From positions 210,001-242,000 of the forward strand of contig JBDSDX010000001.1 in NCBI GenBank assembly GCA_039920285.1: DNA of 32,000 nucleotides, read 5' to 3'. The translations under genes were made by a program, and so were the position numbers. The notes under the pieces were generated by a model. It did not search any database. It saw only the letters and a list, made by a program, of their open reading frames with translations, and was not told the DNA's origin. This DNA comes from Candidatus Saccharimonadota bacterium. Lineage in GTDB: Bacteria; Patescibacteriota; Saccharimonadia; Saccharimonadales; Saccharimonadaceae. This document shows, piece by piece, positions 1-32,000 of this stretch; the first letter of the stretch is position 1; each line of letters opens with the position of its first letter.

Positions 1-2700
1 GAGGCTTGCGGTGTATATCCATGTACCGGCATTTCCTGTTGAAGGGCTTATTTTACTGTATTGAACATCACTCAGGTAATTAGCGCCGTCATAGCCACCC
101 ATTAGGTAGAGGTTATTGGCATAAGATATGGCCGTCCCGCCGCGGCGAGCTACGTCGAAACTGGTACTTGTAGTCGACCATCCCGATGTAATATTTCCGC
201 CAGAGTTGAGTTGAGGACTGACGTAGACGGTATTACACACGTTACTGCCTGTACAACCGGTACCCGTGCCTGCACCACCCATCACATAAAGACGATTGTT
301 CCAGCTCGTTGCAGCGAAGTCAGTTCGGCCAGCTGGTAGTCCATTGCTCGCTGTCCCCCATGAGGTAATATTTCCACTTGATGGAGTAGCATAGTACACT
401 TCGGCTCGTCGATCAGTTGAAGTGCTACTTTGACCACCAATGTAATAGAGTGAAGATCCTGCTGAACGTAAACTACCCCAGGCTCTGACTGCCGGTAAGG
501 CGGCAGTTGTATCCGTCCATGTACCGACGTTTCCGTTCACATCAATGGCCGCATAAGAAACCGTATTGATTGCGGTTGTACAGTCGGTTGTGCTCGTACA
601 ACCACCTGCCGCATAAAGATAGCCATTGAGGACTGCACTCGTGACACCTATTCGATTTGGAGATGTTCCGTATGTATTTGCTGATGTGCTATAACCAGCT
701 GGTGCGCCACTATCGTTGTTATAGATCTGGAAGGTCTGAATAACGTCTGTGCGTGTCGTACACCCACCTGGGCTTGCACCCACTGTACACCCACCGATAA
801 CATACGCAAATGAGTTCGAAACTGGCACACTTAGGCCCCAACGCTGGCTAATAGTTACTGAAGAGACGTGGAAGCTATCTGTGACGGTACCGAGACTTCC
901 ATCACTGACATTCACTTTAATAAACTCAATATCAGCCAGAACACCTGATGCTGCTTCGTACCCACCAACGACGTAGATATAGCCGTTATACCCAAAGGCC
1001 GCTGCACGACGCCTACCTACCGCCATAATATTTGGCGACTCAGTCCAGCCTGACGACGCGGCTATCACGACATTATTTGAATCATCGAACTTTGCGTAAC
1101 GGACGGTTTTAAGGTCTTGTTGGTTTGGCGACACTCCACCAATAAGATAAATGTATCCGGCATATACTGTCCCACTCATGATGCCAAGTCCAGATGAACT
1201 ATCTCCTGGGATGACCCCAATTTGTAATTGGCTCGTTGTCGTGCAACCAGTGAGTGTACCAGCAACTTGAATACTACATTTATAGACGTTCGCACTATAT
1301 GCAGTACACCCTGCAGATGATGAGGCTGAGCAACCCCCGAATACATAAAGGTTTCCAGGGTTAGTGCCGGCGGAAACTGGATTCGCTCGTGCATAAGCAA
1401 ATAGGTAAGAGACAGAGTTCATACCGAGCCCTGTCATTGACTGACTCGTCCAAGCGTTGATACTTCCGTCGCTATTGAGGTCTGTTCTATTTACTAGATT
1501 GGCGTTACCGGATCCTGTTAATCCACCAACCAAGTAGACACGGTTATTGAAGATGACAGGACTTGCAGCGGCTAATCCACCAGATATTGTATTGACGGTA
1601 TCTACGCACCAGGTTCCTCCTTGGTAGGCTCCGTTTGGACAGGTTGCAGGTTTACTCATTTGACCTGTCGAGGAAATAGCAACATAGGCAACGTTTCCCA
1701 TGGTGGTTGAACACAAATTATTCGTACACCCACCAACGACGTAGAGGTATCCATTACTAATAAACGAACTGTTAAGCATGTTGCCAATATTTGAAGTTCC
1801 GGGGAGGTCACATTCTGTTGGTGATCCGCCTGTACAGCTACCCACACCACTTGTGACTGATTGATCAACGGTTGATGCATCACCATCATCGTTAATCACA
1901 CCGTAATTAATACTTGCCAACATACCGGAATTACAGTCTCCTGTTGTGGTGTTCTGAGCTGAGCAACCTCCGACTTCATATACTCTATCTCGCCATGATA
2001 AAAGGGAAGACCCGGTTCTTTGATCACTGACTCCGGCCATAGTACTCCATGTATCAAGGCTTCCGTCAGCATTTATACTCGCTACTTGAGTATCAGATTT
2101 AATTGAGGTACAGTAGCCACTTCCATTCACCGCGTCACAGCCCCCAGAAATATAAAGGTAAGCACCCCATACAGTCGAGAAGTCTCCACCATTATTCATA
2201 CGACCGGTGGACATATTAGCAGCACTTACCCAAGTGTTCAGAGTTCCGTCGCTATTAATTTTGTTGTATCGAATACTAGAGAGGGGGGTGCCACCCACTG
2301 ACGAAGCGCCACCGACAACGTACAAATAATCATTATATATTTTTATACTGTGACCGTAGATATTAGTTGGGAAGGCAGTTGAGGTTGACCAGGATCCAAG
2401 TGTTCCGGTCGGGTTTATGTCAGCAATTTGGACAGTGCTCACTGGACTGCTTGTCGAGCGACCCCCCACTAAGTACATACGGTTGTTATATGCAGCCATC
2501 GCCATATCAGATCGCACATTCGAAAGGTTAGTATCTTGATACCAATATACCCAGCTGGTAGGGTTCGTATTGGTCGGGTGCCATAGCCGAGGCTCACCGT
2601 TTGCTCCAAGCTTTGCAATGTAGACTGAGTTCGTTCGGTTTCCGCTTGAATCAACACCACCAACAGCATAAAGATACCCGCTATAGGCAACAAGAGAGAA
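1..2700 (-). repeat. Array of 15 Kelch-like beta-propeller blades, period about 160-190 nt
   Basis: [YF]-x-Y-x-x-G-G blade signatures were read on the minus strand at about 95, 280, 445, 615, 800, 975, 1150, 1340, 1535, 1740, 1975, 2145, 2310, 2480 and 2665. Examples are NNLYLMGG, NRLYVMGG, GYLYAAGG, GYIYVVGG, GYLYVVGGC, RVYEVGGC, AYLYISGGC and NRMYLVGG. Many blades carry a GGC-x(4-10)-C loop, for example GGCDAVNGSGYC and GGCSAQNTTTGDC. A sixteenth blade (GGYIYSVGG, about 3745-3770) lies upstream of the Gly-rich domain. Confidence 0.75.
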
Positions 2701-4791
2701 ACTTGAACGAGCGGACGGGAGGTCATAGGCACTGTTTGTACACCAACCACTACAGGTTCCGTTACCTGGGTTAGCGCTATCGATGGTTCCTGTTGTGGTA
2801 TTAAATTGAGCCCAGTTAACCGATGGTGATGTGACAGAGCCAGCACCATAGGTTATGAGTGCTAATCCACCAGCTCCCGTCGAACCACTATTGAGTTGAG
2901 GGCCTCCAGCACCACCGTCGCCCGCTCCGTTCCGAGCAGCATCACCTGAATTTCCTGGTGTCGAACCGCTACCGGTCGTATTGGAGACACCAGTTGAACC
3001 GCTGACGGTATAGCTCGATCCACCACCTCCACCACCACCGGCTTGAACGTTGCTGCTTGTTGATCCAGCACCACCACCTCCGCCGAAGTAGCCTGCACCA
3101 CCTCCACCACCACCGGCACGGGTTGTGTTAACGTTTGGGCTTCCGCCGTTTCCACCACTTGCGAGGCCACCACTTGCACCGGAGCCGTTCACTCCATTTG
3201 AACTACGGCCATCGGCTCCGTCACCACCCGCCAGTGAGCTACCTGCACTACCGTTATTATTACCACCGGTTCCTCCAGAGCCACCGCTTGATGAAGTACC
3301 GCCGCCACCTCCGCTGGCTCCTGCTGAGCTTCCGGCAACACCACTTGTTCCTCCACCGGCTCCTCCGTTAGGACCGTTAAGAGCGTTACGGGCACCACCG
3401 CCACCACCGCCTGCAGCCGCGAGAGCGAGTGCTGTTGAGCCGCGATAAATACTACTAAAGCCACCACCACCGCCACCACCGCCTGCGTCGTTTCCACCTG
3501 CGTTATAACCACCACCACCGCCACCACCACCGACGTAAACATTGAGAGTTTCACCAGGAGTGACACTAATCGTCGATTGAGTAAAGCCACCACCGCCACC
3601 GCCACCACCAGCAGCTCCAGTTCGGGCACCACCACCACCACCACCACCGCCACCCCAAAGCTTGATGGTCATCGAAGTGACACCGGTTGGAACGACAAAA
3701 CTGCTACTCCCTTGGTTATTGAAAATTTGCCCTTGATATGAGACGCCACCGACAGAATAAATGTATCCACCCGCAACCGCCGCTGCGCTCGTCCAAACTG
3801 GGGCTGGCAACGCAGTTGTTGTGGTCCAGTTATCGAAACGGGCGCCCGTTGTTCGGCCTTTTTCAATCAGTTGTTGATCAACGTTAAAGTCGACGTTTGT
3901 TTCATTATTTCCAGCCATAAATTGTCGAGCGGTTGCCACGAAGATCGTTGGGTCAATCGTAAGTGGGTAGGTTGCGTTTGAAAGTCCGTTGACAACGACG
4001 TTTAATTTCGTGCCGTCCAATACGTAATGGGCAGTCACATTTGTTTTGAGCTTGTCACGTTCAATGACGGTTGGTTTAGGAATCAAAAACAAGAGCGTTG
4101 TTTTGTCAGCATTTTTTCGAGCAGCTTCAAGAAGTTTTGCGTCAGCATCCGTTGCAGTTGTCACTTGTCCGCTAAGTAGGGTATTTCCGTACACACCAAT
4201 ACTGCCATCAGTTTCCATTCTTGCGATGAGTCCGTTACCGAGAGAAAGGTCGTACGAGAGTGTCGTGGTATCGGTACTTGAAGAGGTGAGAATAACGTCT
4301 TCTTTAATTCCGCTCGTCTCAGCGGTATAAACAGACCAGCCTCGGCCATTCGTCATCGGATACACGACACGGTTACCATCTTTCTTCCCAGCTTCATGTT
4401 TATCGAGAGGCGTCATACCGAAGTCGACGTTATTGGTGGAATCAACAACGGTGATACCTTTTGAAATATCTTGATTGAGAGTTGCTTTGATGCCATTAGT
4501 GGCAGTGACATTCGCTGATTCGCCCGTTGCTGCGGCTGATGTCGAGAAGTTGAAAATACCTTTGGTACTATCGAGGTTAAGTTTCGAAGCTAAAGCGCTA
4601 TTTTTTTTAGTCAATAAATCCTCAGCACCACCAAGAGCATACGTTTTAGTGTCGAGGAATGGCTGGAGTACGATACCCAGATCTGAGACAACGATAGCGA
4701 GGGCAACGAGGACTAAGCGGACACGAACTGACGGTACCCTTTTGAATAGGCGTCGTAGTCGAGTGGGTATCGTGGTAAAAAATTTCTTCAT
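1..4791 (-). CDS. Giant secreted/cell-surface protein, N-terminal >=1597 codons; the 3' end lies beyond the window start. Contains a signal/anchor, a beta-rich N-terminal region, a glycine-rich domain and >=16 Kelch-like propeller blades.
   Basis: It is absent from the ORF track because it has no stop inside the window. I hand-translated the minus frame whose codons start at coordinates divisible by 3. The ATG at 4791 lies 1 nt after the TAA (4793-4795) of the upstream gene and gives MKKFFTTIPTRLRRLFKRVPSVRVRLVLVALAIVVSDLGIVLQPFLDTKTYALGGAEDLL... Spot translations at about 15 places stayed open down to position 1 (...ANNLYLMGGYDGANYLSDVQYSKISPSTGNAGTWIYTASL). All small ORFs listed in 1-4790 are in other frames. 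Confidence 0.85.
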   Translation of the reverse strand, partial: MKKFFTTIPTRLRRLFKRVPSVRVRLVLVALAIVVSDLGIVLQPFLDTKTYALGGAEDLLTKKNSALASKLNLDSTKGIFNFSTSAAATGESANVTATNGIKATLNQDISKGITVVDSTNNVDFGMTPLDKHEAGKKDGNRVVYPMTNGRGWSVYTAETSGIKEDVILTSSSTDTTTLSYDLSLGNGLIARMETDGSIGVYGNTLLSGQVTTATDADAKLLEAARKNADKTTLLFLIPKPTVIERDKLKTNVTAHYVLDGTKLNVVVNGLSNATYPLTIDPTIFVATARQFMAGNNETNVDFNVDQQLIEKGRTTGARFDNWTTTTALPAPVWTSAAAVAGGYIYSVGGVSYQGQIFNNQGSSSFVVPTGVTSMTIKLWGGGGGGGGGARTGAAGGGGGGGGFTQSTISVTPGETLNVYVGGGGGGGGYNAGGNDAGGGGGGGGFSSIYRGSTALALAAAGGGGGGARNALNGPNGGAGGGTSGVAGSSAGASGGGGGTSSSGGSGGTGGNNNGSAGSSLAGGDGADGRSSNGVNGSGASGGLASGGNGGSPNVNTTRAGGGGGGAGYFGGGGGAGSTSSNVQAGGGGGGGSSYTVSGSTGVSNTTGSGSTPGNSGDAARNGAGDGGAGGPQLNSGSTGAGGLALITYGAGSVTSPSVNWAQFNTTTGTIDSANPGNGTCSGWCTNSAYDLPSARSSFSLVAYSGYLYAVGGVDSSGNRTNSVYIAKLGANGEPRLWHPTNTNPTSWVYWYQDTNLSNVRSDMAMAAYNNRMYLVGGRSTSSPVSTVQIADINPTGTLGSWSTSTAFPTNIYGHSIKIYNDYLYVVGGASSVGGTPLSSIRYNKINSDGTLNTWVSAANMSTGRMNNGGDFSTVWGAYLYISGGCDAVNGSGYCTSIKSDTQVASINADGSLDTWSTMAGVSDQRTGSSLLSWRDRVYEVGGCSAQNTTTGDCNSGMLASINYGVINDDGDASTVDQSVTSGVGSCTGGSPTECDLPGTSNIGNMLNSSFISNGYLYVVGGCTNNLCSTTMGNVAYVAISSTGQMSKPATCPNGAYQGGTWCVDTVNTISGGLAAASPVIFNNRVYLVGGLTGSGNANLVNRTDLNSDGSINAWTSQSMTGLGMNSVSYLFAYARANPVSAGTNPGNLYVFGGCSASSSAGCTAYSANVYKCSIQVAGTLTGCTTTSQLQIGVIPGDSSSGLGIMSGTVYAGYIYLIGGVSPNQQDLKTVRYAKFDDSNNVVIAASSGWTESPNIMAVGRRRAAAFGYNGYIYVVGGYEAASGVLADIEFIKVNVSDGSLGTVTDSFHVSSVTISQRWGLSVPVSNSFAYVIGGCTVGASPGGCTTRTDVIQTFQIYNNDSGAPAGYSTSANTYGTSPNRIGVTSAVLNGYLYAAGGCTSTTDCTTAINTVSYAAIDVNGNVGTWTDTTAALPAVRAWGSLRSAGSSLYYIGGQSSTSTDRRAEVYYATPSSGNITSWGTASNGLPAGRTDFAATSWNNRLYVMGGAGTGTGCTGSNVCNTVYVSPQLNSGGNITSGWSTTSTSFDVARRGGTAISYANNLYLMGGYDGANYLSDVQYSKISPSTGNAGTWIYTASL
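2845..3699 (-). repeat. Glycine-rich domain coding region with (GGT/GGC)n tracts inside the giant gene
   Basis: Translation gives FVVPTGVTSMTIKLWGGGGGGGGARTGAAGGGGGGGGFTQSTISVTPGETLNVYVGGGGGGGGYNAGGNDAGG ... TGAGGLALITYG. On the plus strand this appears as runs of ccacc, including a perfect (ACC)7 at 3628-3648. The pattern (beta strand, WGGGGG, GGGGG, PGETLxVxVGGGG) matches the widespread 'glycine-rich domain' of large bacterial and phage surface proteins; I recognised this from memory. Confidence 0.8.
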
Positions 4792-4792
4792 A

Positions 4793-7700
4793 TTACCTGT
4801 TAGAGAAGGTGAAGTTTAAGTTTCCAATATAAGCGTTCGCATTTGAACTCGCTGTTGCATTGACCTTAAAGACAATACTATTGCCAGGCAAGAATCCACA
4901 CGTTGACGGATCGGCTGCACCGTTCGCTGTCCCAATCTGCCATGATGAGACACTTCCGGTTGATACAGCAACTGCTGGCCCACAAGCAGTGAGCCCGGTT
5001 GTAGCATCGTTTCGATAGACTTGATACTGCACCGTAGAGTTGATGCTATCGGTCCGTCCTCTAATTGAAGTTTGACCTGAAGCAAAGCTCTTGAATGATC
5101 CCGGAAGTTGGTAGGTAACATAAATGCTATAGGTCTGTGCCGTTGGTTGCGGAGATGTCCATTTATAGAAGTTATAGGTCTCGTTGGAACCGCAAATGGT
5201 TGGTTGACCTGAGGTACCGTCGTTGATGTCGAGCGTATCAGAACAGATGTCAGAGATCATTGTTCCGATACCAGTTCCATGGAGTACAGCGTTAGTATAT
5301 TCAGGTGAGATTGTAATGATATTATCTGGAGAAGAACCGCAAGCACCCCAGCCATCAGCCTCGTAACACTGCAGTTTTCCGAGTGTCGTGTCGTAGTACA
5401 TCGAACCGAGTAGTGCGTCGTTGTCACTTGCGATTGGTGCCGATGCTCCTTTATCGAGTGTCAGTAGTGTCGTTGGTCCACCATTAGCACCACCACCAAT
5501 TTGAACATTTGGTGCTGTATTTGAAGAGAGTGTCATTGAGAATTGGTCGACGGAGAAGGTGCGAGCAGCAGATGCTGTTTCGACAAAGTAGACGTACGGA
5601 TTTGTTGGGGTTGTTCCATCAGTTTTGATATAACAGGTGATCTGCGTCCAACCCGAAGTCGTTACTACTTGTGTATTGTAATCAACACAATCAACATAAT
5701 TACCACCGGCACTCGTGCTTCCATCTCTAGAGTAACGAACCTTAAAGTCATTGAATGTGCCGGTTGATAACTTAGCGTAAACAGAGACACGGTAGAGTGT
5801 GCTCACAATTGGATTGATGGCTAGCTTGTTGCGCACACCAGCATTCGCTGCACCAGTTGTGACGACAGCTTGCGCGCTGTCACTCGCTTCTGATCCATCA
5901 GTGCTATTTCGTGTCACTCCGACAGTCCCGAGACCGGCCGTCACCCAGTTTGTTGCGAAGTTTCCGGCATCATTAACACCACCATCATTTGCATAGTTGA
6001 AGTCGGCTGCAATTGTGACGCTTAAGTTGTCGACATAGAAGGTACGCGCGACGCCTGATGTTTGACGAATTAATATAGCATTATTTGACGTGATACCGGA
6101 TGCAGGTGCAGCAAATGTACAGTTTACCTTTGTCCAAATACTTGTCGTAGCTGTTTTCCCTGTCGCACATAGCACAGATGCTGTTGTTCCATCGACAGAG
6201 TAATAGACGTTCATATCAGTAAACGTTCCACTCAGGAGTCGAGTTGTGAACGATACGTTGTAATTCATATTCGTGTTCAAAGTTGTACTTAGTGTGTCTT
6301 TGACACCAGCATTTGCAGTAGCCGCAGTAGCGGTTGATACAGAAGCTTGACCAGTTGCAATGAAATCACCAGCTGTTGAGTATCTCGAAACGGTCGATGC
6401 GGATGAGCTTGACCAGGTGCTTGCAGGGAACGTTGTGACTCCACCAGACCCAATTGTTTCGGCACCTGCGTTGGTAGCGTATTCAGTCACGTTACTATTC
6501 ACAGAGAAGAGCCCAGCAGCTGAGGCAGTTTGCACACTAAGTAGTGTACCGTTGACCGGACTAGTGGAACTATCACGGATCGTGAGTCCGTTAGTTGTAG
6601 AGGTCTTGCTGACGATCAACTCAGCACCACCAGCAGATTGCAGAGTATTGTCGTAGGCAGATTGCAGAGTTGTTGAACTCGAAGCACCGGCAGCAGTCCA
6701 GTCAGCACCATTCCAGATCATGGTTGCTGTGGTGTTTTGACGCATGGCGATTGTATTTCCTGTCCCACCACCGTTGACGATGAGTGTAAAGTCATTTGAA
6801 CCGTTAGCTGCAGTAATGTAGACAACACGGCCAGCCGTCAGAATTGTTGGGTCAGGCAATGTGGCGCTCAAACCGCCATTGTTAAAACCGGCAAGGATAG
6901 CCGACGAGTTATTAACTGATGCTGCTGTGATCGTACAGCTTGCCCCAACTAATGCACCACCGGTATAACAGTTGGCGTCATTTGCGGTCGTTGAGAAGGT
7001 CGGGGTAGTGAAGACAACGAGGCCACCCGCGCCACTTCCAACACCCGTACCACCAGTAAGTGTGATATTACCACCGTTAGCATTACCAACAGTGGCGTTA
7101 CCACCTTGAATAGTAAGTGCACCACCAGTCACCGCTGTTGTCGAACTCCCCGTACCACTGACGGTGAATGCACTTGGTGCGCCCGCAGTCACACCATTTC
7201 CTAAGTAGAGTGCACCAGTCGTGTCGCTGAATGTTCCTCGAACAACACCGTTGGTGCTAATTGTGACGCCATTCTTTGCTTGGATTGCGGTAATGCCCGC
7301 AGTTGCGCTAGCACCTGAGCCAATCGTAATATTTGTGGTAGATCCAACAGTGTTGTTATTTCCGATGGCAAGCGTTTGTGTACCAGTCGCTAGCGTGGCG
7401 CTACCAATTTGAATAGTTGAAGCGCGACTTGTTCCGATTTGAATAGCACCATCTGCTCCTGATCCCGTTTTTGCACCAGCATCAATCGCAACGTTCCCAC
7501 CTGCAGCGTTTGTTCCACCAGCTGTACCCCCTTGGAGAACAAGGTTTCCACCGACAGAACCTGTTCCTGATCCACCTGTTCCGCCGGTGACAGATAAGTT
7601 TCGACCAGCCGTTGAGGCGGCTGATACCGCCAGTCCAATTGAGTGATTAGCGTTAGATCCGAACGTAATATCGCCAGTGTTGGTGAGAGTGAAAACATCA

Positions 7701-8353
7701 ACAGCAGCTGATTGTAGTTGCATGAAGTTGCCACCAGCACCGGTTTTGTTTAGGAAGACGCTACTCGTGCTCGTTGATGCATCAGTCTGGACACCTTGTG
7801 CGAGTTGGACAAAGTTAGCACTTGTTAAGCCATTCAGGCGATTGCTATTCAGTGAATACGGTGTTGCGGAGAGACGTTTCATCGGGAGTAGTTCTCCGTC
7901 AGGTGTACATGAGCTAAATGGGGTACATGAGCCGTTGGTGCTGCCGATGTTCATTGAAAGCCAGAGTGTGTCTTGGTTCCAGTCAACGTTGGTGCCGAAT
8001 GGGGTGATTGATCCGAGTTGTACTGACATGAATCCGTTGATGACCTGAACACCTTGAGTGGCGGTGTTGAGATAATTCTCAGTCCATTTCAGAGTTCCGG
8101 CAGGTGATCCACTCGTGTTTCCTGCGAGCAGTCCATCACCATCTTGGTAAATTTTAAACTGAATATTGTATGTGCCGTCAGGGACGATATTGCCAGCGGC
8201 GTTATAGAGACGACCCTGGAAATTGAGTTGTTGGTTGGTACCTGCTGCGGCATGTGCCTGTGTGCTGAAAAGCATAAAAGAGAGCAAAAGAACTCCTAGC
8301 AAAAAAGCATAGGGAGCACTAGTTTTAAAAATCCTCCACACGGTTGAAACCAT
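4793..8353 (-). CDS. 1186-aa secreted fibre-like surface protein with an N-terminal fibre module, a G/T/A-rich beta-helix-like region, two tandem CBM/jelly-roll-like domains and a Cys-containing C-terminal domain
   Basis: ATG at 8353. The signal peptide is ...FMLFSTQAHAAAG. The N-terminus reads QLNFQGRLYNAAGNIVPDGTYNIQFKIYQDGDG. Repetitive segments include GGTGGSGTGSVGGNLVLQGGTAGGTNAAGGNVAIDAG. Two homologous domains of about 160 aa end in ARTFYVDNLSVT (about 6014-6496) and ARTFSVDQFSMT (about 5528-6007). The stop lies 1 nt before the start of the giant gene. Confidence 0.85.
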   Translation of the reverse strand: MVSTVWRIFKTSAPYAFLLGVLLLSFMLFSTQAHAAAGTNQQLNFQGRLYNAAGNIVPDGTYNIQFKIYQDGDGLLAGNTSGSPAGTLKWTENYLNTATQGVQVINGFMSVQLGSITPFGTNVDWNQDTLWLSMNIGSTNGSCTPFSSCTPDGELLPMKRLSATPYSLNSNRLNGLTSANFVQLAQGVQTDASTSTSSVFLNKTGAGGNFMQLQSAAVDVFTLTNTGDITFGSNANHSIGLAVSAASTAGRNLSVTGGTGGSGTGSVGGNLVLQGGTAGGTNAAGGNVAIDAGAKTGSGADGAIQIGTSRASTIQIGSATLATGTQTLAIGNNNTVGSTTNITIGSGASATAGITAIQAKNGVTISTNGVVRGTFSDTTGALYLGNGVTAGAPSAFTVSGTGSSTTAVTGGALTIQGGNATVGNANGGNITLTGGTGVGSGAGGLVVFTTPTFSTTANDANCYTGGALVGASCTITAASVNNSSAILAGFNNGGLSATLPDPTILTAGRVVYITAANGSNDFTLIVNGGGTGNTIAMRQNTTATMIWNGADWTAAGASSSTTLQSAYDNTLQSAGGAELIVSKTSTTNGLTIRDSSTSPVNGTLLSVQTASAAGLFSVNSNVTEYATNAGAETIGSGGVTTFPASTWSSSSASTVSRYSTAGDFIATGQASVSTATAATANAGVKDTLSTTLNTNMNYNVSFTTRLLSGTFTDMNVYYSVDGTTASVLCATGKTATTSIWTKVNCTFAAPASGITSNNAILIRQTSGVARTFYVDNLSVTIAADFNYANDGGVNDAGNFATNWVTAGLGTVGVTRNSTDGSEASDSAQAVVTTGAANAGVRNKLAINPIVSTLYRVSVYAKLSTGTFNDFKVRYSRDGSTSAGGNYVDCVDYNTQVVTTSGWTQITCYIKTDGTTPTNPYVYFVETASAARTFSVDQFSMTLSSNTAPNVQIGGGANGGPTTLLTLDKGASAPIASDNDALLGSMYYDTTLGKLQCYEADGWGACGSSPDNIITISPEYTNAVLHGTGIGTMISDICSDTLDINDGTSGQPTICGSNETYNFYKWTSPQPTAQTYSIYVTYQLPGSFKSFASGQTSIRGRTDSINSTVQYQVYRNDATTGLTACGPAVAVSTGSVSSWQIGTANGAADPSTCGFLPGNSIVFKVNATASSNANAYIGNLNFTFSNR

Positions 8354-8459
8354 TTTTTCTCTTTATGTTACCTAAAGTTAGAGCTGGTGTCCTCTAGGTG
8401 TATTCTACCCGTATTAAGCATAACGTTTTTAGGGTTAATTTACAAGGAAATAACCCCTG

Positions 8460-9422
8460 TTATTTTGAGATTTGTTGACCCTGATATTGCACAGCCAAAA
8501 CGCGCTTTTCGCGCACTTCACCAAACCAGAAGCTAAGTACGATCGCAACGATACTCACATACAATGGCCAGAGTGTCAAAATACTTGTCGCAAGATCTGA
8601 TTTGCCACCGTTAGTAGCTGAACCTACCACTTCAGGTTGACCATTAATGATAGCTGCAACAGACAAGAAGGCCACACGACCTTCGGCATCGGTTACCTGG
8701 GTACTCATTTGGTAGGTACCTGGTTTTTGGAAGACGTGAGCGGTAGAGAATGATGTGTTGTTGTTGCGTGAAACGACGTTATTTTGTCCATCACCCCACT
8801 GAATATTAAAGGCAAATGGCGCGACACCACCGAGGAGTGTCAGCGGCATTGCCAATTCCTGTCCTGGGAATGATCCACGGAAGACCGCATCGGTACTTAA
8901 GAGGATTTGTGGGCCACCAAAGTTAATTGGAGTGATGCCACTCGATTGAGTGGGCAGTAGGTCGTAAAAGACGGTTACCTTGTTCGAATCTGGTCCGGCT
9001 TGATTGAGTGCATCATACACTCTGGCTATCAATACGTTTTGGCCGATCAGAAGATCTACTTGCATCTCGTACTCTCCGGTATTGGAACAGATAGTCGAAC
9101 CGGCAAATATGTCATTCTTAAAGATTTCAATTAATGAATCATTGACACATTTACCCGATACGGTAATTGGTGATGTTGAGAAACGTTTCTGTTCGGAGGG
9201 CTGTTCGATCGTTGGTGCGACCGTCGGGGGCTTACCAGGAACAACACCAGTGAGCGAGATAGATCGTGACTCAGGACCTGGACTGAGGGCGAATGCGGTG
9301 TACGCAGAAAGGGGAATGCCCGCTAAGAGCAGTAGAATAACCAGAGGAAGATACGAGGTATAGGTGTGCGGTCGTAGCTTGCCAGAGTGGTGATGCTTAA
9401 TTAATTTTACCCCGTGTAGCAT
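8460..9422 (-). CDS. 320-aa membrane protein with a His-rich N-terminal motif plus TM, an Ig-like domain, a PKD-like domain and a C-terminal TM
   Basis: ATG at 9422. The N-terminus is MLHGVKLIKHHHSGKLRPHTYTSYLPLVILLLLAGIPL. The PKD-like signature is FNIQWGDGQNNVVSRNNNTSFSTAHVFQKPGTYQMSTQVTDAEG. The C-terminal hydrophobic helix is ILTLWPLYVSIVAIVLSFWF. Confidence 0.8.
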   Translation of the reverse strand: MLHGVKLIKHHHSGKLRPHTYTSYLPLVILLLLAGIPLSAYTAFALSPGPESRSISLTGVVPGKPPTVAPTIEQPSEQKRFSTSPITVSGKCVNDSLIEIFKNDIFAGSTICSNTGEYEMQVDLLIGQNVLIARVYDALNQAGPDSNKVTVFYDLLPTQSSGITPINFGGPQILLSTDAVFRGSFPGQELAMPLTLLGGVAPFAFNIQWGDGQNNVVSRNNNTSFSTAHVFQKPGTYQMSTQVTDAEGRVAFLSVAAIINGQPEVVGSATNGGKSDLATSILTLWPLYVSIVAIVLSFWFGEVREKRVLAVQYQGQQISK

Positions 9423-9429
9423 AGGCTAT

Positions 9430-9438
9430 ATTATAGCA
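9430..9438 (-). promoter_or_regulatory. Extended -10 TGCTATAAT lying 7 nt from the ATG of the 320-aa gene (leaderless configuration)
   Basis: The minus strand reads catgcTATAATatagcctATG, with the ATG at 9422. Confidence 0.5.
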
Positions 9439-9464
9439 TGAACACGATGGATAACAGAGGCAGA

Positions 9465-10493
9465 CTACTTACGACGGCGACGAGTTGTCTTTGACTTGTT
9501 CTGCTGCTTCGTTGAAGAACCAGTTGCTCGGCTGACGATAAGGCGGTTGTAACGGCGGATCAGATAACGGAAGAGGAAGAAGGCCATGACAAGGACGATG
9601 ATAGCCACTCCGATGAGTGTATAAGGAATAACCCAGAATGAAATAGTCTGTTTTATTTCCTTGGCGTCAGAACCATAGCTCATTGTGAATTCAGCGTTAT
9701 ATTTACCGAAAAGTATCTTGTCTCCAATAACTGATGTATCAAGTTTTTCTTCAAATCGACGTGTACTATCTGAAAGAATCAAACGCTTCGCTTCATTGAC
9801 GGGAAGCGTGGCTACTGTTTTGCCGAACATGTCAGTAATCGTGACGAGTCCGACTGGTTGTTCAAAAGTGTTGCCAGTATTCTTTATTCTCTGAACAACA
9901 GTAATAGGTGCTCCCTGGACGATTGATGAGGCTTTACCGCCGCTATTAACAGAGAATTCTTCAATAGATAATTGTTCTTTTGCTTGTCCGTTTACCTTAA
10001 GGAAGATGAGAGAGCCAAGACTTGCATTGAGAGACACCCCTGAACCCTTTAGTTCTGGCGGCACTCCACTAAAACGGACAATACCATAATAACCACCAGG
10101 TGAAGCGTTCTTCGGAATGTCGATAGTGACAGTTATTGTTTTGATTTGCTTTGGTTTTAATGTTGAAGATGGGACGACACGGACCCACTCTTTGAATGAA
10201 TATGGCGTTGTTGTATCATCTAGAATAACTTTAGGAGTACCGTCCTCGCCGCTCGCAATAAAGTCATTAACCTGACCAGTAACATACAAATCAGTACTTG
10301 AGACATCACGCAAGCTAAGGTTTGTGGTAATCGTTTGACCGGGGTCACCGTTAATACTGACAACTGGAGGCCCAATTTCAAGCGCTTGACCACCACCAGT
10401 CGCTGTTTGTGCTTGGACAGCAGAAGTGCTAAGTAGTGCGAAAGTGGCAACAAATACTGCGATGAGTGTGAATAATTTCTTTCGCCCTGTCAT
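9465..10493 (-). CDS. 342-aa cell-surface protein, DUF916/DUF3324-like (CscA / WxL-interacting-protein-like), with a signal peptide, two beta-sandwich halves, a C-terminal TM anchor and a basic tail
   Basis: The signal peptide is ...LLSTSAVQAQT. Motifs include KPKQIKTITVTIDIPKNASPGGYYGIVRF and QRIKNTGNTFEQPVGLVTITDMFGKTV...GKYNAEFTMSYG. The TM helix is VIPYTLIGVAIIVLVMAFFLF, followed by ...KSKTTRRRRK. The start lies 2 nt after the upstream stop (TAGATATG). The family assignment rests on architecture and motif resemblance only. Confidence 0.75.
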   Translation of the reverse strand: MTGRKKLFTLIAVFVATFALLSTSAVQAQTATGGGQALEIGPPVVSINGDPGQTITTNLSLRDVSSTDLYVTGQVNDFIASGEDGTPKVILDDTTTPYSFKEWVRVVPSSTLKPKQIKTITVTIDIPKNASPGGYYGIVRFSGVPPELKGSGVSLNASLGSLIFLKVNGQAKEQLSIEEFSVNSGGKASSIVQGAPITVVQRIKNTGNTFEQPVGLVTITDMFGKTVATLPVNEAKRLILSDSTRRFEEKLDTSVIGDKILFGKYNAEFTMSYGSDAKEIKQTISFWVIPYTLIGVAIIVLVMAFFLFRYLIRRYNRLIVSRATGSSTKQQNKSKTTRRRRK

Positions 10494-10495
10494 AT

Positions 10496-11599
10496 CTAGA
10501 AGGTTGCCGTACAGATGTAAGTCAGTGTCGCTGTGTACGTACCAGATGCTTGGTTACCAGCTACGTTCACGATGTATGATGAGGTAAAAATCTGTGCGTT
10601 AGTTGGCCCAGCACCACCGTTGGCGCTATTAGCAACTGAGTCACCGGTCACAAACTTGAATTGATCGACCGTGTTATATCCAGTTGCTGCTTGACCTTTC
10701 AGGTTGACACCATCCGGTGCAGTAGCAACTTCAAGTCCAACAGCAACTGTAGAGGTTGCCGTTGTGTTGAGCTTTAAGTTAGTACCAAATTGTCCAGTAC
10801 CTCTTACGCCGACTCCTGTTACGGCCATCGCAGGGATAGTGTTGGAACCAGAGGTAAGGGTCGCTCCGTTTACTGTAATGCTATAGCCTGATGCCGCATT
10901 TGTGGAAGCAGCCATCTGTGATTGAGCAGTTGCAGTATCGGTTGGAGAGAACAATTGGTTGAAGGTAATCGCGCCCGACGTTGCAGTCGTACAGTCTGGA
11001 ATCGAAGCAGTCAAGCTAATTGCTGCACCAACACAGAAGATGAGTGACTCAGGCATAGTTCCAGTCAAGACAATCTGTTGAGCAGTACTCGCTGCGACGG
11101 TACCAGTGTCAATTGGTGAGCCAGTTGCATTCGTTGCAACGTAAGTCGTAATACGAACGAAGAAGGTAGTACCACCGGCTGCGGTTGGGTTAGTCACAGT
11201 GTTCAAAACAACCGAAATAGTACCAGCTGCTGCTGCTGTTTTTGTAATATAAGGTGCACCGTTGGTTGTATTAACAAGAGTCGCGCCAGATGCCCAACCA
11301 GTACCACCACTTACCGTGGCAGAAGTAGTCACAATTCCAGTTGGAAGGACACAAGCTGTGACGGATGCAGTAGTACAGTATTCAAACTTAATTGATCCTG
11401 TTGAAGAACCACTTGTCGTGAAGTCGAACTTATGTTTGACGACACCACCAGGTTTTGATCCACCGTCGGTGCCACCGGCTTGAAGGGTTAATGAACGTGT
11501 TGTTATCTGTGCTGCGTACGTTGTTTGTGTGTTAAATACGGATACAACTAGTGCTGTCAGCAATAAAACACTTAGAAATAACCCTTTCCTCAATCTCAT
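10496..11599 (-). CDS. 367-aa secreted T/S/A/G-rich two-domain beta protein, paralog B of a putative fibre/surface-complex subunit (WxL-like C-terminal module with Tyr in place of Trp)
   Basis: ATG at 11599. The signal peptide is ...NTQTTYA|AQITTRSLTLQAGGTDGGSKPGGVVKHKFDF. The C-terminus is ...SGTYTATLTYICTATF. It is about 60% identical by eye to the adjacent 374-aa protein. Confidence 0.85.
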   Translation of the reverse strand: MRLRKGLFLSVLLLTALVVSVFNTQTTYAAQITTRSLTLQAGGTDGGSKPGGVVKHKFDFTTSGSSTGSIKFEYCTTASVTACVLPTGIVTTSATVSGGTGWASGATLVNTTNGAPYITKTAAAAGTISVVLNTVTNPTAAGGTTFFVRITTYVATNATGSPIDTGTVAASTAQQIVLTGTMPESLIFCVGAAISLTASIPDCTTATSGAITFNQLFSPTDTATAQSQMAASTNAASGYSITVNGATLTSGSNTIPAMAVTGVGVRGTGQFGTNLKLNTTATSTVAVGLEVATAPDGVNLKGQAATGYNTVDQFKFVTGDSVANSANGGAGPTNAQIFTSSYIVNVAGNQASGTYTATLTYICTATF

Positions 11600-11605
11600 G
11601 TCGGA

Positions 11606-11635
11606 ATTGTAGCATGAGCGTTAAGAGGCCGTCAA
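11606..11635 (-). promoter_or_regulatory. Promoter TTGACG-18-(TGC)TACAAT lying 6 nt from the ATG of the 367-aa paralog (leaderless configuration)
   Basis: The minus strand reads TTGACGgcctcttaacgctcaTGCTACAATtccgacATG. There is no SD sequence. Confidence 0.5.
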
Positions 11636-11657
11636 TGAAATAATCGTAAGTGTCTTG

Positions 11658-12782
11658 CTAGAAAGTAGGTGTACAGATGTAAGTCAAAGTTGTGGTGTAG
11701 GTACCGGCAGGTTGGCTACCAGGGACATTCACAACATAGGAGACAGTGAAGATTTGGGCGTCTGATCCACCAGCACCACCGTTAGAACTATCTGCGACGA
11801 TGTCGCCTGTAGTGAACTTGAAGTTGTCAACGGTATTGTATCCGGTCGTCGCTTGCCCTCGATAGTTTGTTCCGTTTGAGGCAGTAGCAACTTCAAGGCC
11901 AAATCCAGTCAATTGTGTTGCGGTGGTGAGTGTATTCGCTTTTAAGTTCATACCGAATTGGCTCACACCACGAGCTGTCACAGCCGCTGCTGACATCTGC
12001 GAGACGGTATTCGAGCCTGAAGTTAGTGTTGGGCCGTTCACGCTGATCGCGTACCCTCCACCAGCATTAGTTGAGGCAGCAAGTTGGGATTGAGCAGTGG
12101 AAGTATCGACAGGTGAGAAAAGTTGGTCGAAGTCAACGAGGCCGGTTGTTACCGTACTACAGTCGGGAACTAAGGCGGTCAAGCCAATGGCTTTACCAGC
12201 ACAGAAGACAAGTGATTCGGGCATAGTACCGCTAAGGATAATTTGAGTTGCGGTTGCGGCAGTGACGTTTCCTGTATCAATTGCAGTACCGGTAGTATTT
12301 GATGCGGTATAGGTTGAGATACGAACGAAGAACGTGTAGTTTGTCGCGGTTGGGTTGGTAACTGAACCAAGTGTGTAAGACAAGGCAAGTGGGCCTGCGA
12401 TTGATGCGGCAGTACGAGTAAGGTAGGGCGCGCCGTTAGTCGTGTTCACCATTGTGAAGCCAGTTGCGTTGTTCTGCGCATCGAGTGTTGCAGACGTTGT
12501 CACGAGTCCAGTAGGAGTTGTACAAGTACCTGCAGCGAGAGTACAGTATTCGAATTTAATTGAACCGACTGATGCATTTGTCGGGACTGTAAAGTCGTAC
12601 TTATGCTTGACGACACCACCTGGTTTTGAACCACCATCGGTCGCACCGGCCTGAAGAGTTAGACTACGAGTTGTAATCTGTGCAGCAAATGCACTTGAGG
12701 GCAGTAATACTTGCGATATGAAGCTGGCCAAAACGACTACTCCAACTAAGAGGGGTGCAAAGGAGCGTTTTTGTATTATCAT
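11658..12782 (-). CDS. 374-aa secreted T/S/A/G-rich two-domain beta protein, paralog A and the candidate major subunit
   Basis: The ORF track extends to 12839, but the internal ATG at 12782 gives a normal signal peptide: MIIQKRSFAPLLVGVVVLASFISQVLLPSSAFA|AQITTRSLTLQAGATDGGSKPGGVVKHKYDF. A TTGACA-17-TATTCT promoter (12824-12852) lies inside the longer ORF. The C-terminus is ...AGTYTTTLTYICTPTF. Confidence 0.85.
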   Translation of the reverse strand: MIIQKRSFAPLLVGVVVLASFISQVLLPSSAFAAQITTRSLTLQAGATDGGSKPGGVVKHKYDFTVPTNASVGSIKFEYCTLAAGTCTTPTGLVTTSATLDAQNNATGFTMVNTTNGAPYLTRTAASIAGPLALSYTLGSVTNPTATNYTFFVRISTYTASNTTGTAIDTGNVTAATATQIILSGTMPESLVFCAGKAIGLTALVPDCSTVTTGLVDFDQLFSPVDTSTAQSQLAASTNAGGGYAISVNGPTLTSGSNTVSQMSAAAVTARGVSQFGMNLKANTLTTATQLTGFGLEVATASNGTNYRGQATTGYNTVDNFKFTTGDIVADSSNGGAGGSDAQIFTVSYVVNVPGSQPAGTYTTTLTYICTPTF

Positions 12783-12823
12783 TTTTTTGATCTCTTTTTG
12801 TTTTATGGTGGTTGTTTGACCTG

Positions 12824-12852
12824 AGAATAGCATTAGCATGATACTCTGTCAA
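12824..12852 (-). promoter_or_regulatory. Near-consensus promoter TTGACA-17-TATTCT for the 374-aa paralog
   Basis: On the minus strand the -35 box TTGACA is at 12852..12847, the spacer is 17 nt, and the -10 box TATTCT is at 12829..12824. The leader of about 35 nt contains AAAGAGA before the ATG at 12782. A weak hairpin plus T7 run (tcgttgaaaacga tgtattttttt) lies just upstream. Confidence 0.55.
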
Positions 12853-12900
12853 TAAAAAAATACATCGTTTTCAACGAGAAGTGTAAAACTGGGGATAACT

Positions 12901-13638
12901 CTAGTATGTGCCAGTAACGATGAGTGTCTGATTGCTACTATATTGACCTCCCGGTGTCAGTGCGGCGACATTGACGAGGTAGGTAATAGTGTAATCAGTA
13001 ATACCGGAGCTTTTTGACGCAAGTGCGATCGTTTCACCAGGGACGTAACGGAAAGAGTTAGGTGTCGAGTAATTTGGTGCTGCCCCGCCGAAACCGTACT
13101 GATAATTATTCGGGTTTGCTCCAACTGAACTAGGTGAGGTGTTTGCCACAAGGTTTATACCAAATTGTTCCACGCCAATAGTTGAAGCAGTGTTTGAGGA
13201 TAATGACGGGAGTACTTTTGCGTTATTGGTCGGTGCTGTGCCGGCAATCTGAACGACGTATCCGTAGCTGGTGTAGTTAAGAACCGAGAAGGTAGCAATG
13301 GCAACAGAGGAGGTCAAAGGACTAAATGCTGGAAATGAGATAGCGCCAGAGGTAATGCTGACAGCGAGATTTGGGTCACTCGGTGTTTTTTGACCAGAGT
13401 TTACTTGAAAGCTACCAGAGTTAGAATTACCAACTGAGATATCACCGATGATATCGGTAGCTTTAAAATTTGCCGAGCTGGATTGAACATTGCTTCCCGA
13501 GCCAACGCTACTTTCACTCAGACGGAAGTTAGTTGATTTTGGGTCGGCTGCGAAGGCCACGCTTGAAGTAGTGACAACACCAAGCAGTGTCACAACAAGG
13601 ACAACAATTCCCAACATACCCCTTCGCATATCTTTCAT
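12901..13638 (-). CDS. 245-aa secreted protein sharing the C-terminal module of the 367/374-aa paralogs (candidate minor subunit)
   Basis: ATG at 13638. The signal peptide is ...TTSSVAFA|ADPKSTNFRLSESSVGSGS. The shared module runs ISFPAFSPLTS...GYVVQI...GVEQFGINLVANT...YSTPNSFRYVPGE...YLVNVAALTPGGQYSSNQTLIVTGTY. Confidence 0.8.
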   Translation of the reverse strand: MKDMRRGMLGIVVLVVTLLGVVTTSSVAFAADPKSTNFRLSESSVGSGSNVQSSSANFKATDIIGDISVGNSNSGSFQVNSGQKTPSDPNLAVSITSGAISFPAFSPLTSSVAIATFSVLNYTSYGYVVQIAGTAPTNNAKVLPSLSSNTASTIGVEQFGINLVANTSPSSVGANPNNYQYGFGGAAPNYSTPNSFRYVPGETIALASKSSGITDYTITYLVNVAALTPGGQYSSNQTLIVTGTY

Positions 13639-13741
13639 TGTTGAGGATATTGGTTAATTTTGCAACTGTAGGCGCAAGCGGTTTGCGGACCGAGGCAAAA
13701 AAAGCTATACTGAGGCCACATTACCTCACATATAAACACGC

Positions 13742-14782
13742 ATGGCAAATACCCCTGAAAAATCATCAAAGTCTGACGAGCTTCCTGCACCTGAAGTGCT
13801 GACTGTTCAGAGTGATGATGGCTCACAAGCGCCAAAAGTGGCTTCGTCAGTCCTCTCACAACGAGCGAAAGGTATGCGTCGACGGGTGACCTATCGTCCA
13901 AGCCATAAAGCGACCTTTATTGGACTTGCTGTGGTTATCGCAGTACTTTTGATTAACGGAGGTGTTATTGCTTTCGTATTGGGGGGCAAAGATCCTTCAG
14001 GTGGTACAACTAATGCAAATGCAGTCACCTTAAGTTCAGGAGTTCTTAATTCATTGGGCGTCAGTCGTAATCCTGTCGGCGAAACGAGTGAAGAGCTTTC
14101 GATCGGTCCAAACACGAAGTTTGGCGGCACGATCTTGGTCAATGGCAACACGAGTATTGGCGGGGAACTAACGCTTAACAAAAAGTTATCTGCCCAAGAT
14201 GCAACAGTAACCACATTACAAGCGGGAAATACGTCACTTCAAACCTTAGTTGTGAACGGTGACCTAACCGCAACAAATATTAATGCTCGTACTGACCTTT
14301 CAGTTGTCGGAGCGACTCGCCTTCAAGGTGCAGTTACAATTGGTCAACTTTTGACGGTTAATAATAGTGTGAGCGTTATCGGAAACTTAGCAGTTGGCGG
14401 TACATTGACTGCTCGTTCATTCCAAGCTAATAATCTTATCTCTGAAAACACACTCACGATCGGTGGACACATTATTACTGCTGGTTCAGCTCCTGCAGTT
14501 GCGAGAGGTTCAGCAACTGGTTCAAACGGCTCGGTTTCGATTAGTGGTAATGATACATCAGGAACTGTCGCTATCAACGCGGGAACGGGCGCTGGAGGCG
14601 GTATGGTCGCTCAAGTCGCCTTTAAGACATCATTCCCAACTATTCCCCACGTCGTCGTTACTCCAGTTGGTGGACCGATCGGGAGCTTCTATATCACTCG
14701 CTCTGCCGGTGGTTTCAGCATATTCGTGACTGGCGCACTTTCACCTGGTGGGTACGCCTTTGACTACATTGTTGTGCAATAG
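13742..14782 (+). CDS. 346-aa type-II membrane protein with a cytoplasmic N-terminus, one TM, an extracellular beta-helix-like repeat stalk and a C-terminal beta-sandwich (lectin/tail-fibre-tip-like) domain
   Basis: ATG at 13742. The TM helix is FIGLAVVIAVLLINGGVIAFVLGG. Degenerate repeats of about 14-15 aa read LVNGNTSIGGELTL / LVVNGDLTATNINA / LSVVGATRLQGAVTIGQLLTV / VSVIGNLAVGGTLTA. The C-terminus is VAFKTSFPTIPHVVVTPVGG..FYITRSAGGFSIFV...GGYAFDYIVVQ. Confidence 0.75.
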   Translation: MANTPEKSSKSDELPAPEVLTVQSDDGSQAPKVASSVLSQRAKGMRRRVTYRPSHKATFIGLAVVIAVLLINGGVIAFVLGGKDPSGGTTNANAVTLSSGVLNSLGVSRNPVGETSEELSIGPNTKFGGTILVNGNTSIGGELTLNKKLSAQDATVTTLQAGNTSLQTLVVNGDLTATNINARTDLSVVGATRLQGAVTIGQLLTVNNSVSVIGNLAVGGTLTARSFQANNLISENTLTIGGHIITAGSAPAVARGSATGSNGSVSISGNDTSGTVAINAGTGAGGGMVAQVAFKTSFPTIPHVVVTPVGGPIGSFYITRSAGGFSIFVTGALSPGGYAFDYIVVQ

Positions 14783-15048
14783 TTAGATATTGGCGAATAA
14801 CATTACTTGATCGTCTCGGACTGTCAGAATACCGTTACGAATTTCGAATGTTGTCGGTTCTTTGTCTTTGCCGTTATCGATACTGACTTCACAGGGCACA
14901 AGCATTGAAAAGAAATCAGCGTGGCCAGGCAGGACGTCAAATGGTCCTACTTTATTGAAAGCAGAAAGTGACAGAGCATCACCTTCGTAATAGACGTGAA
15001 AAGGTGAGCGAGCGATGACATTCAGGGAAGTATTGACTGGTTGTTTCA

Positions 15049-15049
<1 letters not shown>
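14783..15049 (-). CDS. atpC: F1 ATP synthase epsilon subunit, beta-sandwich domain only (88 aa)
   Basis: It occupies the last position in the atp operon, and its ATG overlaps the beta stop by 1 nt (TAATG). The sequence is LNVIARSPFHVYYEGDALSLSAFNKVGPFDVLPGHADFFSMLVPCEVSI. There is no C-terminal helical hairpin. Confidence 0.75.
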
Positions 15050-17282
<2,233 letters not shown>

Positions 17283-17307
17283 CTGTAGAGCTTCTTGTTG
17301 AATCGCA

Positions 17308-18792
17308 CTAGGCCTTCGCATCGGGTACCGCCTCTACTTCTACCGGCTTTGCCGTTGAGAATTCTTTCAGAAGTTCTTTTTCAATGTGGTCAAGGTCTTC
17401 TTCTTTCTTTACTTTGGAAGCTGCTTTTTTGGCACCTTCTTTCATCTTCTCGACATCAAGCGTCGCATCACCAGCACCAAGTAGAACTGTTTCAAGCATT
17501 AACTGTTGTTCGGTGAGGTTGTGTCGCTCAGTCGCAGATTGTTGCAAGACGGCGTAGATTTGTTGACCAAGGGTGAGATCTGTTTGCGCATCTTTTGAGA
17601 GGCTTGAACCAAAGTGGGAGAACTCTTCAGCTTGTTTGTAGCGAGCGAGGGTTTTAAAGAGCGTACTTGAGAGTCGCTTCTGACGCACAGTTTGGGCGTT
17701 ACCACCGACACGGGACACTGACAGACCGGCATTGACGGCAGGGCGTATGCCTGAACGGAAGACACTCAGGTCGAGGATAATCTGACCGTCGGTAATAGAC
17801 ATAATACTCGTTGAGAGATAGGCGGTGATGTCGTTGTTCGGCGTCAAGACGATTGGGAGAGAGGTGAGAGTTTTTCCATTTTTTGAAAGCTTCCCTGCTC
17901 GTTCCAAAAGGCTTGAGTGAGCATAAAACATATCACCTGGATATGAATCACGTCCCGGGTCAACTTCTTGTAGAAGTGAGAGTTGGCGGTAGGCTTCAGC
18001 GTGGCTTGAAAGGTCATCGTAGATAATAATGACGTCTCTGCCGCCGTACCAGAGAAATTCGGCCATGGCACACCCAGCGTATGGCGCTAAATATGATTGT
18101 GTCAAAGAGTCAAAGATGTCAGCTAGTACGACAATAGTATGGTCCATTGCACCTGATTCACGGAGACCGGCCAAAAGGTTTTCAATGTCTACTTTACGTT
18201 TTCCAACCAAGACATACACCACGATACGATCGGTGCCTTCTTGGTTGGCGCTGAGCTGGCTGAGAACGGTACTCTTACCAGATTTGCTATCACCAAGAAA
18301 GGCGATACGTTGGCCAAGGACGACAGGGAAGAACATATCGATAGCAGTGACACCGGTCGGGAGATACTCATTGAGGGCGCTACGGTCCATGATGCCTGGT
18401 GCACTGTTAAAGATACCAGACGTCTCAGTTGTTTTTAATGGTCCTTTGCCGTCGAGCGGGGTGCCCATTGGGTCGACCACACGACCAACGAGTTGTTTAC
18501 CGACAGGAATAGTTAATAGCTGCTCTTGTTGCACGGCGAGGGTTCCGATTCCCATCTGCTCTGAATCGAGGTTGAATAAAATAACCTTATCACCGTATGC
18601 TTCACGAACGAGGCCTCTTTGGCCATCTTCGAACAATACTTTTGCACCAAGCCGAATGCCTTCAAGACCACGAACTTCAACCAAGAAACTATTTACCGCG
18701 ACGACTTCACCAGTAAGGTTATCGGCTTCAACTAGTTTTTGAAATTGACGATTATCAAACACGACGCAGGACTCCAGGGAAGTTGGCGGCAT
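17308..18792 (-). CDS. atpA: F1 ATP synthase alpha subunit
   Basis: Motifs are GQRIAFLGDSKSGKST (Walker A variant), YLAPYAGCAMAEF, IIIYDDLSSHAEAYRQLSLL, PGDMFYAHSSLLERAG, SITDGQIILD and GIRPAVNAGLSVSRVGG. The start is uncertain. The ATG at 18792 overlaps atpH by 38 nt, whereas the GTG at 18762 is preceded by GGAG with a 9-nt spacer. Confidence 0.93.
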   Translation of the reverse strand: MPPTSLESCVVFDNRQFQKLVEADNLTGEVVAVNSFLVEVRGLEGIRLGAKVLFEDGQRGLVREAYGDKVILFNLDSEQMGIGTLAVQQEQLLTIPVGKQLVGRVVDPMGTPLDGKGPLKTTETSGIFNSAPGIMDRSALNEYLPTGVTAIDMFFPVVLGQRIAFLGDSKSGKSTVLSQLSANQEGTDRIVVYVLVGKRKVDIENLLAGLRESGAMDHTIVVLADIFDSLTQSYLAPYAGCAMAEFLWYGGRDVIIIYDDLSSHAEAYRQLSLLQEVDPGRDSYPGDMFYAHSSLLERAGKLSKNGKTLTSLPIVLTPNNDITAYLSTSIMSITDGQIILDLSVFRSGIRPAVNAGLSVSRVGGNAQTVRQKRLSSTLFKTLARYKQAEEFSHFGSSLSKDAQTDLTLGQQIYAVLQQSATERHNLTEQQLMLETVLLGAGDATLDVEKMKEGAKKAASKVKKEEDLDHIEKELLKEFSTAKPVEVEAVPDAKA

Positions 18793-19273
18793 GTGCCATC
18801 AGCTCACGTTTAAATGACCAGTCAAAGACGCGACTGCCATGGCGGATCACTAACCCTCCCAGTAGCGTTGAGTTGAATTGAAACGAAACGAAAATTTGTG
18901 GTGAGATGTTCTTACGACACCAAGCGACAAGTGTCGTTTTGAGGCTTGAGGTTACTGGCGCGGCTAAGGTAATTGTGACGGTATCAGTATTTTTTGAAAA
19001 TGTTTCGAGCGTGACGATGAGTGCACTGAAGCTCCTCGTCGAGAGAGGGGATATTGTATCCCAGTCACTAATAATCTGACGCGCACTGGGTGAAAGTGAT
19101 GGTGCTGGAGTGCCCTTTTTGCTACTGACACGTTTCAATATTGAGTCGTGGGCATACCATTTGGCATAGTCTTTCACTTCCAGTGTAACCTGCATAAGAT
19201 CCTGAGTAGAAGCAATCATGTCGGGGAGTGATAGTTCTCTAGTTTTCATCACTGACACCTTTTTTGAAATCAT
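18755..19273 (-). CDS. atpH: F1 ATP synthase delta (OSCP) subunit; start uncertain
   Basis: It lies between b and alpha. The C-terminal signature is NSTLLGGLVIRHGSRVFDWSFKRELMA, compared with the canonical GGxxxxxGxxxxDxSxxxxL. Alternative ATG starts are at 19249 and 19219. Confidence 0.75.
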   Translation of the reverse strand: MISKKVSVMKTRELSLPDMIASTQDLMQVTLEVKDYAKWYAHDSILKRVSSKKGTPAPSLSPSARQIISDWDTISPLSTRSFSALIVTLETFSKNTDTVTITLAAPVTSSLKTTLVAWCRKNISPQIFVSFQFNSTLLGGLVIRHGSRVFDWSFKRELMAHAANFPGVLRRV

Positions 19274-19841
19274 CTTTGTGATCTTCGAGCATCCTTGTCA
19301 GGTAGGCACTTTGAGCACCGAGGTCAACATCATGTTGGAGCGTTTCGATTAAGAAAGAAATCACAGCGTCGGAAAGCTTGGTGTCGATCTGGGCGATTAA
19401 GCGTTCTTTTTCGCTTGCCATTTCAGCATTTAGTTTTGCTTTTACTTCTTCACGGTAGGCTTCAATATCCTTGCGCCCGCCATTGATGGCATCGTCAGCT
19501 TGAACATGCATATCACGGAGCGCATTTTTATACTGTTCAAGTTCATCGTTGACAATTTTGCCACCAATTTTATGCAACTGATCAGTCAGTGTACCAGCAG
19601 TTTCACCAAGATCTTTTTGTAGTTCAAGTGCAGCCTGGTCGAGCATCGTTTGATATTTCTTTTGTGCATCAGCCAAGAGTTGGTCACGGACTGCAGCGGG
19701 GAGATGGGCGCTATGATCGACAACTGCCTTCTTGTCTTCTTTGTGCGGCCGGAAATGTGCATAGGCGTGCTGAAGGGCGAGAGTGATCAAGCCACCAATG
19801 ATGACTGCGTTGACGAGAAGAAATATTTGTATAAATGTCAT
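19239..19841 (-). CDS. atpF: Fo ATP synthase b-like subunit (single N-terminal TM plus a long charged helix)
   Basis: The N-terminus is MTFIQIFLLVNAVIIGGLITLALQHAYA, followed by about 170 aa of K/E/D/A/Q-rich helix. It sits directly upstream of atpH. Its ATG overlaps the upstream TGA (ATGA at 19838-19841). Confidence 0.7.
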   Translation of the reverse strand: MTFIQIFLLVNAVIIGGLITLALQHAYAHFRPHKEDKKAVVDHSAHLPAAVRDQLLADAQKKYQTMLDQAALELQKDLGETAGTLTDQLHKIGGKIVNDELEQYKNALRDMHVQADDAINGGRKDIEAYREEVKAKLNAEMASEKERLIAQIDTKLSDAVISFLIETLQHDVDLGAQSAYLTRMLEDHKDDFKKGVSDEN

Positions 19842-20683
19842 AGTTTTGTCAGCACCAAATAAATAGCAATAAAGCTCGCACCAAGAATACCAATGACGAG
19901 TCCAGACATTTGAATCACGTTACGATATACCGCGCTTTGAGAGAGTGGGTTACGACCGACAGAAATAATGCCGTTACGGATCATTGAATAGACGATGATC
20001 ATAACGGTGATTAGAGTAACAACAAAGATACCAGCACTGATCAAGATCGGGAGTGGGTTAACGTTGCGACCGGCAAACGCATTGGCAATGTTTTGGATTG
20101 ATGAAGGTATGAGAGTTTTCTCTGGTTGCTTGAAATATGATGAGACGTTGACGAGGACGGCTATTTCGCCCACCATAACTTGTTGGTCTTTGCCGGTGTC
20201 ATCTTTGATGGTTTGATTGGCGCCACCTTCAAACGAACCTTGGGCAACACCAATAATTCGCGCGTTATCAGTCGCTTTCATGCCAACACCAGTAATAGGC
20301 GAGGCGGTGATATAGTCTCCTCGTTCGACTATACCGTTAATATCAGAGACGAGCACGCGCAGGGTTCCACTCGTTGCGACTTGCACCTGGTTTGCAAGAT
20401 TATTGGTGAGTGATAGTGATGAACTGTTTGCACCAACGACAATGCCAAGCAGGTTGGCAGCATTTGTGTGGTTGGCAGCAACGACTTCATCTGACGAATT
20501 CTCTTTTAGACTGACAATTGAGTCTATTGCCAACGGCTCGGTACTTGAATAGCTTTGTGAAATCAGCGAAGCTGCACCAGCGTAGGGTGCAACGACGAAA
20601 GCGAAGAGGACACTTAATAGTGACGAGACAACCACGAGTCGTCGACCGGATGCAGAAAGGGTCGCAGATAAAGTACTTTTCAT
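19838..20683 (-). CDS. 281-aa secreted/membrane protein of unknown function heading the atp operon (signal peptide, beta-rich ectodomain, C-terminal 2-TM hairpin)
   Basis: The signal peptide is ...LFAFVVAPYAGAASL. The ectodomain contains GDYITASPITGVGMKATDNARIIGVAQGSFEG. The hairpin is LPILISAGIFVVTLITVMIIVYSMI - RNGIISVGRNPLSQSAVYRN - VIQMSGLVIGILGASFIAIYLVL. It overlaps atpF by 4 nt. Confidence 0.8.
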   Translation of the reverse strand: MKSTLSATLSASGRRLVVVSSLLSVLFAFVVAPYAGAASLISQSYSSTEPLAIDSIVSLKENSSDEVVAANHTNAANLLGIVVGANSSSLSLTNNLANQVQVATSGTLRVLVSDINGIVERGDYITASPITGVGMKATDNARIIGVAQGSFEGGANQTIKDDTGKDQQVMVGEIAVLVNVSSYFKQPEKTLIPSSIQNIANAFAGRNVNPLPILISAGIFVVTLITVMIIVYSMIRNGIISVGRNPLSQSAVYRNVIQMSGLVIGILGASFIAIYLVLTKL

Positions 20684-20832
20684 GTCGGTGTTATATATGT
20701 ATTCCTCTAATGCTTTTAGTATACCAAAGAGGCTTCGATTCCGGTTGAGAAAGTGATACTATATATTGTGAAGTAAATCATCACTCAATGGTGATGCATC
20801 GTCTACATATCAATATTATTCAGGAAAAAATA

Positions 20833-22524
20833 ATGCACCATCACTTGAGTACTCGAAGTAAGCTTATTATTATGCTCTCAGTGATGGCCAGTTTGTTCTT
20901 GGTCGCTCTCGACCAGACTATTATTGCGACTGCTCTTGGCAAGATTGTTGAAGAATTTAACTCTTTTGATTCACTAAGCTGGATCGTTACCGCCTACCTA
21001 ATTACGACGACTATCACTGTGCCAATCGCGGGGAAATTTTCTGACCTTTTTGGACGACGCAAAATGCTATTAATCGGTGTGGGCATCTTCGCGGCCGGTT
21101 CGTTAATGGGTGGTATGAGTCATAACGTCCTCGAACTTATTTTGTGGCGAGCATTCCAAGGTATTGGCGGTGGTATTATTACTGCTAACGCATTTACTAT
21201 TGTTGGAGACTTGTTTGCCGCTCGCGAACGGGGCCGTTGGCAGGGACTGATTGGTGCAGTCTTCGGATTGAGTTCTATCGTTGGCCCACTTCTTGGCGGC
21301 TGGCTGACTGACGGTCAGATGATAGGAGGCCTTCTCACTAACTGGCGTTGGACCTTATTCCTAAATGTTCCAATTGCAATTCTTGCCTTTGCGCTTATTG
21401 CCATCTTCTGTCCGCCACTCCGTCACGACGACCGTAAACCCAAAATTGACTACGCAGGTGCTGGCCTCCTCGCAGTATTCCTTGGGGTTCTCATTTTGGC
21501 AGTTGATAACACGGGCACTATCTTTAAGGGACTGCTTGATACGACAGGGTTGTCACTCGTCGGTCTGCGCGTGATTATGTACAGTATTGTCGTTGCGGCT
21601 GGTATTTCATTGATCTTAGTAGAACGAAAGGTGAAAGAGCCAATCTTGCCACTCGAATTCTTTAAGAATAAGAACTTCGTCCTACTTGTCTCTATAGCGG
21701 CACTCTTTGGAGCTTCATTTATGGGTTCTATCCTGTATCTGACACAGTTTAATCAACAAGTTTTTGGGGCCACACCAACTGAATCTGGCTTGATGCTATT
21801 ACCAATGGTGGGTGGATTGATGTTGACGAGTATTGCCTCTGGTCAAATCATTTCACGCATTGGTCGATACAAGATCTTCATGCAAGTCGGATTTATATTG
21901 GCAACAATGTGTATGATTGCACTCACGACACTAAACCCTCAATCTGGCTATACCTATGAAGCTATCATTATGATCTTCTTGGGAATGGGAATGGGTGTCG
22001 CGATGCCAACATTGAACCTAGCGGTCCAGAACGAGTTTGAACAGCGTAAACTCGGTGTTGCGACAAGCTCAAACCAACTCTTTAGAAGTCTTGGCTCGAC
22101 TCTTGGTACGGCTGTATTTGGCGCGCTACTCACCGCAGGTATCATTGCAAACATTGCTCCCATCCAAGCGACACCGTACGTTCAAACATTGAGTAGAAGC
22201 TCTGAAGTTTCAAGGTTGGGTGATATTAATGACCCGAATACGTTGTTGACGATTAATATGCCGGCAGTCCAAAAAGAAATTACTGCTGGGGCAGAGAAAG
22301 GCTTCGCGACGCTTCCAGCACCTATTGCAGATGCTGCTACGACGAAGTTCCTCGATAACCAAAAGAACTTCTCAAGTCTTGTCACTCAAACCTTCTCCGA
22401 TAGTCTCTCGCGCATCTTCGTTGTCGCTAGTATCTTAATGGCGGTTGCGACGGTCCTTGTGTTCCTCCTCACAGAGCGTCCTCTTAAGTCTGCTAAACCA
22501 ACTGACACTCCTGGTGAAGCGTAG
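20833..22524 (+). CDS. MFS transporter, DHA2 (14-TMS EmrB/QacA-like) drug:H+ antiporter family
   Basis: Motifs include LDQTIIATALGKIVEEFNSFDSLSWIVTAYLITTTITVPIAGKFSDLFGRRKMLLIG. There are many TM segments and a hydrophilic insert near the C-terminus. The ORF begins at 20788, but the ATG at 20833 has AGGA 7 nt upstream, so the start is ambiguous. Confidence 0.85.
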   Translation: MHHHLSTRSKLIIMLSVMASLFLVALDQTIIATALGKIVEEFNSFDSLSWIVTAYLITTTITVPIAGKFSDLFGRRKMLLIGVGIFAAGSLMGGMSHNVLELILWRAFQGIGGGIITANAFTIVGDLFAARERGRWQGLIGAVFGLSSIVGPLLGGWLTDGQMIGGLLTNWRWTLFLNVPIAILAFALIAIFCPPLRHDDRKPKIDYAGAGLLAVFLGVLILAVDNTGTIFKGLLDTTGLSLVGLRVIMYSIVVAAGISLILVERKVKEPILPLEFFKNKNFVLLVSIAALFGASFMGSILYLTQFNQQVFGATPTESGLMLLPMVGGLMLTSIASGQIISRIGRYKIFMQVGFILATMCMIALTTLNPQSGYTYEAIIMIFLGMGMGVAMPTLNLAVQNEFEQRKLGVATSSNQLFRSLGSTLGTAVFGALLTAGIIANIAPIQATPYVQTLSRSSEVSRLGDINDPNTLLTINMPAVQKEITAGAEKGFATLPAPIADAATTKFLDNQKNFSSLVTQTFSDSLSRIFVVASILMAVATVLVFLLTERPLKSAKPTDTPGEA

Positions 22525-22560
22525 TAATATTTACATTTTTAACACATTATACAATAAAAT

Positions 22561-22587
22561 GCTTGTGCTACTTGGTGCAAGCGTTTT
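22561..22587 (+). terminator. Possible intrinsic terminator after the MFS gene
   Basis: The hairpin is gcttgtgc-tacttg-gtgcaagc (8 bp including 2 G-U pairs), followed by gtttt. The U-tract is short. Confidence 0.4.
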
Positions 22588-22623
22588 AAGATAGAACCAG
22601 TAGCGCTTTGAGTAGGCGCATTC

Positions 22624-22652
22624 TTGACTGTTTGGTTGTCGCTTGATACTAT
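22624..22652 (+). promoter_or_regulatory. Sigma70-like promoter TTGACT-17-TACTAT in an otherwise empty 375-bp spacer
   Basis: The -35 box TTGACT is at 22624-22629, the spacer is 17 nt, and the -10 box TACTAT is at 22647-22652. Confidence 0.5.
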
Positions 22653-22735
22653 GGATCATGCGTCTCTCGTCAAAACTATAATGTAAAGGTCGGAGTACGA
22701 GAGGCAGTACGTAGTACAAGGAGTGTATCAATCAC

Positions 22736-22828
22736 ATGCCTATAGCAATCGAATTTGTGCCATCACGGCGCAAAAAGATCGCAGTGGATGTGGTGCCCGC
22801 CGATTGGCGAATATTTATTGCACACTAG
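22736..22828 (+). CDS. Candidate 30-aa small ORF (MPIAIEFVPSRRKKIAVDVVPADWRIFIAH)
   Basis: An ATG at 22736 is preceded by AAGGAG (22718-22723, 12-nt spacer). The ORF lies between the promoter at 22624-22652 and the terminator at 22855-22889. No family was recognised. Confidence 0.25.
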   Translation: MPIAIEFVPSRRKKIAVDVVPADWRIFIAH

Positions 22829-22854
22829 GAGTCGTCTGACTCATCACAAAAAGA

Positions 22855-22889
22855 AAACACCCCAAGGCACCGGGGTGTTTTCGCTTTTT
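22855..22889. terminator. Bidirectional intrinsic terminator
   Basis: The stem is aaacacccc (22855-22863) paired with ggggtgttt (22872-22880), with an 8-nt loop. It is flanked by ttttcgcttttt on the plus strand and a T-rich run (ttttctttttgtg) on the minus strand. It lies 20 nt past the DsbA-like stop. Confidence 0.7.
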
Positions 22890-22899
22890 AATATACTTT

Positions 22900-23595
22900 T
22901 TAATTGGTACTGAGTGCGGTATCGATCAATGCCTTAAGCTTCGCACTATTTCCTTGCACGATAGCTCCTGAAACGTCTGCGTCAACCTTTTTACCGTTAA
23001 GGAAGAAGGTAGGTGTCGCATCGACTGAATCCTTCTTAGCGAGTGCTTGGTCGAATGAAATTTTCTGGTTGACCGCGCTAGCTGCAAGATCCTTTAAGAA
23101 TTGATCTTTGTTTGCGCCAAGGGCAACAGCATATTCAACGAATTTGTCGGTACGAGCAGCACCAGTGAGGGTGTTCCATTCGTCCTGGCTTTCATAGACT
23201 AGGTTGTGCATCTCCCAATACTTACCTTGAAGACCAGCGGCTTCAGCAGCAGCAGAGGCAACACGGGCATTCGGGTGAATAGTCGTCAATGGGAAATTAC
23301 GGAAGATGAAGAGAATCTTATCTTTGTATTCTTCAGTCAGGGCTTTAATCTGGGGGTGTGCACCACCACAGCTTGGGCACTGAAAGTCCCCGTATTCTAT
23401 CAATACAACTTTACTATCTGTTTTGCCAAATGTATGGTCGGCGATCTGACCATTTTGTTTGCTGGCAACTGCAACACTATTAGTACCGACGCCGGTTACA
23501 TTAATAGGTGGACTTGAAATACGTGACCAAACAATAAGGCCTCCGAATAACAAGACAATAACTGAGCCAAAAATAATCCACGCTGTTTTACTCAC
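22900..23595 (-). CDS. Membrane-anchored DsbA-family thiol:disulfide oxidoreductase (thioredoxin fold)
   Basis: The GTG start at 23595 has GGAGG 10 nt upstream. The N-terminal TM is AWIIFGSVIVLLFGGLIVW and the active site is FQCPSCG. Confidence 0.85.
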   Translation of the reverse strand: MSKTAWIIFGSVIVLLFGGLIVWSRISSPPINVTGVGTNSVAVASKQNGQIADHTFGKTDSKVVLIEYGDFQCPSCGGAHPQIKALTEEYKDKILFIFRNFPLTTIHPNARVASAAAEAAGLQGKYWEMHNLVYESQDEWNTLTGAARTDKFVEYAVALGANKDQFLKDLAASAVNQKISFDQALAKKDSVDATPTFFLNGKKVDADVSGAIVQGNSAKLKALIDTALSTN

Positions 23596-23682
23596 TAGTT
23601 CTTAACCTCCAATTTACTATACTCATTGTAGCAGAAAATCATTGTCGCTCTTGATGGTAACTAAGGTACAATATGGGTAAGC

Positions 23683-24702
23683 ATGTTTACTTTCTTAGCA
23701 ATTATTACGACGATCACGTTCTTCCTACTAATTCTTGTTGCTAGTATGCAACCATTGCCAAATGTCGTCAGTATTTCAGAGCTTACCCGACGGGCTAAGA
23801 GGGGTACGAAAGAAGCAAAGACGACACTTCGCCGCGAACAATATCTTCCCGATGTAGTAGCACTTCTTCGAGTTAAAATTGCCATCCTTCTTGTCGTCTT
23901 TGTCCTATTGTCGGTTGTTACTTTCGGCTGGTTAGTTGGAACGATCGTTGCCATCGTGATTGCTTTTGAGTACGGAGCGATAGCACGCATTAGTGTGTGG
24001 CATCGCTTGAGCCAGAATCTCTACACACGACTGGAACCCCACGTCATTGCAATAGCAGAACGATACCCAATCCTTTTTTCATTTATCCGCAGTCTTCCAT
24101 CGTATAGCAGTAAAGCTGATCACCGGATTGATTCTCGTGAAGAACTCCAGCAACTCATTGACGATGCAGGCGATGTTATTAGTGACAATGAACGGACACT
24201 CATTGTTCATGCTTTAGGATTTAATCAACAGCGTGTCGACAGTGTTATGACGCCAAAAAGTGTCATTGATAGTATCAAGAAGACCGAGTTTCTTGGTCCG
24301 CTCGTTCTGAGCGAACTACACGATCTTGGACACAGTCGGTTACCAGTTATTGGCAGTGATATTCATCATGTTGTCGGTGTTCTTCATTTAAAGAACCTTT
24401 TATCACTTGATATAAAGAATTCTGTCACTGCTGAAAAGGCAATGGAAGCAAAAGTCTTTTATATCCACCAAGAAGAATCGCTCGAGCATGCGTTAGCTGC
24501 ATTTTTGAAGACACATCACCATCTTTTTATCGTTATTAACGATGATCGTGAGACAGTCGGACTTTTGACACTCGAAGATGTCATGGAAGCACTTTTGGGT
24601 CGTAAGATTCTGGACGAAGATGACAATCACGAAGACTTGCGCGCCATTGCCACTCGCATCGCACTGGACAACAATTCCCCTGAAAACCACACCGACGTCT
24701 AG
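23683..24702 (+). CDS. CNNM/DUF21 plus CBS-pair membrane protein (HlyC/CorC-type putative divalent-cation transporter)
   Basis: The N-terminus has TM helices. The CBS pair reads VDSVMTPKSVIDSIKKTEFLG...LHDLGHSRLPVIGSDIHHVVGVLHLKNLL ... HHHLFIVINDDRETVGLLTLEDVMEALLG. Confidence 0.8.
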   Translation: MFTFLAIITTITFFLLILVASMQPLPNVVSISELTRRAKRGTKEAKTTLRREQYLPDVVALLRVKIAILLVVFVLLSVVTFGWLVGTIVAIVIAFEYGAIARISVWHRLSQNLYTRLEPHVIAIAERYPILFSFIRSLPSYSSKADHRIDSREELQQLIDDAGDVISDNERTLIVHALGFNQQRVDSVMTPKSVIDSIKKTEFLGPLVLSELHDLGHSRLPVIGSDIHHVVGVLHLKNLLSLDIKNSVTAEKAMEAKVFYIHQEESLEHALAAFLKTHHHLFIVINDDRETVGLLTLEDVMEALLGRKILDEDDNHEDLRAIATRIALDNNSPENHTDV

Positions 24703-24719
24703 CCCCTGATCTAAAGAGG

Positions 24720-24728
24720 TGGTAGAAT
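24720..24728 (+). promoter_or_regulatory. Extended -10 TGGTAGAAT 9 nt upstream of the aspS ATG
   Basis: The sequence is aggTGGTAGAATaccctaagtATG (ATG at 24738). No SD is present. Confidence 0.4.
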
Positions 24729-24737
24729 ACCCTAAGT

Positions 24738-26051
24738 ATGACACGAACATTGATGAATGAATTAGCAGCCAAAGCGGGTGAAACCGTCACCATTCAAGGC
24801 TGGTTGCACAAAAAGCGATTACTTGGTGGACTTAACTTTATTACACTTCGGGACCGTTCCGGAATTGCACAAAGTTTGATCGACAATAAAGACGAAGTCG
24901 AAAAACTACGCGGTCTCCAAACCGGGACTGTCTTGGCGTTAACTGGTGTTTCAACTGCCGACGAACGTGCACCGGGTGGAGCTGAGCTACATGATGTCAC
25001 AGTTGAAGTGCTTGTACCGGTTATTTACGAATCGCCAATCGAAATCGACAAGCCACTTGATCACAAGTCTGATAATCTCGATACTTTGTTTGAAAACCGT
25101 GTTATTGGTCTTCGCAACCTCAGAGAAACAAATATTTTCCGCATACAGGCAGGGGTTAAAGAAGCCGCTCGACAATATCTTCATGGGTTAGATTTTACTG
25201 AATTCAACTCGCCAAAACTTTTACCTGGTGCAAGTGAAGGTGGCGCAGAAGTCTTTACTCTCGATTATTTCGGGAAAGAGGCAACTTTGGCTCAAAGCGG
25301 TCAATTCTATAAGCAGATAATGGTTGGTGTCTTTGAACGTGGCTATGAGATGGGCTCAACCTACCGTGCTGAACCTTCGGCAACAACGCGTCACATGACC
25401 GAGTACATCACAATCGATGCAGAAATGGGCTTCATTGACTTCCAAGAACTCCTTTCAGTTACTGGAGGGCTGTTGAAGGCTGTGAGTACTGATGTTTGGG
25501 CGAAGTATGAATCACAATTGAAACAATGGAATGCACAGCCGATAGTATTACCTGAATCAATTCCGCAACTTCCTCTCGAAAAAATTCATGATCTTTATAG
25601 TGAAGCAACGGGTGAAAATAGTCGTGGCGAAAAAGATATGCGTCCCGACGAAGAAAAATGGATTACTGAATATGCCAAGAAAAACCTTGGCAGTGAGGCC
25701 GTCTTTGTTACTGAATGGCCAGCCAGCGAAATGAAATTCTATCACCGCAAGTCGACTGAAAATCCTGAGCTTGCTGAACGTGCTGACCTCATTTTCCGTG
25801 GTGTTGAAATTGCAACTATTAGTATGCGCGAAAACCGCTATGATGTTTTGGTTGAACAGCTTAAGACAATTGCCGGTGGTGATCCTGAAGCTGATGGTTT
25901 CAAATACTATCTGCAGGCCTTCCAATACGGGCTCCCTGTTCATGGTGGCTTTGGTATGGGCCTCGAACGTCTCACTCAAAAGATCATTGGCCTCAATAAT
26001 ATCAAAGAAGCCAGTCTCTTCCCGCGTGATATCAACCGCCTGACACCATAG
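24738..26051 (+). CDS. aspS: Aspartyl-tRNA synthetase, archaeal/eukaryal-type (437 aa, class IIb)
   Basis: The protein has an OB-fold N-terminus (VTIQGWLHKKRLLGGLNFITLRDRSGIAQ). Motifs include GAEVFTLDYFGKEATLAQSGQFYKQ, YRAEPSATTRHMTEY, FRGVEIATISMRENRYDVLVEQL, GLPVHGGFGMGLERL and the terminal LFPRDINRLTP. Its length and lack of the bacterial insertion domain indicate the archaeal type. Confidence 0.9.
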   Translation: MTRTLMNELAAKAGETVTIQGWLHKKRLLGGLNFITLRDRSGIAQSLIDNKDEVEKLRGLQTGTVLALTGVSTADERAPGGAELHDVTVEVLVPVIYESPIEIDKPLDHKSDNLDTLFENRVIGLRNLRETNIFRIQAGVKEAARQYLHGLDFTEFNSPKLLPGASEGGAEVFTLDYFGKEATLAQSGQFYKQIMVGVFERGYEMGSTYRAEPSATTRHMTEYITIDAEMGFIDFQELLSVTGGLLKAVSTDVWAKYESQLKQWNAQPIVLPESIPQLPLEKIHDLYSEATGENSRGEKDMRPDEEKWITEYAKKNLGSEAVFVTEWPASEMKFYHRKSTENPELAERADLIFRGVEIATISMRENRYDVLVEQLKTIAGGDPEADGFKYYLQAFQYGLPVHGGFGMGLERLTQKIIGLNNIKEASLFPRDINRLTP

Positions 26052-26107
26052 GTACGACGGGTCGATTAACCAAAAAGCAAAAAAGCAGCTATCTGATGAC
26101 GAAGCGC

Positions 26108-26113
26108 TATAAT
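26108..26113 (+). promoter_or_regulatory. TATAAT box 7 nt upstream of the TM2-protein ATG
   Basis: The sequence is gcgcTATAATaaagcttATG (ATG at 26121). No SD is present. Confidence 0.4.
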
Positions 26114-26120
26114 AAAGCTT

Positions 26121-26642
26121 ATGCAATCCGAAGAAACAGACACTCTACCACCTGCTGCACCACTCGAAAATAGTGATCCGGTCAAAATCGAACCGGTCGA
26201 GCCATTGAAACCTATTAAAAAAATGCCCCGTCAGCGGCACTTCCTCGCCGTATTCTTCATTAGCTTCATGTGGGGAACCTTCGGGGTCGACCGTTTTTAT
26301 ATGGGATATTGGGTGACTGGATTCTTGAAGCTTATGACGTTCGGCGGCTTTGGACTCTGGGCGATGATCGATCTTATTATCATCATGACCGGTACGATGA
26401 AAGATAAGCAAGGTAGAGATATGCTCCAGGTGGCTGAATATAAGAGGTTTGCTGCACGAACGATTCTCATTTTTGCTATTTCCCTTGGTCTTTTTGTCTT
26501 ACTTAATGGCATTGCAATTATTGTGACTGTGACCCAGCTCATTTCTGGACTTCAAGACGGTAGTTTAAATGGTATCGATATCAATCAGTTACAAAGTGGT
26601 GGCGGTCTGAGTCCAGACCAAATAAAATCACTCGGTTTATAG
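26121..26642 (+). CDS. TM2 domain-containing membrane protein
   Basis: The motif is HFLAVFFISFMWGTFGVDRFYMGYWVTGFLKLMTFGGFGLWAMIDLIIIMTG. Confidence 0.8.
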   Translation: MQSEETDTLPPAAPLENSDPVKIEPVEPLKPIKKMPRQRHFLAVFFISFMWGTFGVDRFYMGYWVTGFLKLMTFGGFGLWAMIDLIIIMTGTMKDKQGRDMLQVAEYKRFAARTILIFAISLGLFVLLNGIAIIVTVTQLISGLQDGSLNGIDINQLQSGGGLSPDQIKSLGL

Positions 26643-27278
26643 CGACGGCTTATTGTCGAGTGAGTGCCATACATACCAACTAGCAACAGACTCGTAAGGA
26701 TGCCATTTGTGTTTCTTAGCAATCTTTTCCATTTCTTCGGGTGTCGGTTTTTCTTTTAGATCATAAAGTGCATAGATTCCATTTTTAATACCAAGATCAC
26801 CCGTCGGCAATACATCCATTCGTCCCATACAAAAAAGGAGGAACATGTGAACGGTCCAAACACCAACACCTTTTATTTTTGTGAGCTCAGCAATAATTTC
26901 TTCATTAGTAAGGCTGTCGAGGTGATTAAATTCAACACTCTTTTCAAGGACCTTGACAGCCAGGTCTTGAATATATGTCGCTTTTTGCCGAGATAGACCA
27001 ACGCCTCGAAACGCCTCAACATCTTTCTCGAGAATCTGGCCTGGTGTCGGAAATTCATCTCCGGGAAAAAGATCGAGAAAGCGGTTCATGATCGTGCGGG
27101 CGGCTTTAACGCTGAGTTGTTGAGATACGATACTCTCAACCAATTCCTGATAATAGTTTTTGTGTGGTGTTATGGTTGGCAGACCAGCTTTGGCAATGAC
27201 TGGAGTAAGCGTAGGGTCAACACTCGCTAAGTAATCAGCGGCTGTCTTTAGAGAAACAGGGTTAGCGAGATCTTTCAC
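26637..27278 (-). CDS. DNA-3-methyladenine glycosylase II-like (AlkA/HhH-GPD family)
   Basis: The GTG start overlaps the MBL TAG by 1 nt. The helix-hairpin-helix reads LTKIKGVGVWTVHMFLLFCMGRMDVLPTGDLGIKNG. Confidence 0.8.
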   Translation of the reverse strand: MKDLANPVSLKTAADYLASVDPTLTPVIAKAGLPTITPHKNYYQELVESIVSQQLSVKAARTIMNRFLDLFPGDEFPTPGQILEKDVEAFRGVGLSRQKATYIQDLAVKVLEKSVEFNHLDSLTNEEIIAELTKIKGVGVWTVHMFLLFCMGRMDVLPTGDLGIKNGIYALYDLKEKPTPEEMEKIAKKHKWHPYESVASWYVWHSLDNKPSL

Positions 27279-27916
27279 TAGTTGATCTCGATGGTCTCAC
27301 CATCGATACGTCTATATTCAATGTCAGCATCTTTCGCAAAGCGATCAATTAAGCGATCAACGATACTTTGGCCAGCAGGTGACAGAATAGCATCATGAGT
27401 AGGAAAAGCAGAACGAGGGGCGACTGCTAACAAGAAATCGACGGCTTCGCTTACTTTCATCCAGGGAGCCCCAACGGGTAGTGCGAGTGTGTCGACCGAT
27501 TTCTCTGGAATGGTAAATGAGTCACCAGGATAATATATTCGTTCATCGATCATCACGCCGACATTTTGAGTAACTGGTAGCGACGGGTGAATTGTCGCGT
27601 GATCTTCACCAAAGAATTCAAGCTCAATGCCCTCGATGGTGAAGTTATCACCTCCGCGAACGGTACGAGTTTCGAAGTTTTTTAATTGAGAGGTAACGTC
27701 AGCAGGCCCCATGATAACAACATTTGGGTGAGTTTTGACAATGCTTGCAAGGTGGTTAACGTCAAGGTGGTCGCCATGTTCATGAGTAATCACAACAGCG
27801 ACTACTTCGTTATCAGGCATAACAAAATCTGTCGTCAATCCACCAGGGTCCACAACAAGAACTTTTCCTTCTTTTTCCACAACAAAACAAGCGTGTTCGT
27901 ATTTTGTGAGTTGCAT
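27278..27916 (-). CDS. MBL-fold metallo-hydrolase
   Basis: The metal-binding motif is VITHEHGDHLD. The preferred start is the ATG at 27916 (MQLTKYEHACF), preceded by GGAGG (27921-27925) and overlapping the msrA TAA by 1 nt. The ORF track start at 27934 is less likely. Confidence 0.85.
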   Translation of the reverse strand: MQLTKYEHACFVVEKEGKVLVVDPGGLTTDFVMPDNEVVAVVITHEHGDHLDVNHLASIVKTHPNVVIMGPADVTSQLKNFETRTVRGGDNFTIEGIELEFFGEDHATIHPSLPVTQNVGVMIDERIYYPGDSFTIPEKSVDTLALPVGAPWMKVSEAVDFLLAVAPRSAFPTHDAILSPAGQSIVDRLIDRFAKDADIEYRRIDGETIEIN

Positions 27917-28443
27917 TAATCCTCCTTGAACCATTTTGTGTATGCCGCACGAGCTTTAATAATCTTCGGCGTAATCACAATTGAACAGTAGCCATTGCCT
28001 GGATTTTGATTGAAGTAATCTTGATGTTCATCTTCTGCAGGGAAGAATGTATCGAGTGGTTTGATTTCGGTCACGATCGGGTCGTTCCAGTGTGTCTTAG
28101 CGCGAATTTCAGCAGCTTCGAACGCCGCCTTCTGAGTATCGTTTGTATAGTACATAGCCGATCGATACTGTGTCCCTACATCGGCACCTTGGCGGTTCAA
28201 TGTCGTCGGGTCATGGATTAAGAAAAAAAGATCAAGAATTGTCTCAGAGGGAATGATATTTTCGTCAAACGTAATTTCAACTGCTTCGGCGTGACCTGTT
28301 TCACCAGTCGCTACTTGATAGTAGGTTGGGTTGTCGGTCGCACCGCCAGCGTATCCACTGACGACACTCGTGACGCCTTTTAGTCGTCGATAGACGGCAT
28401 CCAAGCACCAAAAACATCCTCCTGCAATCACATATGTTGTCAT
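27916..28443 (-). CDS. msrA: Peptide-methionine (S)-S-oxide reductase
   Basis: The sequence is MTTYVIAGGCFWCLDAVYRRLKGVTSVVSGYAGG...GHAEAVEITFD...DPTTLNRQGADVGTQYRS. The 247-aa ORF in the track is an upstream extension that overlaps the divergent gene. The true ATG is at 28443, with TATAAT 6 nt upstream. Confidence 0.92.
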   Translation of the reverse strand: MTTYVIAGGCFWCLDAVYRRLKGVTSVVSGYAGGATDNPTYYQVATGETGHAEAVEITFDENIIPSETILDLFFLIHDPTTLNRQGADVGTQYRSAMYYTNDTQKAAFEAAEIRAKTHWNDPIVTEIKPLDTFFPAEDEHQDYFNQNPGNGYCSIVITPKIIKARAAYTKWFKED

Positions 28444-28449
28444 AGTCCT

Positions 28450-28467
28450 ATTATACGCCGGTATAAT
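28450..28467. promoter_or_regulatory. Back-to-back divergent TATAAT boxes in the 30-bp msrA / mutY-like intergenic region
   Basis: The minus strand reads TATAAT (28455..28450)-aggact-ATG(28443). The plus strand reads TATAAT (28462-28467)-agatga-ATG(28474). Confidence 0.55.
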
Positions 28468-28473
28468 AGATGA

Positions 28474-29274
28474 ATGAAATCTAAAGATTTTCAAGAAATA
28501 ATCTGGCAAAAAGGCAATGAATTGTTTCGTACGATGCCGTGGCGTGATAATACCGAGCCTTATTTCGTATTGGTGAGCGAGTTGATGCTTCAGCAAACAC
28601 AGGTCGATCGAGTGATTCCAAAATTTCATCAATTTATGGAATCCTTTCCGACCATCCAAGTGCTCGCCCGTGCATCACTGGGTGACGTGCTCACTGTGTG
28701 GAGCGGACTGGGTTACAACCGTCGGGCAAAGTTTCTTCATGAAGCAGCCAAGAAAGTCATAGTAGACTTTAATGGGCAAATCCCAACGACGTTTGAGGGC
28801 CTCGTCACACTTCCTGGAGTCGGTCCGAATACTGCCGGAGCAGTGTTAGTCTATAGCTTCAATCAACCTGTCATCTTTGTCGAAACTAACATTCGGACAG
28901 TGTATTTTTATCATCTATTTGAAGATGCGACACTTATTAGTGACACTGAGCTGAGAGAAAAGGTAACTGAAACGTTAGATCATGAACACCCACGTGAATG
29001 GTACTGGGCATTGATGGATTACGGTGCATATCTAAAGAAACAGGGTGTGGGACAGATTGATCGCAGTCGCCACTATAAAAAGCAGGCTCCGCTAAAAGGA
29101 AGTCTGCGTGAGGTGAGGGGTCAGATCTTGAAAGCACTCACCATAAAGGATATGTCAAAGACGGAACTCGCGAAACGTATGCCTGAAGATGAGCGATACG
29201 AACAAGCCATAACTGCACTATTGAACGAAGGTCTTGTGGTGAAGACTGCTAACCGATTACATTTAACGCGATAA
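28474..29274 (+). CDS. MutY-like HhH-GPD DNA glycosylase with no cysteines (no Fe-S cluster motif) and a C-terminal winged-helix-like tail
   Basis: Motifs are PWRDNTEPYFVLVSELMLQQTQVDRVIPKFHQFMESFPT, WSGLGYNRRAKFLHEAAK and LPGVGPNTAGAVLVYSFNQPVIFVETNIRTV. The 266-aa product contains no Cys. Confidence 0.8.
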   Translation: MKSKDFQEIIWQKGNELFRTMPWRDNTEPYFVLVSELMLQQTQVDRVIPKFHQFMESFPTIQVLARASLGDVLTVWSGLGYNRRAKFLHEAAKKVIVDFNGQIPTTFEGLVTLPGVGPNTAGAVLVYSFNQPVIFVETNIRTVYFYHLFEDATLISDTELREKVTETLDHEHPREWYWALMDYGAYLKKQGVGQIDRSRHYKKQAPLKGSLREVRGQILKALTIKDMSKTELAKRMPEDERYEQAITALLNEGLVVKTANRLHLTR

Positions 29275-29278
29275 ACGG

Positions 29279-29284
29279 TATAAT
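29279..29284 (+). promoter_or_regulatory. TATAAT box 8 nt upstream of the ATG of the 179-aa gene
   Basis: The sequence is cggTATAATgagataacATG (ATG at 29293). Confidence 0.4.
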
Positions 29285-29292
29285 GAGATAAC

Positions 29293-29832
29293 ATGAAATT
29301 GCCCGCCCGACTACTTGTTGTAGGAATACTTGCTACCATCTTTATGGCCGTCTTCGCGGTCAAAGATTCGTATGCGCAGGCGTCACTGACTGACGATCAG
29401 CTACACAAGATAAGTGTCAATTGCGTGTCTATTAAAAATACCTTAAACCAGCTTCACGCTACCGATGCCTTACTCCGTGTTAATAGGGGACAGATTTACG
29501 AGGCGATGAGCACAAAGTTGATGGATCGTTTTAACACTCGTTTGGCGAGTAACGGACTTGATGCCACTGGAACGGTTGCAGTCACTGTGAGCTATCGATC
29601 GGCCCTGGACACCTTCCGGACCGACTACCAGTCGTATGAACGTCAAATGACGACGGCTATTCGAACAGACTGTAGTAAGAAGCCGGGTGATTTTTATGCT
29701 GCGGTTGAAGATGCTCGTACAAAACGAAACAAGGTCCATGCCGATGTCCTCAAACTACATCAGTATATTGATGACTACCGTTCGGCCGTCAATGATTTTT
29801 ATATTAACTTCGCACGAGTGAGAGGGGAATAA
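29293..29832 (+). CDS. 179-aa secreted helical protein, unknown function
   Basis: The signal peptide is MKLPARLLVVGILATIFMAVFAVKDSYAQA. The rest is predicted helical and polar, with two Cys. Confidence 0.65.
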   Translation: MKLPARLLVVGILATIFMAVFAVKDSYAQASLTDDQLHKISVNCVSIKNTLNQLHATDALLRVNRGQIYEAMSTKLMDRFNTRLASNGLDATGTVAVTVSYRSALDTFRTDYQSYERQMTTAIRTDCSKKPGDFYAAVEDARTKRNKVHADVLKLHQYIDDYRSAVNDFYINFARVRGE

Positions 29833-29833
29833 T

Positions 29834-30217
29834 ATGGACGAAACATCTGAAAAAGCAGTCGCAATCGAAGATATGAATTTTTGGGATAAACATCGATTCT
29901 TGGTTCTTGTCGCTATCACTATTGTGATCTCTATCATACTCGTTATCGTTAGTCTTGTTATCTACAACGTCAGTGGCTCAGCGCAACTAGACTTGAGCCG
30001 TCCAGGTTATCAATCAGTCAGCGGTAAAGTTGATAAAACCGATAATATTGATGAATACAATAGCTCAGGCCCCGTCAACAAATCAACAGTTGATGAATTT
30101 ACGAAACTTTATGATGCTCAAGCTGTTAAGGCAAAAGCAGTCAATGCGTATAATGGCGACCCATTAAATCCGGAAGTTCTTGAGTTCGGTAACGATGCCG
30201 TATCAACAGATAATTAA
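29834..30217 (+). CDS. 127-aa single-pass membrane protein, unknown function
   Basis: It starts 1 nt after the upstream stop. The TM helix is FLVLVAITIVISIILVIVSLVIYNV. Confidence 0.65.
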   Translation: MDETSEKAVAIEDMNFWDKHRFLVLVAITIVISIILVIVSLVIYNVSGSAQLDLSRPGYQSVSGKVDKTDNIDEYNSSGPVNKSTVDEFTKLYDAQAVKAKAVNAYNGDPLNPEVLEFGNDAVSTDN

Positions 30218-30819
30218 ATTTCTTCGCCGTTGAAAAGTCGGATTGCTTTAAACGCGTGTTCGCCAAGCGGACCACCAAGCGGAAACTTATCGAAATCTGT
30301 CGCAAGCGCACGGTTCCGGTAGTTTGGATCTTCGGTCAGTTCTCGACCAAGCCACGTAAAGGGAACGAACCTCTCTGAAGCAGCTATTTTTTCTTCAGTC
30401 GTTGCACCAGCGAACTCGATTTCCGTCATCGTAAGCCCGCGGTGACGTTGCAAAAATGCATCAATCGCTACCTCATGTGGTCCAAAAGAACTGATTCGAC
30501 GAAGCTTTTGTAGTGTTCGATTGTGAGTTTGCTCCCATAACTCATGAAATAGATCTTCAGGGATCTCTGCTTCATTGATCGGTTCACCACGTACAAGACC
30601 AGATGAAGATTTCACTGTCATCGTGTAGCTCGTCTCGTCCGTGTGCGTATCGACAATTGTTCGGACGCGTAGTTCAGACCCTTTATTACCGATTGCAACG
30701 TAGCCCTGCTCGATTAAAAGCTCTTGGGTGATATCAAGCTCTGGAATAGTATCGGGGTCAACTTCAAAACGTCGTTCGACTTCTGCTTTCTTGGGTAGGG
30801 CTCTTTCTAGGTCTGTCAT
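30214..30819 (-). CDS. CYTH-domain protein (triphosphate tunnel metalloenzyme, CyaB/ThTPase-like)
   Basis: The ATG at 30819 is preceded by AAGGAG with a 5-nt spacer; the longer 226-aa ORF is an extension. Motifs are EVERRFEV, IEQGYVA, ELRVRT, TMTVKSS, RGEPINEAEI, LQKLRRIS, VAIDAF...LTMTEIEF and PFTWLGRELTEDPNYRNRALA. Confidence 0.8.
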   Translation of the reverse strand: MTDLERALPKKAEVERRFEVDPDTIPELDITQELLIEQGYVAIGNKGSELRVRTIVDTHTDETSYTMTVKSSSGLVRGEPINEAEIPEDLFHELWEQTHNRTLQKLRRISSFGPHEVAIDAFLQRHRGLTMTEIEFAGATTEEKIAASERFVPFTWLGRELTEDPNYRNRALATDFDKFPLGGPLGEHAFKAIRLFNGEEI

Positions 30820-30862
30820 AATTTCTCCTTTAATTGTACTAATAAATAGGGGTCGCGCAAGC

Positions 30863-31567
30863 TTAAGCAGAGAGGAGATTAAAGGCCTCTTCACTTTCTA
30901 ATTCGAATAATTCACAGAGAAGGGCATGGGCGTCGATGATTTCTGGAAACTCTTCATACTTTTCTCGAAGTCGAGCGTTCAACTTTAAATGATCTTCTAG
31001 AAGCGTCGCAGCAGATTCAACATTAAAATCTTCAACCATAATACGGACACCATCACCTAATATATCCACGAGAACGGGCATTAGTTTATCAACTGCTCTG
31101 ACAAATCGTGATTCAAGGCTCTGCTGAGACTCGTACGCTCGAACAAGTGCTCCGGTGTATGGTGGGAGCGTCTCGATGAGCTCATCGAGCGCATCGTGTT
31201 CTAGTTGTTCTTTTCGCGCGAGATCTTCGGCTGAAATGTTAAACGTTCCTACATCTGCTGTTTTTAATTCGATGAGATCGTGAACACCTGCATATTGAGC
31301 GACTAAACCTGTATCGAGGGTAGCAGGGTATAGAGTATAGGCAAGCTCACTTGCGATGAGGCTCAGCATGTAACTATGTTCGACATCACTCTCGCGCAGA
31401 CTATCGGCGTAACGAGGAACACGCTCGACTCGGGCAAAATCCATTGCGACTCCTGCGAGGGTAAGTGCAATGGCAGCGATGTGTTGCTGAGGTTCTTTCT
31501 GGACCTCTGGGCTGACGAGTTCGGTTAACTCAATTTGGTCAATAAATATTTCTTTATGTTTTTCCAT
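30863..31567 (-). CDS. HD-domain phosphohydrolase (YfbR-like 5'-deoxynucleotidase family candidate)
   Basis: The ATG at 31567 is preceded by AAGGAG with a 7-nt spacer. Motifs are RESDVEHSYMLSLIASELA ... YAGVHDLIELKTADV. Confidence 0.65.
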   Translation of the reverse strand: MEKHKEIFIDQIELTELVSPEVQKEPQQHIAAIALTLAGVAMDFARVERVPRYADSLRESDVEHSYMLSLIASELAYTLYPATLDTGLVAQYAGVHDLIELKTADVGTFNISAEDLARKEQLEHDALDELIETLPPYTGALVRAYESQQSLESRFVRAVDKLMPVLVDILGDGVRIMVEDFNVESAATLLEDHLKLNARLREKYEEFPEIIDAHALLCELFELESEEAFNLLSA

Positions 31568-31664
31568 GACTACTCTCCTTTTGTATCTTTTTATTTCTAA
31601 CAGATACATTTTCATGGTATTTTAGAAGTAGGAAAGGGTATAGGAAGTAAAAATTGAGTCAAAT

Positions 31665-32000
31665 ATGATTGAGCAAATATCCATAGATCATCACATCCAG
31701 CGTTATATGATTGATGTACTCATGTTTCGCGAAATAGCTCGATTTCGTGATCTTCGTCCTCCTAAAACTGATACCAACCTCTTTAGTTATCACTTAAAGT
31801 CACTTATTAAATCAGGCATGATTAAAAAAGTTGACGGTGGCTATACGCTTAGTAATCTCGGATTGTCATATGTCGACCGTGTCAGCACACAAAAGAAGGC
31901 TATTCGTAAACAGCCAAAAATTATTACCATGCTCTTGATTCAAAATAGTGAAGGGGACGTTTTGTTGCAGAAGCGTGACAAGCAACCATATATCAATGCA
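31665..32000 (+). CDS. Winged-helix protein, probably a wHTH-Nudix fusion (5' partial, continues past the window end)
   Basis: Hand translation from the ATG at 31665 gives MIEQISIDHHIQRYMIDVLMFREIARFRDLRPPKTDTNLFSYHLKSLIKSGMIKKVDGGYTLSNLGLSYVDRVSTQKKAIRKQPKIITMLLIQNSEGDVLLQKRDKQPYINA. The frame is open to position 32000. The Nudix box itself is not inside the window. Confidence 0.5.
   Translation, partial: MIEQISIDHHIQRYMIDVLMFREIARFRDLRPPKTDTNLFSYHLKSLIKSGMIKKVDGGYTLSNLGLSYVDRVSTQKKAIRKQPKIITMLLIQNSEGDVLLQKRDKQPYINA

Follow-up and report, generated by a model that had tools for sequence, protein, structure and literature searches.

A probable Pam pilus operon and its giant neighbor proteins in an ultrasmall Saccharimonadales bacterium

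Introduction

Do eight neighboring genes for exported proteins in an ultrasmall bacterium encode one surface apparatus, and if so, of which kind? The question arises from the left part of the window analyzed here, a 32,000-nucleotide stretch of an ultrasmall Candidatus Saccharimonadales MAG (CPR). Those CPR bacteria that have been cultivated are attached to other bacteria for their living, and little is known of how they find and hold these hosts. The original prediction, made from the DNA letters, had seen here a dedicated cell-surface cluster of a small-genome bacterium. The Saccharimonadales origin agrees with the latter, and the matches of the products to Pam families, together with their exported character, bear out the former; since the Pam pilus has recently been described, the cluster is real but of a known kind. 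We put the probability that positions 8460 to 13638 form a Pam pilus operon, encoding an usher-less donor-strand-exchange pilus of CPR bacteria, at roughly 80%.

Results

Layout of the locus

Every one of the eight predicted ORFs was found where it had been placed (Table 1), seven of them with the predicted length; the left-most, predicted to have at least 1597 residues, is 1850 amino acids long in the source genome (P0241, ABIP50_01075), so that the cluster reaches about 759 nt past the left end of the window. The length of 374 amino acids for pilin 1 follows NCBI gene call ABIP50_01100, the mechanical ORF being 393 amino acids from position 12839. The minus-strand junctions measure 118, 58, 2, 42, 106, and 1 nt, matching the short junctions described before (2 nt, 1 nt, and 42 to 118 nt), and the divergent gap measures 103 nt. 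Signal peptides or TM anchors had been expected in all eight products, and an N-terminal hydrophobic segment is present in each, accompanied by a second, C-terminal segment in the 342- and 320-amino-acid proteins and by an internal one (residues 53 to 84) in the 346-amino-acid protein. The reported absence of enzymatic motifs also held, as no enzymatic family was found for the products in Pfam, NCBIfam, or PHROGs.

Table 1. Features of the cluster, in positions of the window
Feature	Coordinates	Strand	Basis or remark
PamT, tip subunit, 245 aa	12901..13638	-	Signal peptide; Pam pilin C-domain at residues 96-245; without donor (linker) strand
Pam pilin 1, 374 aa, two-domain shaft subunit (putative)	11658..12782	-	NF058581
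Donor (linker) strand IILSGTMP, pilin 1 residues 181-188	12219..12242	-	Motif search
Pam pilin 2, 367 aa	10496..11599	-	NF058581; 63% identity to pilin 1
Donor (linker) strand IVLTGTMP, pilin 2 residues 176-183	11051..11074	-	Motif search
Membrane-anchored pilus chaperone (putative), 342 aa, PamC/PamD-like, WxLIP/DUF916-like	9465..10493	-	AlphaFold2, Foldseek, hhalign
PamR, 320 aa, RbmA-like terminator plus membrane anchor (putative)	8460..9422	-	NF058578
Donor-strand-like ISLTGVVP, PamR residues 55-62, mature N-terminus	9237..9260	-	Motif search
First giant, 1186 aa, secreted, modular, tail-fiber-like	4793..8353	-	Family found after PamR
Constant N-terminal domain, first giant residues 31-250	7604..8263	-	Matches across loci
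Variable C-terminal module, first giant residues 448-1186, two CBM-like segments	4796..7012	-	
Second giant, 1597 of 1850 aa inside the window	1..4791	-	Translation; Kelch families PF24681, PF01344
Glycine-rich domain, second giant residues 360-576	3064..3714	-	Pfam Gly_rich_2 PF21722
Divergent membrane protein, 346 aa, TM 53-84, repeat-rich extracellular part	13742..14782	+	
Extended -10 element TGCTACAAT, 6 nt upstream of pilin 2 start codon	11606..11614	-	
Extended -10 element TGCTATAAT, 7 nt upstream of PamR start codon	9430..9438	-	

Tip, shaft, and anchor subunits

The small proteins that had been read as fiber-like subunits carry the Pam pilin C-domain. PamT matches the NCBIfam equivalog NF058579 (CPR_pilus_PamT) with 264.5 bits (cut-off, 240) and NF058581 with 138 bits, and both pilins match NF058581 (Pam_pilin_C; cut-off, 55), pilin 1 with 135 bits over residues 212 to 374 and pilin 2 with 133.7 bits. 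The N-domain of pilin 1 (residues 37 to 178) is a confident beta-sandwich in AlphaFold2, and its model finds fimbrial and pilin subunits in the PDB (PsaA, AAF, and EbpB at E about 1e-4, and also MyfA); for the C-domain, pLDDT stays below 35 and no fold was recovered. Pilin 1 has 2610 homologues, and its gene is present in two to three copies at some loci. The linker between the domains is the most conserved stretch of the pilins, and G185, M187, P188, E189, L191, F193, C194, and G196 are invariant in 65 of them. Neither pilin has an LPXTG-plus-TM tail, their C-termini being ...TYICTPTF and ...TYICTATF, and the window holds no sortase family.

Among the proteins of the cluster, the motif [ILV]x[LV]xG[TV][MV]P is confined to the linkers of the two pilins and the N-terminus of PamR. 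In PamT, the motif search and the C-domain alignment revealed neither donor motif nor linker: its alignment to the C-domain of the 374-amino-acid pilin begins only at pilin residue 210 (29% identity, E = 5e-14), and the C-domain HMM is matched from position 31 onward. PamR matches the equivalog NF058578 (CPR_pilus_PamR) with 326.8 bits (cut-off, 300) and combines an N-terminal hydrophobic segment, the donor-like strand (family consensus SIGLTGTMPGKPP, from conservation over 71 orthologues), domains of the Ig/FnIII type, and, toward the C-terminus, a TM segment (residues 277 to 303). These features agree with the description of PamR anchors (tandem RbmA-like domains, an additional N-terminal strand, and a TM helix at the C-terminus). 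Judged from these sequences, the distribution of the motif fits an order of tip, then shaft, then membrane anchor.

The chaperone and its relation to WxLIP

In the 342-amino-acid protein, a signal peptide is followed by two Ig-like domains and, at the C-terminus, by a TM helix, so that it and PamR, with its Ig/FnIII-type domains and TM segment, agree with the membrane-anchored Ig-like proteins of middle size foreseen in the original prediction. Its AlphaFold2 model (pLDDT 83) shows two beta-sandwiches and a helix at residues 291 to 324. The best Foldseek matches of the model are to Enterococcus faecium WxLIP (9i25_C and 9i1y, E = 5e-12), followed by RbmA and then by the chaperone-usher chaperones CfaA, YadV, DraB, Caf1M, and FimC (E from 3e-9 to 1e-7; TM-scores of 0.5 to 0.58 normalized to the target). 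Alignment by hhalign to DUF916 proteins gave 98.6% probability (E = 1.2e-15) over 247 columns that cover both domains and the TM helix. Pfam WxLIP_PGBD (PF06030) is matched by 24 of 79 members of the chaperone family, all below the gathering score (best, 1.7e-5), and DUF3324 is absent among the listed Pfam matches of the family. No NCBIfam model matched the chaperone, its likeness to PamC/PamD being by published description (two Ig-like domains that resemble PapD/FimC, and a TM helix at the C-terminus). Homology of the 342-amino-acid protein to the WxLIP/DUF916 proteins of Firmicutes WxL clusters is thus supported by hhalign and by the best Foldseek matches; this relation is not in the text of the preprint that describes the Pam pilus (Troman et al., bioRxiv 10.64898/2026.03.03.709456; NCBIfam NF058578, NF058579, NF058581).

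Conservation of the locus

The order AtpAGD, 346-amino-acid gene, PamT, pilins, chaperone, PamR, and large protein is kept in 80 Saccharimonadia species, 80 being the related loci with enough DNA, all of identical gene order, and this recurrence means that the block is not a chance arrangement. All 80 loci come from MAGs, mostly titled Saccharibacteria or Saccharimonadales, with others including the Patescibacteria group, and share an identical neighborhood; in the window, the neighbors are ATP synthase, an MFS protein, and a CBS-domain protein. The 346-amino-acid gene recurs in 69 loci with its place and orientation unchanged (median identity 50%, full length), and its product found no match in Pfam, NCBIfam, PHROGs, or PDB searches. 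The choice between synteny and hypervariability, which had been proposed as a check, is answered differently for different parts: synteny is strict for the pilus core and for the first giant's N-terminal domain, and replacement has been repeated for the first giant's C-terminal module and for the Kelch giant.

The giant proteins

In each of the 61 loci that contain enough DNA, the gene directly after PamR belongs to the first-giant family. The family is made up of 2280 representative clusters, whose listed lengths range from 401 to 4611 amino acids, and the first giant itself has no Pfam, PDB, or PHROG match other than a weak one to CBM_4_9. Its residues 31 to 250 were matched in 59 to 66 of the 67 loci giving a match; counted as present when at least 100 residues matched, this constant domain was found in 64 of 66 loci, including loci in which the remainder is unrelated. 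The C-terminal module (residues 448 to 1186) occurs in about 38 loci, its place being taken elsewhere by Reelin-subrepeat or right-handed beta-helix modules.

The second giant has an N-terminal TM anchor (residues 18 to 47), a further domain, a glycine-rich domain, and Kelch beta-propellers, and its orthologues measure 1710 to 2209 amino acids at 48 to 78% identity. Its match to PF21722 (E = 4.5e-5) scores 24.0 bits versus a cut-off of 24.3, and precomputed PF21722 matches exist in many orthologues. In the DNA of the glycine-rich domain, local GC is 0.57 and ACC/CCA trinucleotides occur in runs. The Kelch label given earlier is upheld by PF24681 (104 bits), and with it the picture of giant modular proteins of propeller and binding type; the CBM-like and PKD labels correspond to sub-threshold matches (CBM_4_9, E = 0.0035; PKD likewise).

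The C-terminal module and the Kelch giant co-occur (32 of 32 loci versus 1 of 11; Fisher p = 6e-9), and their presence and absence are scattered across the tree. All 10 class-B loci, in which the distal cassette is swapped, retain the constant N-terminal domain after PamR. The module and the Kelch giant thus behave as a swappable cassette, a co-variation that is not in the text of the Troman et al. preprint.

No Pam N- or C-domain, donor motif, or WxL-like C-terminus was detected in either giant, and a gene order of base, shaft, and adhesin, as first proposed for the cluster, therefore does not describe its filament: the 245-amino-acid protein is the tip and not the base, the 342-amino-acid protein a chaperone and not the shaft, and the 320-amino-acid protein a membrane anchor.

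Transcription signals

The extended -10 element lies 6 to 7 nt upstream of pilin 2 in 36 of 49 orthologues and within 120 nt upstream of PamR in 67 of 76 (at 6 to 7 nt in 34), and was found upstream of first-giant-like genes in only 5 of 69 loci. Promoter and terminator scans of the region returned sites no more often than chance, and the terminator scan found no terminator-like site in the 106-nt spacer between PamR and the first giant; across loci, the gaps within the cluster are short, and this spacer, with a median near 130 nt, is longer than the others. Our guess would be that the giants are co-transcribed with PamR.

Discussion

A model of assembly

The assembly order that we infer follows the model published for Ca. 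Mycosynbacter amalyticus. All products would be exported by Sec, and the membrane-anchored chaperone would cap the C-terminal domain, a predicted incomplete Ig-like fold, in every subunit. PamT, having a putative acceptor domain and no donor strand, would start the fiber at its distal tip; the two pilins would build the shaft, each providing its inter-domain linker strand (I-x-L-x-G-T-M-P) to complete the C-domain of the subunit before it; and PamR, with the motif at its N-terminus and a transmembrane helix at its C-terminus, would stop growth and tie the fiber to the membrane. The giants would be accessory surface proteins rather than filament subunits: the first a secreted, tail-fiber-like protein in which the N-terminal domain is constant and the distal modules are exchangeable, the second a membrane-anchored glycine-rich/Kelch-propeller protein inherited with one particular distal module. 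As a guess, they may themselves bind targets at the cell surface or help in such binding. A physical link to the pilus may exist, and a role of the whole in host attachment would rest on the findings of Troman et al. for the filaments of M. amalyticus.

Alternative readings

Given the broad synteny in Saccharimonadia, with the ATP synthase operon always adjacent, adjacency alone is no proof that giants and pilus cooperate. The giants may instead be independent surface proteins, envelope- or S-layer-associated or general glycan binders, that stand beside the pilus through conserved gene order, the cluster then holding two to three unrelated units; we regard this as a real possibility, if not the favored one. 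The ATP synthase operon, the MFS transporter, and the CBS-domain protein are equally constant neighbors with no evident mechanistic link, the giants are devoid of any pilin domain or donor motif, and their distance from PamR exceeds the other gaps. The size of the first-giant family, which suggests further copies at other genomic sites, points the same way. These points are countered by the position of the giants on the same strand in every locus, 1 nt apart from each other, by the lack of a terminator-like site in the spacer of the window, by the absence before first-giant-like genes of the extended -10 that is conserved for PamR and the pilins, and by the cassette swap, which leaves the constant domain right after PamR.

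Two further readings concern the nature of the cluster as a whole. It is improbable, in our estimate, that it acts like a Firmicutes WxL (Csc) cell-surface complex instead of a long pilus; a membrane-anchored WxLIP-type protein would then keep one small and one large partner at the wall by strand insertion, in short complexes that do not polymerize. Such a reading could draw on the homology of the chaperone to DUF916/WxLIP, on the similar pairing in WxL clusters of a two-Ig-plus-TM protein with small domain-only and larger proteins, the latter including a 1048-amino-acid RCC1 propeller protein in Paenibacillus, and on the C-terminal motif AGTYxxxxT[YF], common to both Pam pilins and Paenibacillus WxL proteins. 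However, homologous pilins form long helical filaments in M. amalyticus by cryo-EM (Troman et al.), the pilins here, with a donor strand as well as a putative acceptor domain, would be able to polymerize, and the resemblance to WxL domains is not significant: at E values up to 1, Pfam WxL is matched by none of 65 pilins, and when the Pam C-domain was compared by hhalign with an alignment of five WxL sequences, E was 0.3 and only the last 12 residues aligned. A prophage-derived or tailocin-like tail-fiber module, for which speak the tail-fiber logic of the first giant (constant N-terminal domain, variable distal modules) and the term "tail fibre-like" that Troman et al. use for a conserved neighbor, is close to excluded: the three large or repeat-rich proteins have zero PHROG family matches, phage structural, integrase, and lysis genes are absent from the window, and the chromosomal site is the same in 80 species.

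Meaning of the locus

On the Pam pilus reading, at least 80 species of Saccharimonadia possess, at a fixed site of the chromosome, a minimal form of the system that has a single chaperone and two pilins. Lactobacilli, enterococci, and Listeria have in WxL a surface system that is widespread but little understood, and the WxLIP homology ties to it the pilus of an uncultivated phylum, which suggests that mechanistic findings on WxL complexes can shed light on Pam pili and the reverse. We tentatively propose, while thinking it rather unlikely, that (i) Pam pili, Firmicutes WxL/Csc clusters, and similar Deinococcus plasmid clusters are branches of one ancient usher-less strand-complementation surface system around a membrane-anchored WxLIP-type chaperone, and (ii) in Saccharimonadia, this system is coupled transcriptionally via PamR to a tail-fiber-like protein, whose distal module is exchanged together with the Kelch-propeller partner, as one cassette, so that the cell is directed to different hosts. 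The gene after PamR, with its constant domain, exchangeable module, and co-inherited Kelch giant, is the obvious place in which to seek host-range determinants, and genetics are now available for Saccharibacteria.

Comparison with known systems

The first giant shares with phage tail fibers a constant N-terminal domain and distal modules exchanged in a patchy phylogenetic pattern, but differs in being unrelated to PHROGs and in belonging to a chromosomal, non-mobile locus free of phage genes. With chaperone-usher pili (Pap/Fim, CFA/I, Caf1, and Csu), the pilus would have in common incomplete Ig-like subunits, donor-strand complementation by a two-domain chaperone, and tip-first assembly, a likeness at the level of fold, with no sequence match in PDB searches. 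In contrast to those systems, there is here no usher, with no usher family among the eight proteins or their neighbors, and no outer membrane, the chaperone is membrane-anchored, the subunits have two domains, and the donated strand would be an internal linker instead of an N-terminal extension. WxL clusters encode at least two proteins that end in a WxL domain (dual Trp-x-Leu motif), next to WxLIP, which consists of DUF916 (PGBD), DUF3324 (HBD), and a C-terminal TM segment (Hassan et al. 2023, PMC10599100; PDB 9i25 and 9i1y) and for which insertion of a beta-hairpin into the partner protein has been predicted. The WxLIP architecture appears to recur in the 342-amino-acid protein, likewise paired with a domain-only small protein and larger multi-domain proteins, whereas the partners here have no detectable WxL domain, carry a donor strand, and form polymers in the characterized relative.

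That relative, the donor-strand-exchange Pam pilus of M. amalyticus, belongs to systems found in CPR genomes only (Saccharimonadia and Microgenomatia) and has the order PamT-PamA-PamE-PamD-PamR, followed by PamB and PamC, with sizes of 25.6 (PamT), 38.6 (PamE), 37.4 (PamD), and 32.8 kDa (PamR) (Troman et al.). The window, compared here through family models, published order, sizes, and descriptions, has one chaperone and two pilins of about 38 kDa, whereas M. amalyticus has two chaperones and three pilins. A subunit of the 55-kDa size of PamA is missing, and pilin 1 takes the position of PamA but has the size of PamB/PamE; neither PamA nor PamB was present in the PDB copies searched. After PamR stand the 1186- and 1850-amino-acid giants in place of PamB and PamC; the words Kelch, adhesin, and propeller do not occur in the text of the Troman et al. 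preprint, which does not discuss the giants. Pilin 2, which ends 2 nt upstream of the chaperone gene, holds the PamE position. Common to both loci are the PamT and PamR equivalogs, Pam_pilin_C, the order tip-pilin-pilin-chaperone-anchor, the conserved linker strand, the C-terminal TM helix of the chaperone, and a neighborhood of ATP synthase, MFS, and CorB-type genes, the M. amalyticus neighbors including ATP synthase, MFS, and CorB (Troman et al.).

Identity and conservation of the surface gene cluster

The minus-strand gene series belongs to a known kind of system, described in a 2026 preprint (Troman et al., bioRxiv 10.64898/2026.03.03.709456) and represented in NCBIfam release 20, whose Pam models correspond to the system of the preprint. 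The 245- and 320-aa proteins matched the equivalog models CPR_pilus_PamT (264.5 bits; cut-off, 240) and CPR_pilus_PamR (326.8 bits; cut-off, 300), respectively, and the CPR_Pam_pilin_C domain was found in the 374-, 367-, and 245-aa proteins (134 to 138 bits; cut-off, 55). In Ca. Mycosynbacter amalyticus, cryo-EM showed helical filaments formed by PamA and PamB, in which the inter-domain linker strand of each subunit is donated into the truncated Ig-like C-domain of its neighbor; the operon order is PamT-PamA-PamE-PamD-PamR-PamB-PamC, and in the authors' proposal PamT forms the tip, the PapD-like chaperones are anchored in the membrane, and PamR serves as both terminator and anchor (Troman et al.). 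The first five genes of the window series follow the same order (tip, pilin, pilin, chaperone, anchor), sizes match those of four M. amalyticus proteins (PamT, 25.6; PamE, 38.6; PamD, 37.4; PamR, 32.8 kDa [Troman et al.]), and the published neighborhood is likewise found around the window locus. This likeness is drawn from family models, gene order, and sizes, PamA and PamB being absent from the PDB copies searched. The window locus is a one-chaperone, two-pilin form of Pam, common in Saccharimonadia, and by analogy with M. amalyticus a role in host attachment is plausible.

The original prediction of a real, coherent surface cluster, including fiber subunits and membrane-anchored Ig-like proteins, was borne out. 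All eight predicted open reading frames are present, the minus-strand junctions are as short as claimed (118, 58, 2, 42, 106, and 1 nt), and a divergent gap of 103 nt separates the series from the plus-strand 346-aa gene. Each of the eight products has the expected N-terminal hydrophobic segment, with an additional C-terminal one in the 342- and 320-aa proteins and an internal one (residues 53 to 84) in the 346-aa protein, and family searches of the eight detected no enzymatic families, as had been stated. In the source genome, a MAG of Candidatus Saccharimonadales whose contig is 795 kb long, the left-most gene encodes 1,850 aa at full length (P0241, ABIP50_01075), so the cluster extends about 759 nt beyond the left end of the window.

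Surveying one genome per species yielded 80 loci, all from MAGs and most titled Saccharibacteria or Saccharimonadales. Wherever enough DNA was available, the order was AtpA-AtpG-AtpD, the 346-aa gene on the opposite strand, PamT, two to four pilins, the chaperone, PamR, and a large protein; the pilus proteins have median identities of 50 to 62% to their window counterparts, and AtpD has 80%. Besides ATP synthase, the window neighbors include an MFS transporter, a DsbA-like protein, and a CBS-domain CorB-like protein. The ATP synthase epsilon gene directly abuts the stop of the convergent 346-aa gene, leaving zero spacer for terminators on either strand. Elsewhere in the window, two HhH-GPD base-excision glycosylase genes less than 2 kb apart have genes for a metallo-beta-lactamase-fold protein and a methionine sulfoxide reductase between them, a small repair/oxidative-damage cluster unrelated to the Pam locus. 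Scans of the window for Rfam families and tRNAs gave no hits.

Coordinates of the features discussed
Feature	Sequence	Position	Strand	Remark
Kelch giant (1,850 aa)	window	1-4791	-	cut by window edge
Glycine-rich domain of Kelch giant	window	3064-3714	-	
ACC/CCA and CCACCACCG repeats	window	3464-3654		short; within glycine-rich coding stretch
First giant (1,186 aa)	window	4793-8353	-	
Extended -10, PamR	window	9430-9438	-	orthologous positions in L001-L080
Pilin 2 (367 aa)	window	10496-11599	-	
Pilin 1 (374 aa)	window	11658-12782	-	
Extended -10, pilin 2	window	11606-11614	-	orthologous positions in L001-L080
Extended -10	window	~12824-12852	-	orthologous positions in L001-L080
346-aa gene	window	13742-14782	+	
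ATP synthase epsilon, beta, gamma, alpha, delta	window	14783-19273		neighbor of Pam locus
ATP synthase epsilon (88 aa)	window	14783-15049	-	
HhH-GPD glycosylase	window	26637-27278	-	
HhH-GPD glycosylase	window	28474-29274	+	
208-aa gene	L081	15582-16208	+	
WxL cluster	L083	5764-10597		Paenibacillus urinalis plasmid
Four hypothetical proteins	L084	6859-12605		Deinococcus psychrotolerans plasmid NZ_CP034185.1

Donor and acceptor parts of the subunits

Conservation among the pilins peaks in the linker, GTMPESLVFCxG. Within the window, the motif [ILV]x[LV]xG[TV][MV]P is confined to three places: IILSGTMP in pilin 1, IVLTGTMP in pilin 2, and ISLTGVVP at the mature N terminus of PamR (consensus of 71 orthologues, SIGLTGTMPGKPP). 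The alignment of PamT to the pilin C-domain begins only after the linker. The distribution of motif and domain thus predicts one protein that only accepts a strand, two that both donate and accept, and one membrane-anchored protein that only donates, which is exactly the set needed by a tip-shaft-anchor fiber. In the AlphaFold2 model of the 374-aa pilin, the N-domain is a confident beta-sandwich resembling the fimbrial subunits PsaA, AAF, and MyfA and the pilin EbpB; the C-domain is unfolded (pLDDT of <35), and the acceptor groove is hence not seen in the model. The pilin family has five invariant cysteines (C80, C87, C194, C208, and C370), an odd number, with C370 four residues before the C terminus, and neither PamT nor the chaperone has any; a disulfide between subunits is conceivable.

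Possible promoters inside the gene series

An extended -10 element (TGnTAnnnT), conserved in some 80 species, lies 6 to 7 nt before the start of 36 of 49 pilin-2-type genes, 26/102 pilin-1-type genes, and 34/76 PamR genes, the last figure rising to 67/76 within 120 nt. Even with the element counted anywhere in 120 nt, the controls stayed at background level (chaperone, 4/79; G1186-like genes, i.e., relatives of the first giant, 5/69; AtpD, 5/63; AtpG, 0/60), as did the genes for the 346-aa family. A generic promoter/terminator scan gave a number of sites not above chance, and only the family-wide comparison was informative. The pattern suggests that the pilins and PamR are transcribed separately, probably as leaderless mRNAs, from promoters inside the "operon." By this measure the first giant has no recognizable promoter of its own, and the spacer between it and PamR in the window has no terminator-like site; judged from sequence, the genes probably form three units: pilin 1; pilin 2 with the chaperone; and PamR with the 1,186- and 1,850-aa genes. 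Differential promoters would fit the abundance ranks in M. amalyticus, where PamA (rank 2), PamB (9), and PamD (30) are abundant and PamR (631), PamE (651), and PamT (768) are rare (Troman et al.).

Giant proteins and the co-varying cassette after PamR

The 1,186-aa protein has a cleavable-looking signal peptide and belongs to a family of 2,280 representative clusters with lengths up to about 4,600 aa. Its N-terminal domain (approximately residues 31 to 250) is present in essentially all loci, and the C-terminal 740 residues are present in about 38. In the 1,850-aa protein, an N-terminal TM anchor is combined with a domain of unknown type, a glycine-rich domain (Pfam Gly_rich_2, at 24.0 bits just below the cut-off of 24.3), and several Kelch propeller regions; since its orthologues (1,710 to 2,209 aa) are 48 to 78% identical, it is about as conserved as the pilus proteins and not hypervariable. 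The glycine-rich domain contains runs of 7 to 9 Gly, with a local GC of 0.57 and a strong negative GC skew, and its repeats could be slippage-prone. The region downstream was read from the relative L081, whose Kelch giant is 75% identical to that of the window; there, the 1,850-aa gene is followed 28 nt later, in the same orientation, by a gene for 208 aa without a Pfam match, after which the orientation flips; the cluster may end with this gene.

Whether the giants are pilus subunits or WxL-type large proteins was examined with negative results: HMMs found no Pam N- or C-domain in them, a motif search found no donor motif, and hhalign found no WxL- or Pam-C-like C terminus; on this evidence, the giants are not part of the filament. 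Phage origin was rejected on a PHROGs search without a match. Direct comparison of the 346- and 1,186-aa proteins revealed no similarity, and no useful match came from PDB sequence searches with these two proteins and the Kelch giant.

Whether the block is syntenic or hypervariable among relatives, a comparison proposed with the original prediction, received a divided answer: a G1186-family gene always follows PamR (61/61 loci in which 1.5 kb or more lies beyond PamR), and the C-module of the first giant and the Kelch giant, here called the cassette, co-vary across loci. The Kelch giant is present in 32/32 loci with the C-module (class A) versus 1/11 without it (Fisher P = 6e-9), the single exception being a fragmented gene. 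In the MAG locus L077 (CAWBLS010000002.1), the G1186-like gene is split into four open reading frames (660, 139, 207, and 125 aa) beside an intact Kelch giant of 1,355 aa; either the cassette is decaying there or the assembly is at fault. In loci lacking the cassette (class B), other distal modules are found, such as Reelin-subrepeat and right-handed beta-helix, and the protein that carries them is often about 1,360 aa long. On a neighbor-joining tree of chaperone and PamR, built without support values, class B loci are interspersed with those of class A (e.g., L006 is sister to L009), which implies repeated replacement. Receptor-binding proteins likewise combine a constant N-terminal domain with distal modules that can be exchanged, and we infer from this architecture support for target recognition by the first giant. 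General synteny alone could account for the adjacency of the giants to the pilus genes, and we place their functional cooperation with the pilus at roughly even odds.

Relationship to WxL systems

AlphaFold2 modeled the chaperone (pLDDT, 83) as a pair of beta-sandwich domains with a TM helix at the C terminus, and the top PDB fold matches of this model are the Enterococcus faecium WxL-interacting proteins (WxLIPs) 9i25_C and 9i1y (E = 5e-12), ahead of RbmA and chaperone-usher chaperones. Sub-threshold Pfam WxLIP_PGBD matches occur in 24 of 79 family members. A tblastn search against plasmids gave only 12 records, four of them annotated DUF916 proteins, and in the Paenibacillus urinalis and Rossellomorea loci the DUF916 gene adjoins one for a WxL domain-containing protein. 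Profile-profile alignment of the Pam chaperone family with the four DUF916 proteins (98.6% probability, E = 1.2e-15, 247 columns) covers both domains and the TM helix. Homology to WxLIP/DUF916, as indicated by these profiles, is claimed for the chaperone only. Identity of the Pam pilin C-domain with the WxL domain, prompted by GxGYAISV versus GAGWAYSV and a C-terminal AGTYxxxxT[YF], was not supported statistically: hhalign gave an E of 0.3, confined to that common C-terminal strand, and a Pfam WxL search of the pilins and a PDB sequence search gave no match. On the D. psychrotolerans plasmid (L084), four hypothetical proteins (291, 281, 175, and 1,058 aa) are encoded together; the 281-aa protein is related to the Pam/WxLIP chaperone, with 40 bits in a search with the Pam chaperone HMM and a tblastn E of 4e-4, and the 291-aa protein has ...ATLTYTLES... 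about 20 residues before its C terminus. A similar system may exist there, outside CPR and Firmicutes.

To conclude, the homology of the chaperone to WxLIP and the co-varying cassette after PamR go beyond the preprint text that was searched, which does not mention WxL. The WxL clusters of Firmicutes, which comprise one WxLIP, a small WxL-domain-only protein, and larger proteins with N-terminal binding domains (Hassan et al. 2023), parallel the Pam locus in layout. In the P. urinalis plasmid cluster (L083), and also in L085, a DUF916 protein and a small WxL protein are accompanied by a 1,048-aa RCC1 beta-propeller protein, which in P. urinalis has a WxL domain at its end; the gene for a WxLIP-type chaperone is followed here by one for a large propeller protein, in parallel with the Kelch giant of the window.

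What the first reader, a model, noticed from the sequence alone, without database searches (positions are those of the whole stretch)
9465..13638. Candidate undescribed surface-fibre / Csc(WxL)-like module: three paralogous secreted beta proteins plus a C-terminally anchored two-domain protein
Seen in sequence. The 245-aa, 374-aa and 367-aa products all have cleavable Sec-type signal peptides (..AFA|A, ..TYA|A). All are extremely T/S/A/G/N-rich with very few charged residues. They share a C-terminal module of about 170 aa: [IV]xF..FSP, then G-Y-x-[IV]-x-[VI], then G[VT]xQFGxNLx[AL]NT, then GY[NS]T..F[KR][FY]..G[DE], then Yx[VI]NV...G.Y, ending T[YL]I[CV]TxT[FY]-COOH. The 374-aa and 367-aa proteins are about 60% identical by eye. 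They share an invariant mature N-terminus (AQITTRSLTLQAGxTDGGSKPGGVVKHK) and five conserved Cys positions. Two nucleotides downstream is a 342-aa protein with a signal peptide, two beta-sandwich-like halves, one C-terminal TM helix and an RRRRK tail. Established knowledge. That architecture is the one seen in DUF916/DUF3324 (CscA, WxL-interacting) proteins, which in Lactobacillales sit beside WxL-domain (CscB/CscC) proteins. The GYxI and TYI motifs here sit where the two WxL motifs occur in those domains. Inference. One reading is a highly diverged (Trp->Tyr) Csc/WxL-like non-covalent surface complex in a non-Firmicute, CPR-like lineage. The other is a donor-strand-type fibre (TasA or archaeal-thread-like), in which the invariant mature N-terminal strand is the donor. 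Under that reading the 374-aa protein, with its own near-consensus promoter, would be the major subunit. The 245-aa protein would be a minor or tip subunit and the 342-aa protein the membrane base. No sortase/LPXTG, prepilin signal, chaperone-usher or type IV pilus gene is present, so the module fits no standard pilus pathway.
Basis: partly seen in the sequence, partly recalled or inferred. Interest (0 to 1): 0.85.

Follow-up and report, generated by a model that had tools for sequence, protein, structure and literature searches.

The report
Pam donor-strand pilus operon of Saccharibacteria
The four genes are real and form the core of a "Pam" pilus operon, a surface-fibre system of ultra-small CPR bacteria first described in a 2026 preprint, so the module is not undescribed; what is new here is that its membrane-anchored chaperone-like protein is a remote homologue of the WxL-interacting proteins of Gram-positive bacteria.

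Summary
Three paralogous secreted beta-rich proteins (245, 374 and 367 aa) and a 342-aa protein with two Ig-like domains and a C-terminal membrane anchor lie head to tail on the minus strand.

The module is already described. NCBIfam names the 245-aa protein PamT (tip pilin). It finds the Pam pilin C-terminal domain in all three proteins. Troman et al. (bioRxiv 2026) solved cryo-EM structures of homologous pilins from Ca. Mycosynbacter amalyticus. Those pilins polymerise by donor-strand exchange, helped by membrane-anchored chaperones and without an usher.

The order atp operon, 346-aa gene, PamT, pilin(s), chaperone, PamR, large protein is kept in 37 of 39 fully covered Saccharimonadia genome loci; 35 of the 39 carry exactly two pilin genes.

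The fibre reading holds, but the donor is most likely the inter-domain linker rather than the mature N-terminus, and PamR is the likely final anchor.

The WxL reading holds only for the 342-aa protein. It is homologous to WxLIP (DUF916-DUF3324): hhalign P = 1e-11 with clean controls, and WxLIP is the top Foldseek hit. The pilins show no detectable similarity to WxL domains. The held copy of the Pam preprint never mentions WxL, so this link appears unreported.

The parts
12901..13638 (-). PamT, a single-domain tip pilin (245 aa) with a signal peptide cleaved after AFA30. It has the Pam pilin C-terminal domain (res 96-245) but no inter-domain linker.
   Evidence: NCBIfam NF058579 CPR_pilus_PamT (equivalog): 264.5 bits against a cutoff of 240, E = 7.7e-79. 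NF058581 scores 138 bits. Present in 39 of 39 fully covered related loci.
11658..12782 (-). Pilin 1 (374 aa). It occupies the position of PamA in M. amalyticus but has the size of PamB (37.9 kDa). It has an N-terminal 9-strand beta-sandwich, a linker and a C-terminal Pam pilin domain.
   Evidence: NF058581 CPR_Pam_pilin_C: 135.2 bits against a cutoff of 55. The AF2 NTD (res 38-176) has pLDDT 80-95 and nine strands; the CTD has pLDDT 25-37. More than 2610 homologues were found. Molecular weight.
10496..11599 (-). Pilin 2 (367 aa), a paralogue of pilin 1 (63.5% identity). It occupies the position of PamE.
   Evidence: NF058581: 133.7 bits. BLASTP. Exactly two pilin genes in 35 of 39 related loci.
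12195..12251 (-). Inter-domain linker of pilin 1 (res 178-196, ATQIILSGTMPESLVFCAG), the putative donor strand. The equivalent stretch in pilin 2 is at 11027-11083.
   Evidence: Near-invariant across 151 aligned pilin sequences (149 from related loci plus the two of this window), consensus QIxLTGTMPESLVFCTG. The donor role is inferred from the cryo-EM structures of PamA and PamB. It was not tested on this protein.
9465..10493 (-). Membrane-anchored chaperone-like protein (342 aa): signal peptide, two Ig-like domains, a C-terminal TM helix and a basic tail. It sits in the PamD position and is a remote homologue of WxLIP (DUF916-DUF3324).
   Evidence: AF2 pLDDT 80.9. Foldseek top hits are WxLIP 9i25_C (E = 1.6e-12) and 9i1y, followed by RbmA and chaperone-usher chaperones. 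hhalign against 54 WxLIPs: P = 1.2e-11 over 216 columns spanning both domains. Controls give P = 0.05-0.07. Reciprocal HMM searches are specific.
9993..10097 (-). Long beta-hairpin of chaperone domain 1 (res 133-167, GGYYGIVRFSGVPPELKGSGVSLNASLGSLIFLKVNG), the candidate complementing strand.
   Evidence: It carries the densest cluster of invariant residues (G133, G134, R140, F141, P145, G152, V153, L155, A157, S158, L159, G160, L162). pLDDT dips to 61-78 at res 141-160. In the hhalign alignment it falls opposite the WxLIP stretch between the conserved GGI(T)F and (Y/S)YVVALL motifs. I take that stretch to be the hairpin that AF2 predicts to complete the WxL sandwich, but I could not map the paper's figure onto the sequence. 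The role is inferred.
8460..9422 (-). PamR (320 aa), an RbmA-like protein with a C-terminal TM helix (277-300).
   Evidence: NCBIfam NF058578 CPR_pilus_PamR (equivalog): 326.8 bits against a cutoff of 300, E = 9.2e-98. Present in 39 of 39 loci. Its role is taken from the preprint's AlphaFold models.
9243..9287 (-). Mature N-terminal strand of PamR (res 46-60, LSPGPESRSISLTGV).
   Evidence: The consensus PGPxAGSIGLTG in 71 orthologues shares I-x-L-T-G with the pilin linker QIxLTG. This fits PamR donating the strand to the last pilin. Inferred.
4793..8353 (-). Secreted Cys-rich protein of 1186 aa, a conserved downstream neighbour. It is probably the 'tail fibre-like protein' mentioned in the preprint.
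   Evidence: Present after PamR in 38 of 39 loci. No family hit in Pfam, NCBIfam or PHROGs. Whether it belongs to the pilus is not known.
1..4791 (-). Giant protein of at least 1597 aa that runs off the window. It has a Gly-rich domain and Kelch propeller repeats and starts 1 nt after the stop codon of the 1186-aa gene.
   Evidence: Homologue present in 28 of 39 loci.
13742..14782 (+). Divergently transcribed 346-aa type II membrane protein with no known family.
   Evidence: Lies between atpC and PamT in 39 of 39 loci. Hydrophobic segment at 53-83. No family hits.
12824..12852 (-). Promoter-like site upstream of pilin 1 (TTGACA-17-TATTCT with TG). A second such site lies at 11606-11635 upstream of pilin 2.
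   Evidence: The number of sites is not above shuffled expectation, so the evidence is weak.

Best explanation
This is a Pam pilus operon of a Saccharimonadales (CPR/Patescibacteria) bacterium: PamT, two pilins, one membrane-anchored chaperone and PamR.

Proposed mechanism:
- All five proteins are exported by Sec and their signal peptides are removed.
- Each pilin has a self-complete N-terminal sandwich and a C-terminal Ig-like domain that lacks one strand.
- The 342-aa protein, tethered to the membrane by its C-terminal helix, fills that groove with a strand from its domain-1 hairpin (donor-strand complementation).
- The linker strand of the next pilin then displaces the chaperone strand (donor-strand exchange). 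The fibre therefore grows from the base, with groove-only PamT at the tip.
- No usher and no ATP are needed, because there is no outer membrane to cross.
- PamR finally inserts its N-terminal strand into the last pilin and anchors the fibre through its own TM helix.
- The fibre probably makes first contact with the host cell.

What is shown here: the gene identities, the paralogy, the domain architecture, the conserved synteny, and the homology of the chaperone-like protein to WxLIP.

What is inferred from the M. amalyticus structures and models: polymerisation, which strand is donated, the order of assembly, and the roles of PamT, PamR and the chaperone.
For: - NCBIfam equivalog hits above cutoff for PamT and PamR, and the Pam pilin C domain in all three beta proteins.
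- The preprint reports cryo-EM structures of PamA and PamB that show linker donor-strand exchange. It also describes PapD/FimC-like chaperones with a C-terminal TM helix, and the tip and terminator roles of PamT and PamR.
- The gene order T, pilin, pilin, chaperone, R is collinear with M. amalyticus T-A-E-D-R.
- The neighbourhood (ATP synthase, MFS transporter, CBS/CorB-like protein) matches the preprint.
- Synteny holds in 37 of 39 fully covered loci, all from Saccharimonadia MAGs.
- AF2 of the 342-aa protein gives two Ig-like domains plus a TM helix, with a chaperone-like and WxLIP-like fold.
- AF2 of the pilin gives a nine-strand NTD with high confidence and an unresolved CTD. That fits a domain that is not self-complete.
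- The linker and the chaperone hairpin are among the most conserved stretches.
- The PamR N-terminus shares I-x-L-T-G with the linker.
Against: - No direct alignment with the M. amalyticus proteins was possible. No sequence match to this pilin was found in the PDB copy, the preprint's PDB codes are therefore presumably not yet released, and I could not fetch the genome.
- No NCBIfam Pam model matches the 342-aa protein, so its equivalence to PamC/PamD rests on position, architecture and fold.
- No multimer modelling could be run, so strand insertion is untested for these proteins.
- The low confidence of the CTD may simply reflect a shallow alignment (members are 63-86% identical to the query).
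- This operon has one chaperone and no 55-kDa PamA-type pilin or PamB-PamC pair, so details of assembly may differ.
- The preprint's chaperone and PamR roles are themselves AlphaFold predictions.
Confidence: 0.82

Rival explanations
1. A WxL/Csc-type non-covalent surface complex rather than a polymer. The 342-aa WxLIP homologue would stay permanently bound to monomeric beta proteins and display them on the cell surface, as proposed for WxLIP and WxL in enterococci and lactobacilli.
For: The 342-aa protein is homologous to WxLIP. The cluster layout is parallel: small WxL of about 245 aa, large WxL with the shared domain at its C-terminus, then WxLIP on the same strand, compared with PamT (245 aa), pilins and chaperone. 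WxLIP is predicted to complete the WxL sandwich with one of its strands, and a WxLIP-WxL complex is in the PDB (9i25).
Against: The beta proteins carry the Pam pilin domain, whose homologues form filaments resolved by cryo-EM. They show no WxL-domain signal and have 0-1 Trp. PamR and PamT equivalogs are present.
Confidence: 0.08
2. The invariant mature N-terminal strand (AQITTRSLTLQ) is the donor strand, and the 342-aa protein is the permanent membrane base.
For: The N-terminal 28 residues are nearly identical in the two pilins and highly conserved across 151 aligned pilins. The strand is modelled with low confidence (pLDDT about 50) next to a confident NTD. TRSLTLQAG also loosely resembles SRSISLTGV of PamR. 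While the fibre grows, the chaperone does tether its base to the membrane.
Against: In the solved PamA and PamB filaments the strand in the neighbour's groove is the inter-domain linker. Strand 39-45 is needed to make up the nine NTD strands the preprint describes. The PamR N-terminus matches the linker motif I-x-L-T-G exactly. PamR, not the chaperone, is the dedicated TM-anchored terminator in the published model.
Confidence: 0.08
3. A chance resemblance or an annotation artefact, with no functional module.
For: None beyond the low-complexity-like composition.
Against: E-values of 1e-13 to 1e-151 between the paralogues. Thousands of homologues. Curated HMM hits above cutoff. Strict synteny across species-level genomes.
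Confidence: 0.01

Closest known systems
Pam pilus system of Ca. Mycosynbacter amalyticus (PamT-PamA-PamE-PamD-PamR-PamB-PamC; Troman et al., bioRxiv 10.64898/2026.03.03.709456; NCBIfam NF058578, NF058579, NF058581)
   Same: PamT and PamR equivalogs. The Pam pilin C-terminal domain in all three beta proteins. Two-domain pilins with a nine-strand NTD. A two-Ig-domain protein with a C-terminal TM helix between the pilins and PamR. No usher. The same flanking genes (ATP synthase, MFS, CBS/CorB-like). The same first five gene positions.
   Different: Only one chaperone gene is present, and there is no PamB-PamC pair after PamR; a 1186-aa protein and a giant Kelch/Gly-rich protein follow instead. 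The pilin in the PamA position is 374 aa (37.9 kDa) rather than 55.3 kDa. The two pilins are close paralogues (63.5% identity) with five conserved Cys, whereas the preprint reports two or three Cys pairs. This one-chaperone layout is in fact the common one: the order is kept in 37 of 39 related loci, and 35 of the 39 have exactly two pilin genes.
WxL / Csc clusters of Lactobacillales and Bacillales: WxLIP (DUF916/PF06030 + DUF3324/PF11797 + TM) with small and large WxL proteins (Hassan et al. 2023, PMC10599100; PDB 9i1y, 9i25)
   Same: The 342-aa protein is a remote homologue of WxLIP across both domains. It has the same architecture (signal peptide, two Ig-like domains, TM helix, basic tail) and a similar length (330-390 aa). 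The cluster logic is the same: a roughly 245-aa domain-only protein, then longer proteins with the shared domain at the extreme C-terminus, then the anchored protein, all on one strand. In both systems the partner domain is predicted to be completed by a strand from the anchored protein.
   Different: The partner proteins are not detectably WxL domains: no PF13731 hit, no Trp-x-Leu pair, and profile-profile comparison at background. Only a short C-terminal motif looks alike (VPGS...Y-x-T-T-L-T-[WY]), and it is not significant (P = 0.085). The 342-aa protein scores below Pfam's gathering threshold for PF06030 and does not hit PF11797. WxL proteins are described as peptidoglycan-bound monomers, not filaments. 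The host lineage is different. WxL clusters have no PamR-like terminator.
Classical chaperone-usher pili (Pap/Fim; PapD-like chaperones PF00345/PF02753)
   Same: Ig-like subunits with a missing strand and donor-strand complementation and exchange (from the preprint). A two-domain chaperone-like fold (Foldseek E of 1e-9 to 1e-7 to CfaA, YadV, DraB, CsuC, Caf1M and FimC). A groove-only tip subunit and a dedicated terminator. An invariant aromatic residue at the subunit C-terminus.
   Different: No usher and no outer membrane. The chaperone is membrane-anchored. The donor is an internal linker, not an N-terminal extension. The subunits have two domains. There is no sequence-level relationship (no PapD Pfam hits; hhalign P = 0.007-0.044 against eight E. 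coli chaperones).
TasA / camelysin and archaeal bundling pili (PF12389)
   Same: Secreted beta-rich subunits that polymerise by donor-strand complementation in cells without an outer membrane.
   Different: No PF12389 signal at E <= 10. Those systems have no dedicated anchored chaperone, tip pilin or PamR-like protein.

Membership tests
Pam pilus system (CPR-type) | PamT tip pilin (NCBIfam equivalog NF058579) | tested here: met
   264.5 bits against a cutoff of 240, covering 237 of 241 profile positions.
Pam pilus system (CPR-type) | PamR RbmA-like terminator with a C-terminal TM helix (NF058578) | tested here: met
   326.8 bits against a cutoff of 300. Hydrophobic segment at 277-300.
Pam pilus system (CPR-type) | Pilins carrying the Pam pilin C-terminal domain (NF058581) | tested here: met
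   138.1, 135.2 and 133.7 bits against a cutoff of 55. Pilin CTD against PamT CTD gives hhalign P = 1.8e-31.
Pam pilus system (CPR-type) | Two-domain pilin: nine-strand N-terminal sandwich, linker strand and truncated Ig-like CTD | tested here: inconclusive
   The NTD is modelled with nine strands at pLDDT 80-95. The CTD is unresolved (pLDDT 25-37), so the open groove could not be seen.
Pam pilus system (CPR-type) | Chaperone with two beta-sandwich domains and a C-terminal TM helix, encoded in the operon (PamC/PamD) | tested here: met
   AF2 pLDDT 80.9, domains at 38-167 and 175-288, helix at 291-324. Fold matches to chaperone-usher chaperones. The gene position equals that of PamD. Direct alignment to PamC/PamD was not possible.
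Pam pilus system (CPR-type) | Conserved operon and neighbourhood, restricted to CPR | tested here: met
   All 80 loci come from Saccharimonadia/Patescibacteria MAGs. The order is kept in 37 of 39 fully covered loci. ATP synthase, MFS and CBS genes flank the operon.
Pam pilus system (CPR-type) | Filament formed by donor-strand exchange of the linker | not testable with these tools
Inferred from the cryo-EM of homologues.
Pam pilus system (CPR-type) | Second pilin-chaperone pair (PamB-PamC) and a large PamA pilin, as in M. amalyticus | tested here: not met
   The window holds one chaperone ORF and three Pam-CTD ORFs. The related loci have one chaperone gene each, and 35 of the 39 fully covered loci have exactly two pilin genes. 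In the 80 loci the first pilin is mostly 371-451 aa, never about 520 aa. These genes could lie elsewhere in the genome.
WxL / Csc cluster | WxLIP: PF06030 (DUF916) plus PF11797 (DUF3324) above Pfam thresholds | tested here: not met
   PF06030 scores 19.7 bits against a gathering score of 27.3 (E = 8.8e-4). PF11797 is absent. 25 of 37 homologues hit PF06030 at E up to 0.1 (best 1.7e-5), but generic Ig-like families score similarly.
WxL / Csc cluster | Remote homology of the anchored protein to WxLIP over both domains | tested here: met
   hhalign probability 97.4%, P = 1.2e-11 over 216 columns. A second, larger alignment of 79 Pam chaperone sequences gives P = 2.4e-12. Reversed and PamR controls give P = 0.0025-0.066. 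The Pam-chaperone HMM finds 59 of 81 WxLIPs and none of 1092 other ORFs. The WxLIP HMM finds only chaperones among 3418 ORFs. WxLIP is the top Foldseek hit.
WxL / Csc cluster | Partner proteins carry the WxL domain (PF13731) with two Trp-x-Leu motifs | tested here: not met
   No Pfam hit at E <= 10, whereas true WxL proteins score 1e-65 to 1e-75. hhalign P = 0.085-0.56, equal to the reversed controls. A WxL HMM finds nothing in the window. The proteins have 0-1 Trp. A structural comparison was not possible.
Classical chaperone-usher pathway | PapD-like chaperone (PF00345/PF02753) and an outer-membrane usher | tested here: not met
   None of the 37 chaperone homologues hits a PapD family. hhalign against eight E. 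coli chaperones gives P = 0.044 and 0.007. No usher-like hit appeared among the window ORFs I scanned against Pfam. Similarity is at fold level only.
Sortase-assembled and type IV pili | LPXTG sorting signal, or a prepilin leader with G|F/M-T-L-I-E | tested here: not met
   A regular-expression search of all module proteins found neither motif.
TasA / camelysin fibres | Peptidase_M73 / TasA domain (PF12389) | tested here: not met
   No Pfam hit at E <= 10 for any of the three beta proteins.

The most novel reading that the evidence does not exclude
The Pam pili of CPR bacteria and the WxL/Csc surface clusters of Firmicutes may descend from one ancestral system of bacteria without an outer membrane. 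In that system a membrane-anchored two-Ig-domain protein completes, by strand insertion, the incomplete C-terminal beta domain of secreted partner proteins.

The homology of the anchored protein is well supported here. That the partner domains (Pam CTD and WxL) are also homologous is not excluded, but my sequence tests do not support it.

If the whole systems are related, two predictions follow. WxLIP would act as a PapD-like chaperone of Gram-positive bacteria, and WxL proteins might polymerise or exchange strands. Conversely, the Pam 'chaperones' might act partly as stable anchors.
Probability: 0.35. Interest if true: 0.65.

Novelty: new member of a known kind. Interest (0 to 1): 0.4.

Why it matters
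Pam pili are among the most abundant proteins of a cultivated CPR parasite and are thought to make first contact with the host. Recognising the operon in an unannotated MAG, where every gene is called 'hypothetical protein', assigns a function to about 5 kb of dark matter.

The survey shows that the one-chaperone layout, nearly always with two pilin genes, is the common form of the operon among the 80 Saccharimonadia loci sampled here. The seven-gene M. amalyticus operon would then be an elaboration.

The homology between the Pam chaperone and WxLIP connects a newly described CPR pilus to a widespread but poorly understood surface system of enterococci, listeriae and lactobacilli. It gives both fields a testable mechanistic hypothesis: strand complementation by a membrane-anchored chaperone in cells that lack an outer membrane.

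Tried and rejected
- PDB sequence searches with the 374-aa and 342-aa proteins and with the chaperone profile found nothing. No PamA/PamB match appeared, so the preprint's entries (25PZ, 25QA) are presumably not yet released.
- Rfam and tRNA scans of the window were empty. PHROGs gave no hits.
- I could not obtain the M. amalyticus proteins. The genome-collection scan returned the 80 best loci and none was M. amalyticus. A look-up of one candidate on a long contig gave another MAG. The preprint's supplement holds no sequences.
- The supplement of the WxLIP paper has its sequences only as images. I recovered a 49-aa stretch from tryptic peptides in its Table S13. With it I found fragment P0241, and from that the WxLIP family.
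- The E. faecium locus L081 is a frameshifted long-read assembly and was not used for alignments.
A 13-sequence subset worked.
- The AF2 model of the pilin CTD is too poor for a fold comparison with the WxL domain. The Foldseek result for the pilin therefore speaks only for the NTD.
- Promoter and terminator scans do not exceed chance.
- Rejected readings: WxL-domain membership of the pilins, TasA, sortase pili, type IV pili, and sequence membership in the classical chaperone-usher family.

Full report
**Observation.** The stretch 9465-13638 holds four consecutive minus-strand genes of 245, 374 (393 from an upstream ATG), 367 and 342 codons.
- The 374-aa and 367-aa products are 63.5% identical over 367 residues (E = 8e-151).
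- The 245-aa product shares only the C-terminal ~170 residues with both (29-31% identity, E about 1e-13).
- T/S/A/G/N make up 52-58% of the three proteins and charged residues 7-8%. Five Cys positions correspond between the two long paralogues.
- The 342-aa protein has an N-terminal signal sequence, a hydrophobic segment at 283-314 and an RRRRK end. AlphaFold2 on a 37-sequence alignment (pLDDT 80.9) gives two beta-sandwich domains followed by a long helix.

**What it is.** Pfam finds nothing in the three beta proteins, and only a sub-threshold WxLIP_PGBD (PF06030) match in the 342-aa protein. NCBIfam release 20 is decisive:
- The 245-aa protein is PamT (NF058579, 264.5 bits, cutoff 240).
- All three beta proteins carry the 'Pam pilus system pilin subunit' C-terminal domain (NF058581, 134-138 bits, cutoff 55).

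- Cryo-EM of filaments from Ca. Mycosynbacter amalyticus (2.8 and 3.6 A) identified two pilins, PamA and PamB.
- Each pilin has a nine-strand N-terminal sandwich, a single linker strand and a truncated Ig-like C-terminal domain. [quoted passage not shown]
- From AlphaFold and Foldseek the authors propose that PamC and PamD are FimC/PapD-like chaperones with a C-terminal TM helix. PamT would be a groove-only tip pilin. PamR would be an RbmA-like, TM-anchored terminator that inserts its N-terminal strand into the last pilin. No usher is involved.

The GenBank numbering in their Table S1, together with the text, implies the contiguous order PamT-PamA-PamE-PamD-PamR-PamB-PamC.

**Origin and context.** The window comes from a 795-kb contig of a 'Candidatus Saccharimonadales bacterium' MAG. 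These genes are annotated there as hypothetical proteins ABIP50_01090 and ABIP50_01100.
- The flanks match the neighbourhood the preprint reports: an F1Fo ATP synthase operon, an MFS transporter and a CBS-domain (CorB-like) protein. A DsbA-like thioredoxin is also present.
- A scan of one genome per GTDB species with the chaperone alignment returned 80 loci (146 confirmed), all from Saccharimonadia/Patescibacteria MAGs.
- In the 39 loci with full 10-kb flanks, PamT, the chaperone, PamR, atpC/atpD and the divergent 346-aa gene occur in all 39. A large downstream protein occurs in 38, and 35 loci have exactly two pilin genes.
- The order atp, 346-aa gene on the opposite strand, PamT, pilin(s), chaperone, PamR, large protein holds in 37 of 39.
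- The window holds one chaperone ORF, three Pam-CTD ORFs and one PamR, and no further copies.

The first five positions are therefore collinear with M. amalyticus T-A-E-D-R. The PamB-PamC pair and a 55-kDa PamA-type pilin are absent here. The pilin in the PamA position is 37.9 kDa, close to the 38.7 kDa of PamB.

**Which strand is donated.** Three observations point to the linker instead:
- In my model of the 374-aa protein, strand 39-45 (RSLTLQA) is the first of exactly nine NTD strands. That is the number the preprint gives for the NTD.
- The linker region 180-196 (consensus QIxLTGTMPESLVFCTG) is nearly invariant across the 151 aligned pilin sequences.
- The conserved mature N-terminus of PamR (PGPxAGSIGLTG) shares I-x-L-T-G with that linker. 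This is what one expects if PamR caps the last groove by mimicking the donor.

The CTD (178-374) is modelled at pLDDT 25-37, against 80-95 for the NTD. That fits a domain that cannot fold without a partner strand, but the shallow alignment is an alternative cause. I could not run multimer predictions. The donor assignment therefore rests on the homologues' structures.

**The 342-aa protein and the WxL question.** Foldseek of its model against the PDB puts 'WxLIP from Enterococcus faecium locus A bound to long WxL' (9i25_C, E = 1.6e-12) and 9i1y first. RbmA follows (5.7e-11), then chaperone-usher chaperones (CfaA, YadV, DraB, CsuC, Caf1M, FimC; 1e-9 to 1e-7).

To test for homology I needed WxLIP sequences. 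Tryptic peptides in Table S13 of Hassan et al. 2023 (PMC10599100) gave a 49-aa stretch. That stretch found the PF06030 fragment P0241. P0241 in turn recovered 78 family representatives. Fifty-four full-length members (330-393 aa; PF06030 plus PF11797 at about 1e-31 to 1e-45) formed alignment A3.

| hhalign comparison | P-value |
|---|---|
| Pam chaperone (37 seq) vs WxLIP; probability 97.4%, 216 collinear columns over both domains | 1.2e-11 |
| Pam chaperone (79 seq from the genome loci) vs WxLIP | 2.4e-12 |
| Pam chaperone vs reversed WxLIP, and the reverse | 0.05 |
| PamR vs WxLIP (22 columns) | 0.0025 |
| PamR vs Pam chaperone | 0.066 |
| Pilin vs WxLIP | 0.011 |
| Pam chaperone vs eight E. 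coli K-12 chaperones | 0.044 and 0.007 |
| WxLIP vs the same E. coli chaperones | 0.034 |

- HMM searches are specific in both directions. The Pam-chaperone HMM finds 59 of 81 WxLIP ORFs (best E = 7.9e-10) and none of the 1092 other ORFs in the WxL loci. The WxLIP HMM finds 20 Pam chaperones at E <= 1e-3 and no other ORF among the 3418 of the CPR loci. In the window it hits only the 342-aa ORF.
- None of the 37 chaperone homologues hits the PapD Pfam families.

The nearest known family by sequence is therefore WxLIP, not PapD/FimC. The PapD-like relationship is at fold level only.

**The beta proteins are not detectably WxL domains.** Eighty metagenome loci with WxLIP yielded 271 WxL-domain ORFs.
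- Small WxL proteins of 243-259 aa and large ones of 675-1400 aa lie upstream of WxLIP on the same strand. The domain ends at the protein's C-terminus. This layout is strikingly parallel to PamT, pilins and chaperone.
- Profile-profile comparison of the Pam CTD (117 sequences) with the WxL domain (37 sequences) gives P = 0.31. With pilins only it is 0.085 and with PamT only 0.56. These values are indistinguishable from the reversed controls (0.58-0.69). The positive control, pilin CTD against PamT CTD, gives 1.8e-31.
- Full-length and relaxed alignment modes add nothing.
- True WxL proteins hit PF13731 at 1e-65 to 1e-75 and never the Pam pilin model. The Pam proteins hit no Pfam family at E <= 10, neither WxL nor TasA.

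Only a short C-terminal motif looks alike: WxL 'VPGST..Y.TTLTW.L' and Pam 'VPGSQPAGTYTTTLTYIC'.

**Mechanism.** The best-supported model, with an overall confidence of about 0.8, runs as follows:
1. Sec exports the proteins and their signal peptides are cleaved.
2. The membrane-anchored 342-aa protein caps the incomplete CTD of each pilin with a strand from its conserved domain-1 hairpin. That hairpin (residues 133-167) holds the densest cluster of invariant residues and shows a local pLDDT dip. In the hhalign alignment it lies opposite the WxLIP stretch that I take to be the hairpin predicted to complete the WxL sandwich.
3. The linker of the next pilin displaces the chaperone strand. The fibre grows from the base, with PamT at the tip.
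4. PamR terminates growth and anchors the fibre.

Shown here: the identities, paralogy, architecture, synteny and the WxLIP homology. Inferred: polymerisation, donor identity, order of assembly and function in host contact.

During growth the chaperone is, transiently, the membrane attachment of the fibre.

**Novelty.** The module itself is known (preprint posted in 2026; NCBIfam release of June 2026). This window is a new member. It belongs to the one-chaperone layout, nearly always with two pilin genes, that predominates among the 80 Saccharimonadia loci sampled here.

The homology between the Pam chaperone and WxLIP appears unreported. The held copy of the Pam preprint contains no mention of WxL, DUF916 or DUF3324. 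No paper in the searchable library combines WxL or DUF916 with CPR, Patescibacteria or Saccharibacteria. Among the 15 top-ranked papers, none combines WxL or DUF916 with chaperone-usher or donor-strand terms either. Whether the whole systems share ancestry remains open. It needs a structural comparison of the Pam CTD with the WxL domain in 9i25.

Noticed in passing
window 1-4791 (-): A giant ORF of at least 1597 aa runs off the left end of the window and starts 1 nt after the stop codon of the 1186-aa gene. It has an N-terminal hydrophobic segment, an extremely Gly-rich region at about aa 380-640 (which explains the GC peak of 0.567 at 3001-4000) and Kelch beta-propeller repeats (PF24681 8e-30, PF01344 9e-26). 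A homologue follows the operon in 28 of 39 related loci.
   Followed up: partly
window 4793-8353 (-): A secreted 1186-aa protein with 14 Cys and no family hit in Pfam, NCBIfam or PHROGs. It follows PamR in 38 of 39 loci, with lengths of about 1000-2900 aa. It is probably the 'tail fibre-like protein' of the Pam preprint. Whether it is mounted on the pilus is unknown.
   Followed up: partly
window 13742-14782 (+): A divergently transcribed 346-aa type II membrane protein (hydrophobic segment 53-83) with a repeat-rich ectodomain and no family hit. It lies between atpC and PamT in 39 of 39 loci. Its possible role in the pilus system is unaddressed.
   Followed up: partly
window 8460-9422 (-), PamR residues 1-25: PamR orthologues share a conserved His-rich N-terminal stretch (consensus HHxHSGxLRPHEHTSY) before the hydrophobic segment. 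This is unusual for a plain Sec signal peptide and may be a lineage-specific targeting or regulatory motif.
   Followed up: no
window 10496-12782 (-), pilin Cys residues; 22900-23595 (-): Both pilins have an odd number (five) of invariant Cys: 80/87 in the NTD, 194 in the linker, 208 at the start of the CTD and 370 in the last strand. PamT has none. One Cys is therefore either free or forms an inter-subunit bond, possibly locking the donor strand. A DsbA-like thioredoxin gene lies 9 kb away.
   Followed up: no
window 11658-12782 (-), residues 38-176: The best PDB fold match of the confidently modelled pilin NTD is the Bacillus biofilm hydrophobin BslA (4bhu, E = 1.3e-5, TM 0.59) and its paralogue YweA. 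This is interesting because the known hosts of cultivated relatives have hydrophobic mycolic-acid surfaces.
   Followed up: no
window 12901-13638 (-), PamT residues 31-95: The mature N-terminal region of PamT, ahead of the pilin domain, contains three conserved S-x-N-[YF] repeats (SxNYxFDES, SSSxNYQ, SxNFQ). Their role is unknown. They may form the distal, host-facing surface of the tip.
   Followed up: no
L082-L161 (metagenome WxL loci): In WxL clusters the small WxL proteins are 243-259 aa, the same length as PamT (245 aa), and the WxL domain always ends within a few residues of the C-terminus, as the Pam CTD does. The C-terminal hairpin motif VPGS...Y-x-T-T-L-T-[WY] is shared by eye but is not significant.
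   Followed up: yes
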